A program made the position numbers and the translations under genes. This document shows positions 1-39,645 of a stretch of DNA of 39,645 bases, one piece after another. How positions within the stretch are numbered: the stretch's first letter is position 1; the number at the start of each line of letters is the position of its first letter. Source of the DNA: an uncultured Nitrososphaerota archaeon (GTDB taxonomy: Archaea > Korarchaeota > Korarchaeia > Korarchaeales > Korarchaeaceae); the NCBI GenBank assembly GCA_964594835.1, contig CAZQNA010000001.1, positions 257,089 to 296,733 on the forward strand, written 5' to 3'. The notes under the pieces were generated by a model. The model was given only the letters and a program-made list of their open reading frames with translations. It did not search any database and was not told where the DNA came from.

Positions 1-723
1 CCAAGGACGACCTCTCCGCCTCACACGACCTCTCAGCCGGTAACCACGGCCCCGCCCCAGACCACCCATCCTCCTGAGACGACCAGCCCCCCGCAGACCA
101 CCCAGCCTCCCGAGGCCCCCCCTTCGGTGCACCTCGCCCGGGAGAGCACGGTCTGCGAGCTCGTGAAGTCGGCTCCAGAGAGGGGGTGGAGGTACGAGGA
201 CTCCAACGGCACGTGGCTCGAGGTGAGCTACTCGGTCAAGGGTAGGGAGGATGTGGGCGGCGTGCAGGCTTTGAAGCTCGAGATAACGGGGAGGGGAAGC
301 GACGCCGAGGAGCAGACCGGGTACTTCTGGATGGACACCACCACCTGCCGGATAGTTCAGATCAAGCTGCCCGACGGCACCGTGCTCACCGGCACGCTGG
401 CCGATCAGGCGGGCACTCCGATGCTCCAGTCGGTCCTGATGCCCATCCTGACCTCGGAGGGGATAGCTGCTGAAGTCCTGTCCGCGGAGCAGGCGGGGTG
501 GCAGGTATCTTGGAGCGACCTGGGGGTCAAGAGCTTGGCCGGCCGGAGCCTCCACGTCGTGAGGTTCGTGGCCATCCCTCTCCCTGGGAGCGAGGAGTAC
601 GGGTACGTCTCCAGGGTAACCGCCGAGGTTGGCAACCTCGGAGGGGACCTCTGGACGGTGACCTACCTGAAGACCGAGTACACCGGCGGAGGGTGGGTAG
701 AGCTCAGGTTGACCGAGCTCTGA
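1..723 (+). CDS. 5'-truncated hypothetical surface protein with Pro/Thr-rich linker
   Basis: The frame of ORF 127..723 is open back to base 1 and reads PRTTSPPHTTSQPVTTAPPQTTHPPETTSPPQTTQPPEAPPSV before a globular-looking domain; the true start lies outside the window. Confidence 0.75.
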   Translation, partial: PRTTSPPHTTSQPVTTAPPQTTHPPETTSPPQTTQPPEAPPSVHLARESTVCELVKSAPERGWRYEDSNGTWLEVSYSVKGREDVGGVQALKLEITGRGSDAEEQTGYFWMDTTTCRIVQIKLPDGTVLTGTLADQAGTPMLQSVLMPILTSEGIAAEVLSAEQAGWQVSWSDLGVKSLAGRSLHVVRFVAIPLPGSEEYGYVSRVTAEVGNLGGDLWTVTYLKTEYTGGGWVELRLTEL

Positions 724-746
724 GCCCCCACCATCCACTATTTTTG
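724..746 (+). terminator. Putative archaeal terminator (C-rich + oligo-T)
   Basis: CCCCCACCATCCACTATTTTT directly after the stop; the same CCACTATTTTT occurs at 10995-11005. It may also serve as the TATA region for the gene at 770. Confidence 0.4.
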
Positions 747-769
747 ATGGAGGCCCGGGGGTTTCCTAG

Positions 770-1246
770 ATGGCCTCCCTCTCCGAGAGGCTGAGGCAGG
801 AACTCTGGGGTAAGAGGGTGATCGTCCTCTGCCTCGGGTCTGACCTGAGGGGGGACGACGCCGCAGGGCTCATGGTCTGCGATCAGCTGTCTGAGAGGGG
901 CCTATCTGATCTTGTCATAAGGGCAGGACTGCTGCCGGAGGCGTACATCCCGGAGCTGAGGAGGAGACGGGCGGAGGTCGTCCTGATGGTCGACGCCATC
1001 GACGCAGGGCTCCCACCGGGATCCGTAGTGCTGGCTGAGCCCCCCTTCCGGGAGGCCGCGCCGGCGACCACGACCCACGGCCTCCCGCTCGACGCGGTGG
1101 CGGCCCTCATTCAGGGCGAGATCTCGGACGTCAGGGTGCTCCTCCTGGGAATTCAGATAGCTCAAACCGAGGTCGGGTCATCAGTCTCTCCCCCTGTGTC
1201 TAAGTCAGCTCGTCTGGTGGCCGATCTCATCTCTCAAGCCCTTTAG
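770..1246 (+). CDS. hycI: [NiFe]-hydrogenase maturation endopeptidase (HycI/HybD family)
   Basis: Motifs LGSDLRGDDAAG, PE, VDAID and TTHGLPL; lies next to a hydrogenase large subunit with a C-terminal extension. Confidence 0.92.
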   Translation: MASLSERLRQELWGKRVIVLCLGSDLRGDDAAGLMVCDQLSERGLSDLVIRAGLLPEAYIPELRRRRAEVVLMVDAIDAGLPPGSVVLAEPPFREAAPATTTHGLPLDAVAALIQGEISDVRVLLLGIQIAQTEVGSSVSPPVSKSARLVADLISQAL

Positions 1247-1379
1247 AAGAGGAATTTTTCGATACTGTTAAATTATTTTACTGACTCCTCCAGCACGCCC
1301 TGGGGCGGATATTCACAAACAATTTTGTTCAAACTATAGAGCTATATTTAACGCAGAAAAGGAATAAAATCCATATCCT

Positions 1380-1394
1380 GAAAAATTTTTATTC
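1380..1394 (+). promoter_or_regulatory. BRE/TATA promoter of operon 1
   Basis: GAAAAATTTTTATT about 30-40 nt upstream of ATG 1425 in a strongly AT-rich intergenic region; overlapped by inverted repeat GGAATAAAA (1361-1369) / TTTTATTCC (1387-1395). Confidence 0.6.
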
Positions 1395-1424
1395 CACTTT
1401 CGGTCACCTAAACCGGGGTCCCCG

Positions 1425-1739
1425 ATGATAGACCCGTTCGTGGCGTTCTTCGTGGCGCTGATAGGGCTGACGATCTTCTTCACGGCCTCAGGCAAGTGGG
1501 CACCCTCGAGACCGTCCGAGATGAAGGAGGAGGTCTACGCCTGCGGTGAGAGAGGGGAGCCCCTCGAGGGTGGCGCCATAAGCATAAGCTTCTCCGAGTA
1601 CCTCGCGTACTTCGCCCTGCTGGAGATGGCCCCCCTCCTCCTCGCCCTCGCGGCCTTCTCCGGCGTCCTGAATCCGCTGATCCTCTTTGTGTACGCCATT
1701 CTCGCGGCGATAGCCAGCGCGATAGTCTCGTGGAGGTGA
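1425..1739 (+). CDS. NuoA-like membrane subunit of hydrogenase complex
   Basis: 104 aa, three hydrophobic segments, loop KEEVYACGE matching NuoA YECG; first gene of the operon. Confidence 0.8.
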   Translation: MIDPFVAFFVALIGLTIFFTASGKWAPSRPSEMKEEVYACGERGEPLEGGAISISFSEYLAYFALLEMAPLLLALAAFSGVLNPLILFVYAILAAIASAIVSWR

Positions 1740-2218
1740 TGGGCGTGAGCAGCGTGACGGAGAGGCTGGTGCCGTGGTGCAGGACCAGGTCCCCCTGGAT
1801 ACTCCACTTCAACTCCGGGGCGTGCAACGGATGCGACATAGAGCTCGTGGCCGCCCTGACCCCGAGGTACGACGTCGAGAGGTTTGGCATCCTCCTGAAG
1901 CCGTCCCCCAGGCACGCGGACATACTGGTGGTGACCGGCCCGGTCACGAGGCAGCAGAGGGAGAGGCTCGTCAGGATCTACGAGCAGATGCCGGAGCCCA
2001 AGGTGGTCGTGGCCCTGGGCGCCTGCGGGGGGAGCAGCGGGGTGTTCGCGGGCGGGTACTCCGTAGAGGACGGCGGGACCGACCGGGTGATCCCTGTGGA
2101 CGTGTACGTCCCTGGCTGCCCGCCCAAGCCCGAGGCCATAATCCTGGGGATTGCCAGGGCGATTGAGCTGCTGAGCCAGAAGGGCCTCAGAGGGGGAGGT
2201 GAGGGGGTTGAGCGGTGA
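1739..2218 (+). CDS. Group 4 [NiFe]-hydrogenase small subunit (NuoB/EchC/MbhJ-like)
   Basis: SGACNGCDIE (CxxC), PRHADIL, GACG, VPGCPPKPE. Start uncertain (1730/1739/1745). Confidence 0.93.
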   Translation: MGVSSVTERLVPWCRTRSPWILHFNSGACNGCDIELVAALTPRYDVERFGILLKPSPRHADILVVTGPVTRQQRERLVRIYEQMPEPKVVVALGACGGSSGVFAGGYSVEDGGTDRVIPVDVYVPGCPPKPEAIILGIARAIELLSQKGLRGGGEGVER

Positions 2219-2651
2219 GAGCCTGGCGGAGCTTGTCCCCTGGGCGGAGGAGGTCGTTGAGGAGAGGCGCGGGATGATCGGGATCAGGGTACCAAGGGAG
2301 AGGCTGAGGGACACGTTCTCCGCCCTGAAGCGGGCCTACGGAATGGTCCAGGTCTCCATGATAACGGGTACGGACATGGGGGACAGGTTCGAGCTGGCCT
2401 ACTTCGTCTGGCTCCACGTCCGCAAGCTGTACGTGGTCCTGAGGACCTCCTGCCCAAGGGACTCGCCCGAGGTCGACACGCTCGTTGACTTGATCCCCGG
2501 CATACACGTCTACGAGAACGAGGTGTACGACCTGCTGGGGGTGAACTTCAGGGGCAACGACGGACTGGTGAGCCCGTTCCTGAAGCCAGAGACCATGAGG
2601 CCCGACGAGTATCCGCTCAGGAGGGACTGGGGGAGGGGTGACGCGAAGTGA
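2199..2651 (+). CDS. NuoC-like subunit (EchD/MbhK-like)
   Basis: ITGTD, YENEVYDLLGVNFRG, YPLRRDW; start may be TTG 2208. Confidence 0.9.
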   Translation: MRGLSGESLAELVPWAEEVVEERRGMIGIRVPRERLRDTFSALKRAYGMVQVSMITGTDMGDRFELAYFVWLHVRKLYVVLRTSCPRDSPEVDTLVDLIPGIHVYENEVYDLLGVNFRGNDGLVSPFLKPETMRPDEYPLRRDWGRGDAK

Positions 2652-3811
2652 GAGTGGTGGTCCCGTTCGGCCCGCACCATCCGGCCCTGCACGAGCCGGA
2701 GCACTTCACCTTCGAGGTCGACGGCGAGGTCGTGGTGGCGGTGAGGCCCAGGATCGGATACGTCCACAGGGGGATCGAGAAGCTGGCCGAGGGCAAGACC
2801 TGGATCCAGAACCAGTACCTCGTCGAGAGGGTCTGCGGCATCTGCAACGTGTCCCACACCCTGTGCTACGTCGAGGCGGTCGAGGACCTGTCCGGACTGG
2901 AGCCCCCGAGGAGGGCGAGGTACCTGAGGCTGGTGGCCCACGAGCTCAACAGGCTCCACAGTCACCTGCTGTGGCTCGGCGTGATGGCCGAGCTGATGGG
3001 GTTCCACACGGTCTTCATGTACACCTGGAGGGACCGCGAGCTAGTCATGGACCTGATGGAGGAGCTCACTGGAAACAGGCTCCTCTCCGCTTACAACAAG
3101 GTGGGAGGAGTGTCCAGAGACGTCAGCGATGCCTTCGTCGGCAGCCTCCTGAGGGCGCTGGACAGGCTCGACGAGAGGTTCAGGTTCTACCTCCGCGTCG
3201 CCCAGGATGACCCGACGATCCTCGCGAGGACCCAGGGTGTGGGAACCCTCGACAGGGAGTCTGCAGTCAGGTACTGCGTCGTGGGCCCCGTGGCTAGGGC
3301 CTCCGGCCTCAGCTGGGACGTCAGGGTGGACAGGCCCTACGCCGCCTACGATGAGGTCCCCTACAGGATAGTCACCAGGACGGAGGGGGACGTCTGGGCC
3401 AGACTGATGGTGAGGGTGGAGGAGCTGCTTGCGGCCTCGGAGGCGATCAGGCACGCCGTCACCCACCTCCCCGAAGGCCCGATCAGGTACGCGGCACCGC
3501 GCAAGATGCCGGAGGGGGAGGGCGTCGGGGTGATAGAGGCCCCTAGGGGGGAGCTGCTGTATCACGTGATCAGCGACGGGAGGGACAGGCCGTACAGGCT
3601 GAAGATCAGGACTCCGACCCTCGCCAACATAACGGCCGCGTGCGAGGCCTTCGTCGGGAGCTCGATAGCCGACATACCGATGATCCTAGGGAGCATAGAC
3701 CCCTGCTTCTCCTGCATGGACAGGCTCGCGTTCGTGGACGTGTCCAGGGGCAGGAGGTGGATCATGACCCCGCTTGAGATCCAGAGGGAGTACGGGAGGT
3801 GGGTGAGTTGA
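2648..3811 (+). CDS. Group 4 [NiFe]-hydrogenase large subunit
   Basis: GPHHPAL, L1 motif ERVCGICNVSH, EAPRGE, L2 motif DPCFSCMDR followed by a C-terminal extension. Confidence 0.95.
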   Translation: MRVVVPFGPHHPALHEPEHFTFEVDGEVVVAVRPRIGYVHRGIEKLAEGKTWIQNQYLVERVCGICNVSHTLCYVEAVEDLSGLEPPRRARYLRLVAHELNRLHSHLLWLGVMAELMGFHTVFMYTWRDRELVMDLMEELTGNRLLSAYNKVGGVSRDVSDAFVGSLLRALDRLDERFRFYLRVAQDDPTILARTQGVGTLDRESAVRYCVVGPVARASGLSWDVRVDRPYAAYDEVPYRIVTRTEGDVWARLMVRVEELLAASEAIRHAVTHLPEGPIRYAAPRKMPEGEGVGVIEAPRGELLYHVISDGRDRPYRLKIRTPTLANITAACEAFVGSSIADIPMILGSIDPCFSCMDRLAFVDVSRGRRWIMTPLEIQREYGRWVS

Positions 3812-4791
3812 CGCTGGTCGAGGTGCTGACGCTCCTGTTCAAGCTGACCGTCTTCCCGGGATTCCTCTTCCTGTTCGTGGGGTCCCTGCTCACGGAGTGG
3901 TACAAGCGGAAGATCGTGGCGAGGATGGAGAACAGGATGGGCCCGGCCTACACGGGCCCGGCCGGCATGCTCCAGCCCCTCGCCGACTTCTTCAAGCTCC
4001 TGACTAAGGAGGAGATCATCCCAAGGGGGGCGGACGCGCTCGCCCTCAGGGCGGCCCCGCTCCTGACCTCGGCCTGCTTCATCTTCGCCCTCTACTTCAT
4101 CCCCGTCACGGGGCGGGCCCTGGTGGACCCGCCGGCGGGGCTCCTCATAGTCCTCCTGATAACGGCCATGGCCTCTGGCACCATGTACGCCATGGGGTGG
4201 GCCAGCGCCAACCCCTACGGCGCAATCGGCGCGGTGAGGGTCCTGTCCCAGGTCCTGGGGTTCGACATCCCCCTCTTCGTCCTGTCGCTCGTCCCGGCCC
4301 TCATCACGGGTAGCCTGTCTGTCACTGAGATCTCCAGCCGGATCCTTCCCACCCTGGCCGAGAGGCCGTGGCTGATCCCGCTCTGGCTTGCCTCGCTCGC
4401 CCTCTACCTGATCGCTATGCAGGGCGAGATAGAGGAGAATCCATTCAACATACCGGACGCGGAGCAGGAGATCGTCGCCGGCTACTTCACGGAGCTCAGC
4501 GGGAGGAACCTGGCGTTCTTCGACCTGGCCAGGGACTCTCAGTTCCTCTTCCTCTGCGCCATCGCCTCCACCCTGTACCTCGGGGGACCGCACCCGCTCT
4601 TGGACCCATACGGGATCTCAGCCGTGGCGCTGACCCTCGGCAAGACGCTCCTCGTCATAACGGTCTCCATGCTGATCAAGGCTACCAGCGCCAGGATCAG
4701 GCTCGATCAGGCGATCTCAAACTTCTGGAGGGTGGGTGTGCCCCTCTCGCTCCTGATACTGGCCGTGTCCGCTGTGGTGGGGGGTGCGTGA
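3808..4791 (+). CDS. NuoH-like membrane anchor (MbhM/EchB/HycD family)
   Basis: RKIVARMENRMGP, GMLQPLADFFKLLTKE, PFNIPDAEQEIVAGYFTELSG, RIRLDQ; TTG 3808 overlaps the upstream stop (alternative GTG 3799). Confidence 0.93.
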   Translation: MTLVEVLTLLFKLTVFPGFLFLFVGSLLTEWYKRKIVARMENRMGPAYTGPAGMLQPLADFFKLLTKEEIIPRGADALALRAAPLLTSACFIFALYFIPVTGRALVDPPAGLLIVLLITAMASGTMYAMGWASANPYGAIGAVRVLSQVLGFDIPLFVLSLVPALITGSLSVTEISSRILPTLAERPWLIPLWLASLALYLIAMQGEIEENPFNIPDAEQEIVAGYFTELSGRNLAFFDLARDSQFLFLCAIASTLYLGGPHPLLDPYGISAVALTLGKTLLVITVSMLIKATSARIRLDQAISNFWRVGVPLSLLILAVSAVVGGA

Positions 4792-4792
4792 G

Positions 4793-5248
4793 ATGGAGGT
4801 CCCGCGGCTGCTACGCGAGGTGTGCTCAAGCCTCTTCAGGAGGCCCGCGACCCTCCAGTACCCCATGGAGAGGAGGAGCCCGCCGCCCGGGTACAAGGGC
4901 GTCCACAGCCACCTCGCCGAGAGGTGCATAGGGTGCGGGCTTTGCGCCATCGACTGCCCCACGGGCGCCATAGAGATGGTGATGTACCCGGAGGCCAAGA
5001 GGAAGCTCCCCGTCGTACACCTGGAGAGGTGCATCTTCTGCTACCAGTGCGCCGAGTCCTGCCCTTACGACGCCTTCTCCCCCACCTCCCTCTTCGAGAT
5101 CGCCGTCAGGCTCGGAACCCCCGAGGAGGAGGCGCTAGTGGTCGCGCACCCCAAGGGCTCCGTGGGGCCCCTGAAGGAGAGGCCGAGGCCGAAGCCCCCG
5201 CTCCCGAGGCCCCCTGCGGGCGGGGCGGGAGGAGGTGAGAAGAGATGA
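4793..5248 (+). CDS. NuoI-like 2x[4Fe-4S] subunit
   Basis: TLQYP, CIGCGLCAIDCP and CIFCYQCAESCP; Pro/Gly-rich tail. Alternative start 4784. Confidence 0.93.
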   Translation: MEVPRLLREVCSSLFRRPATLQYPMERRSPPPGYKGVHSHLAERCIGCGLCAIDCPTGAIEMVMYPEAKRKLPVVHLERCIFCYQCAESCPYDAFSPTSLFEIAVRLGTPEEEALVVAHPKGSVGPLKERPRPKPPLPRPPAGGAGGGEKR

Positions 5249-5706
5249 CCCTGGTGGACGTCGTGGGGCTGGCCCTCGCGGTGGCCGGCTCGGGGCTCGC
5301 CATATACTCGCTCGAGAGCGTGAGCAACGTGAGGATAGTCTTCGCCGCGGCGGGGGCCCTCCTCTCCCTGTCCATAATGTACTGGGCGGTGGGCCTCTGG
5401 CCCCTTTCCCTCCTCCAGCTCGCCCTGGCAGCCTCGGACCTGGTCATCATAGCCCTCGGGTCCTCCACGCTCAACGAGGAGGTGAGGGCCTGGGAGAGGG
5501 GGTTCGCGGCGGCCATGGCCCTCCTGACTCTCACGATCCTCCTGCTCTCACTCCTTCCAACGGTGTCCGAGAGGGGGCCAGTCGCGAGGGTCATGATCCC
5601 GCTCTCACCGGAGATATCGCCGTACTTGCTGATGCACGGGCTCCTCCTGATCTCGGGGTCTCTCGCGCTCGCGGCCGCGCTGAGGCTGGGAGGTGAGGGT
5701 GAGTGA
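5245..5706 (+). CDS. Divergent NuoJ-like membrane subunit
   Basis: 153 aa, about five hydrophobic segments, positioned between the I- and K-like genes; motif conservation is weak (SLLQLAL aligns with NuoJ QxxVY). Confidence 0.65.
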   Translation: MTLVDVVGLALAVAGSGLAIYSLESVSNVRIVFAAAGALLSLSIMYWAVGLWPLSLLQLALAASDLVIIALGSSTLNEEVRAWERGFAAAMALLTLTILLLSLLPTVSERGPVARVMIPLSPEISPYLLMHGLLLISGSLALAAALRLGGEGE

Positions 5707-6014
5707 TACTGGAGGCCATCCTGTTCACCTCGATCGTGCTCATCAGCGCCGCGCTCTACGGGCTCATATCGAGGGACAACCCCGTCAAGCTGCTGGTGGC
5801 GTTTCAGCTCCTGGCGGCCGGGGGTGTGGGCGTCCTGGCCGCGCTCCTGGTGGGCTCCGAGAGCACGTTCTTCGTTCAGTCCGGTCAGACGCTCGCCGTG
5901 CTTCTGATAGCCACGGACCTCACGACGGAGGCCATACTGCTCGCGTCTCTCCTCACCATGGTCCGGAGGCTCGGGGTCAGGAGGCTGAACGAGCTGTCCA
6001 GCCTGAGGGGGTGA
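5703..6014 (+). CDS. NuoK-like membrane subunit
   Basis: 103 aa, three TM segments, LYGLISRDNPVKLLVAFQLL, TTEAIL and C-terminal LSSLRG typical of NuoK. Confidence 0.82.
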   Translation: MILEAILFTSIVLISAALYGLISRDNPVKLLVAFQLLAAGGVGVLAALLVGSESTFFVQSGQTLAVLLIATDLTTEAILLASLLTMVRRLGVRRLNELSSLRG

Positions 6015-7924
6015 TGGGCTTGAACCTCGGCGCGGCGTCCTGGATGTGCGTGCTGGTGCCCCTCGCGGCGTCTGGCGCTATCTTTGCGCTTGGGGCCATC
6101 GGACTCGCCAGGCGGAGGCTGGTCGAGGGAATCGCCTCAGGGGCGGCCCTGGCGGGGGCCAGCCTCGCGGCCTACCTGGCCGCCGCCTCGGCGGGCCTTG
6201 AGGGGCCCGTGACCTTCCCCGTGGATCTCGTGTCCCCAATCCTGACTCTGAACGGCCTCTTCAGCTTCCAGCTGTTTTTGGACCGCCTCTCAGCCGTGAT
6301 GACCTTCTTCGTCTCCGTGATCAGCGCGGCTATCGTGGTCTACTCGGTGGGCTACATGGGGGAGGACGAGGCCTACGTGAGGTACTACGGCCTGATGACG
6401 CTGTTCATAGGGTCCATGGTGGGGCTCGTGCTCTCGGGCAACCTCGTCCTGCTCTACCTGTTCTGGGAGGCCGTGGGGCTCTGCTCCTGCCTGCTCATCG
6501 CCCACTGGTGCGAGAGGCCCGAGGCCGCCAGGGCCGGGGTCAAGGCCTTCGCGGTCACCCGGTTCGGGGACTTCGCGCTGCTGACTGCGATATCGCTCCT
6601 CTACCTGAACCTGGGGTCTCTGGATTACCCGAGCCTCGCCGAGGGCATGGGCTCCCTCCCGCCCGGCCTCCTGAACCTCATACTCCTGCTGGCGCTGGGC
6701 GGCGCCGTGGGGAAGTCGGCCCAGCTCCCCCTGCACGTCTGGCTCCCGGACGCCATGGAGGGACCCACCTCCGTGAGCGCCCTCATCCACGCGGCCACCA
6801 TGGTGAAGGCCGGCGTCTACCTGGTGGCCAGGTTCGACGCGCTAGCGATTCTGTACGGAGGCGTCGCGGTCGACGCCATCTCCGGGTTCCTGAACGCGGT
6901 CCTCCTCGTCGGGTCCGTGACGGCCCTGGTCGCGGCGACGATGGCCGTCGTCGCCTACGACCTGAAGAGGGTGCTGGCCTACTCCACCATAAGCCAGCTG
7001 GGCTACATGTTCTCTGCCGTCGGCCTGACGCTGTACGCCGGGGCTCAGAGATCGCTCTGGTCCGCGCTCTACCACCTGACGAGCCACGCGGTCTTCAAGG
7101 CCCTCCTGTTCATGGCCGCCGGGGCGGTGATACACGCCGTCGGGACCAGGGACATGAGGGTGATGGGCGGGCTGGCGGACAGGATGCCCCTGACATTCCT
7201 GGGGTTCACCCTGGGCTCGCTGTCCCTGGCCGGGGTACCTCCGCTCAACGGCTTCTTCAGCAAGGACGCGGTGGTCGGCCTCGCGCTGGAGGCGGTCCAC
7301 GAGGCCCCCCTGCCGGCCGCGCTCCTCCTGGGAGGGGCGGCCATGACCGCCTTCTACATACTGAGGGCCCTCTACTTGACCTTCCTCGCCCCGCCCGGAG
7401 AGGCCTCGGGGCGCGCACACGAGGCCCCGATCACCATGACCGGGCCGGTGGCGTTCCTGACCCTCCTCACCCTCCTCTCCCCCGCCCTCTACGGGGCCCT
7501 CGCCGGTGGGGCCGAGGGGGTGAGGCACGCCCTCCACTTCACCCCGGCGCACGCTGCCGCATCGCTGTCGGCCGTTGGCTTGGGAATCTCGCTGGCCCTC
7601 GCGGCCTACTGGGCCAGGACAGGACCTTTGATGGCCGTCGCCGATACCTCCGTCGGCAGGGCGGTCAGGGAGGTCCTGGAGCGCGGCTACTACTTCGACG
7701 ACCTGTACGCCAACTTCCTGGTGCCCATAGTTAGGGGCCTGGCCCAGGAGCTGCTCGCCGGGCTGGACATGGCCATCGATGGCCTCGTCCAGATGGCGGG
7801 GGTCGGGGCGGGCAGGACGGCCGACCTCCTCAGGAGGGCCCACACCGGGAGGCTGACCCACTTCTTCGCCGCTTCCGTTCTGGGGATTCTCCTTCTCCTG
7901 ATAGCGTCCGTGCTGGGAGGTTGA
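6014..7924 (+). CDS. NuoL-like antiporter subunit with lateral helix
   Basis: ATG 6014 overlaps the upstream TGA; WEAVGLCS, TRFGD, GKSAQLPLHVWLPDAMEGPTSVSALIHAATMV, HAVFKALLF, GFFSKD, C-terminal GYYFDDLY..IDG..HTG. The N-terminal part of ORF 5693 is a shadow extension. Confidence 0.93.
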   Translation: MGLNLGAASWMCVLVPLAASGAIFALGAIGLARRRLVEGIASGAALAGASLAAYLAAASAGLEGPVTFPVDLVSPILTLNGLFSFQLFLDRLSAVMTFFVSVISAAIVVYSVGYMGEDEAYVRYYGLMTLFIGSMVGLVLSGNLVLLYLFWEAVGLCSCLLIAHWCERPEAARAGVKAFAVTRFGDFALLTAISLLYLNLGSLDYPSLAEGMGSLPPGLLNLILLLALGGAVGKSAQLPLHVWLPDAMEGPTSVSALIHAATMVKAGVYLVARFDALAILYGGVAVDAISGFLNAVLLVGSVTALVAATMAVVAYDLKRVLAYSTISQLGYMFSAVGLTLYAGAQRSLWSALYHLTSHAVFKALLFMAAGAVIHAVGTRDMRVMGGLADRMPLTFLGFTLGSLSLAGVPPLNGFFSKDAVVGLALEAVHEAPLPAALLLGGAAMTAFYILRALYLTFLAPPGEASGRAHEAPITMTGPVAFLTLLTLLSPALYGALAGGAEGVRHALHFTPAHAAASLSAVGLGISLALAAYWARTGPLMAVADTSVGRAVREVLERGYYFDDLYANFLVPIVRGLAQELLAGLDMAIDGLVQMAGVGAGRTADLLRRAHTGRLTHFFAASVLGILLLLIASVLGG

Positions 7925-7930
7925 TGGGAG

Positions 7931-9445
7931 TTGGATCCGGCGACTGTGGTGTTCACCTCGTTCTTCACGCTCTCGGCGCTGACGGTCTTCGCCGGTAGGC
8001 TCCTCGGGGCGAGGGCGCAGAGGGCAGCCTGGGTGACCGCCGCCCACCTCCCGGGGTACTACTCGGTCTACCAGGTGTGGAGGGGGGTCACCTCCTCCCC
8101 CGACCACGTGTTCAGCATGAGGCCGCTGGGCGTGGAGGGGCTCATGGCCGCCGACGCCTTCAGCTCATTCATGGCCCTCGTGGCAGTCTTCGGCTCCCAC
8201 ATGCTCATGTCCTACGCCGCCGCCACGATCGACGATCCCGACGCCTTCTCGAGGTTCGCGGCCGCCGGGCTGGCGGGGACCGGCGCCGTAGTGTCGACGT
8301 TCTACTCCGTGAACCTCCTGGCCCTGACGATCCTGTGGGAGGCCACCGTCGCCGCCGAGGTGGGGATGATCCTCATTGGAAGGGGCGAGGGGGTCGTCGA
8401 GGCGGCGGTGAAGGTGTCGGCGATGGCGATGTTCTCCTCCCTGCTCATGGTTACTGGACTCGGACTCCTCTTCGCAGCGCTGGGGAACGTCGGGGTCACG
8501 CTCAACTCCTTCAACATACCGTGGGTCGCCAGCCACGTTCCCCTGGCGTACAGAGGATCGGAGATAGTGATACTGATAGCCTTCGCCCTGCTCGTGGCTT
8601 CCCTCGGCATCGAGGTCGGGGCGGCTCCGTTCTACATGTGGCTCCCGGACATGTACTCCGGGGCCTGGCCGGAGGCCGTCTCGCTCGTCGTCACCACCGT
8701 GGACCTGGGCGGACTCTATTTGCTCGCGAGGATCACCGGGATGTTCGCGCGCCTGCCGGTGTCCAGGGTGGTCGCCCTGGGCGGCCTCACGCCCCTGCTC
8801 CTGGCCTTGGTCATCCTCTCCCTGTTCTCAATGACGCTCGGAGAGCTCTCAGCCCTCGGACAGACGATGGTAAGGAGGATTCTGAGCTACAGCGCCGTCG
8901 CAGACGCCGGGTACGTCCTGCTCCTCTCGACCTACTTCTTCTGGGGAGGGGTCGTCCCCTTCGGTTGGGCGGCCTACTCGGCACAGCCCCTCGCGTACTT
9001 CGTGGTGGCCAGCAACCTCTCCATATCCGCGGCCGTCGCGGCCGTGGGCTATCTAGAGCGGAGGATGGGCGGCTCGGACCTCGAGTCCTTCAGGGGGGCC
9101 GCGAGGTATCACCCGCTGGCGTCGGTGCTCCTCGCCATGTCCCTCCTCTCCCTCTTCGGCGTTCCCCCCATGGCCGGCTTCGTGGCGAAGTTCCTGGTCG
9201 TCTCCGCCCTCGTGACGGCGCCTATACCCGCGATGCTCTGGGTGGCGGCGGTGGCCACGGTGTTCTTCGTGGTGAGCGCCGCGTACGGCATGAAGGTCAT
9301 AGGGACCTGCGCGCGGGAGAGGGACACCCCTCCACCGGCCGCGGAGGGGGACTGGGTGCCGCTGCTTCCAATAGCGCTCATAGTCGTGCTTCTGGTGTTG
9401 ATAGGGGTGGATCCATCGCTCCTCCTGTCCGTGTTCGCGAGGTGA
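7931..9445 (+). CDS. NuoN-like antiporter subunit with atypical charged residues
   Basis: LWE, GAAPFYMWLPDMYSGA, RRILSYS, LSLFGVPPMAGFVAKF. Confidence 0.85.
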   Translation: MDPATVVFTSFFTLSALTVFAGRLLGARAQRAAWVTAAHLPGYYSVYQVWRGVTSSPDHVFSMRPLGVEGLMAADAFSSFMALVAVFGSHMLMSYAAATIDDPDAFSRFAAAGLAGTGAVVSTFYSVNLLALTILWEATVAAEVGMILIGRGEGVVEAAVKVSAMAMFSSLLMVTGLGLLFAALGNVGVTLNSFNIPWVASHVPLAYRGSEIVILIAFALLVASLGIEVGAAPFYMWLPDMYSGAWPEAVSLVVTTVDLGGLYLLARITGMFARLPVSRVVALGGLTPLLLALVILSLFSMTLGELSALGQTMVRRILSYSAVADAGYVLLLSTYFFWGGVVPFGWAAYSAQPLAYFVVASNLSISAAVAAVGYLERRMGGSDLESFRGAARYHPLASVLLAMSLLSLFGVPPMAGFVAKFLVVSALVTAPIPAMLWVAAVATVFFVVSAAYGMKVIGTCARERDTPPPAAEGDWVPLLPIALIVVLLVLIGVDPSLLLSVFAR

Positions 9446-9457
9446 TGGTCTGGGGAG

Positions 9458-10975
9458 GTGATTGACACGATAACGCCCATCGCCGTCGTCCTGATCCCGC
9501 TGGGCTCGGCCCTGATCTCCTACATGCTCAGGGACGATCCGAGGGCCTCCGCCGCCTCGGCCACGGTGGCGCCTCTCCTGTCCGCGATCGTCCTCCTCAT
9601 CGGGTTCAGGGCCAGGACGCCAATCACCGAGGTTTGGTGGAGCAGCTGGGTCCCGGGGTTCCTGCCGGGGGTCAGGGGAGTGGGCTTCGTCATGAGGATG
9701 GACGGCCTGTCGCTCGCCATGTGCCTCATGACGTGCATCCTCTACGCTGCGGCGATGCTCTACGCCCTCTCATACCTCGAGGAGAGGGGCGCCCAGGGCG
9801 CCTTCTACTCCCTAGCCATGCTGCTCCTGACGGCCCTCTTGGGAGTCTTCCTGAGCTGGAACCTGCTGGCGTTTTACATCTTCTGGGAGCTCATGGCGGT
9901 CCCGTCGTTCTTCATGATCTCTGAGTGGGGTTACGCCAACGCCAGGGAGGCGGCCATGAAGTTCTTCCTGTACACAAGGGCCGGGGCCCTCCTCATAATC
10001 CTGGCGATGGCCATGGCCTACAACAGGCTCGGCACCCTCGACCTGGACGCCATAGCGGCCCTCGCCTCGGGATGGCCGGCCCTGCCGGTGGCGTCCTTCC
10101 TGATGACGGTAGGCTTCATGATCAAGGCCGGCTGCTTCCCGCTGCACTCCTGGCTCCCGGACGCCCACTCTCAGGCCCCTGCGCCGTTCTCGGCGCTGCT
10201 CAGCGGGGTCCTTGTGGCCACGGGGATATACTCGATACTGAGGATACCGCTCGCCTCCTTCTGGCTGCCAGGAGGCGGAGGAGACTCTCTACCAACCGTG
10301 CTGACCGCCCTGGGGCTGGCATCTACGTTCTTCGGCGCCATGAGGGCCATGAAGGAGACCGACATAAAGAGGGTCCCGGCCTACTCCAGCATAAGCCACA
10401 TGGGCTACGCGCTCACGGGGCTCGGCCTTGGGACGTCTGCTGTCCTGCACGGTCACCCCGAGGCCGGAAGGCTCATCCTCGTAGGCTCAATGTTCCACCT
10501 CGTCGCCCATGCGTGGAGCAAGGGCCTCCTGTTCCTCTCGGCCGGCTCGGCAATGCACCTGCTGGGGAGGAGGGACATCACGAGGATGGGCGGCGGCCTC
10601 AGGCTCCTCCCGATGACCTCGGTGGCGATGATAGCGGCGGCCATGAGCATAGCCGGCTCACCCCCGTTCCCCTGCTTCATCAGCGAGGTCTCGATGATAG
10701 TGGGCTCGGCGTCCTCTGGGCTTCCCCAGGGCGGGCTGATTGCGGCGTCCCTGGCCTTCGCGACTGTGCTGAGCGCCGGGTACGCGCTCCGCCTCGTCTA
10801 CCACGTGGCCTGGGGGAGGCCGCCGGATGGACTGGCCCGGGAGCAGTCCGTGACCGAGCCTTTCGAGATGACGGTGCCGATGCTCGCCCTGGCCATGCTG
10901 CTTGCCCTGACATTCTTCGTGCCCCTGGTCGTCCTGGCCCCCGTCGACCTGACGATCCTGGACATGGTGGGGTAG
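9458..10975 (+). CDS. NuoM-like antiporter subunit
   Basis: DGLS, FWELMAVP, IKAGCFPLHSWLPDAHSQAP, YSSISHMG, PCFISE (TM12 Glu typical of NuoM); SD GGAGGTG upstream. Confidence 0.9.
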   Translation: MIDTITPIAVVLIPLGSALISYMLRDDPRASAASATVAPLLSAIVLLIGFRARTPITEVWWSSWVPGFLPGVRGVGFVMRMDGLSLAMCLMTCILYAAAMLYALSYLEERGAQGAFYSLAMLLLTALLGVFLSWNLLAFYIFWELMAVPSFFMISEWGYANAREAAMKFFLYTRAGALLIILAMAMAYNRLGTLDLDAIAALASGWPALPVASFLMTVGFMIKAGCFPLHSWLPDAHSQAPAPFSALLSGVLVATGIYSILRIPLASFWLPGGGGDSLPTVLTALGLASTFFGAMRAMKETDIKRVPAYSSISHMGYALTGLGLGTSAVLHGHPEAGRLILVGSMFHLVAHAWSKGLLFLSAGSAMHLLGRRDITRMGGGLRLLPMTSVAMIAAAMSIAGSPPFPCFISEVSMIVGSASSGLPQGGLIAASLAFATVLSAGYALRLVYHVAWGRPPDGLAREQSVTEPFEMTVPMLALAMLLALTFFVPLVVLAPVDLTILDMVG

Positions 10976-10984
10976 ACCTCGCCC

Positions 10985-11006
10985 GCCCACCTTCCCACTA
11001 TTTTTC
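10985..11006 (+). terminator. Putative terminator of operon 1
   Basis: GCCCACCTTCCCACTATTTTTC just after the last stop codon. Confidence 0.55.
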
Positions 11007-11104
11007 AGGAAAAGTATAACGAGGGACGCTGACACGGGTCTCTGGAGAATCAGGGGAGTTAGCCAGCGGTGTTGCCCGCTTAGACGGCTTGTCGGCGGGG
11101 GGTG

Positions 11105-11121
11105 TTAAAATGTTTTATAAT
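11105..11121 (+). promoter_or_regulatory. BRE/TATA promoter of operon 2
   Basis: TTAAAATGTTTTATAAT with TATA core TTTTATAA at 11113-11120, about 30 nt upstream of ATG 11150. Confidence 0.65.
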
Positions 11122-11149
11122 TGATCTTCGGCCCCTGCCGGGGCCGGCC

Positions 11150-11536
11150 ATGCCTCCTCTGCAGAGTGGCTCAAGCGCCTGCTTGGCGTTCGCGGTCGCG
11201 CTCCTGTTGGGAATCGGAATAGGGGTGATTGGATACGCGCTGGGGAAGATCCTGTCCCCCACGAGGTCCCTCCCCAAGAAGAAGATGAGGTACGAGTGCG
11301 GGAACCCGCCGAAGGGTAGGGCGAGGGGCATATTCACCATGCAGTACTACCCCTACCTCATAGTGTTCCTGACCGTCGAGCCGGTGGCCATCTACGGCTT
11401 CCTCGTCGCGCTGGCCGCGCACGCCAGGACGCTTGCGGTTGCTGGCATCCTCGGGGCCATGATCCTCATGCTCATCCCGCCCCTGATATTCGGCCTCAGG
11501 CTTGCCGGGAGGCTTGAGCTATGGTCTGTGGAATGA
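11150..11536 (+). CDS. nuoA: Complex I-like oxidoreductase subunit A
   Basis: KKMRYECGNPP, YYPYLIVFLTVEP; ATG 11150 preferred over 11102 because the TATA box lies between them. Confidence 0.9.
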   Translation: MPPLQSGSSACLAFAVALLLGIGIGVIGYALGKILSPTRSLPKKKMRYECGNPPKGRARGIFTMQYYPYLIVFLTVEPVAIYGFLVALAAHARTLAVAGILGAMILMLIPPLIFGLRLAGRLELWSVE

Positions 11537-12045
11537 GCGGGTCCATGTGGATTGGAGACCTGGAGAGGACCGCCAGGAAGGCGGCCAGGTGGCTCGTGGA
11601 GAGGACGCCCATCCGCTCCGTAAGGGACTGGGGGATCGCGTTCTCTCTCTGGCCCGTGCACTTCACAACCGCCTGCTGCGGGGCCGAGTTCGCCGCCGCC
11701 TCCGCGCCAAGGTTCGACGCGGAGCGGTTCGGCTTCCTCCCGTTCGTGGCCCCCAGGCAGTGCAACCTCATGCTGATTGAGGGTACGCTCACCAAGAAGA
11801 TGGCCGACGCGGCCATATGGGTCTACGAGCAGATGCCGGAGCCCAAGTTCGTCGTGGCCATGGGCGCCTGCGCGATAGACGGCGGGATCTTCTGGAACAG
11901 CTACAACATAGTCCGGCCCAAGGACATCCTCCCGGTCGAGGTGTTCATCCCGGGGTGTCCCCCGAGGCCGGAGGCGGTGGCGAGGGCAGTGATCAGGCTC
12001 CAGAAGAGGATAAGGAGGGGTGAGGCCATTGGCCTCAAAGTCTGA
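11533..12045 (+). CDS. nuoB: Complex I-like oxidoreductase subunit B
   Basis: TACCGAE (adjacent Cys pair of cluster N2), FDAERFG, QMPEPKFVVAMGAC, PGCPPRPE. Confidence 0.95.
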   Translation: MSGSMWIGDLERTARKAARWLVERTPIRSVRDWGIAFSLWPVHFTTACCGAEFAAASAPRFDAERFGFLPFVAPRQCNLMLIEGTLTKKMADAAIWVYEQMPEPKFVVAMGACAIDGGIFWNSYNIVRPKDILPVEVFIPGCPPRPEAVARAVIRLQKRIRRGEAIGLKV

Positions 12046-12544
12046 GCAGGGTCAGGGAGGAGTCGAGGCAGCGCCCCTCGGGGAACTTGAGGCCCTCCTC
12101 AGCGAGGTGCTGGAGGGCCTGTCACCCGAGATATCGGCTGTCGGGGGAGCGGTGGCGGTCAAAGTGCCTCCTGACCGCCTCAAAGAGGCCGCGGAGAGGC
12201 TAAGGGGCGCGGGCTTCGACCACGTCAAGGCGGTCACGGGCATAGACCGGCCAGACTCGGGTGAGATCGAACTCGTCTACCACGTGTCATCCTACCTCGA
12301 TCCAAGGCTGTCGAAGTGCATCGTCGCCCTGAGGACCACCCTGCCGCGGGACGATCCGGTGACTCCCTCTCTGTACGAGGTGTGGCCCAGCGTGAAGTAC
12401 CACGAGATGGAGCAGATGGAGATGCTCGGCATCCAGTTCTCGGGTCACCCGGACCCGAGGAGGCTGCTCCTGCCCGAGAGCTACGAGGGCATCCCCCCGC
12501 TCAGGAAGGACTTCAAGGTGAAGGTGGAGGGGATCAACGCATGA
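12020..12544 (+). CDS. nuoC: Complex I-like oxidoreductase subunit C
   Basis: VTGID, EMEQMEMLGIQFSGHPDPRRLLLPE, PLRKDF; exact start uncertain. Confidence 0.92.
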   Translation: MRPLASKSEQGQGGVEAAPLGELEALLSEVLEGLSPEISAVGGAVAVKVPPDRLKEAAERLRGAGFDHVKAVTGIDRPDSGEIELVYHVSSYLDPRLSKCIVALRTTLPRDDPVTPSLYEVWPSVKYHEMEQMEMLGIQFSGHPDPRRLLLPESYEGIPPLRKDFKVKVEGINA

Positions 12545-13710
12545 GCGAGGAGGAGCACACCCTAGAACTCCTGATAGGCCCCCAGCACCCGGCGTCCGGC
12601 CACATGAGGCTCGTGGCCAAGGTGGACGGGGACGTTGTGGTGGGCCTCAGGCCCGACATAGGCTACGTCCACAGGACCGTCGAGAAGCTGGCCGAGACGA
12701 AGAACTACATTCAGATAATCCCGCTGGTCGAGAGGCCGCCCCTCGCGGACACGGCCAACCACAACCTGGGCTTCGTGCTCGCTCTGGAGAGGCTCCTGGG
12801 GATCGAGGCCCCGCCCCGAGCTCAGTGGCTCAGGACGCTCCTGGCGGAGATGACGAGGATCCACAGCCACTTCTACGGCCTAGGCATTCACGGGATAATG
12901 CTGGGCTCATCCACCGCGTTCATGTGGGCCTTCTGGGACAGGGAGATAATGATCGAGCTGGCCCAGAGGCTCACCGGGGCCAGGCTGACCTACTCCTACA
13001 TGATCCCCGGCGGCGTGAGGAGGGACCTGCCCCCGAGCTTCGAGGACGAGATGGAGAAGGCACTCCGCTATCTCGAGGGGAGGATCCCGGACTACCACAA
13101 GATATTCTTCGACAACCCGGTGACGAGGGCCAGGCTTCGGGGCGTCGGCGTCCTGAAGAGGGAGGACGCCATAAGGCTGGGGATAGTCGGCCCCAACCTG
13201 AGGGCCTCGGGGGTCCCCTACGACGTTAGGAAGGTCGATCCATACTGCGCTTACCCCGAGCTGGACTTCAACATCGTCACGCGAGAGGAGGGGGACTCCT
13301 ACGCCAGGATGATGGTCAGGGTTGGGGAGATCAGGGAGAGCATCAACATGATCCGGCAGATCCTGAAGAAGATGCCGGACGGTCCGATTTTGGAGGAGAG
13401 GTACCTGAAGATGATTCCACCAAAGTGGAAGGAGTGGATGGCCCAGCACCGCAGGATAAAGCTCCCCGCGGCCCTGATATCCCTCAGGCCTCCCAAGGGG
13501 GAGGCCGTCGCCAGGGTCGAGGCCGCCAGGGGCGAGGCAGTCTACTACATCGTCAGCGACGGCTCCCCGAAGCCGTACAGGTTCAGGGTGGTGTCCCCCT
13601 CCATCCGGAACGTGGTCCTGTTCGAGCACCTGATCAGGGGATGCAGGGTGGCCGACATCCCGGCCATCTACGGGAGCCTGGATTACTTCCCGCCGGAGGC
13701 TGATCGGTGA
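12541..13710 (+). CDS. nuoD: Complex I-like oxidoreductase subunit D (no NiFe ligands)
   Basis: ATG 12541; GPQHPASGH, GYVHRTVEK, EAARGE, ends DYFPPEADR; both CxxC positions lack Cys. Confidence 0.93.
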   Translation: MSEEEHTLELLIGPQHPASGHMRLVAKVDGDVVVGLRPDIGYVHRTVEKLAETKNYIQIIPLVERPPLADTANHNLGFVLALERLLGIEAPPRAQWLRTLLAEMTRIHSHFYGLGIHGIMLGSSTAFMWAFWDREIMIELAQRLTGARLTYSYMIPGGVRRDLPPSFEDEMEKALRYLEGRIPDYHKIFFDNPVTRARLRGVGVLKREDAIRLGIVGPNLRASGVPYDVRKVDPYCAYPELDFNIVTREEGDSYARMMVRVGEIRESINMIRQILKKMPDGPILEERYLKMIPPKWKEWMAQHRRIKLPAALISLRPPKGEAVARVEAARGEAVYYIVSDGSPKPYRFRVVSPSIRNVVLFEHLIRGCRVADIPAIYGSLDYFPPEADR

Positions 13711-14732
13711 TGATCTCGCTGGGTTGGGTGCTGGATCTCCTGCTCTCCCCCTGGCTCTTCGTGCCCCTGATATATCCCGGGCTGATCTCGGCCTTCGCAG
13801 TCCTCCTGTTCATAATCTGGTTCGAGAGAAAGCTCGCCGCGAAGGTTCAGCTCCGCTACGGTCCGCTTTACGTCCTTAAGCAGCTCGGGGGCGCCATACA
13901 GCTGGTGGCGGACCTCCTGAGGTATCTGTTCGCGGAGCCCATCGTCCCGGACCGGGCCGACAGGCTGGCCTTCATCTTCGGCCCCATCCTCCTGTTCGCC
14001 TCCTCCTACATTGCGACCGTCGCCATACCGGTGAGCTACAACTTCTACGCGTTCAGGAGCGAGATCTCCCTCCTGGTGGTGTTGGGGCTCACGACCCTGG
14101 CGCCGGCGTTCAACCTGGTGATAGGGTGGGGCAGCAACAACAAGTTCGGCCTGATAGGCGGCCTCAGAGAGGGCTACCTGATAACGGCGGACGAGATACC
14201 CATATTCGTCTCGGCCCTGGCCATGGCCGTCCTCTACGGCACCATGGACCTCGTCAGGATGGTCGAACTCCAGTCGGAGTGGCTCTGGGGGATAGCCCTG
14301 AACCCGCTGGCCGCCCTGACCTTCTTCGTCCTGATGCTCCTGTCGACGTCCAGGTTCCCGTTCGAGATAGTGGAGGCGGAGAGCGAGATAGTCATGGGCC
14401 CGTTCACGGAGTACAGCGGGATCCTGTACGGCCTGACCATGGGCGCCTCCTACGTGAAGCTCTACGTGCTGAGCCTCCTCTTCGCGATACTGTTCCTCGG
14501 AGGGTGGGAGCCCGTCCCGCCCCTGGAGTTCCCGGGGAGCTGGCTGATCCTGCCGGCCGCAGTGCTCTTCCTGAAGGCCCTCGTGATAATGTGCCTCTCC
14601 GTCTTCATGAGGGCGGTCTACCCGCGCTACAGGATCGACCACGCCCTGAGGCTGGCCTGGCACTACCTCTTCCCGGCCTCCATAGCGTCGGTGTTCCTGT
14701 CCCTCGCGGTGCTGGTGGGGTGGTGGCTATGA
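13707..14732 (+). CDS. nuoH: Complex I-like oxidoreductase subunit H
   Basis: ERKLAAKVQLRYGP, QLVAD, RFPFEIVEAESEIVMGPFTEYSG, PRYRID. Confidence 0.94.
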   Translation: MMISLGWVLDLLLSPWLFVPLIYPGLISAFAVLLFIIWFERKLAAKVQLRYGPLYVLKQLGGAIQLVADLLRYLFAEPIVPDRADRLAFIFGPILLFASSYIATVAIPVSYNFYAFRSEISLLVVLGLTTLAPAFNLVIGWGSNNKFGLIGGLREGYLITADEIPIFVSALAMAVLYGTMDLVRMVELQSEWLWGIALNPLAALTFFVLMLLSTSRFPFEIVEAESEIVMGPFTEYSGILYGLTMGASYVKLYVLSLLFAILFLGGWEPVPPLEFPGSWLILPAAVLFLKALVIMCLSVFMRAVYPRYRIDHALRLAWHYLFPASIASVFLSLAVLVGWWL

Positions 14733-15259
14733 GTTCCAAGAGGTGGGAATCCCCGATCTTCAGGCTCAAGGGACACCTGGAGGCCATACTCACCGGCGCT
14801 AAGTACCTGGTGACGCCCAGGGCGACGGTGAGGTACCCGGAGGAGGTGATCGAGCTCCCGGAGGGCTACAGGGGATACATCGCCTACAAGAAGGAGCTGT
14901 GCATCAGCTGCGGCCTCTGCGCCACGGTGTGCCCGGCGAACGCCATGAAGATGTACCTGGAGGAGGCTCCCCAGGCCCCTGAGGGAGGGGAGGGAGGGGC
15001 GAAGCCCAAGCCCAAGAGGCACCCCGGGATAAACTACACCAGGTGCATATTCTGCGGCTTCTGCGTGGATGTCTGCCCCACCGGAGCCCTGGAGCACGTT
15101 GAGACCCACGACGTGGCCTACGAGGAGTTCGACTCCATGATCTACCCGCCCCCGGACTTCGAGGCCGGTCCGCCCAGCTCCGAGTTCGAGAGGCCTCCCA
15201 GTCGGCTGAGGCCCAAGATGGATGAGAGGAGGGGGATCGCGTATGAGCCTGCCGATTGA
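14729..15259 (+). CDS. nuoI: Complex I-like oxidoreductase subunit I
   Basis: ATG 14729 overlaps the nuoH stop; TVRYPEE, CISCGLCATVCP, CIFCGFCVDVCPTGAL. Confidence 0.94.
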   Translation: MSSKRWESPIFRLKGHLEAILTGAKYLVTPRATVRYPEEVIELPEGYRGYIAYKKELCISCGLCATVCPANAMKMYLEEAPQAPEGGEGGAKPKPKRHPGINYTRCIFCGFCVDVCPTGALEHVETHDVAYEEFDSMIYPPPDFEAGPPSSEFERPPSRLRPKMDERRGIAYEPAD

Positions 15260-15731
15260 CCTCACGTCCCTGGCCTTCCTGGCCACCTCTGCCCTGGCGG
15301 TGGCCTCCGCCGTGCTGGTGGTGGGCCACAGGTCGCTGGTCTACGCGGCGTTCTTCCTGGACATTCTGGGTACCGCGAACGCCGTCTTCTTCGCCCTGCT
15401 GGGGTATCCCCTCGTCGCCGTCTTCCAGCTCACCGTTTACGTGGGGTCCGCGGTCACGTTCATCCTGTTCTCCGTGGTTATGCTGAAAGAGGTTCCCGAG
15501 ACCACGGTCCCGATCAGGGAGTTCGCGGCCTTCACTGTGGTGCTCACGGCCGCGGCCCTGCTGGTGGCGTTCAACCAGTTCTCCGGGATACTCCCCCAGA
15601 CCCAGGCCATAGACATGGGGGAACTCACCAGGCTCGTCGTCGACAAGTACTGGTTCGCCCTGCTCCTATCCATCCTCTCAATGGCCACGACGCTCATAGA
15701 GGCGATCACGCTGGCCAGGAGGGAGGTGTGA
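15243..15731 (+). CDS. nuoJ: Complex I-like oxidoreductase subunit J
   Basis: LVYAAFFL, FQLTVYVGSAVTFILFSVVM; five TM segments. Confidence 0.9.
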   Translation: MSLPIDLTSLAFLATSALAVASAVLVVGHRSLVYAAFFLDILGTANAVFFALLGYPLVAVFQLTVYVGSAVTFILFSVVMLKEVPETTVPIREFAAFTVVLTAAALLVAFNQFSGILPQTQAIDMGELTRLVVDKYWFALLLSILSMATTLIEAITLARREV

Positions 15732-15734
15732 GGC

Positions 15735-16043
15735 ATGCCCACGATCTACTGGTACCTCCTCGTGTCCTTCGCCCTGGCCGGGATAGGGCTCTACGGAATG
15801 CTCACCAGGAGAAACCTGATCAGAATGCTGATCTCGGTGGAGCTCATCTTCAACGGAGCCCTGCTGGCCCTCCTCAGTCTCACATCCATCTCCGCGGCCT
15901 ACAAACCCACCGGCGTCGTCCTGGCGCTGCTCGCCATATCGCTGGCGTCCGCGGAGGTCGGAGTCGTGGTCTCGATCGCGATCCTCATGTTCCGGGTCAA
16001 GAGGAGCCTGGACGTTTTCGAGATTGCCGAGTCTAGGGGGTGA
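15735..16043 (+). CDS. nuoK: Complex I-like oxidoreductase subunit K
   Basis: RRNLIRMLISVELIFNG and LASAEVGV; both conserved Glu present. Confidence 0.93.
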   Translation: MPTIYWYLLVSFALAGIGLYGMLTRRNLIRMLISVELIFNGALLALLSLTSISAAYKPTGVVLALLAISLASAEVGVVVSIAILMFRVKRSLDVFEIAESRG

Positions 16044-17587
16044 GTTTTGTGGTTCTGGAGCAGCCGTACATGTTCTATGCCGTGCTGATCCCGATCCTGG
16101 GATCCCTGATCCTGCCCCTCTTTGAGGACTCTCTGGGCGGCAGGGGAATAGCCGCGCTAGCGACGGCCCTGCTGGCGATTCCGGCGCTGCTCACGGGGTA
16201 CCTCGTCGCCGCGGCGGGGGTCAACGAGCCCATAGCCGACCCGGCGTTCTTCCAGGCCGACTCCATAGGGTCCTTCAGCATGCTCCTCGACTCGCTCAGC
16301 GCGCCCCTGGCCATATCCATAGGCCTGGTCACCACCCTGATCTCCGCGTACTCCTGGAGATACATGCAGCACAGGTTCGAGGAGTTCGAGGCCGAGGGGG
16401 AGACTCCGCCGGGCTGGGGCATCTACTACATGCTCTTCGTCATGTTCGCCGCGGCGATGATGGGGACGGTCCTGTCGACCAACCTCGTGGAGTTCTACCT
16501 CTTCCTGGAGGTATCGCTCCTGCCGAGCTTCCTACTGATAGCCTTCTACGGCTACGGCAACAGGGAGAGGATAGCCATCCTCTACCTGATCTGGACCCAC
16601 GTCGGGGCCCTGGTGTTCCTGGTGGGGGCGCTGATAGTGGGCCTGAACGCCGGGACCTTCGACTACTACGACCCGATCAGGCTGGCCCCGATGTCGGGGC
16701 TCGGTCAGCTCGTGCCGACCTCCATGAGGATGCCCGTGGTCGTGGCCCTCTGCGTGGGGCTCTTCGTGAAGCTGGCGATATTTGGCGTCCACATATGGCT
16801 GCCGTACGCCCACGCCGAGGCTCCGACGCCCGTGTCGGCCCTCCTTTCGCCCAACCTCATAGGCATAGCCGCCTACGCGCTCGTGAGGATCGTGTACACG
16901 CTCTTCCCATTTGAGTTCGCGGCCCTGACCCCCTACACGCTCCCCCTCGCCCTGTTCACCATAATCTACGGCGGCCTGATGGCCCTGGCGCAGGACGACT
17001 TCAAGCGCCTGCTCGCGTACTCGAGCGTCTCTCAGATGGGGTACCTCCTGGCCGGGGTCTCGACGCTGACCGCCGCAGGCGTGGCGGGCGCGATGATCCA
17101 CTACACTGCCCACGCCGTGGGAAAGGCCCTCCTGTTCGCCACCGCGGGCGTGCTCATCTCCCAGCTCCACGGTCTCAGGAGCATAAGCAAGATGGGCGGA
17201 CTGGCCACGAAGATGCCCCTCACGGCGTCCCTGGCCCTGATAGGGTTCATGCACATCACAGGGATCCCGCCGTCCCTCGGCCTGTGGAGCGAGATCCTCA
17301 TAGTGATGGGGATCTCGGGCACGACGGTCGGCAGGTCCACCCTGTACTTCGTGGCCCTCCTGGCGGTGCTGCTCGTCGGCATCGGGCTCTCGACGGCCTA
17401 CGCATTCCTCACCATGAAGAGGATATTCTTTGGGGAGCCCTCGGAGGCGGCCAAGGAGGCCAGGGAGGCAGGGGCGGGCCTCCTCGGGCCCATGATCGTG
17501 ATAGCCGCGGTGGGCATAGTCCTCTTCGTCTGGCCCAGACCACTCATCGATCCGCTGATGGCGTCGCTGCGGGTCCTGCTAGGGTGA
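16040..17587 (+). CDS. nuoM: Complex I-like oxidoreductase subunit M
   Basis: FYLFLEVSLLP, VKLAIFGVHIWLPYAHAEAPTPVS, KRLLAYSSVSQMG, GLWSE. Confidence 0.92.
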   Translation: MSFVVLEQPYMFYAVLIPILGSLILPLFEDSLGGRGIAALATALLAIPALLTGYLVAAAGVNEPIADPAFFQADSIGSFSMLLDSLSAPLAISIGLVTTLISAYSWRYMQHRFEEFEAEGETPPGWGIYYMLFVMFAAAMMGTVLSTNLVEFYLFLEVSLLPSFLLIAFYGYGNRERIAILYLIWTHVGALVFLVGALIVGLNAGTFDYYDPIRLAPMSGLGQLVPTSMRMPVVVALCVGLFVKLAIFGVHIWLPYAHAEAPTPVSALLSPNLIGIAAYALVRIVYTLFPFEFAALTPYTLPLALFTIIYGGLMALAQDDFKRLLAYSSVSQMGYLLAGVSTLTAAGVAGAMIHYTAHAVGKALLFATAGVLISQLHGLRSISKMGGLATKMPLTASLALIGFMHITGIPPSLGLWSEILIVMGISGTTVGRSTLYFVALLAVLLVGIGLSTAYAFLTMKRIFFGEPSEAAKEAREAGAGLLGPMIVIAAVGIVLFVWPRPLIDPLMASLRVLLG

Positions 17588-17601
17588 GGTGAGTCCGCGG
17601 A

Positions 17602-19722
17602 ATGGAGTTCGCTCAGACGATGGCCGTCGTCGCTTGGGCCCTGCCGTACTTTGGCGCTCTGCTGTCTCTGGCCCTATCGAGGCTAGGCAGGCTGAGGGAC
17701 TACGTGGCGGCCTCGATGCTCGGCCTCTCAGCGATATCCACCACCCTCCTGGCGAAGGAGGTGTTCGCCGGTTCGGGGCTCGTCGCGTGGTCCGCCGACT
17801 GGGTCCCGGGGATGGGGGTGAGCCTCGGCGTCTACGTCGACACCCTGTCGGCGGCTGTGTCCCTCGTCGTCGCGTGGCTCTGCTTCCTCATAGGAGTCTA
17901 CAGCCTAGAGTACATGGCCCACGACCCCGGGCGGACCAGGTACTGGTTCTTCTTCGACTTCTTCGTCGGGAGCATGCTCCTGCTCGTGATGGCCGAGAAC
18001 CTGCTCATCATGTTCCTCGGGTGGGAGGGCACCGGCCTCGCGTCCTACGCCCTGATAGGCCACTGGTACACGGACGAGCAGGAGAGGTGGGTGGGCGACC
18101 CGGGCCGGACGGCCCTGGGGGTCCCGATGTGGTTCCCGCCCAGCCACAGCGGCCTCAGGGCGCTGACCTTCACCAGGCTAGGAGACGTGGGCTTCCTCCT
18201 CGGGATAGGCGTCCTCTACTCCCTCACCGGCACGTTCAGCATCCCCGAGATAGCGCACTCCGCGGGCTCCTGGGCCGCGTGGCTCGCCGCGAGGGGGCTC
18301 CTGCTGCCCTTCCTCATAGCCTTCTCCCTGGGGGCCATGGCCAAGAGCGCCCAGTTCCCGTTCCACGAGTGGCTCGTGACCGCCATGACCGGCCCCACCT
18401 CCGTGAGCGCCCTCATCCACGCGGCCACCATGGTCAAGGCGGGGGTGTACTTCTTGCTCAGGTTTGCGCCCATATTCAAGCTGGCGGAGCACGAGCTGAT
18501 TCACACTCTGCCCGCCGGGGCCGAGGCGATCCACGCCTACTTCACATTCATAACGCTGATCGGGGCCTTCACGGCCTTCTTCATGGCCACCCAGGCCCTC
18601 GTCGCCAGGGAGCTGAAGCTGATACTCGCGTTCTCCACGGCCTCCCAGCTGGGGTACATGTTCACGGCCCTCGGCAGCTCGGGTCTGATGGAGGAGCTCG
18701 CCGGGGGGATACTCGCAGGTTTCTCCCACTTCATGAGCCACGCGGTGTTCAAGGCCGCCCTGTTCCTTGGGGCGGGGGCCGTAATACACGCGGTCCACTC
18801 CAAGTACGTGGACGACATGGGCGGCCTGGCGGGGCACATGAGGTACACCCTCTCCGCCATGCTCGTGACGGCCCTCAGCCTGGCGGGCGTCCCCCCGCTG
18901 ATGGGGTTCTGGAGCAAGGACTCCGTGGTCGAGGCCGCCTACGAGTCTGGGGTCGGCCTCGCGTTCGCCCTGGCCGTGATCACCGCGGGACTCACCGCCT
19001 TCTACTCCACCAGGCTCGTTCTCAGGACCTTCTTCTTCGAGGAGTCCGACAACGTCAGGCACCTGGAGCGCGAGCACAGGCTCCACGAGGCGCACCCGCT
19101 GATGCTGGTCCCGTACCTGGCGTTGGCGCTGGTGACCCTCGCCCTGGGGCTGGCCTGGCCGGCCGTCGGACCAGAGGTGCTCGGCAAGGTGGCCAGCAAC
19201 GTCCTCGCCCTCGAGGAGGCCCCGCACGTCGAGGTCCACCTCAACCCGTTCCTCCTGGGGGTGAGCCTGCCCCTGGTCTTCGGTGGGATAGGGGTGGGGT
19301 GGTTCGCCTACCAGACCCCCTCCGGGAGGAGGCTCCTGGTCGCCATGGGGGAGTCTGGACCGCTCTCCGCCGTACGCGAGTTCCTCTACGACAGGTGGTA
19401 CATCAACAGCATCTACTACCGAGTGATCGTCGGAGGGTTCGCCTGGCTCTCCAGGAACGGATACAGGTACTTCGACAGCCTCGTGATCGACGGGTTCTAC
19501 CACAGGCTGATACCCGGCTCGACCTGGGAGGCGAGCTCGGTGGGGTGGAGGTTCGAGAAGGGCGTCGTCGACAGGGGTTACCACGAGGAGCTGGTCTCGG
19601 CGGTGCTGAGGATCGGGAGCACCCTCAGGAGATCGCAGACCGGGCTGATCAATCACTACCTCCTGATCTTCTTCGGCGGGCTGGCCGCGCTGTTCCTGGC
19701 CTTTCTGATATGGGTGGTGTGA
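17602..19722 (+). CDS. nuoL: Complex I-like oxidoreductase subunit L
   Basis: GWEGTGLASYALIGHWY, TRLGD, KSAQFPFHEWLVTAMTGPTSVSALIHAATMV, GFWSKD, long C-terminal lateral helix ending QTG. Confidence 0.94.
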   Translation: MEFAQTMAVVAWALPYFGALLSLALSRLGRLRDYVAASMLGLSAISTTLLAKEVFAGSGLVAWSADWVPGMGVSLGVYVDTLSAAVSLVVAWLCFLIGVYSLEYMAHDPGRTRYWFFFDFFVGSMLLLVMAENLLIMFLGWEGTGLASYALIGHWYTDEQERWVGDPGRTALGVPMWFPPSHSGLRALTFTRLGDVGFLLGIGVLYSLTGTFSIPEIAHSAGSWAAWLAARGLLLPFLIAFSLGAMAKSAQFPFHEWLVTAMTGPTSVSALIHAATMVKAGVYFLLRFAPIFKLAEHELIHTLPAGAEAIHAYFTFITLIGAFTAFFMATQALVARELKLILAFSTASQLGYMFTALGSSGLMEELAGGILAGFSHFMSHAVFKAALFLGAGAVIHAVHSKYVDDMGGLAGHMRYTLSAMLVTALSLAGVPPLMGFWSKDSVVEAAYESGVGLAFALAVITAGLTAFYSTRLVLRTFFFEESDNVRHLEREHRLHEAHPLMLVPYLALALVTLALGLAWPAVGPEVLGKVASNVLALEEAPHVEVHLNPFLLGVSLPLVFGGIGVGWFAYQTPSGRRLLVAMGESGPLSAVREFLYDRWYINSIYYRVIVGGFAWLSRNGYRYFDSLVIDGFYHRLIPGSTWEASSVGWRFEKGVVDRGYHEELVSAVLRIGSTLRRSQTGLINHYLLIFFGGLAALFLAFLIWVV

Positions 19723-19725
19723 GTC

Positions 19726-21177
19726 ATGCTGGACCCAGTGGAACTCTTCGAGTCTCTGATGGTCCTGCTGGTCATCCCCGGGCTCCTCATACCGCTGGCC
19801 GACAGAGGAGGGGGCAGTGAGGATCACGGGCGGTACGGCCTGCTCGGGTACCTCAGCGTCGCGGTGCTCGTAGCGGCCCTCGCCATGTCCGTCACCCTCG
19901 CCCTCGAGCTCTCCTCGATACCCAAGGGGGTCTTCGCGTTTGAGGACACCCTCCTCCTCCACAGATATCCAGCCTACCTGGCGGCCCTGGTATCCCTGGG
20001 AACCCTGCTGGTCGCCGTCTCCTCGCTGCCGGAGGTGAGGAACTGGCCGACGGCCCCGAGCTTCTACTCTCTCCTGCTGCTCACCCTAGCGGGCGTCGTG
20101 GCGATCCTCTTCGTGTCGGACATGGCCACCCTGCTCTCGGCGTGGACCCTGGTGGCCGTCGCCTCCTACGTCGTCGTTGGCCTGAGGAAGGACGCTAGCT
20201 CCCTGGAGGGCGCCGCCAAGTACGGCCTCATGGGCGCCGCCTCGTCGTCGCTCATGGTGTTCGGAGTGGCCATCCTCGTGGGCCTCACGGGCACGAGCTT
20301 CCTCCCGGACTCCATCAAGATCTCCGGGTTCCAGATGAACCTCATACTCCTGACCCTCATACTGCTCATCGCCTCCTTCGGTTTCAAGCTCGGCATCTTC
20401 CCCTTCCACGGGTGGCTCCCCGACGTCTACGGCGGCGTGCACCCGCTGCTCGTCTCATACATCGCGGGAGTAGTCAAGATGGCGGCCATAGCCGGGATAC
20501 TCCGGATGGTCGTCCCGCTGGTCAGCTCCACGGGTCCCCAGAACTGGCTCCACATATTCGGCCTCCTGGCGGTCCTGACCATGACCTACGGCAATCTTGT
20601 CGCCCTGGTCCAGAGGAACGTCCAGAGGATCATGGCCTACAGCAGCATAGCCCACGCCGGGTACCTCCTCGTCGGCTTCGCCGCCGTCTCGGACTCAGTG
20701 AGCAGGATAACGGGGCTCCAGGGCGTGGCCCTCCACCTGACTGCCTACGTGCTGGCCAAGGTGGGCATATTCGTCGGTCTCGCCTACATGCTGAGGAGGG
20801 GGCTCGGCACCACGCTGGAGGACATGAGCGGGGTCGGGAGGAGGATGCCGGTCCTCTCGCTCGGCATGACGGTGCTCATACTGAGCCTGATGGGGATGCC
20901 GCCGCTCCTGGGGTTCTGGAGCAAGTTCACCTACCTCTTCCTCTCGGTGGTCGACACCGCGCCGTGGCTGGCCCTGATAGCGGTGCTGAACAGCGGGATC
21001 TCGGTCGGATACTACGCCCAGATCATCCGCTACATGTTCTTCAAGGAGGGGGGCGAGGGACGCCCCGCCGAGAGGGCGACCGACCCCGAGGTGATCGCCG
21101 TCCTAGCGGCAGCCGCCCTCACGGTGGCGATGGGCCTCGGGCTGGCCCAGCCTCTGGCGAGCCTCTTCGGGCCCTGA
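19726..21177 (+). CDS. nuoN: Complex I-like oxidoreductase subunit N
   Basis: EGAAKY, FKLGIFPFHGWLPDVYGG, AYSSIAHAGY, GMPPLLGFWSKF. Confidence 0.93.
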   Translation: MLDPVELFESLMVLLVIPGLLIPLADRGGGSEDHGRYGLLGYLSVAVLVAALAMSVTLALELSSIPKGVFAFEDTLLLHRYPAYLAALVSLGTLLVAVSSLPEVRNWPTAPSFYSLLLLTLAGVVAILFVSDMATLLSAWTLVAVASYVVVGLRKDASSLEGAAKYGLMGAASSSLMVFGVAILVGLTGTSFLPDSIKISGFQMNLILLTLILLIASFGFKLGIFPFHGWLPDVYGGVHPLLVSYIAGVVKMAAIAGILRMVVPLVSSTGPQNWLHIFGLLAVLTMTYGNLVALVQRNVQRIMAYSSIAHAGYLLVGFAAVSDSVSRITGLQGVALHLTAYVLAKVGIFVGLAYMLRRGLGTTLEDMSGVGRRMPVLSLGMTVLILSLMGMPPLLGFWSKFTYLFLSVVDTAPWLALIAVLNSGISVGYYAQIIRYMFFKEGGEGRPAERATDPEVIAVLAAAALTVAMGLGLAQPLASLFGP

Positions 21178-21193
21178 CCCCCCATCTTTTTAG
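21178..21193 (+). terminator. Putative terminator of operon 2
   Basis: C-run followed by ATCTTTTT directly after the nuoN stop, facing a convergent gene. Confidence 0.5.
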
Positions 21194-21204
21194 TCGCCAC
21201 GGAG

Positions 21205-21819
21205 CTACTTCCCTCTCCCCCTCAGGTCGATCTCCCGGACCTCCATCCAGAACAGCCTCGGCTTCACCCACATCTCTGCCCTGTACCTCAGGAGGATCTC
21301 CTCCTCCCCGACCCTCCCCACCCAGAACTCTATCTGCTTCACAGGGTGGGGGGCGGACATGCTCGACGCAGGGAGGTACCTGTACCCCTCCCCCTTCAAC
21401 CTGAGTCCCCCGAACTTGAACTTCTTCCCCCCGAGCCTCTTGACCCTCCCCGCGGACCTGTCGAGTCGATCCCTCATGCGGTAGTACTCCCTGGTCGTGA
21501 CGTCGTGGTAGGCCACGAACGGCCCTAGGTAGTTCTCCAGCATGGCCGCGGCCCTCTTCGGCGAGGAGACCTCCTCACCCTCGACCACGGCCCTCGACAC
21601 CGTCCCGTCCGGGCGTATCCAGAACCTCCCCTCCCCCGCGTAGGAGGGCCTCAGCGCGACGACGAGGCACGGTTCCCCCTCCTCGTCACGCCTGGAGAGG
21701 ACCTCAAACTCCCAGAATCCGGACTCGAACTCCTCCCCAACCTCCATCCTCAGGCGGTCGACCTCTCGCGCTATCCTGAGGAGCTCCTCAGCGGCCTCGC
21801 GCATCGAGACTTCGCCCAC
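21205..21819 (-). CDS. Hypothetical soluble protein
   Basis: 204 aa ORF filling the gap, with the Glu/Arg-rich composition of neighbouring genes; no family recognised. Confidence 0.7.
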   Translation of the reverse strand: MGEVSMREAAEELLRIAREVDRLRMEVGEEFESGFWEFEVLSRRDEEGEPCLVVALRPSYAGEGRFWIRPDGTVSRAVVEGEEVSSPKRAAAMLENYLGPFVAYHDVTTREYYRMRDRLDRSAGRVKRLGGKKFKFGGLRLKGEGYRYLPASSMSAPHPVKQIEFWVGRVGEEEILLRYRAEMWVKPRLFWMEVREIDLRGRGK

Positions 21820-21978
21820 CGGTTGGGTATAACCCGATCGCCCCCCACTCCCTGGGGGCGGCCGCAGGCGTCACGCGGTGAAACTACGCGGCCCAGAGCT
21901 GGGCTCCCTTTGCATGGTACTTCGGCGATGGCGGCAAAGGAATAAATGGAACAGGCCCAAGCTCGATTAGGTGTGCGA

Positions 21979-22305
21979 ATGACGAAGGTCGAGGTAAGGA
22001 GGGTGGGAGTGGTCTCGGTATTCAAGATCTACCTCATCCTCGGGTTGATCTTGGGGATAATACTGGGGCTCCTCCTTGTACCCCTGCTCTCGATGGCGCC
22101 CACCTCTCCGGGCGCCGCGCAGCCGAGCCTGCCGACCGGCCTGCTCCCCCTGGGAGGCCTCGTCGGTGGGATACTGATCGGGGTCCTGTATGGGATCCTC
22201 CTGGGAATAGGGGGCGCGATAGGAGCCCTCCTGTACAACCTGGCTGCAAAGATCGTCGGGGGATTGGAGCTCGATCTGGTGGAGAAGGGAGGCATGGAGT
22301 ACTGA
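21979..22305 (+). CDS. DUF3566-like small membrane protein
   Basis: VEVRRVGVVSVFKI ... ALLYNLAAKIVGGLELDL pattern, two TM helices; SD-like AGGTG before ATG 21979. Confidence 0.75.
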   Translation: MTKVEVRRVGVVSVFKIYLILGLILGIILGLLLVPLLSMAPTSPGAAQPSLPTGLLPLGGLVGGILIGVLYGILLGIGGAIGALLYNLAAKIVGGLELDLVEKGGMEY

Positions 22306-22561
22306 GCCGGCGTTCACCTCTCCTGACCCAGGGGTAGAAGCGCGGCCGAGCCCCCAAGTGGGCTAAAGGAGGGAGGTAGGTAGCTCGGTGCGGCGTAGAG
22401 ACAGGGGGAAGTCCCCTGGCGCTCTACGTGAGATGAGCCTCAGCTGATCTGACGGATTCCTTGACGGAGGCTTTCACCCGCCAAATGAGACCGTGAGGAG
22501 GTTCGCGGGGCTGAGGCATGCCTGTGGGGAGACCCCAATCCGGCGGCCCGACCTCTCTGAC

Positions 22562-22596
22562 TTTATTTATATTCACACAGATTTCGTGAATTCACG
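22562..22596 (+). promoter_or_regulatory. TATA box and palindromic operator of toxin-antitoxin operon
   Basis: TTTATATT at 22566-22573; perfect palindrome CGTGAATTCACG at 22585-22596 touching the GTG start; extra ATTCAC half-site at 22571-22576. Confidence 0.65.
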
Positions 22597-22871
22597 TGCC
22601 CAACCTCACAGTCTCTCTGCCGGAGGATCTCAGGAGGCGCATGAGGACTCACCCCGAGATAAGGTGGAGCGAGGTCGTGAGGCGCGCGATAGAAGAGTAT
22701 CTCGACCGACTTGAAAGCGTCGAGGAGGAACCCATCGCCGCCCTGGCTGAGAGGATGAGGGAGCTGGAGGACTACGACCCCAAGACCGACAGGCCTGCCG
22801 CTGGCGAGCGGGACGTCGCCGACGAGCTGGAGAGGGCCAGGGTGAAGAGCCTTGAAGAACTCGAGCGGTGA
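22596..22871 (+). CDS. Ribbon-helix-helix (CopG-like) antitoxin
   Basis: MPNLTVSLPEDLRRRMRTHPEIRWSEVVRRAIEEYL is an RHH pattern; acidic C-terminus; overlaps a PIN gene. Confidence 0.85.
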   Translation: MPNLTVSLPEDLRRRMRTHPEIRWSEVVRRAIEEYLDRLESVEEEPIAALAERMRELEDYDPKTDRPAAGERDVADELERARVKSLEELER

Positions 22872-23207
22872 GCTATACGACACCTCTGCTCTGATCTCAG
22901 CTCGCAGGAGGGGGAGTGAGGGACTTGAGGGGTACACAACAATACTAAACGTGGTGGAGTACCCCCAAGCCTCGCGCTGGAGGGACTAAGGGTGATCTAC
23001 CCCACCAGGGAGGATTACGAGCTGGCCACCAGGCTGCAGATCAGGCTCAGGAGGATTGGGAGGGCCGTCGGAGCCGTCGACCTCCCGGTAGCAAGCATCG
23101 CCGTCAGAAGGGGCATGGAGGTGGTAACGAGTGACAGGGACTTTGAGTCAATAGTGGGGGTGGAGCCCAGGCTCAGGCTGAAGCTGATCGAAGAGGAGAG
23201 ACACTGA
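22852..23207 (+). pseudogene. vapC: Frameshifted PIN-domain (VapC) toxin
   Basis: TTG 22852 frame gives LYDTSALI...TTILNVVEYP and stops at 22987-22989; the -1 frame continues LEGLRVIYP...GAVDL..A...VVTSDRDF. One added base near 22962-22972 joins them. Confidence 0.8.
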
Positions 23208-23302
23208 ATTACCAAGCAAGCTGGCCGAGAGGCCTCCCCAAAACTACCCCTGTCCATCGCCTACAAATGCGATAGAGAGATTTGGGATGGGAGGAGGGTT
23301 GC

Positions 23303-25240
23303 CTACTCAGCCAGCCTCCCCAGCCTAGCCAGCTCCTCCGCCACGTCGGTCAGACCCAGCTGCTCCAGCTTCCCGCGCCTTGGCCACCCAGTCTCCCAGT
23401 CTAGCCCCCTGTACTCGTAGTACTCCCTGAGCATCACGTCGAGTTCGACGACCTGACCCTTCCCCGGTCCCTCGGGCATGGGCTCCTCCGTGAACCTGGG
23501 GTTGAGCGTGTCCGCTCCTCTCCCAATTCCCTCCCTGGCGTTGAAGGCCCTCCTGAGCATGTAGATCCTCTCTCCGGCCAGGGCGAGCCTCCTCTCGCTT
23601 CCAAGCTCCTCTATACCCGTCAGGGCCTTCAGCCATGGGGCGAAGTCGTCGTAGTAGTAGATCATCGGCCACATGGCCCCGTACTTGCAGGTGATCATGG
23701 AGTCGACGATGGAGTAGAAGTTCTCGGTCAGCCAAGTGAGGTAGCCCTTGCCAGTCGGGTCCAGCCTGTCGTCTATCACCATCTTCTTGGCCTCCTCCTC
23801 GCCGAACCTCTCGTAGGCGTACTTCACGGCCCAGGGCAGCTCGTCGTAGGTGCAGAGGCCCCTCAGGTGATCCGCGCCCCTCACGTTGACGGCGTGGGCC
23901 AGGCCTATGGACTTGTGGCTCCTGCCGTCCTGCGCGGAGGCTTCCAGCCCCTTCACGTGTATCACGTACCTCTCGGTTCCCTTCCCTATCCTCCTGGCAG
24001 CCCTGAGCGCGCCCTCGGCCAGCAGGTCTCCTATCCCCTCCCTCCTGGCCATCTTGTGCAGGAGGTCGATGACCGTGTCCACGTCTCCCCACCTGGGCCT
24101 GAGCCCGCCGATGTCCTCCTCCGTCACGAGCCCCCTCTCGTAGATCTCCATGAGCCAAGAGATGATCTTCCCGGCCGTTATCACGTCCATGCCGTACTCG
24201 TTGCAGAGGTTGTTCGCGTGGAGGATCGCCCCGAGGTCGCTGATCATGACGTTGGTCCCCAGGGACACCAGAGCCTCGTACTCCGGCCCGCCCGTGAGGG
24301 TGCACGCGAACCTGCCGGAGTCAACGTGGTGGACGTACTTGCACTGCAGGAAGCAGGAGAAGCACGACTTGTGGCTTATCCTGACGGCCTTCAGCGCCTC
24401 GCCGTTTATCTTCTCCGCCTCCGGGAAGACCCCGGTCCAGTGGTTCTTGGTGGGGAGCCTCCCGATGCTGTACATGACGTCGATTAGGTAGGGGGTGCCG
24501 TAGCCCCGGATGGTGTCGTTGGCTATCTCCCTCCACTCCCCGCTCGTTGCCTTGGCGTATATGCGCTGGATGACCTCGTAGAACTCCTCGAAGTTGGCCA
24601 CTCCGATGCTCCTGCTCCCCCTAACCGCCACGGCCTTCAGGTTCTTGGAGCCCATCACGGCCCCCATGCCCGTCCTGCCGGCCGCGTCGTAGAAGTCCAC
24701 CATGACGTTGGCGAACCTCACCAGCCTCTCTCCGGCGGGGCCGATCACTGCGGACTGGACGCTGTCGTCCCCCACGTCCTCCCAGATCAGCTTGAAGGTC
24801 TCCCTGGTCGTCTTTCCCCACAGGTGGCTTGCGTCTCGGATCTCCACGTGGCCGTCGTCTATCCAGAGGTACACCGGCTTCTCCGCCCTGCCGGTGATGG
24901 CTATGAAGTCGTAGCCCGCGTACTTGATCTCCGGGGCCAGCTGGCCGCCGACGTGGGACTCCCCCCATATGCCCGTGAGGGGCGCCTTGGACGCGATGAC
25001 CAGCCTGCCGGTGGCGTGCCCGAGCGTGCCGGTCACGGGTCCCGTGCCGAAGAATATCACGTTCTCCGGGCTGAGCGGGTCCAGCCCCGGGGGGAGGTGG
25101 TCCCAGAGGTACCTCGCGGCGAACCCGGTGCCCCCCACGTAGTCCCTCATCCACGCCCTCAGGGTCTCCCTCACCCTGTGCTTCCCCGAGGTGAGGTCGA
25201 CCTCCAGGTACCTGCCCGCGTAACCCCCGACCTCCGCCAC
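23303..25240 (-). CDS. aor: Tungsten-dependent aldehyde:ferredoxin oxidoreductase family catalytic subunit
   Basis: YLEVDLT, KAPLTG, IGPAGE, AAGRTGMGAVMGSKNLKA, CFSCFLQC, GPEYE, GMDVI, RGADH, DSMITC. Confidence 0.95.
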   Translation of the reverse strand: MAEVGGYAGRYLEVDLTSGKHRVRETLRAWMRDYVGGTGFAARYLWDHLPPGLDPLSPENVIFFGTGPVTGTLGHATGRLVIASKAPLTGIWGESHVGGQLAPEIKYAGYDFIAITGRAEKPVYLWIDDGHVEIRDASHLWGKTTRETFKLIWEDVGDDSVQSAVIGPAGERLVRFANVMVDFYDAAGRTGMGAVMGSKNLKAVAVRGSRSIGVANFEEFYEVIQRIYAKATSGEWREIANDTIRGYGTPYLIDVMYSIGRLPTKNHWTGVFPEAEKINGEALKAVRISHKSCFSCFLQCKYVHHVDSGRFACTLTGGPEYEALVSLGTNVMISDLGAILHANNLCNEYGMDVITAGKIISWLMEIYERGLVTEEDIGGLRPRWGDVDTVIDLLHKMARREGIGDLLAEGALRAARRIGKGTERYVIHVKGLEASAQDGRSHKSIGLAHAVNVRGADHLRGLCTYDELPWAVKYAYERFGEEEAKKMVIDDRLDPTGKGYLTWLTENFYSIVDSMITCKYGAMWPMIYYYDDFAPWLKALTGIEELGSERRLALAGERIYMLRRAFNAREGIGRGADTLNPRFTEEPMPEGPGKGQVVELDVMLREYYEYRGLDWETGWPRRGKLEQLGLTDVAEELARLGRLAE

Positions 25241-25241
25241 C

Positions 25242-25757
25242 TCAGACCACCCTTGGAAGCGCGAGCTCCAGGAGCTTCGGAATCCTCTCGAGGCTCTTTC
25301 TGCGCCTCATGAGGTTGGCCACCGTGACCGGGACGTAGTGCAGGACCTCCTCCGGGCAGAACTTCACGCACTGCGGGTCTCCGCCGCAGAGGTCGCACTT
25401 TATGACCCGATTCGAGATCGGGTCGACCACGATTCCGCCGAAGGGGCAGACCGAGACGCAGGTCTTGCACCCTATGCACAGGTCGTAGTCGAGCGTGACG
25501 AGCCCCGAGTCCCTGTCCTTTTGAAGGGCTCCGGTGGGGCATGAGGCGACGCAGGGGGCGTCCTCACACTGCACGCAGAACACCGGCACGTTGACCCCCC
25601 TCTCAGGATCCCTCAGGACGGCTATCCTGGACCTCCGGGGGTTGAACTCCCTCTCGTGCCAGAGGACGCAGGCCAGCTCGCAGGTCCTGCACCCCGTGCA
25701 CCTCTCGAAGTCTGCCACCAGCATCATCCTGGGGGCCGCCAATTCGGATCGCCCCAT
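25242..25757 (-). CDS. 4x[4Fe-4S] electron-transfer subunit (DmsB/HydN-like) of AOR
   Basis: CTGCRTCELAC, CVQCEDAPCVASCP, CIGCKTCVSVCP, KCDLC..CVKFCP; 1 nt from aor. Start either ATG 25757 or TTG 25742. Confidence 0.92.
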   Translation of the reverse strand: MGRSELAAPRMMLVADFERCTGCRTCELACVLWHEREFNPRRSRIAVLRDPERGVNVPVFCVQCEDAPCVASCPTGALQKDRDSGLVTLDYDLCIGCKTCVSVCPFGGIVVDPISNRVIKCDLCGGDPQCVKFCPEEVLHYVPVTVANLMRRRKSLERIPKLLELALPRVV

Positions 25758-25928
25758 GCAGTCCGTGGGAGAACGTAAAAACCGTTGGCTCAGCAACCCT
25801 AACCCTCCGGAGGAGTGGATCGTTCTCCCAACCCGAGCCGTCTTGTCCTGGGGGCCTGTCAGGGCGGTGGGATCGATTGTCGAACCGTCAGGGGGTGAAA
25901 ACTCTTATTTGGACCCTCTATATCGCGC

Positions 25929-26246
25929 GTGAAGGGTGGTCCGGTGTCCGCGGGCGCGGGAGCCAGGGTGAGAGTCAAGTTCAGGTTCTACCTGACCGCC
26001 AGGGAGGTCATAGGCTCAAGGGAGCTGGAGATCGAGGTCCCGGGTGGTACCCTGGCGGACGCCATCCGAGAGCTCAGGGGCAGGCTCGGGTCCAAGGCAT
26101 CCATCCTCTTCGACGGCGACGGCAATCTGAAGGGCCACTACTCCATCCTCATCGAGGGCAGCCTGATCAGGCCTCACCAGTGGGCCGAGGTCAGGCTCGA
26201 GAGGGGGACGGTCATAGACGTGATACCCCCGGTAGGCGGGGGCTGA
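25929..26246 (+). CDS. moaD: MoaD/ThiS/SAMP ubiquitin-like sulfur carrier
   Basis: Beta-grasp pattern VKFRFYLTAREVIG, C-terminal IPPVGGG; true start may be slightly downstream. Confidence 0.88.
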   Translation: MKGGPVSAGAGARVRVKFRFYLTAREVIGSRELEIEVPGGTLADAIRELRGRLGSKASILFDGDGNLKGHYSILIEGSLIRPHQWAEVRLERGTVIDVIPPVGGG

Positions 26247-26282
26247 CTCGCCGCCGGTCTCGCTGACAGGGGGCCGAGAGAG

Positions 26283-27572
26283 TTGAGGAGGGAGTCCGTA
26301 GACATCTTGGTTGTGGGTGGGGGCCCTGCTGGGATAGCCTCGGCGATCTCCGCCAGTGAGAGGGCTCCCGACAGGAGGGTCGCCCTGGTCTCCTCGGAGC
26401 CCGGTCACTACATGAGGCCCGCGGTCACCGCCGTCATAGAGGAGCCGGGCCTGGGGGACGATCGCCTCTCGTCCCTGGATCCGGTCAAGCTGCTAGAACT
26501 CGGCGTGGAGCCCTTCACGAGGGCCAGGGTGCTGTGGGCGGACCCGGACTCCGGACAGGCCGTGGCGAGGGGCCCGTGGGGCGAGGTCTCCTTCGAGTTC
26601 TCCTCCCTCGTCTTGGCGACTGGGGGGCGACCGCTCATCCCACCCATGGAGGGGACCGATCTCGATGGGGTCGCGGCGGTCAGGACCCTGACAGACGCCA
26701 GGAGGCTGGCATCCCGCCTGTCCAGCGGATCCAGGCTTGTGGTCATAGGCGCCGGCCTGGCGGGCGTGAAGCTGGCCCTGGCCGCGCACTCCCGCGGGGC
26801 GAGGGTCACGCTCGTTGAGATGAAGAGCGTACTATGGACCGTGCTCGACCCTCCCCTCTCTGAGGCGGCCGGGAGGATAGTCAGAGGGGCCGGGGTGAGC
26901 GTGCTCGAGGGCCGCACCGTCGAGAGGATAGTGGGGGTCGACGGGAGGGTCTCCGCCGTCGAGGCCGACGGCCACAGGATCGACGCCGACTTGGCGGTGT
27001 TCGCCACCGGGGTCAGGCCGGACTCCAGGCTGGCCAGGGAGATGGGGCTCGAGCTCGGGATCAGGGGCGCCGTGAGGACCGACGAGGGGATGTCAACCTC
27101 GGCCGAGGGTGTGTGGGCCGCCGGGGACTGCGCCGAGTCGATAGACCTCGTCACGGGGAAGAGGACATACAGGCCGATAGGGAGCCTGGCCTACCTGGGA
27201 GGGAGGATTGCGGGAATCAACGCGGTGGGGGGCAGGGCCAGGTACTCGGGCTTCATAAGGAGGCAGGCGGAGGACGTCAGGGGGATTCACCTCGTCTCCC
27301 TCGGGCTCACAGGGGCCGAGGCATCCGCCCTGGGGGTCCCACACGAGGTGGTCGAGCTCAGGAACTCCAGGGGCCCACCGGCCCTACCCTGGTGGCTGGA
27401 GAGGTCCGCGGGCCGGGCTCTCGCCCTGGTGGAGAGGGGAACGGACAGGCTGATCGGCTTCCAGGCCCTCGGATCACCCCTCTCCAGGAGAAAGTCCCAC
27501 TCCATAGTCCGGCTGATAGCCTCCAGGGCCGAGGTCTCCGAGCTGGAGAGGCTGGGCTACTCGCCCCGCTGA
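26283..27572 (+). CDS. FAD/NAD(P)-dependent pyridine nucleotide oxidoreductase (NADH oxidase/rubredoxin reductase-like)
   Basis: VVGGGPAG, LATGG, VIGAGLAG, ATGVRP, TSAEGVWAAGDC; no sulfenic-acid Cys in the N-terminal HYMRPA segment. Confidence 0.9.
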   Translation: MRRESVDILVVGGGPAGIASAISASERAPDRRVALVSSEPGHYMRPAVTAVIEEPGLGDDRLSSLDPVKLLELGVEPFTRARVLWADPDSGQAVARGPWGEVSFEFSSLVLATGGRPLIPPMEGTDLDGVAAVRTLTDARRLASRLSSGSRLVVIGAGLAGVKLALAAHSRGARVTLVEMKSVLWTVLDPPLSEAAGRIVRGAGVSVLEGRTVERIVGVDGRVSAVEADGHRIDADLAVFATGVRPDSRLAREMGLELGIRGAVRTDEGMSTSAEGVWAAGDCAESIDLVTGKRTYRPIGSLAYLGGRIAGINAVGGRARYSGFIRRQAEDVRGIHLVSLGLTGAEASALGVPHEVVELRNSRGPPALPWWLERSAGRALALVERGTDRLIGFQALGSPLSRRKSHSIVRLIASRAEVSELERLGYSPR

Positions 27573-28168
27573 TGGCTCCGGAATCGGTCGGACGAAGGGC
27601 ACGGGTTGTCCCATCCGTTCAGCCAGCACAGCCGACTGAGCGGGAGTCTGGGCTCCTTGGGCTTGTCGTCCGCCGGCAGCCCCACGGGTATCACCACCTC
27701 CAGCCTCAGGCCCGGTGGCGCCCCAACCGCAGACGCCACCCCGGCCGGGTCGGACGGGGTGTAGGTGAGCGTGCCCAGCCCATCCTCCTCGGCCGCCAGG
27801 AGGGCATAACCCACGGCTATCCACGTGGACTGGACGGAGTAGGGAGATCTCGCGTCGGAGAACACCAGGACGAGGAAGGGAGCCTCCTCCAGGAAGGGCT
27901 TCTCTGGAGAGATCCCCCTGCTGATCAGCCACCTCCTGAGCTCCCCAGAGACCCTCTGGTAGAACCTCCTCTCACCCGCCTCGGCCGCCTCCCTGATCTT
28001 GGCCTTGAGGTCGGGGTCAGACACGATAAGGAACCTCCAGGGCTGGGAGTTGGCCCCCGACGGCGCCTGCCTCGCCGCCTCCAGCATCCTGAGGACCTGG
28101 GATAGGGTCACGCCGGGCCTGAACCTCCTCACAGACCTCCTCTTCCTGGCCAGCCCCAGCACGCTCAT
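27557..28168 (-). CDS. Nitroreductase family flavoprotein
   Basis: ATG 28168: RKRRSVRRF, AARQAPSGANSQPWRF, AEEDGLGTLTYTP. Confidence 0.9.
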   Translation of the reverse strand: MSVLGLARKRRSVRRFRPGVTLSQVLRMLEAARQAPSGANSQPWRFLIVSDPDLKAKIREAAEAGERRFYQRVSGELRRWLISRGISPEKPFLEEAPFLVLVFSDARSPYSVQSTWIAVGYALLAAEEDGLGTLTYTPSDPAGVASAVGAPPGLRLEVVIPVGLPADDKPKEPRLPLSRLCWLNGWDNPCPSSDRFRSHQRGE

Positions 28169-28209
28169 GGGCCGACCGCGACGAGGAGAGTGGAAAAAGG
28201 GTTGTGGGT

Positions 28210-28947
28210 TCAGGGGCCGAGGGCCACCAGGGTCAGCTCTCCCCCCGACGAGTACTCGGCCTTCACGACCCCCAGGGGCGGGGCGTCTGGGCTCCACCAG
28301 ACCGTGGCCCCACCGTGGACGATCTTGTAGCACGTGAAGGTCCCCGCGGGAACCGTTATGGTCTCGGTGCCGACGACCGGGCTCCCCTCCGGAGGGACGT
28401 ACTCGTACTGCTGAGCCTGCTGAGGGCTGGCCGTCTGGCAGCCTATCCCGGGTAGGCAGACCTGGACCTCCACTGTCTCACCGGTCTCAACGTTTATCCA
28501 GGCGGTGACCGTGGTCTTGGTCGTCTGCTGGCCCTGACCCGTCGGGACCTCGATCTCGTAGGTCACCTTGATGCACTCCACCCCCTTCCTCGTCTCCCTC
28601 CCGTGGACAGTGACCGTCATGTACGACTTGGGCCCCTGGGGCATTGTCATCTCGTACTTGGCCCAGGTCCCCGGCTGCAGGCTGGCCCAGAGCGAGGCGT
28701 AGTCGAGCTGCGCCTGGGTCGGCGGGGACGTCGTCTCGGGCGGGCCGGTCGTGGTCGGCTTTGGACTCTTTGACGGCTTGGGCCTCCTGGTCGGCTGCGG
28801 AGGGGCCGTGGTCGGGACCTCAGTGGTCGGGGGAGCCGTGGTCGGAGCGGGAGCCCCTCCCCCGGGTCTCACGTAGAGGAGGTAGAAGCCGGCGGCCCCG
28901 AGCAAGAGGGCCCCGATGAGGATGAGGGCAACCCCCTTGTCGCTCAT
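28210..28947 (-). CDS. Membrane-anchored surface protein with Pro/Thr stalk
   Basis: N-terminal TM helix, PTTAPPTTEVPTTAPP linker, beta-rich domain with ETITVPAGTFTCYKI. Confidence 0.8.
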   Translation of the reverse strand: MSDKGVALILIGALLLGAAGFYLLYVRPGGGAPAPTTAPPTTEVPTTAPPQPTRRPKPSKSPKPTTTGPPETTSPPTQAQLDYASLWASLQPGTWAKYEMTMPQGPKSYMTVTVHGRETRKGVECIKVTYEIEVPTGQGQQTTKTTVTAWINVETGETVEVQVCLPGIGCQTASPQQAQQYEYVPPEGSPVVGTETITVPAGTFTCYKIVHGGATVWWSPDAPPLGVVKAEYSSGGELTLVALGP

Positions 28948-29075
28948 ACACCCCACCTCACCTGACCCTCACTCTGTGGGCCCCGCGCGGCGCGCTCTAT
29001 TTGGCGTTAGGAATGGATGGTTTAGATCTTTGTTCTATCCGCCGCGCCCGGCCCCGGGGGTGCCCCCGGGAGGGC

Positions 29076-30884
29076 TCACCTCTCACCCGGGAGCTGGCGT
29101 CCGAGGAGTTCTCGCAGCCCCAGCGCCTCCAAGACCTCGTCGGTGGGCCTCCCCTCCTCGTCCCAACCCCTGAGCCTGTAGAACAAACGCCTGGAGGCAA
29201 GGAAATCCTCCTCGCTCACGAAGGCCCTCATCCCCCTGGAGGGACCTCTCGGAACGGGCTCCCACAGCCTCGGGGGTAGGACGTCCTCCTCCAGGGGACT
29301 CAGCCCCTCCCTCAGGTTGAACAGCCTCGCCAGGGTCTCTATCCTCCACCCCACCCTGAGGACCTCCTCGGGCGTGAAATCCACCCCCGTCGCCGCCCTG
29401 AGCATCCTGGCGTAGTCCCGCTCGTCCAAGTCCAGGAACGAGCACACGATCAGGCTGTCGGCCGCCGCCTTCCTGTCCCTGTTCCTCACCATGGACTCAA
29501 CCACGTCGACGGCGCTCCTGTCCGGCTTCTCCCTAGTGTCGGGCCACCCCCTCAGGTGGGAGGCGCCCACGTCGGCCGTCGCGTAGCTCAGTCCGAGCCC
29601 CAGCCTCCCCCTGGGATCCCACGCCGGAACGTCCAGCCCCTTCACGTGAACTGCCAGCTCGGGCGCGCCTAGTTCCCCGGCGGCCCTGGCCGCGCCCTCT
29701 GCGAGCAGGTCGCCCAGCCCCCTCCTGTGGGCTATCGCGTCTGCCAGCCTCAGGAACCCCTCCGCGTCCCCGAACCTCAGGTCCCCGAACTCCTCGTCCC
29801 TGAGGAGGCCCCTCTCAGCGCACTCGGCCGCGAGCGCCATGGCGCTGCCCGCGCTTATCACGTCGAGCCCGAGCCTGTTGCACCTCTCGTACAGCCTCAT
29901 CATGTCCTCCGACCTCTCCAGCCCGAGGTTCGATCCGAGCATCGCCATACCCTCGTACTGGATCACCGAGCGGACGTCGCCGACCCTGTGATACTTCACG
30001 CAGGCCCTGGGGCAGGCGAAGCAGGCCAGGTCCCTGACCCTGTACCTCCTAAGCTCGGAAGGGTCGTACCTGTCCGCGTGCTCGAAGCTGGTCGTCTGAA
30101 AGTTCCTCGTGGGCAGCATGCCCAGCTCGTCGGCGGCCACCATGGCCCCGGTCGTCCCGTCGTTCTGGGCGCCCCTGCGACCCTCAGTCCTCCTCCAGAC
30201 TTCCCGGTAGATCTCGAGGGTCTCCTCTAGGTCGGCCGGGCGGGCCGACCCGGATCCCATCACGGCAATGGCCTTGAGCCTCTTGGAGCCCATGACGGCG
30301 CCGGTGCCGCCCCTGCCAGCGGCGTGAAGCCTCTCCGCGTGAATTACCGCGTACCTCACCAGGTTCTCGCCCGCCGGGCCCACCACCGCCACCGAGGGGC
30401 CGCCGTGGTGGGCCTCGAAGACGGCGTCGTGGGCCCGGTAGACGTCCATCCCCCAGAGTCTGCGGGCATCCCTGACCTCGGCGCCTCCGCCCCGAACGAG
30501 GAGGTAGACCGGCCTCTCCGCCCTCCCCTTTATGAGCACGGCGTCGAACCCTGCGTACTTCAGCTCGGCCCCCAGGAAGCCGGAGGCGTGGCTGTCGATG
30601 AAGTATCCGGTTAGGGGGGACTTCGTCACCACGGCGAACCTCCCGCAGCCCGGGAAGATCCCGGAGAGCGGGCCGGCCGCGATCACCAGCGGGTTCTCGG
30701 GCGAGAGCGGGTCGACCCCACGGGGCGCCTCGCGGTAGAGGAGGTAGGCCCCCAGCCCCTTCCCCCCGAGTAGGCTCGTGAGGACCTCCCTGGGCGTCTC
30801 CACCGACTCGAGGTCACCCGTGGAGAGGTCGACCCTGAGGTACCTGCCCGCCCAGCCCCTCAGAACGTCCTCACCCACGTCCAC
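29076..30884 (-). CDS. aor: Second aldehyde:ferredoxin oxidoreductase family protein
   Basis: LRVDLSTG, KSPLTG, VGPAGE, AAGRGGTGAVMGSKRLKA, CFACPRAC, GLDVIS, GASH, DSLIVC. Confidence 0.94.
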   Translation of the reverse strand: MDVGEDVLRGWAGRYLRVDLSTGDLESVETPREVLTSLLGGKGLGAYLLYREAPRGVDPLSPENPLVIAAGPLSGIFPGCGRFAVVTKSPLTGYFIDSHASGFLGAELKYAGFDAVLIKGRAERPVYLLVRGGGAEVRDARRLWGMDVYRAHDAVFEAHHGGPSVAVVGPAGENLVRYAVIHAERLHAAGRGGTGAVMGSKRLKAIAVMGSGSARPADLEETLEIYREVWRRTEGRRGAQNDGTTGAMVAADELGMLPTRNFQTTSFEHADRYDPSELRRYRVRDLACFACPRACVKYHRVGDVRSVIQYEGMAMLGSNLGLERSEDMMRLYERCNRLGLDVISAGSAMALAAECAERGLLRDEEFGDLRFGDAEGFLRLADAIAHRRGLGDLLAEGAARAAGELGAPELAVHVKGLDVPAWDPRGRLGLGLSYATADVGASHLRGWPDTREKPDRSAVDVVESMVRNRDRKAAADSLIVCSFLDLDERDYARMLRAATGVDFTPEEVLRVGWRIETLARLFNLREGLSPLEEDVLPPRLWEPVPRGPSRGMRAFVSEEDFLASRRLFYRLRGWDEEGRPTDEVLEALGLRELLGRQLPGER

Positions 30885-31839
30885 CCACCCCGGCGAGCCT
30901 CCTCATCTCAGCCAGCACCCTCAACCTCCTCTCCTTCCTCCTGGCAGCCTCCTCCCACCTTCGCCTGGCCCCCTCGTCCCTTGGGGTCAGGGGAGGTACG
31001 GGCATCGGTCTTCCCACCTCGTCGACGTGGACCAGCGTGAAGTAGGCCGTGGTGCAGTGTCTCGGCCCGGACTCCCCGGGCCTCTCGGTGACCACCTTGA
31101 CCTCGACCTCCATGCTGCTCCTCCCGGTGTAGTTCAGCCTGGCGGCCATGGTCATCACGTCCCCCACCCTTATGGGCCAGTAGAAAGCCATGTGATCGAG
31201 AGAGGCCGTCACGACCCTCCCTCTGGCGTGCAGGGCGGCCGCGGCAGCCGCGAACCCGTCCATCTCCAGCAGGAGGGAGCCCGCGTACATCATATCGCCG
31301 TAGACCGCCGAGTCCGGCCTGACGACCCTGACGGACCTCAGGTCGAACCCGCCGAAGTCCGTGTCGAGGGCTTCCTCCCGCCTGTCTGCGACCCTCGCCC
31401 TGACCTCCTGGAGCCACTCCCTGGCCGCCTCCCCGGCCCCCTCACGGGGGCGGGCTATCCCCGGTCTGGGGACAGGCCTGGGCCGCCCCTCGGAGTCCAC
31501 GGAGACGAAGGCCATCCTGGCGACGGTGGCCAGGGCCCTCTCACCGGTCTGCGCGTCCTCTATCCAGCAGTCCACGCGGACCGCCATTGACGACCTGGCC
31601 ACGAACTCCACCGCCGCCCTGTAGGATAGTATGGACCCCGGGGGGACGGGCCTGATGAAGAAGAGGTCGTCGAGGTAGCCCAGGACCGCCGGACCTCGAG
31701 CGACCCTCGTCGCGGCCACGGAGCCCGCGTCAACGAGCCAGTGCATCATCCAGCCGCCGTACAGGGTCCCCCTGGCGTTCACGTGTCTCGGGTGGACCGG
31801 CCTGATGAGCTCCACGTCTCCCGATCCGGGCAGGGCCAT
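30871..31839 (-). CDS. Tandem hotdog-fold acyl-CoA thioesterase (YciA/ACOT7-like)
   Basis: Two repeats: NARGTLYGG..RSSMAV..FVSVDSEGRP and MYAG..GRSSMEVEV..LVHVDEVGRP; overlaps the aor start by 14 nt. Confidence 0.88.
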   Translation of the reverse strand: MALPGSGDVELIRPVHPRHVNARGTLYGGWMMHWLVDAGSVAATRVARGPAVLGYLDDLFFIRPVPPGSILSYRAAVEFVARSSMAVRVDCWIEDAQTGERALATVARMAFVSVDSEGRPRPVPRPGIARPREGAGEAAREWLQEVRARVADRREEALDTDFGGFDLRSVRVVRPDSAVYGDMMYAGSLLLEMDGFAAAAAALHARGRVVTASLDHMAFYWPIRVGDVMTMAARLNYTGRSSMEVEVKVVTERPGESGPRHCTTAYFTLVHVDEVGRPMPVPPLTPRDEGARRRWEEAARRKERRLRVLAEMRRLAGVGGRG

Positions 31840-31884
31840 GCCGCCCGGCGGCTTCGGGGCTCCAATAAAACGCTGGATTGACGA

Positions 31885-32586
31885 TCACGGGCCAAGGGGA
31901 GACGTGAACGCTATGACCAGCTCTGGGACCACTACGGTCCAGCCACTTGAGGGGGCCACGAGTATGGCCGCCTCGGTCCTCTCACCCAGCGCCCTGAGGA
32001 GGGCCTCGGGCTCCTCCTCCTCACCCAGAGCTGTGAGCCTGACGTGCACCCCGTCAGGCCACGCGCCCGGGTCGAGCCTGCACCTCGCGAGGAGGACCCT
32101 CCCGCCGGGCGCCGCCCACTGGGCCACCTCTATCGCCCCTCCGAGGCCCTCCTCGACCCTCCACTCCCGCTCGACTCCGCCGAGGTCGGTCCCCAGCGGG
32201 AGGATGAAGGGCGACGGCGGGGGCCCGCCCAGGCAGGAGGGTATCTCCACGGACCTCTCAGGCTCGCCCACCACCTCCACGCGAATGGGCCCGTCTCCGA
32301 CGACGAGGATCGGGTGAGTCTCCAGGTACGATCCCCTCGCCGTCCTGCCCACGACGAGCCCGACCTCTCGCCCGCCGGACCTGACTCGAACCTCTAGGGG
32401 TGCGCCCTCCGGGTCCCGAATCGCCGGGGGGATGAAGTTCCAGGCCCGGACGAGGGCCGCGCACAGCCCCGCGCGGCAGCCCAGGATCACGGCCTCGATG
32501 GCCGAACTCCTCGTCCCGGCCCCGCACCAGGCGGAGTGAGCGGGGACGCGCCACTCGGCCCCCACGAGCTCTATAGCGTCCAGCAA
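31885..32586 (-). CDS. Hypothetical protein
   Basis: 233 aa ORF filling the gap, co-oriented with neighbours; no family recognised, start uncertain. Confidence 0.5.
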   Translation of the reverse strand: MLDAIELVGAEWRVPAHSAWCGAGTRSSAIEAVILGCRAGLCAALVRAWNFIPPAIRDPEGAPLEVRVRSGGREVGLVVGRTARGSYLETHPILVVGDGPIRVEVVGEPERSVEIPSCLGGPPPSPFILPLGTDLGGVEREWRVEEGLGGAIEVAQWAAPGGRVLLARCRLDPGAWPDGVHVRLTALGEEEEPEALLRALGERTEAAILVAPSSGWTVVVPELVIAFTSPLGP

Positions 32587-32711
32587 GGGGCACCCCGCCC
32601 GGCCCCAACTCGACTCCCTTTAACTGGTTCGGCTGTCCCCCGGCCTCCTCCGACTTTGGACCGTGGAACATCGGTTTACGGGTGGAAACCCGAGCAGGCC
32701 TGTCTGGCGGT

Positions 32712-33458
32712 TTACTTAAGGCGGTAGAACTCGAGGTACCACCTGAACTTGTGAGAGGTGCTTCTCTCGAGGACGAAGCCCCTCCTCGCCGCAACGAATC
32801 TGAAGATCCACGGCGCCCACAGGTGGAACTCCAGCTCCTCAAACCTCCCGGTGTCGAGGTAGTGGAACAGCCTCTTGACCGCCCCGTCCGTGCCGCTGTA
32901 CCCGGAGTGATAGGAGACCACCGCCCCCGCTCTGAAGGGCTCCACCCTGACGTCCCTGTACCCCCCAGCGGCCAAGAGCTGGATGAAGTCCGAGTACTCC
33001 ACCAGGAGTCCCCCGCCAGGGACGAGCACCCTGGCCATCTCTCCCAATACGGTCCACATGTCCTCGAGTGAGAAGTGGGGGAGGCTGTTGCCGAGGAAGA
33101 CGACGTAGTCAAAGCTGTCGTCGGGGAGGGGTATCTGCCTGGCGTCGCCCCTGAGGAACTTCACCTTGGATCCCCGCCTCCTTGCCACCTCCCTCGCCCT
33201 GTCGACCATGAGGAGCAGCGCGTCGACGCCCACAACCTCGTGGCCGAGCTCCTCGAGCAGGAAAGAGAACGCCCCAGATCCGCAGGCCAGATCCAGAGTT
33301 CTGCCTGGAGGAGTCAGCAGGTCTCTAAGAAACGGGCGCAGGAACTCCGCCCTCTCTCTTGCCTCCTCAGACTCGGGATCGTAGAACATCGGGTGTCTGG
33401 AGTAGAACTCTAACCAGCGGGAGATCTCAGACCTTCCATCGCTCTCGCTGGTGGTCAA
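32712..33458 (-). CDS. Class I SAM-dependent methyltransferase
   Basis: LDLACGSG, VVGVD, GDARQIPLPDDSFDYV, GNSLPHF, LVPGG. Confidence 0.92.
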   Translation of the reverse strand: MTTSESDGRSEISRWLEFYSRHPMFYDPESEEARERAEFLRPFLRDLLTPPGRTLDLACGSGAFSFLLEELGHEVVGVDALLLMVDRAREVARRRGSKVKFLRGDARQIPLPDDSFDYVVFLGNSLPHFSLEDMWTVLGEMARVLVPGGGLLVEYSDFIQLLAAGGYRDVRVEPFRAGAVVSYHSGYSGTDGAVKRLFHYLDTGRFEELEFHLWAPWIFRFVAARRGFVLERSTSHKFRWYLEFYRLK

Positions 33459-33645
33459 GGCCCCTCGCCGAAGTTTAGGATGCTCAAATTAATTAGTTTA
33501 AGCAGGATAAAGGGGGTAGAACCCAACTGTGAGGTCCGCTTAAGGGCACTTTTGAGCCAACCTGGAGACACACCCGGTGACCCGCACCTTGATCGAGGGA
33601 CCTCCCGATCCCCTCCTACTAAGAGGGGACTCCCACAACTCGCAG

Positions 33646-33663
33646 GTAAAAAGTGGGAGGGGC
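33646..33663 (-). terminator. Putative terminator after transcarbamylase
   Basis: Minus strand CCCCTCCCACTTTTTA just after the stop. Confidence 0.45.
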
Positions 33664-33667
33664 TGAC

Positions 33668-34711
33668 TCAGACGCCCCCCATCACGTAGGCCATGATGGC
33701 CTTCTGCACGTGGAGCCTGTTCTCCGCCTCGTCGAAGACCACGCTGTGGGGCCCGTCTATCACGTCGTCGGTGACCTCCATACCCCTGTCCGCCGGCAGG
33801 CAGTGCATGTAGATCACGTCGCTCTTGGCCCTGTCCAGCTTCTCCTGGTCGCATATCCAGTCCTTGTACTGGTTCATCAGGTTGATCATGCCCTCCTTGT
33901 CCACCTCGGGCACGTTGGGCGGCATGAACTTGAGGGATCCCCAGCTCTTGGGGTAGACTATGTCGGCCCCCTCGAAGGCCTCGTTCATGTCGTAGCTGAT
34001 CTCAAATCTGCCGCCGAACTCATCAGCGTTCTTCTTCGCAGCGTCCACTATGTCTGGGTCGAGCTCGAGCCCCCTCGGGTGGGCCAGGACGACGTCGGCC
34101 CCGAACCTGGTGAACGCCAGGATGGCGCTCTGGGGCACTGCGACGGGCTTCACGCCAGCGGAGTAGGCCCAGCTGACGACGACCTTCTTGCCCTCGAGCC
34201 GACCCTTGTGCTCTATGGCGGTCATGACGTCGGCCATGGCCTGGCACGGGTGGTAGATGTCGTCCTCCATGTTGATCACGGGTATGTCGGCCCAGTGGGC
34301 GAACTCCCTGACTATGCGGTCTCCCTTCCCGTAGTACCACTGGACGGGCTTGCCGTAGATCCTTATCGCGATGGCGTGGCCGTACCTGCTCAGCACCCTC
34401 GCCACGTCGGAGATCCTCTCGGTGGTGTAGGCTATCTCCTCACCCTTCAGGGCGGGGGTGTACACGGCGCCGGGCTGGAGGTAGATGCCCTGGCCGCCCA
34501 GCTCGAATATCCCGGTCTCGAAGCTGTTCCTGGTTCTGAGGCTGGCGTTGTAGAACAGCATGAAGAGGGTCTTCCCCTCCAGGAGCCTGTGGGGGATCTC
34601 CTTCCTCTTCTTGTCCTTGAGCTCCATGGCCAGCTTGAGGACGGCCTCGAGCTCCTCTCTAGTCCACTCCTGCGTCGAGATGAAGTCCCTACCTCGCAGG
34701 TTCACGACCAA
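33668..34711 (-). CDS. Ornithine-carbamoyltransferase-superfamily enzyme, knotted (YgeW/AOTC-like) type
   Basis: SLRT, HPCQ, HCLPADRG, AENRLH, loop WAYSAGVKPVAVPQ, YPKSWG; TTG 34711 follows SD GGGGTGA. The longer ORF start at 34918 overlaps the divergent gene. Confidence 0.88.
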   Translation of the reverse strand: MVVNLRGRDFISTQEWTREELEAVLKLAMELKDKKRKEIPHRLLEGKTLFMLFYNASLRTRNSFETGIFELGGQGIYLQPGAVYTPALKGEEIAYTTERISDVARVLSRYGHAIAIRIYGKPVQWYYGKGDRIVREFAHWADIPVINMEDDIYHPCQAMADVMTAIEHKGRLEGKKVVVSWAYSAGVKPVAVPQSAILAFTRFGADVVLAHPRGLELDPDIVDAAKKNADEFGGRFEISYDMNEAFEGADIVYPKSWGSLKFMPPNVPEVDKEGMINLMNQYKDWICDQEKLDRAKSDVIYMHCLPADRGMEVTDDVIDGPHSVVFDEAENRLHVQKAIMAYVMGGV

Positions 34712-34810
34712 AGGGTTTTTCACCCCGGCCCAAAAGTTTCTGAGGGAATCCTCATAAACCTGTCGAGCAAGAGAGGCCCGTTTATTAGCTCGCCGTCCCG
34801 AACCCCCAAG

Positions 34811-35872
34811 ATGCGGGAAGAGCTGGTCTCGCTCCTTGAGAGGCTCTCCACAGCCCCCGGACCGCCGGGCATGGAGGACCGCGTTAGGAGGGTGATAGCG
34901 CAGGAGCTTCGGGGTCACGTTGACAGCCTCGAGGTGGACGCCCTGGGCAACCTAATAGCCGTGAAGAAGGGTTCGAGGCCGGTCAGGGTCATGCTCGACG
35001 CCCACATGGACGAGGTCGCGCTGATGGTGCGCTCCCTCAGGGCTGACGGCTTCCTGGAGATCGTCCCCCTGGGAGGGTTGGACCCGGCCGTCCTGCTCTC
35101 CCAGCGCGTCGTGGTTCACGCGAGGAGCGGGGACGTACCGGGGATCCTGGGAGCCAAGCCAAGGCACGTCATGACTGAGGAGGAGCTGAAGAGGAGGCCC
35201 AAGTTCGACGAGCTCTACGTCGACGTGGGGGCCAGGTCGCGAGAGGAGCTAGAGGCCCTGGGAGTGAGGCCCGGCGACTTCATCACCTTCGACGTCCCGT
35301 TCAGGAGGTTCGGCGACGCGGTCGTCGGAAAGGCCTTCGACGACAGGATGGGGTGCCTCGTCGCCATAGAGGCCCTGAAGGAGCTGCCGGAGGACTCACC
35401 GACCGTGGTGGCGGCCTTCACGGTCCAGGAGGAGCAGGGCCTCCGCGGGGCTGGAGTCGCGGCCTACAGGATCAACCCGGACGTGGCCTTCGCCCTCGAG
35501 GGAACCATAGCCGACGACACCCCCGGCGTGCCGGAGGGCAAGAGGGTCACGGTCCTGGGGGGCGGCCCCGCGATAAGGGTGATGGACAGGAGCATGCTGA
35601 CCCAGAGGCTCGTCCTAGAGCACATGATCCGCGCGGCGGAGGACGCCGGTGTAAGGTACCAGCTCCAGCTTTCGCCGAGGAGCGGGACCGACGCCGGGAG
35701 GATACACCTCACTAGGGAGGGCATACCGACCGGCGTGGTCTCGGTGCCGGTGAGGTACATCCACACCCCGTCCAGCCTCGCCCTGATCTCCGACGTCGAG
35801 GAGACCGTGAGGTACGTCACCCACCTCCTCGGCTCGATAAGATCGGCCGAGCAGTTCCGCCCCTCGATCTAA
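34811..35872 (+). CDS. M42 family metallo-aminopeptidase (TET/FrvX-like)
   Basis: ATG 34811; AHMDEV, KAFDDR, VQEEQGLRGA, GTDAG, RYIHTP. Confidence 0.94.
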   Translation: MREELVSLLERLSTAPGPPGMEDRVRRVIAQELRGHVDSLEVDALGNLIAVKKGSRPVRVMLDAHMDEVALMVRSLRADGFLEIVPLGGLDPAVLLSQRVVVHARSGDVPGILGAKPRHVMTEEELKRRPKFDELYVDVGARSREELEALGVRPGDFITFDVPFRRFGDAVVGKAFDDRMGCLVAIEALKELPEDSPTVVAAFTVQEEQGLRGAGVAAYRINPDVAFALEGTIADDTPGVPEGKRVTVLGGGPAIRVMDRSMLTQRLVLEHMIRAAEDAGVRYQLQLSPRSGTDAGRIHLTREGIPTGVVSVPVRYIHTPSSLALISDVEETVRYVTHLLGSIRSAEQFRPSI

Positions 35873-35877
35873 GAGAC

Positions 35878-36693
35878 CTACGGAGCCAGGGTCAGGGAGA
35901 GCCTGAGGATGAGCCCGTTCAGGATCAGCGGGTTCAGCGGAAAGGCGACCACGTAGGCCCAAGTCGCGAGCGGACCGACCCGCTGACAGAGCCTTACCGA
36001 CCCCAGCATGACCGTCAGGCAGTAGATGAAGACGGCCGCTAGAACGACCCCGTTGAGCCCGGCAGTCACGACGGCGGATCCGATGAGGGCAGGCGCGAGG
36101 TGGAGGAGCGGGCCCGGCCAGTTGAACTCGCCCCCAAACCTCTGGGAGGACACAGCCGCCCCCAGGCACGCCGTGAGCACCGCGGCCCCCAGGCCGACCG
36201 CGGCCGTCAGGAAGAGGGCCGCCTCGATCCACGAGGCCTCGCCGAGTTTCATCATCCCCGCCAGCCACAGAAGCATATCTCCGGCGAGTAATGTCCACCA
36301 GAGAATCCGAGGGCTCGGGCTCTCACCACGCCACTTCTCCGCCGCGGCGAGGCCGATCACCCAGACGATGGACAGGAGACAGAAGACGAAGACGGCGCCG
36401 GCGCCAAGGGTCCGGAAGAAGGGGGGAGTCCACCCCACGCCGAGCAAAACGACTGCGATCGACCTGGGGATGTCCACGCCTGCCAGGTACCCCAGGTCCG
36501 ACGCGCTGAGTCTCTCGAACGGGATTCCAGCCCTCTCCAGCGCCCTGGCCGGGACGAGGACGGCCGCGACCGAGGCTGCGAAGGCCGCCGCAAGAGCCAG
36601 CTCCAGGGGGAGAAGCGAGGTGGCAATCGGCAGGTAGATCATCGCCGCGAGGAGCGAGACGGAGGCCGCGTAGGGCAGCTCAAGCCCGTCCAT
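35878..36693 (-). CDS. Hypothetical polytopic membrane protein
   Basis: 271 aa with many hydrophobic segments; no family recognised. Confidence 0.7.
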   Translation of the reverse strand: MDGLELPYAASVSLLAAMIYLPIATSLLPLELALAAAFAASVAAVLVPARALERAGIPFERLSASDLGYLAGVDIPRSIAVVLLGVGWTPPFFRTLGAGAVFVFCLLSIVWVIGLAAAEKWRGESPSPRILWWTLLAGDMLLWLAGMMKLGEASWIEAALFLTAAVGLGAAVLTACLGAAVSSQRFGGEFNWPGPLLHLAPALIGSAVVTAGLNGVVLAAVFIYCLTVMLGSVRLCQRVGPLATWAYVVAFPLNPLILNGLILRLSLTLAP

Positions 36694-36800
36694 CTCTAGG
36701 CGTAGGTGCGGGGAAATGGCTATAATTGCTTTAGCGAAGGGATGGGGTCGGATCGAACTTTTTATGAAGTGCTGGCACGCAGCTCAGGTGCTGCGTCGCT

Positions 36801-38600
36801 TTGAGGAGAACGTTCCTGTTCCTCTTGATCTCCCTCCTCCTCTCTGCCCCCTCCGCATCCCTCGCATCTTCTGCGGGGAAACCAGCCCCGTTCTCTGATT
36901 ACCGAGAGCTCCCCCTGAACAGGATTCTGTTCCCGCGGATAGGGGCGCCCGCGCTGGCGGAGCCCGGGTCCAGGTTCGAGGCCTTCGTCGCCTGGGTCGC
37001 AGAGGAGGTGCCGGATCCCGATGCCGCCACCTGGAGCGCCTCGCTGGAGTCCCTCTACTCCGAAGCGGGCTCATACGCGCTCACAGTCGAATCGCAGGAG
37101 TTCACCGGCGACTCGTGGCGGCTGGTCCTCGCCCTGCCCGGAGACGTCCAGCCGGGCCTCTACAACCTCACGCTCTCCGCGGGAGGAGTCAGGTACGTGG
37201 AGCCAAACTCGGTGTACGTGCTGGAGCCCAGGCAATCCTCGCTAAAGGTGGCGGTCGCGACCGAGAGCCACTTCAGCCTGAGGAGGGCACCAGGAGACGT
37301 CGCCTTCCGGGAGTCCTTTGTGGACGTTTTGAACACCGTCCAGGCCCTCGGAGTGGACGCCTTCATCCACCTGGGGGACCTGCTGGGAAACGTGTACGAC
37401 GAGGAGACCTTCGCCGCCTTCTACCGCCTCCTAGTCCGATCGAGGGTGCCCGTATTTCTGGTGCAGGGGAACGCCGACTGGGACACCGTGGAGCACGACA
37501 AGTACTACTGGGACAAGTACCTCGGCCCGATCATGCGATACAGGGCCGAGTACCTCTGGATCACCGTGGAGGCGATGAACACAGACACCGGGAGGGTCCC
37601 GGACGAGCTGCTCGACCGGGTGGAGGCCGACCTCGCGGGGACGGGGACCCCCGTGAAGGTCCTCATAGTGCAGTACCCCTACTGGCAGAGCTCGCCGAAC
37701 GCCCAGGAGCGCCTGCCCAGCATCCTGACGGAGGCCAACGTCACCTTGGTCCTGTTCGGTCAGGACGGAACCGACGAGGTGCTCGAGCCGCCGGACAGGG
37801 CCGTGCTCCACATCGCCCCCAAGACCACGCACAGGGCGGTCAGCGGAGGATTCAGGCTCCTTGAGATCTCCAAGTCCGGGCGGATCAGGTACTGGGGTGA
37901 GAGCGTGCCCAACGGACTCCTCAACGTCTCGTACCTCCAGCCGAACGACGGGTCCTCTGAGTCGATGGCGGTGAAGGTCGAGTACGGCGTCTCTGATAGG
38001 GACTACGGCCTGTCCATGTTCGAGGAGGATGGAAGCCTGGTCCTCACGCTGCCCGTGCTCCTGAAGGACGTGGGCAGGGAGATCAGCGTCGAGGGGGCGG
38101 ACGTGGTGCGGCAGTCCAGGCGCGGCGGGAAGGTGGCCCTCCTCCTGAGGGCGGAGGTTACGCCCGGCGGGGACCTCACGGTGAAGGTCCTCCAAGGCGA
38201 GGACTCGATTCCGCCGACGATAATGGTCTACCCGGACGTGGTGGTGAAGAAGGCCACCCTGTACTACGACCTGGCGGACGTGGGACTGGGGGCTGAGTCC
38301 GTGGAGTTCTACTACAGCGAGGACAACTCGAGCTGGACGCCCTGTCCCGTCAAGGTGGTGGAGGAGCACCCGCTGTACTACATCGAGGCCACCAGGCCGA
38401 TGATGTACTACAAGGCGGTCGTGAGGGACGCCGCCGGGAATGTGGGCACCTACTACGGTCAGATAGAGTTCCCCGACCTTGGGCCCACTCAGACGACCCA
38501 GCCACCGGCGGAGAAGGGCGGGATGATCCTGATAGCGGTCGGAGTCGCTGCGCTTGTGGCGATAGCGGCGGTCTCCGTACTCCTGATGAGGAAGAGGTAG
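36801..38600 (+). CDS. Cell-surface protein with degenerate calcineurin-like metallophosphoesterase domain
   Basis: Signal peptide, Ig-like segment (PGLYNLTL), ATESH / HLGDL / QGNAD motifs, PT linker, C-terminal TM helix + RKR. Confidence 0.8.
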   Translation: MRRTFLFLLISLLLSAPSASLASSAGKPAPFSDYRELPLNRILFPRIGAPALAEPGSRFEAFVAWVAEEVPDPDAATWSASLESLYSEAGSYALTVESQEFTGDSWRLVLALPGDVQPGLYNLTLSAGGVRYVEPNSVYVLEPRQSSLKVAVATESHFSLRRAPGDVAFRESFVDVLNTVQALGVDAFIHLGDLLGNVYDEETFAAFYRLLVRSRVPVFLVQGNADWDTVEHDKYYWDKYLGPIMRYRAEYLWITVEAMNTDTGRVPDELLDRVEADLAGTGTPVKVLIVQYPYWQSSPNAQERLPSILTEANVTLVLFGQDGTDEVLEPPDRAVLHIAPKTTHRAVSGGFRLLEISKSGRIRYWGESVPNGLLNVSYLQPNDGSSESMAVKVEYGVSDRDYGLSMFEEDGSLVLTLPVLLKDVGREISVEGADVVRQSRRGGKVALLLRAEVTPGGDLTVKVLQGEDSIPPTIMVYPDVVVKKATLYYDLADVGLGAESVEFYYSEDNSSWTPCPVKVVEEHPLYYIEATRPMMYYKAVVRDAAGNVGTYYGQIEFPDLGPTQTTQPPAEKGGMILIAVGVAALVAIAAVSVLLMRKR

Positions 38601-38605
38601 GTCTC

Positions 38606-38637
38606 ACCCCTCCTTCCCCTCTCTTTTTCTTTCTCTC
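38606..38637 (+). terminator. Pyrimidine-rich terminator
   Basis: Long C/T tract including TTTTTT between convergent genes. Confidence 0.5.
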
Positions 38638-38667
38638 ACGCAGCGGAAACTCAGGGGGCCGAGGAAG

Positions 38668-39555
38668 TCACAGCATCAGCGCCACAGGAGACCCGAGTTC
38701 CACCCCAAGCGACCTGGCCACGGGCCGACACTTGGCCGTCAGCAGCAGGAGCGTGGGCCTCCCCAATCCCTCGGACGGCTCCGTCAAGGTCTCGTAGTGG
38801 CCCATGCCCTTCGCTATGACTAGGTCGGCCTCTTCTATCGCCTTAAGGGCCTCTTTGGTGGCCTCACTCCTGCGGAACCCAAGCCTGGGCCGGACGGTCG
38901 CCGGAATCACGCGCACGCCGCTTGGCACGAGCTGGCGAGCTTCTTCGACGGTGACGTCGTCGAGTATCGGGCCCGGCTTGGCCAACACCGTCACCTCCTT
39001 CCCCATGTCCACGAGGAGGTCGATGAGCAGGGCGTCCACCAGGAACTCCCCGAGGTTGTCGCTCATCAGGACCACGGCCTCCGCCCGCTCGAGGATCGAG
39101 TAGGCCTCCCTCGTGCGGTCCACCGCGAACCCCCTCGACGCCGCCCTCAAGACTGCCTGGAAGGCCTCAGAGGGGTCTATCGGGTGATCCTGCACCCCCA
39201 CCTCCACGGCGTTCGCGGCGGCCGAGAGGAGGGCGGCCTCCCTGAACCGCTCGTAGCCCCCTGGAACCTCTGCCAGGTGCCTCGAGGCCACGGTCCTGAT
39301 GCCGTCCTTCACGCTCTCCATGGCCGCCCTCTTCAGCGGCCCCTTGAGGTCCTCGATCCCGGAGAGCTCCGACACTCTCAGGGCCAGGGCCGTTCCGAGG
39401 TCGGCGGGGACGGCGTCGTCCGACCACATCGCCCTGAATTCCCTCAAGACGGCCATGGCGAGCCTGAAGGCCTCGTCCCTCCCCAGGTTTGTGAGGGAGC
39501 TCAACCTCACTACGCTCGACGAGAGGCATATGGCGCAGAGCGGGCTTACCTTCAC
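38668..39555 (-). CDS. DUF89/ARMT1-like damage-control phosphatase
   Basis: N-terminal CAIC, ANAVE, DNLGE, ILDDVT, AKGMGHYETL, AKC. Confidence 0.9.
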   Translation of the reverse strand: MKVSPLCAICLSSSVVRLSSLTNLGRDEAFRLAMAVLREFRAMWSDDAVPADLGTALALRVSELSGIEDLKGPLKRAAMESVKDGIRTVASRHLAEVPGGYERFREAALLSAAANAVEVGVQDHPIDPSEAFQAVLRAASRGFAVDRTREAYSILERAEAVVLMSDNLGEFLVDALLIDLLVDMGKEVTVLAKPGPILDDVTVEEARQLVPSGVRVIPATVRPRLGFRRSEATKEALKAIEEADLVIAKGMGHYETLTEPSEGLGRPTLLLLTAKCRPVARSLGVELGSPVALML

Positions 39556-39645
39556 AGGCCCGCTGGAGCCAACCCCCTACATAACCCTACCTCCTACCGG
39601 CCCTAGGGAACCTGACAATTCTGAATCACATGGCTCACTGCCGCG

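What the first reader, a model, noticed from the sequence alone, without database searches (positions are those of the whole stretch)
770..10975. A [NiFe]-hydrogenase built on a complete 11-subunit complex I chassis
Seen: eleven tightly coupled genes map one-to-one onto NuoA, B, C, D, H, I, J, K, L, N and M. The D-like subunit has RVCGIC and DPCFSCMDR plus a C-terminal tail, the B-like subunit has CNGC rather than CC, and a maturation protease sits upstream. Known: the characterised group 4 enzymes (Ech, Hyc, Hyf, Coo, Pyrococcus Mbh) do not have this stand-alone NuoA + J + K + full-length L + M + N set, and Mbh carries an Mrp E/F/G/B-type Na+ module that is absent here. Inference: this is a complex I-shaped H2-evolving or H2-consuming ion pump, resembling a proposed intermediate between hydrogenases and complex I. 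Related operons may already be classed among uncharacterised group 4 subgroups; I cannot check that here.
Basis: partly seen in the sequence, partly recalled or inferred. Interest (0 to 1): 0.85.

Follow-up and report, generated by a model that had tools for sequence, protein, structure and literature searches.

The report
Complex I-shaped nickel-iron hydrogenase operon
A hot-vent archaeon carries an operon for a hydrogen-making enzyme built from all eleven core parts of respiratory complex I; the operon is real, but such enzymes have been noted in other archaea, and none has been studied at the bench.

Summary
Window 770-10975 (+) encodes a HycI-type protease and eleven overlapping genes in the order NuoA-B-C-D-H-I-J-K-L-N-M. 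The D subunit keeps both NiFe motifs and a 28-residue HycE-like tail. B has four Cys (CxxC type), and I has two 4Fe-4S motifs. NuoA and NuoJ only became visible with ortholog profiles. L is full length, including the lateral helix. hypA, C, D, E and F are in the genome.

The organism is a korarchaeon. Directly downstream lies a Cys-less paralogous Nuo-like operon, 26-41% identical. The same gene layout occurs in Bathyarchaeia, Thermoprotei and Thorarchaeota MAGs. Only 3 of 40 genomes of its class have it, and it is missing at this site in a same-genus genome.

Complex I-like hydrogenases are already in print for Asgard archaea, and "group 4g with Nuo-like subunits" for Korarchaeia. This is therefore a new member of a known, uncharacterised kind.

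New detail: the N subunit has acidic residues where NuoN has two lysines, in 10 of 10 family members.

Most likely function: ferredoxin-driven H2 evolution coupled to ion export.

The parts
770..1246 (+). HycI-type hydrogenase maturation endopeptidase (158 aa)
   Evidence: Pfam PF01750, 1.4e-9. TIGR00072, 79.9 bits over the 47.45 cut-off; best equivalog is hycI.
1247..1424 (+). AT-rich spacer with TATA-like runs; probable promoter of the 11-gene operon (inferred)
   Evidence: Sequence read, in a genome of 65% GC. No transcript data.
1425..1739 (+). NuoA/ND3-like subunit (104 aa, YACGE motif)
   Evidence: No Pfam or NCBIfam hit alone. 31% identical to the neighbouring operon's NuoA, E 2.4e-4. 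The 12-ortholog profile hits ND3/NuoA/NdhC in 25 of 26 rows.
1730..2218 (+). Small subunit, NuoB-like, with one [4Fe-4S] site: C32-x2-C35, C99, C130
   Evidence: PF01058, 1.7e-32. Sequence. It has CxxC, not the tandem CC recalled for NuoB.
2199..2651 (+). NuoC-like subunit (150 aa), not fused to D
   Evidence: PF00329, 1.7e-20.
2648..3811 (+). [NiFe] large subunit (387 aa). L1 motif RVCGIC at nt 2828-2845, L2 motif DPCFSCMDR at nt 3698-3724, 28-residue tail at nt 3725-3808
   Evidence: PF00346 plus the PF00374 N-terminus. C63, C66, C353 and C356 are invariant in 23 of 23 aligned homologs. NCBIfam NuoD NF004739 scores 363.4 against a cut-off of 360, so pipelines name it NuoD.
3799..4791 (+). 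NuoH-like membrane anchor
   Evidence: PF00146, 6.3e-78. Against PDB: NuoH/NdhA/Nqo8 118-128 bits, MbhM 89, MbsM 63, HycD 40.
4784..5248 (+). NuoI-like 2x[4Fe-4S] subunit; likely ferredoxin entry point (inferred)
   Evidence: Two CxxCxxCxxxCP motifs. Fer4 families. TIGR01971.
5245..5706 (+). NuoJ/ND6-like subunit (153 aa, unsplit)
   Evidence: No hit alone. The 10-ortholog profile hits NdhG at 2.1e-8 over its full length; MbsD and MbhD match only the N-terminal half.
5703..6014 (+). NuoK/ND4L-like subunit (103 aa). The E. coli E36 position is Gln here, and the E72 position is Thr
   Evidence: PF00420, 1e-5. Profile hits: NdhE 2.5e-19, MbhG 7.6e-17, NuoK 3.3e-16. Residues.
6011..7924 (+). NuoL-like antiporter subunit (637 aa) with a C-terminal lateral helix and a last TM helix
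   Evidence: NF005141 matches positions 5-611 of 615. Aligns end to end with the NuoL chains 8e9g_L, 4he8_L and 3rko_L. AF2 model pTM 0.81, helices 547-558, 561-608 and 615-635, with low pLDDT over 558-622. The top 39 Foldseek hits are NuoL/ND5/NdhF, TMq 0.75-0.81. E144, K229, H254, K342, K399 and D400 are all kept.
7931..9445 (+). NuoN-type antiporter-like subunit (504 aa) with E-E-D-K where NuoN has E133-K217-K247-K395
   Evidence: PF00361, 1.4e-26. The best NCBIfam hits are NuoN models, all below their cut-offs. Residues. Only 6 library representatives reach E<=1e-30.
9458..10975 (+). NuoM-type antiporter-like subunit (505 aa); TM12 Glu as in NuoM
   Evidence: TIGR01972, 268.6 bits over the 263.8 cut-off. 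E144, K234 and E407 are kept; the K265 position is Ala.
11102..21177 (+). Neighbouring paralogous Nuo/Fpo-like operon (A B C D H I J K M L N), with no NiFe cysteines. Context, not part of the hydrogenase
   Evidence: 26-41% identical to operon 1 subunits. Its D is 70% identical to the NuoD of Korarchaeum cryptofilum.

Best explanation
The locus encodes a membrane-bound group 4 [NiFe]-hydrogenase whose twelve genes build a complex I-shaped enzyme.

The peripheral arm (B, C, D, I) would carry three [4Fe-4S] clusters and a NiFe site. That site sits where complex I binds quinone. The membrane arm (H, A, J, K, N, M, L) is held together by the lateral helix of L. The large subunit would be matured by the genome's Hyp proteins, and its 28-residue tail cut off by the protease encoded just upstream.

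The genome has no NADH or F420H2 input module, and the operon sits beside ferredoxin-reducing enzymes. The most likely reaction is therefore oxidation of reduced ferredoxin at subunit I, with reduction of protons to H2 at D. The released energy would drive ion export through the membrane arm. This is the Mbh job done with a complex I body.

Shown: the genes, motifs, homologies and distribution. Inferred: assembly, the electron donor, the direction of the reaction, the ion and the stoichiometry.
For: - All 11 subunits plus the protease are present and tightly coupled.
- The NiFe ligands are intact here and invariant in 23 of 23 homologs. B has 4 Cys and I has 8 Cys.
- The D tail resembles the tail of E. 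coli HycE (..DR then xxxVDV), and the protease is HycI-like.
- hypF, D, A, C and E are all over their cut-offs in the genome.
- No NuoF (PF01512) or FpoF/FrhB (PF04432) was found in a 97% complete genome.
- Two aldehyde:ferredoxin oxidoreductases and a ferredoxin-like gene lie 2-20 kb downstream.
- No CdhC was found, so there is no Wood-Ljungdahl demand for H2-made ferredoxin.
- L keeps all six checked residues of NuoL and its lateral helix. M keeps 3 of 4.
- The same layout is conserved in distant archaea. Of 80 related loci, 10 have three antiporter-like genes after I. An A-like gene is present in 11 of 11 loci with upstream sequence, and K in 13 of 13.
- Authors propose the same function for group 4g and Asgard relatives (passages of PMC10667645, PMC11291895, PMC9723716).
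Against: - There are no expression or biochemical data. Everything beyond gene content is inference.
- Energetics (my arithmetic from textbook potentials): Fd (about -500 mV) to H+/H2 (-414 mV) yields roughly 17 kJ per 2 e-. Even at very low H2 the yield is perhaps 40 kJ. That pays for 1-3 ions, not the 4 H+/2e- of complex I, so a four-site arm cannot work as it does in complex I.
- The N subunit lacks both canonical lysines, in 10 of 10 family members. K lacks the E72 equivalent in 13 of 13, and in this window also E36. The proximal ion path may therefore be altered or inactive.
- The hyp genes sit next to a second, group-1-like hydrogenase that same-genus genomes also have. They do not prove that this enzyme is matured.
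- Canonical HypB (TIGR00073) was not found.
- Same-genus genomes lack the cassette, so it is dispensable.
Confidence: 0.6

Rival explanations
1. The enzyme is the same but runs the other way in the cell. It would use the ion gradient to push electrons from H2 onto ferredoxin, as Eha, Ehb and Ech do in methanogens. A large membrane arm would then serve to feed several ions per electron pair into an uphill reaction.
For: The organism comes from hydrothermal-vent metagenomes, where H2 is available. A many-ion arm suits an ion-driven uphill reaction better than a low-energy downhill one (inference). PMC10667645 (passages) discusses group 4g in possible H2-dependent growth of some Korarchaeia.
Against: No CdhC/ACS was found. 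I found no obvious sink for H2-derived ferredoxin, though I did not survey the genome for one. The neighbourhood holds ferredoxin-producing AORs and a peptidase. The genome already has a group-1-like uptake hydrogenase with a HybA-like subunit.
Confidence: 0.2
2. It is a hydrogenase whose membrane arm works largely as a Na+/H+ exchanger or Na+ exporter rather than a multi-site proton pump. That would be Mbh-like ion logic, with the carboxylate-rich N module as the cation site. This is a variant of the best explanation, not an exclusive alternative.
For: The N subunit has E-E-D/E-K instead of E-K-K-K in 10 of 10 family members. The same is true of only 9 of the best 150 library representatives, including all 6 closest. 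NuoK's E72 is absent in 13 of 13. There is also the energetic shortfall described above (inference). Mbh couples H2 evolution to Na+/H+ exchange (abstracts of PMC8679088 and PMC11228991, seen in the listing).
Against: No Mrp E/F/G/B-type subunits are present. No structure or ion assay exists. Carboxylates can also carry protons. I did not determine the ion specificity of the ATP synthase.
Confidence: 0.2
3. The cassette is a relic, or has been repurposed as a non-hydrogenase. The cysteines would be retained but no NiFe inserted, so it would act like an Ehr- or Nuo-type complex with another acceptor.
For: Cys-less or degenerate relatives exist in the same class: G032 ends ..IDICFGEVDK and G004 ends ..FDPWYLDADR. 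Same-genus genomes lack the cassette.
Against: All 12 reading frames are open. The four ligands, the tail and a dedicated protease are all kept together. The large subunit is 92% and 86% identical to metagenome proteins with the same motifs. GC and GC3 match the genome.
Confidence: 0.05

Closest known systems
Complex I-like group 4 [NiFe]-hydrogenases of Asgard archaea (Freyarchaeia/Atabeyarchaeia, PMC11291895; Heimdallarchaeia groups 4j-4q, bioRxiv 10.1101/2024.07.04.601786; passages read)
   Same: A NiFe large subunit in a Nuo-like gene set. The L-like subunit has a full helix HL. Ferredoxin-to-H2 is the predicted reaction. No biochemistry exists. A Hodarchaeaceae locus and a Thorarchaeota locus are in the same family, at 48-50% identity.
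   Different: [quoted passage not shown] Here, and in 10 other TACK or Thorarchaeota loci, there are three (L, M, N) plus A, J and K. The host is a korarchaeon. I could not place the sequence in subgroups 4j-4q because no reference sequences were at hand.
HydDB group 4g (uncharacterised, ferredoxin-coupled). Label used for Omnitrophota/Cloacimonadota (PMC8542988), Culexarchaeia (PMC9723716) and Korarchaeia (PMC10667645)
   Same: The large subunit is 46-51% identical to bacterial relatives from Omnitrophota, Bacillota, Anaerolineae and others. Ferredoxin-to-H2 with ion translocation is the predicted reaction.
   Different: In 47 of 80 loci, nearly all of them bacterial, the antiporter-like genes lie upstream of B (layout L-L-M-B-C-D-H-I-protease), not downstream after J and K. 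In my tree the 15 bacterial rows form their own clade (SH-aLRT 93). HydDB itself could not be run. PMC11291895 notes that 4g is polyphyletic.
Pyrococcus furiosus Mbh (group 4d; 6CFW)
   Same: It is the best solved match of the large subunit (267 bits). Same chemistry at the B/D/I arm. MbhD and MbhG are homologs of J and K.
   Different: Mbh has one antiporter-like subunit, a short lateral helix and Mrp-type small subunits (PMC8165549 passages). Here there are three antiporter-like subunits, a NuoL-length L, an unsplit J, a NuoA, and no Mrp E/F/G/B families. H is nearer to NuoH (128 bits) than to MbhM (89 bits).
11-subunit complex I / NDH-1 without NuoEFG, such as the neighbouring operon at 11102-21177 or cyanobacterial NDH-1
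   Same: The same 11 subunit families in near-identical order. L, H and A score best against Nuo/Ndh chains. NCBIfam's NuoD model is passed.
   Different: D has NiFe ligands and a cleavable tail instead of a quinone site. B has CxxC. N and K lack key charged residues. The operon is only 26-41% identical to the neighbouring Nuo operon.
E. coli FHL/Hyf (group 4a)
   Same: HycI-type protease and a HycE-like C-terminal tail.
   Different: No formate dehydrogenase or HycB partner. C and D are not fused. HycD and HycC are distant (40 and 88 bits). HycE and HyfG sit on a long separate branch.

Membership tests
Group 4 membrane-bound [NiFe]-hydrogenase | Large subunit with the N-terminal RxCGxC and C-terminal DPCxxC NiFe-binding motifs | tested here: met
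   RVCGIC (C63, C66) and DPCFSC (C353, C356). Invariant in 23 of 23 homologs.
Group 4 membrane-bound [NiFe]-hydrogenase | Small subunit with four Cys for a single proximal [4Fe-4S] cluster | tested here: met
   C32, C35, C99 and C130. PF01058.
Group 4 membrane-bound [NiFe]-hydrogenase | Maturation machinery: Hyp proteins, plus an endopeptidase if a C-terminal tail is present | tested here: met
   Protease at 770-1246 and a 28-residue tail. hypA, C, D, E and F are over their cut-offs. TIGR00073 hypB was not found. I recall that some archaea use an Mrp/MinD-type HypB; this was not tested.
Group 4 membrane-bound [NiFe]-hydrogenase | Binds Ni-Fe and turns over H2 | not testable with these tools
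   Needs metal analysis and an activity assay.
Respiratory complex I / NDH-1 (Nuo, 11 core subunits) | Homologs of NuoA, B, C, D, H, I, J, K, L, M and N in one operon | tested here: met
Respiratory complex I / NDH-1 (Nuo, 11 core subunits) | D subunit without NiFe ligands (a quinone site), ending at the ..DR position with no tail | tested here: not met
   D keeps all four Cys and a tail. The neighbouring D2 shows the Nuo state: VERPPLADTANH and ..DYFPPEADR*.
Respiratory complex I / NDH-1 (Nuo, 11 core subunits) | NuoL with a long lateral helix and a terminal TM helix | tested here: met
   The helix itself is modelled with low pLDDT.
Respiratory complex I / NDH-1 (Nuo, 11 core subunits) | Canonical charged residues of the ion path: NuoN E133/K217/K247/K395 and NuoK E36/E72. 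Numbering recalled, then checked on the E. coli sequences fetched | tested here: not met
   N has E-E-D-K. K has Q at position 36 and T at position 72. L has 6 of 6 and M has 3 of 4.
Mbh-type (group 4d) hydrogenase | Mrp-derived small subunits (MbhA-C, F) and a single antiporter-like subunit | tested here: not met
   None of the 12 genes hits an Mrp E/F/G/B family. Three antiporter-like subunits are present.
HydDB group 4g | Assignment by the HydDB classifier or its reference tree | not testable with these tools
   HydDB is not available here. Relatives from Omnitrophota and Korarchaeia carry this label in print.
Asgard complex I-like hydrogenases (groups 4j-4q) | Placement of the large subunit in those clades | not tested
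   No reference sequences were available. Asgard loci L037 and L061 are family members at 48-50% identity.

The most novel reading that the evidence does not exclude
The archaeal complex I-shaped hydrogenases are not simply complex I with a NiFe site. Their N-position module carries a conserved carboxylate set (E-E-D/E-K where NuoN has E-K-K-K), and their NuoK lacks the second channel glutamate. The proximal membrane arm would then be a distinct kind of ion path, possibly a Na+ or exchange site. That could let the very small ferredoxin-to-H2 energy span drive a full three-antiporter arm.

A second, separate reading also remains open. The 'group 4g hydrogenase common to all Korarchaeia' in print may largely be the Cys-less Nuo-like complex. 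True NiFe versions would then be rare in the class: 3-4 of 40 species genomes.
Probability: 0.2. Interest if true: 0.75.

Novelty: new member of a known kind. Interest (0 to 1): 0.5.

Why it matters
Complex I is thought to descend from membrane-bound hydrogenases. Enzymes that combine a live NiFe site with the complete complex I membrane arm are the best living models for that transition, and none has been purified.

This locus offers three things:
- A compact, intact example: 12 genes in 10.2 kb.
- A Cys-less paralog right next to it, as a built-in comparison.
- Natural presence/absence within one genus.

The changed charges in the N and K subunits give a concrete, testable handle on an open question: how can a low-energy reaction be coupled to a four-module ion arm?

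There is also a practical point. Annotation pipelines name the large subunit 'NuoD' (names), so such hydrogenases are easily missed, or confused with Nuo/Fpo-like complexes, in metabolic reconstructions.

Tried and rejected
- **Single-sequence scans of the A and J genes.** Pfam and NCBIfam found nothing. Ortholog profiles were needed.
- **Recent horizontal transfer of the cassette.** I suspected it for three reasons: same-genus genomes lack the cassette; in-class relatives are 52% identical; out-of-class relatives are 56-59% identical. But GC (0.658 against 0.649) and GC3 match the genome. A tree with the korarchaeal sequences held together is not rejected and scores higher (p-AU 0.669). Gain versus repeated loss is therefore left open.
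- **'NuoD arose from within this hydrogenase family'.** The quick tree shows this: a 47-row set with SH-aLRT 98. The AU test does not reject monophyly of the hydrogenases (p 0.447). My only other group 4 references were E. coli HycE and HyfG. I make no claim.
- **FeFe hydrogenase complementarity.** PF02906 was found in 0 of 40 class genomes, including G000. This gives no contrast to use, and it does not match the FeFe hydrogenase reported for Korarchaeia in PMC10667645. The reason is unknown.
- **Expression.** No RNA holder is listed. Four DNA runs from two studies hold at least 0.93 of the sampled words.
- **A ~20-nt similar stretch (..CCACTATTTTT).** It follows the stop of the upstream gene and the stop of M. 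It could be a terminator, a promoter element or an insertion scar. The intergenic DNA is not alignable with G006, so this is undecided.
- **Supplements closed.** Supplementary Figs S4 and S5 of PMC10667645 would show which korarchaeal loci were called 4g. Supplementary Data 8 of PMC11291895 would show the Asgard tree. I could not see either, and both bear on the novelty claim.
- **Literature searches for TACK descriptions of an A-to-N hydrogenase operon.** Searches gave none, or nothing relevant by title and abstract.

Full report
**1. The observation**

The + strand of window 770-10975 holds twelve ORFs. From the second gene on they are translationally coupled: overlaps are 4-20 nt and gaps 6-12 nt. 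Only a 178-nt AT-rich spacer (1247-1424) separates the first gene from the rest.

Pfam and NCBIfam identify the following:
- a HycI-type endopeptidase
- NuoB, NuoC, NuoH, NuoI and NuoK (weak)
- a protein carrying both Complex1_49kDa and the N-terminus of NiFeSe_Hases
- a full-length NuoL (model positions 5-611 of 615)
- a NuoN-like and a NuoM-like protein

The large subunit reads RVCGICNVSH and DPCFSCMDR, followed by 28 more residues. The small subunit has C32-x2-C35, C99 and C130. The NuoI-like protein has two CxxCxxCxxxCP motifs.

The proposed NuoA (1425-1739) and NuoJ (5245-5706) gave no hit on their own, so I tested them with profiles.
- I collected orthologs from related loci and aligned them.
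- The A profile hit ND3/NuoA/NdhC chains in 25 of 26 PDB rows, best 8e-7, and no Mbh chain. A is also 31% identical to the Pfam-positive NuoA of the neighbouring operon (E 2.4e-4).
- The J profile hit chloroplast NdhG best, at 2.1e-8 over positions 19-144 of 154. MbsD and MbhD covered only the first half.
- The K profile scored NdhE, MbhG and NuoK about equally.

L aligns end to end with mycobacterial, Thermus and E. coli NuoL.
- An AF2 model (pTM 0.81) ends in helices 547-558, 561-608 and 615-635. This is a lateral helix plus a last TM helix, though that part has low pLDDT.
- Its 39 best Foldseek matches are all NuoL/ND5/NdhF chains, with TMq 0.75-0.81.

**2. Surroundings and organism**

Only 126 nt downstream begins a second 11-gene operon (11102-21177) in the order A B C D H I J K M L N.
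- Its D has no NiFe cysteines (VERPPLADTANH...) and ends at ...DYFPPEADR*.
- The two operons are 26-41% identical subunit for subunit, so they are old paralogs.
- This D2 is 70% identical to the NuoD of Candidatus Korarchaeum cryptofilum and 80% identical to a Korarchaeota MAG protein. The genome is therefore korarchaeal.

The genome is 1.82 Mb, 97% complete and 65% GC. The sequence is held by hydrothermal-vent metagenome runs.

Further downstream lie two aldehyde:ferredoxin oxidoreductases, a ferredoxin-like protein and an M42 peptidase.

Elsewhere in the genome:
- hypF, hypD, hypA, hypC and hypE are all over their cut-offs. They sit beside a second, group-1-like hydrogenase with a HybA-like subunit.
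- TIGR00073 hypB was not found.
- NuoF, FrhB/FpoF and CdhC were not found.

**3. The family**

The large subunit's nearest database relatives are unnamed metagenome proteins (92% and 86% identity) and a partial Korarchaeota protein (92%). Next come Thermoprotei, Nezhaarchaeota, Geothermarchaeota and Bathyarchaeia proteins at 52-59% identity. Many of these are annotated as NuoD. The four cysteines are invariant in 23 of 23 aligned members.

A scan of one genome per species found 593 relatives. Note that its search patterns were the two NiFe motifs themselves, so every hit carries them by construction.

The best 80 loci sort as follows:

| Layout | Loci (of 80) |
|---|---|
| B-C/D-H-I, a ~0.9 kb gap, then three antiporter-like genes | 10 (Bathyarchaeia, Thermoprotei, Nitrososphaeria-labelled, Thorarchaeota) |
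| Same start, but the contig ends after the first antiporter-like gene | 4 |
| Antiporter-like genes upstream of B | 47 (nearly all bacterial) |
| None nearby | 19 (15 of these with short flanks) |

In 13 archaeal loci that I read:
- An A-like gene (YACGE motif) precedes B in 11 of the 11 loci that have upstream sequence.
- The gap after I holds a J-like gene in 9, or two half-genes in 4.
- A K-like gene is present in 13 of 13.

The 11-subunit layout is therefore a recurrent archaeal architecture, not a peculiarity of this window.

**4. Within Korarchaeia**

I searched 40 species genomes of the class. A full-length Cys-bearing large subunit appeared only in G000, G031, G034 (52% identity) and G025 (46%, different gene order).
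- G031 and G034 share the window's order, A B C D H I J K L N M.
- The other genomes gave the split 42-46% hit pattern typical of the Cys-less D2. I verified absence of the motifs in six of them.
- Two further forms are degenerate (G032, G004).

In the same-genus genome G006, operon 2 is 83-97% identical. The homolog of window gene 127-723 (70% identity) sits directly upstream of its NuoA, so the whole 12-gene cassette is absent at that site. G008 also lacks it. G005 and G007 gave no Cys-type hit.

Composition does not mark the cassette as foreign. A tree with the korarchaeal sequences held together is not rejected (p-AU 0.669). I therefore cannot say whether the cassette was gained or repeatedly lost.

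**5. Relation to complex I**

I built an 82-row tree of D subunits with E. coli HycE and HyfG as outgroup.
- The Cys-less NuoD clade (19 rows, SH-aLRT 99) fell inside a 47-row set (98) together with the archaeal 11-subunit hydrogenases.
- The 15 bacterial relatives formed their own clade.
- However, the AU test does not reject a tree in which all hydrogenases are monophyletic (p 0.447).
- I also had no Mbh, Ech, Coo, Eha or Ehb sequences.

By score against solved chains:
- D is about as close to MbhL (267 bits) and HycE (253 bits) as to NdhH (235 bits) and Nqo4 (222 bits).
- H, L and A are clearly nearer to Nuo/Ndh than to Mbh, Mbs or Hyc.
- M and N are ambiguous.

**6. Where it departs from complex I**

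I mapped residues on E. coli sequences fetched. The numbering is recalled from the literature, and each residue was confirmed in the fetched sequences.
- L keeps E144, K229, H254, K342, K399 and D400.
- M keeps E144, K234 and E407. It has Ala at K265, but so do all 11 family M subunits (none has Lys there) and the neighbouring Nuo-type M.
- N keeps E133 and K395 but has Glu at K217 and Asp at K247. All 10 family N subunits examined have an acidic residue at both positions.
- Among the best 150 representatives of a 1.84-billion-protein library, 9 share this pattern, including the 6 closest. 118 read E-K-K-K.
- NuoK's E72 equivalent is missing in 13 of 13 family members. E36 is Gln only in this window.
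- The main texts of the two Asgard papers do not mention lysines or charged residues of these subunits.

**7. How it most likely works**

*Shown:* a complete, intact gene set for a NiFe site, three FeS clusters, an NuoH anchor and a seven-subunit membrane arm, together with maturation genes.

*Inferred:*
- Reduced ferredoxin, from AORs and 2-oxoacid oxidoreductases of a peptide fermenter, docks at subunit I.
- Electrons pass through I and B to the NiFe site in D, and protons are reduced to H2.
- The conformational and electrostatic change at the D/B/H/A interface drives ion movement through the arm.

*Energetics* (my arithmetic, using the potentials quoted in the abstract of PMC9304861 in the listing):
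- About 86 mV gives about 17 kJ per H2 under standard conditions.
- At very low H2 this may reach roughly 40 kJ.
- Complex I's 4 H+/2e- (PMC8165549) would cost about 58 kJ at 150 mV.

The arm therefore cannot run at complex I stoichiometry. Either some modules are not pumps, or they exchange ions as in Mbh, or the enzyme works in reverse. The altered N and K residues fit the first two options.

**8. What is known, and novelty**

- Group 4g is an uncharacterised HydDB class whose members are predicted to oxidise ferredoxin and move ions (PMC9723716, PMC8542988; passages).
- PMC10667645 reports a group 4g hydrogenase 'common to all Korarchaeia genera', co-located with Nuo-like genes including NuoL and NuoM. 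Its legend says 4g 'corresponds to Nuo in arCOG'. My class scan suggests that most of those loci may be the Cys-less operon 2 type.
- PMC11291895 models a 'complex I-like NiFe-hydrogenase' with a full helix HL in Asgard archaea.
- PMC8407382 calls related Bathyarchaeia clusters 'fpo-like'.
- My searches for a description of the full A-to-N hydrogenase operon in TACK archaea found none.

The thing itself is therefore a new member of a known, still uncharacterised kind. What is new here:
- the complete three-antiporter arm outside Asgard archaea
- the tandem position next to its Cys-less paralog
- the presence/absence polymorphism within one genus
- the conserved charge changes in N and K

**9. 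Limits**

- There are no transcripts, no protein and no HydDB classification.
- The tree is a quick search with few outgroups.
- Residue mapping rests on sequence alignment of divergent membrane proteins.
- The lateral helix is modelled with low confidence.
- Supplements of the key papers were not readable.

Noticed in passing
window 11102-21177 (+): A second 11-gene complex I-like operon (A B C D H I J K M L N) starts 126 nt after the hydrogenase operon. Its D subunit has no NiFe cysteines and no tail. It is 26-41% identical to operon 1, and 83-97% identical to the same operon in a same-genus genome.
   Followed up: yes
window 724-11101, compared with L106 (G006:C9) 5400-7000: In same-genus genome G006, the homolog of window gene 127-723 lies directly upstream of the Nuo-like operon. 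The 12-gene protease-plus-hydrogenase cassette is absent at that exact site. Gain versus loss is not resolved.
   Followed up: yes
window 7931-9445 (N subunit); also L018, L027, L029, L030, L050, L061, L072 and L109: The positions of E. coli NuoN K217 and K247 are acidic (E/D and D/E) in 10 of 10 N subunits of this hydrogenase family, while E133 and K395 are kept. Only 9 of the best 150 library representatives share this pattern.
   Followed up: partly
window 5703-6014 (K subunit): The NuoK E36 position is Gln in this window only (the other 12 family members have Glu). The E72 position is non-acidic in 13 of 13, and many have an Asp three residues earlier.
   Followed up: partly
class genomes G001-G039; loci L100-L107: Most korarchaeal genomes carry only the Cys-less D2-type subunit (motif absence verified in six). 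The published 'group 4g hydrogenase common to all Korarchaeia' may therefore refer to a complex without NiFe ligands. I could not check this because the supplement is closed.
   Followed up: partly
G000:C1:7264-19048 (L001, L004-L007, L010): A group-1-like [NiFe]-hydrogenase (small subunit, 596-aa large subunit and a HybA-like FeS subunit) sits among hypF, hypD, hypA, hypC and hypE, about 240 kb upstream of the window. Same-genus G006 has the large subunit too.
   Followed up: partly
window 23303-25796 (-) and 29076-30884 (-): Two aldehyde:ferredoxin oxidoreductase genes, one followed by a 4Fe-4S ferredoxin-like gene. An M42 aminopeptidase domain lies at 33653-35872. This is a ferredoxin-producing, peptide-fermenting neighbourhood.
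   Followed up: no
window 728-748 and 10986-11005: A similar ~20-nt stretch (CCCACC..CCACTATTTTT) follows both the stop of the upstream gene and the stop of the last hydrogenase gene. It could be a terminator, a promoter element or an insertion scar.
   Followed up: no
L027, L029, L033, L036, L050, L061, L071, L072, L083: In these loci (mostly Bathyarchaeia with a fused C-D gene, plus one Thorarchaeota and one Anaerolineae) the large subunit ends exactly at ...DPCFSC[TMN]DR with no tail. It should therefore need no endopeptidase.
   Followed up: no
L098 (G032) and L099 (G004): Class and order relatives about 40% identical to the large subunit have degenerate motifs (..IDICFGEVDK, ..FDPWYLDADR). 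These may be stages of loss of the NiFe site.
   Followed up: no
40 class genomes: The Pfam FeFe-hydrogenase large-subunit domain PF02906 was found in 0 of 40 korarchaeal genomes, although a paper reports a group A FeFe hydrogenase in all Korarchaeia.
   Followed up: no

Follow-up and report, generated by a model that had tools for sequence, protein, structure and literature searches.

The window, a 39,645-nt stretch of DNA analyzed as a whole, comes from a korarchaeal genome that is 97% complete and carries two runs of 11 genes on the same (+) strand, at 1425-10975 and 11150-21177. We predict that the products of these operons are two unrelated ion-pumping complexes that serve as parallel outlets for ferredoxin, the first, a [NiFe] hydrogenase, leading to H2 and the second, an enzyme without nickel ligands, leading to a menaquinone-type carrier; we give this reading a probability of a little under 60%. 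Genes within each run are spaced by -26 to +14 nt and the runs by exactly 174 nt, coordinates that bear out an earlier note on this DNA, which had described twin 11-gene operons 174 nt apart. The order is hycI followed by ABCDHIJKLNM in operon 1 and ABCDHIJKMLN in operon 2; hycI (770-1246) is part of the hydrogenase unit, though it lies outside the stretch delimited in that note.

By its sequence, operon 1 is that of a Hfo-like group 4g [NiFe] hydrogenase. The maturation protease gene hycI (+ strand, as are all features described here; PF01750 and TIGR00072 over cut-off) is followed by an AT-rich region (1247-1424, 38% GC) in which the operon's promoter presumably lies. Nine of the 11 subunits are firmly assigned: hfoB (1730-2218; PF01058), the small subunit with a CNGC motif, hfoC (2199-2651; PF00329), hfoD (2648-3811; PF00346 and PF00374), hfoH (3799-4791; PF00146), hfoI (4793-5248; PF00037) with 2x[4Fe-4S], hfoK (5703-6014; PF00420 just below cut-off), and the antiporter-like hfoL (6014-7924; TIGR01974 over cut-off) with canonical charges, hfoN (7931-9445; residue alignment) with acidic central residues and hfoM (9458-10975; TIGR01972 over cut-off). 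The remaining two are without a Pfam match and are assigned weakly, from position, predicted helices and slight similarity. The NuoA-like hfoA (1425-1739) has three predicted helices and is 31% identical to nuoA2 (E 4e-4), and the NuoJ-like hfoJ (5245-5706) has five predicted helices, an hhalign match (E 0.0012, probability 19.5), an Atlas lead to PF00499 and no BLAST match to nuoJ2.

The large subunit of operon 1 (D1) is of the group 4 type. Its L1 and L2 motifs, RVCGICNVSH (2828-2857) and DPCFSCMDR (3698-3724), keep all four Cys ligands and agree with those of Loh et al. (PMC7886697), and both motifs are found in 117 of the 120 top D1 homologues. Glu16 corresponds to E21 of MbhL, the proton-transfer Glu, and MbhL and HycE are the best PDB matches. 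The other marks of group 4 [NiFe] enzymes are present as well: a CxxC small subunit, hycI, a C-terminal tail (28 aa) and hyp genes, with HypA, HypC, HypD, HypE, HypF and an ApbC-like ATPase encoded in the genome. No Mbh Na+ module is found in operon 1, and the order ABCDHIJK is that of Fpo/Nuo before it departs to L-N-M. In quick SH-aLRT trees, the kind used for both trees of this study, D1 falls near TACK 4g-type sequences with a backbone support of 82-89, the trees holding no named 4g-6 reference.

Operon 2 encodes, again judged from sequence, a family-wide 11-subunit complex I-like enzyme without NiFe ligands. It comprises nuoA (11150-11536; NF004729 over cut-off), nuoB (11533-12045; TIGR01957) with the complex I-type tandem CC motif, nuoC (12020-12544; PF00329), nuoD (12541-13710; profile search and alignment), nuoH (13710-14732; NF004741 over cut-off), nuoI (14729-15259; profile matches), nuoJ (15243-15731; PF00499), nuoK (15735-16043; PF00420) with both conserved Glu, nuoM (16040-17587; TIGR01972), nuoL (17602-19722; TIGR01974) and nuoN (19726-21177; profile match and alignment) with the canonical Lys/Lys/His. 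The set has no input module, and the canonical E/K/K charges are found in L, M and N except that NuoN2 has WT, not WE, at the helix 5 Glu. At the places of the D1 motifs its large subunit (D2) reads ERPPLADT and DYFPPEADR without Cys, so a NiFe site exists in one operon only, as had been claimed. Neither L1 nor L2 occurs in D2 or in its 120 top homologues (0/120). The quinone ligands of Nqo4 are also altered in D2, Y87 being replaced by Leu and the counterpart of H38 being a His one place out of register, which counts against the two-outlet reading. This D type is common to a TACK clade, and its presence in G045, an aerobe that encodes a heme-copper oxidase (COX1), speaks for that reading. Operon 2 is not an MBS: there is no MbsJ CxxC with a three-Cys cluster, no MbsL C85/C385 and no Mrp-type Na+ module.

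Both enzymes are of known kinds, and we found no published description of their pairing. The Hfo of Bathyarchaeia (group 4g-6; Loh et al. 2021, PMC7886697) has 11 Nuo-like subunits, a set that operon 1 would share if hfoA and hfoJ are rightly assigned. L1/L2 and the lack of NuoEFG/FpoF and of an Mbh Na+ module are further likenesses, and bathyarchaeal large subunits are ~52% identical to D1. Operon 1 differs in its L-N-M order, its acidic N, its position beside a non-NiFe complex and its predicted H2-evolving direction, and the trees place D1, at a weak support of 86, next to Thermoprotei, Nezhaarchaeales and Methanodesulfokora and not Bathyarchaeia. Operon 2 does not differ within itself from the archaeal 11-subunit complex I (Moparthi and Hägerhäll 2011, PMC3144371), including the Nuo of K. 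cryptofilum: the set is the same, without input module or NiFe ligands and with the CC motif, and D2 is 70% identical to a protein named K. cryptofilum NuoD. The Fpo-like complexes of Methanothrix and Methanomassiliicoccales are a further likeness. Two-copy 'group 4g' Nuo-like loci have already been drawn in Korarchaeia Kg_12 and Kg_14 (Vulcano et al. 2023, PMC10667645, Fig. S5), and the text seen of that paper makes no mention of their adjacency. There the family-wide locus is called a [NiFe] hydrogenase from HydDB; here the same locus lacks all ligands (0/120), which corrects the published reading of a group 4g hydrogenase in all Korarchaeia. One membrane would hold both a Hfo-like hydrogenase, a type proposed to connect hydrogenases most closely with complex I, and a genuine 11-subunit complex that has no NiFe site.

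The junction of the operons is covered by a contig of run X1 (8240-13500) and one of run X2 (10882-11095), runs that may both be the source of the assembly, and the same join is present in two further assemblies (G002 and L149). These contigs and joins rule out a misassembly. Tandem duplication is also ruled out since D1 and D2, 42% identical, lie in different deep clades, on opposite sides of a 100/100 split in the large-subunit tree, and the gene orders differ; homologous subunits of the operons are 30-42% identical. A recent foreign insertion of operon 1 was rejected, its GC3 of 0.85-0.91 matching that of the genome (0.88 +/- 0.04). A repeat search returned coding paralogy alone.

The terminator-like tract and TATA box that the earlier note had placed in the spacer were both located. 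The C-rich/T5 tract after hfoM (10986-11005), a putative terminator, contains CCACTATTTTT at 10995, as does a C-rich/T-tract terminator-like element after the gene upstream of the cassette (727-745). Two of the three genome copies of this 11-mer thus flank the hydrogenase cassette; the pair may be a generic terminator, a similar tract being found at 12 of 1794 genes. A BRE/TATA-like promoter of nuoA (11103-11121) reads TGTTAAAATGTTTTATAAT, and an invariant TGTTAAAATGTTTTATA stands before nuoA in the source genome (G000) and in G002, G003, G004 and L149. Because this promoter-like element is invariant whatever lies upstream, the two operons likely have separate promoters. A sigma-70/hairpin scan gave 2 promoters against 2.3 expected and nothing at the junction, the bacterial model being uninformative for an archaeon.

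The Thermococcales, with MBH and MBS (Yu et al. 2020, PMC7684303), likewise hold a NiFe and a non-NiFe relative of complex I in one cell, both fed by ferredoxin. The analogy drawn in the earlier note fails in detail: here the operons are adjacent and of complex I-type architecture, without Mrp Na+ module, MbsJ CxxC, MbsL Cys or SurR. The best match in the genome to a SurR query, itself confirmed as a PF0095 relative, was a 166-aa protein at E 1.8e-4, and no orthologue was found. The 220 nt before hfoA and before nuoA contain no GTTn3AAC, which we take to be the SurR site motif. A palindrome shared by the hfoA, psrA and fdhA promoters, GTTA-N4-TAAC, was discarded as chance because it has 42 intergenic matches against 43 expected, and no common regulatory motif of the operons was found, a point against the two-outlet reading. 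Reciprocal regulation of the two operons is possible and would not use SurR.

What stood of the two-outlet reading is its fit to the genome inventory. Sixteen genes for ferredoxin-linked oxidoreductases (10 AOR-family and 6 POR/IOR-family), besides CooS, would load ferredoxin through peptide and aldehyde oxidation. The note had stated that neither operon encodes NuoEFG or FpoF; searches of the genome for NuoF (PF01512) and FrhB/FpoF (PF04432), the two of these looked for, gave no match, and reduced ferredoxin would therefore dock on the I/B subunits. When an external acceptor is present, the nuo complex would reduce a membrane carrier, to be re-oxidized by a PsrABC-like reductase (best PDB match 2vpw), Frd or a Rieske/cytochrome b pair; Fdh with NrfD and Sdh/Frd complete the quinone-type enzymes. 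Without an acceptor, the hfo hydrogenase would be the sole H2-evolving route found: the genome gave no [FeFe] hydrogenase match, and its one further NiFe enzyme, an uptake hydrogenase of group 1, comes with a Tat small subunit, HybA and NrfD. Facing outward, that enzyme could recapture the evolved H2. The uptake hydrogenase, the Psr-like reductase and the quinone-type enzymes suggest that a group mostly called fermenters is also able to respire.

A MenA-like gene, below its profile cut-off, is present in 5/5 genomes of the genus and directly precedes nuoA in G039. Neither MenB nor MqnC turned up in these five genomes, and menaquinone could then be made only from a scavenged head group; a PF02621 match was rejected as MqnA/D, being an ABC binding protein. 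Among 43 relatives, 20 matched the MenA query, 18 NrfD and 10 the PsrA query, and many without any of these matches, such as G013, retain the nuo operon. The missing MenB and MqnC and this retention count against the two-outlet reading.

The adjacency may be incidental, a hydrogenase cassette having been gained in a neighborhood of energy genes with each operon regulated independently. We regard this as quite possible, though not the expected outcome; it bears on gene position alone and leaves room for two-outlet chemistry. Conservation in relatives, a test proposed in the earlier note, gave a mixed answer. The tandem is kept in G002 and L149; both operons are present but unlinked in G003, G014 and G017, which counts against the two-outlet reading, and G004, which lacks the hydrogenase, has an empty site. 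These relatives include a congener that keeps the hydrogenase at a separate place, and G001 is uninformative because only nuoN, at a contig start, remains of the two operons. The own promoters, the Thermoprotei and Nezhaarchaeales as D1's nearest outside relatives, and further tandem group 4 operons in G048 and G055 agree with an incidental origin. In none of the 80 D1 loci nearest in GTDB was a CC-type nuoB seen (69/69 B matches read CxxC, and 45 of the loci extend 9 kb downstream), a further point against the two-outlet reading. Against an incidental origin, the tandem is found on both sides of the genus's deepest split, and hfo and nuo have diverged alike (72-82% and 66-91% identity to G002/G003). 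It also recurs in a cultivable family: in 4/4 Thermofilaceae (G138, G144, G192 and G246) a different group 4 hydrogenase lies directly upstream of an orthologous nuoABCDHIJKMLN, with a short spacer. That hydrogenase belongs to another clade, has C and D in one frame, the order B-CD-I-H-J-K-L-N and an acidic N-like subunit; all four genomes carry NrfD-family genes. Since another hydrogenase is paired there with the same nuo operon, the pairing likely arose twice. These four are among 17 genomes hand-picked for several strong matches, among the matches listed, a sample that gives no frequency; the other 13 showed no NuoD-type/hydrogenase pair within 15 kb, although G061 has one close pair of hydrogenase-type matches. 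Under the two-outlet reading, the nuo operon would be an inherited core and the hydrogenase an accessory cassette that brings along its protease and promoter and that some congeners have lost or relocated.

Operon 2 might reduce a disulfide instead of a quinone, either heterodisulfide through HdrD/GlcD-like partners or polysulfide at the proximal cluster as in MBS. The two-outlet logic would survive this alternative, which we consider unlikely. D2 resembles MbsL in lacking Y87/H38 and in a C-terminal PPxxDR, MbsL is its third-best PDB match (273 bits versus 280 for Nqo4), and the MbsL cysteines are dispensable for catalysis. The genome has two GlcD+GlcF/HdrD-like pairs, an Fpo-HdrD/GlcD link was earlier proposed for Korarchaeia, and markers of de novo menaquinone synthesis were not found. 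However, B2 carries the CC pair typical of complex I and not the MbsJ CxxC that leaves an open iron, the same D type is found in an aerobe with COX1, and three NrfD-anchored enzymes, Sdh/Frd and the Rieske/cytochrome b pair need a membrane carrier.

A reversed hydrogenase, which would use the ion gradient to pass electrons from H2 to ferredoxin, is in our view improbable, whether it fed biosynthesis or, as the earlier note had suggested, worked in series with operon 2. The step from ferredoxin to H2 releases enough energy for just about 1-2 ions per 2 electrons, and the three antiporter-like subunits would supply driving force for the reverse reaction. This direction has been argued for bathyarchaeal Hfo by Loh et al. 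(PMC7886697), which counts against H2 evolution here. However, with 16 ferredoxin-reducing oxidoreductase genes and CooS the cell needs ferredoxin sinks, and lysines are lost in one of the three pumps. The series route is made less likely by the group 1 hydrogenase: electrons from H2 can enter the membrane pool through that enzyme, and the series route would spend the gradient to regain it. Shared parts or one supercomplex, such as a hydrogenase borrowing NuoA/NuoM or catalytic arms swapped on one membrane arm, would suit the homology of the subunits and the Thermofilaceae hydrogenase operon, which lies directly before nuoA and showed no A or M gene, but we hold it to be very improbable, as each operon in the window has its own full membrane subunit set, identities are too low for exchange to be expected and close relatives of the Thermofilaceae hydrogenase, which lack a neighboring nuo operon, are likewise limited to two antiporter genes.

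In HfoN, E228, D258 and D325 stand where Lys, Lys and His are usual, and E137 and K420 are kept. These acidic replacements may lower the ion stoichiometry of the hydrogenase; fewer pumped protons would fit the small energy gap between ferredoxin and H2. The subunit offers a concrete, mutable account of how a low-energy H2 reaction could run on a three-pump chassis. More speculatively, and with considerable doubt on our part, Korarchaeota and Thermofilaceae may have independently built the same switchable module, in which a group 4 hydrogenase stands directly before a full four-proton complex I under a regulator other than SurR. The central axis of the hydrogenase's NuoN-like subunit, its charge reversed to acidic, would then either conduct Na+ or be a silenced pump that suits the small ferredoxin-to-H2 gap. 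If so, the step from hydrogenase to complex I and its ion stoichiometry could both be examined within one cell, because Thermofilaceae can be cultivated. MbsH of the Thermococcales MBS likewise has a Glu in helix 7 (E219).

The earlier note described two same-strand runs of 11 genes, and these were borne out at 1425-10975 (operon 1, hfo) and 11150-21177 (operon 2, nuo), with 174 nt between them and gaps of -26 to +14 nt within both runs. The host genome (G000) is 1.82 Mb and 97% complete, and the window is the end of its contig C1. Family scans gave the order ABCDHIJKLNM for operon 1 and ABCDHIJKMLN for operon 2, and placed a hydrogenase protease gene at 770-1246. The A and J genes of operon 1 had no Pfam match; hfoA was assigned by its position, 3 predicted helices and 31% identity to nuoA2, and hfoJ by its position, 5 predicted helices and a weak profile match, direct BLAST of J1 versus J2 being negative. 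HfoK (5703-6014) has Gln at the first conserved NuoK Glu, which by eye is retained in the orthologues of the related genomes G014 and G017. No third such operon was found by genome-wide tblastn of G000, and the NuoF and FrhB/FpoF families had no match in this genome, in agreement with the claim that NuoF and FpoF are missing.

The catalytic subunits of operon 1 are those of a hydrogenase. Its large subunit, D1, contains RVCGICNVSH and DPCFSCMDR, has a tail of 28 residues and a Glu16 that aligns with MbhL E21, and is closest among solved proteins to MbhL and HycE. The corresponding D2 of operon 2 has ERPPLADT and DYFPPEADR, and among solved proteins it comes closest to Thermus Nqo4 (280 bits), a fungal 49 kDa subunit and MbsL (273). 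Both NiFe motifs were present in 117 of the top 120 D1 homologues, and either motif in 0 of the top 120 D2 homologues. B1 has the hydrogenase-type CNGC, and B2 carries complex I's tandem CC; the motif of MbsJ, taken from a Thermococcales genome, is CTGC. On a quick tree of 86 rows, a 100/100 split separated D1 from D2 (41.5% identical), which rules out an operon duplication.

The nearest named relatives of D2 are from Korarchaeota (80%; K. cryptofilum NuoD, 70%). PF00346 matches were found in 31 of the 35 other genomes of the family, and the D2 type, counted in cut-out loci only, in 11 members of the family and 3 more distantly related genomes. A full NiFe group 4 large subunit was present in 4/43 phylum genomes (G000, G014, G017 and G030), a count in which D2-like partial matches elsewhere were cut out only in part. 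Three close korarchaeal-type sequences are 87-93% identical to D1, and the next relatives, from Thermoprotei and Nezhaarchaeales, 56-59%. The 80 GTDB loci closest to that of D1, 45 of which extend 9 kb downstream, showed no CC-type nuoB, and 69/69 B matches were CxxC.

We believe, at a probability of about 0.58, that the two complexes are parallel outlets: operon 1 would use H2 as its outlet and operon 2 a quinone-type carrier, with Psr-like or other reductases acting downstream of this carrier. Parallel outlets were the part of the proposed likeness to Thermococcales that stood as the best reading. G000 had no SurR orthologue and no SurR site before the hfo or nuo operon. A candidate shared palindrome was dropped as a regulatory motif, its frequency being at chance level. 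A less favoured alternative is a disulfide acceptor for operon 2. D2 lacks Nqo4 Y87 and its loop His is one place off H38; in contrast to MBS, it also lacks MbsL C85/C385. A D2-type large subunit is also found in G045, a genome with a heme-copper oxidase.

Ferredoxin donors in G000 comprise 10 AOR-family genes, 6 POR/IOR-family genes and CooS. Alternatively, the operon 1 hydrogenase may run in reverse, which we also consider less probable than parallel outlets. No match to [FeFe] hydrogenase was found in G000, and its sole other NiFe enzyme belongs to group 1 and is accompanied by HybA, NrfD and hyp genes, its small subunit being of the Tat type. The cluster (C1:7234-26457) holds hypF, hypD, a protease, this hydrogenase with HybA and NrfD, hypA/C/E, fdhD and fdhE, and between the last two a 1214-aa Tat formate dehydrogenase with FeS and NrfD. 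CooF-CooS-CooC at C15:19931-27683 is followed by HdrA, MvhD-FeS and HdrB-like genes. Downstream of the operons (window 23303-30884) are two AOR-family genes, an FeS partner, ThiS, a flavoprotein disulfide reductase and a nitroreductase, in an order conserved in the congener G001.

G000 also encodes Fdh+NrfD, Sdh/Frd, HdrA/MvhD/HdrB, two GlcD pairs, a Rieske/cytochrome b pair and a PsrABC-like enzyme whose best PDB match is 2vpw. The last, a molybdoenzyme with a chaperone and a divergent polyferredoxin (C1:172198-178679), is 92-93% identical in the congeners G001 and G004; the Rieske and cytochrome b pair faces the Sdh/Frd operon (C6:110017-114933). A MenA-like prenyltransferase was found in 5/5 genus genomes and 20/43 phylum genomes, and COX1, MenB and MqnC were not found in G000. 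A heme O synthase is nevertheless encoded at C7:55466-56323 despite no COX1, and G004 has broken COX1 fragments. NrfD matches occurred in 18/43 phylum genomes and the PsrA query matched in 10/43, so the nuo operon persists without them too.

Misassembly of the junction, raised in the earlier note, was checked and the junction held. An X1 contig covers 8240-13500 and an X2 contig bridges the spacer; since these sequencing runs may be the source of the assembly, the independent support is from the congener G002 (hfoM 3' end, then nuoA, at a contig end) and L149, a locus from another assembly (hfoM, 82%, then nuoABCDH). Conservation of the adjacency was found in these two but not in G003, G004, G014 or G017. 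In G004 there is no hydrogenase and the upstream gene is directly joined to nuoA. In G003 nuoA follows its usual upstream neighbours, and an hfoL-N-M fragment sits on a contig of its own, 1,960 bp long. Within contig reach the gene order is unchanged in G014 and G017 (assigned to Methanodesulfokora by protein match), with the operons unlinked. The assembly of G001 is broken at the locus. An incidental adjacency of the two operons is another less favoured explanation, as is a sharing of parts by the two complexes.

The sequence TGTTAAAATGTTTTATA, about 30 nt before nuoA, is invariant in all five sequences (G000, G002, G003, G004 and L149) whatever stands upstream, which makes a separate promoter for operon 2 likely. 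In a quick tree G000 and G004 were sisters with G002/G003 further out; the ancestor of the genus therefore probably already had the hydrogenase cassette, which G004 would have lost. The cassette is flanked on both sides (727-745 and 10986-11005) by a C-rich/T tract of 19-20 nt, nearly identical in the two copies, that could be a terminator and deletion substrate. Two related genomes, G038 (L093 10118-12178) and G039 (L095 11667-13723), have a divergent group 4-like large subunit without either NiFe motif, encoded on the strand opposite to nuoA and 3-5 kb upstream of it; in G039 the interval contains a MenA-like gene, immediately before nuoA. At L023 9905-10165 a nuoA-like gene shortly follows a bacterial group 4 hydrogenase operon at a contig end, possibly another tandem.

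A second lineage has the pairing. From matches listed for 201 Thermoproteota-phylum genomes and 5 others, 17 genomes were hand-picked for several matches; a NiFe large subunit lay 8 kb upstream of a D2-type gene in 4/4 genomes of one family, Thermofilaceae, and no such pair was seen in the other 13. The NuoD proteins of the four (G138, G144, G192, G246) are 80-100% identical to proteins named Thermofilum/Infirmifilum. Their hydrogenase operon (L229-L236), ordered B, C+D (in one frame), I, H, J, K, L, N and with no A or M gene found, is directly upstream of nuoABCDHIJKMLN, with a spacer of ~50-160 nt. With a support of 99, this hydrogenase clusters with enzymes of Bathyarchaeia and Nitrososphaerales, apart from D1, which suggests that the tandem likely arose twice or that one partner was replaced.

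The tandem is real, and the hydrogenase and the complex I-like enzyme are each of a known kind. In the literature, Hfo is defined by Loh 2021 (PMC7886697), the korarchaeal 11-subunit complex is listed by Moparthi 2011 (PMC3144371) and taken as a ferredoxin-oxidising Nuo in the Tahon preprint, and MBS is treated by Yu 2020 (PMC7684303). In Fig. S5 of Vulcano 2023 (PMC10667645), Kg_12 and Kg_14 are drawn with two loci, all named group 4g hydrogenases, and PMC12787533 describes group 4 hydrogenases as patchy across Korarchaeota; further related work is PMC2678158, PMC12700198, bioRxiv 2022.08.18.504445 and PMC3189178, while PMC8165549 and PMC4673724 gave no matching text. Neither the tandem nor a doubly acidic N subunit was found described in the literature searched, and supplements beyond it may bear on novelty. 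What sets this case apart as a new variant, and makes it worth moderate attention, is the recurrent pairing, a correction to how the korarchaeal locus is annotated, and the acidic N subunit.

This subunit, HfoN, has Glu228, Asp258 and Asp325 in place of the Lys, Lys and His of NuoN2 and solved NuoN/NdhB subunits, and retains Glu137 and Lys420. HfoL and HfoM retain the Glu of helix 5 and the Lys of helix 7, by the helix numbering of antiporter-like subunits. The HfoN pattern is also found in G003, G014, G017 and a thorarchaeal locus. Among the 81 of 113 HfoN homologues that were parsed, 74 have Lys and 7, the best matches, have Glu. A helix 7 acid was present in 24/222 antiporter frames of the stored loci, a biased set, 23 of the 24 being from hydrogenase loci, and in all four Thermofilaceae genomes the N subunit carries Glu at both helix 7 and helix 8. 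With assumed redox potentials, we computed ~1-2 ions per two electrons from ferredoxin to H2 and ~4-5 from ferredoxin to menaquinone; a third pump (HfoN) that is silenced or of Na+-type would fit the small ferredoxin-to-H2 yield. MbsH, with a helix 7 Glu and the helix 8 Lys kept, is a proposed proton pump (Yu 2020, PMC7684303), so a single acid alone is no sign of lost pumping. Many group 4 hydrogenases of archaea (window 7931-9445; L085, L087, L100, L063, L009-L051, L229-L235) have a NuoN-like subunit in which acids replace the helix 7 and 8 Lys, and often the helix 10 His as well, possibly forming a Na+ site or marking a silenced pump.
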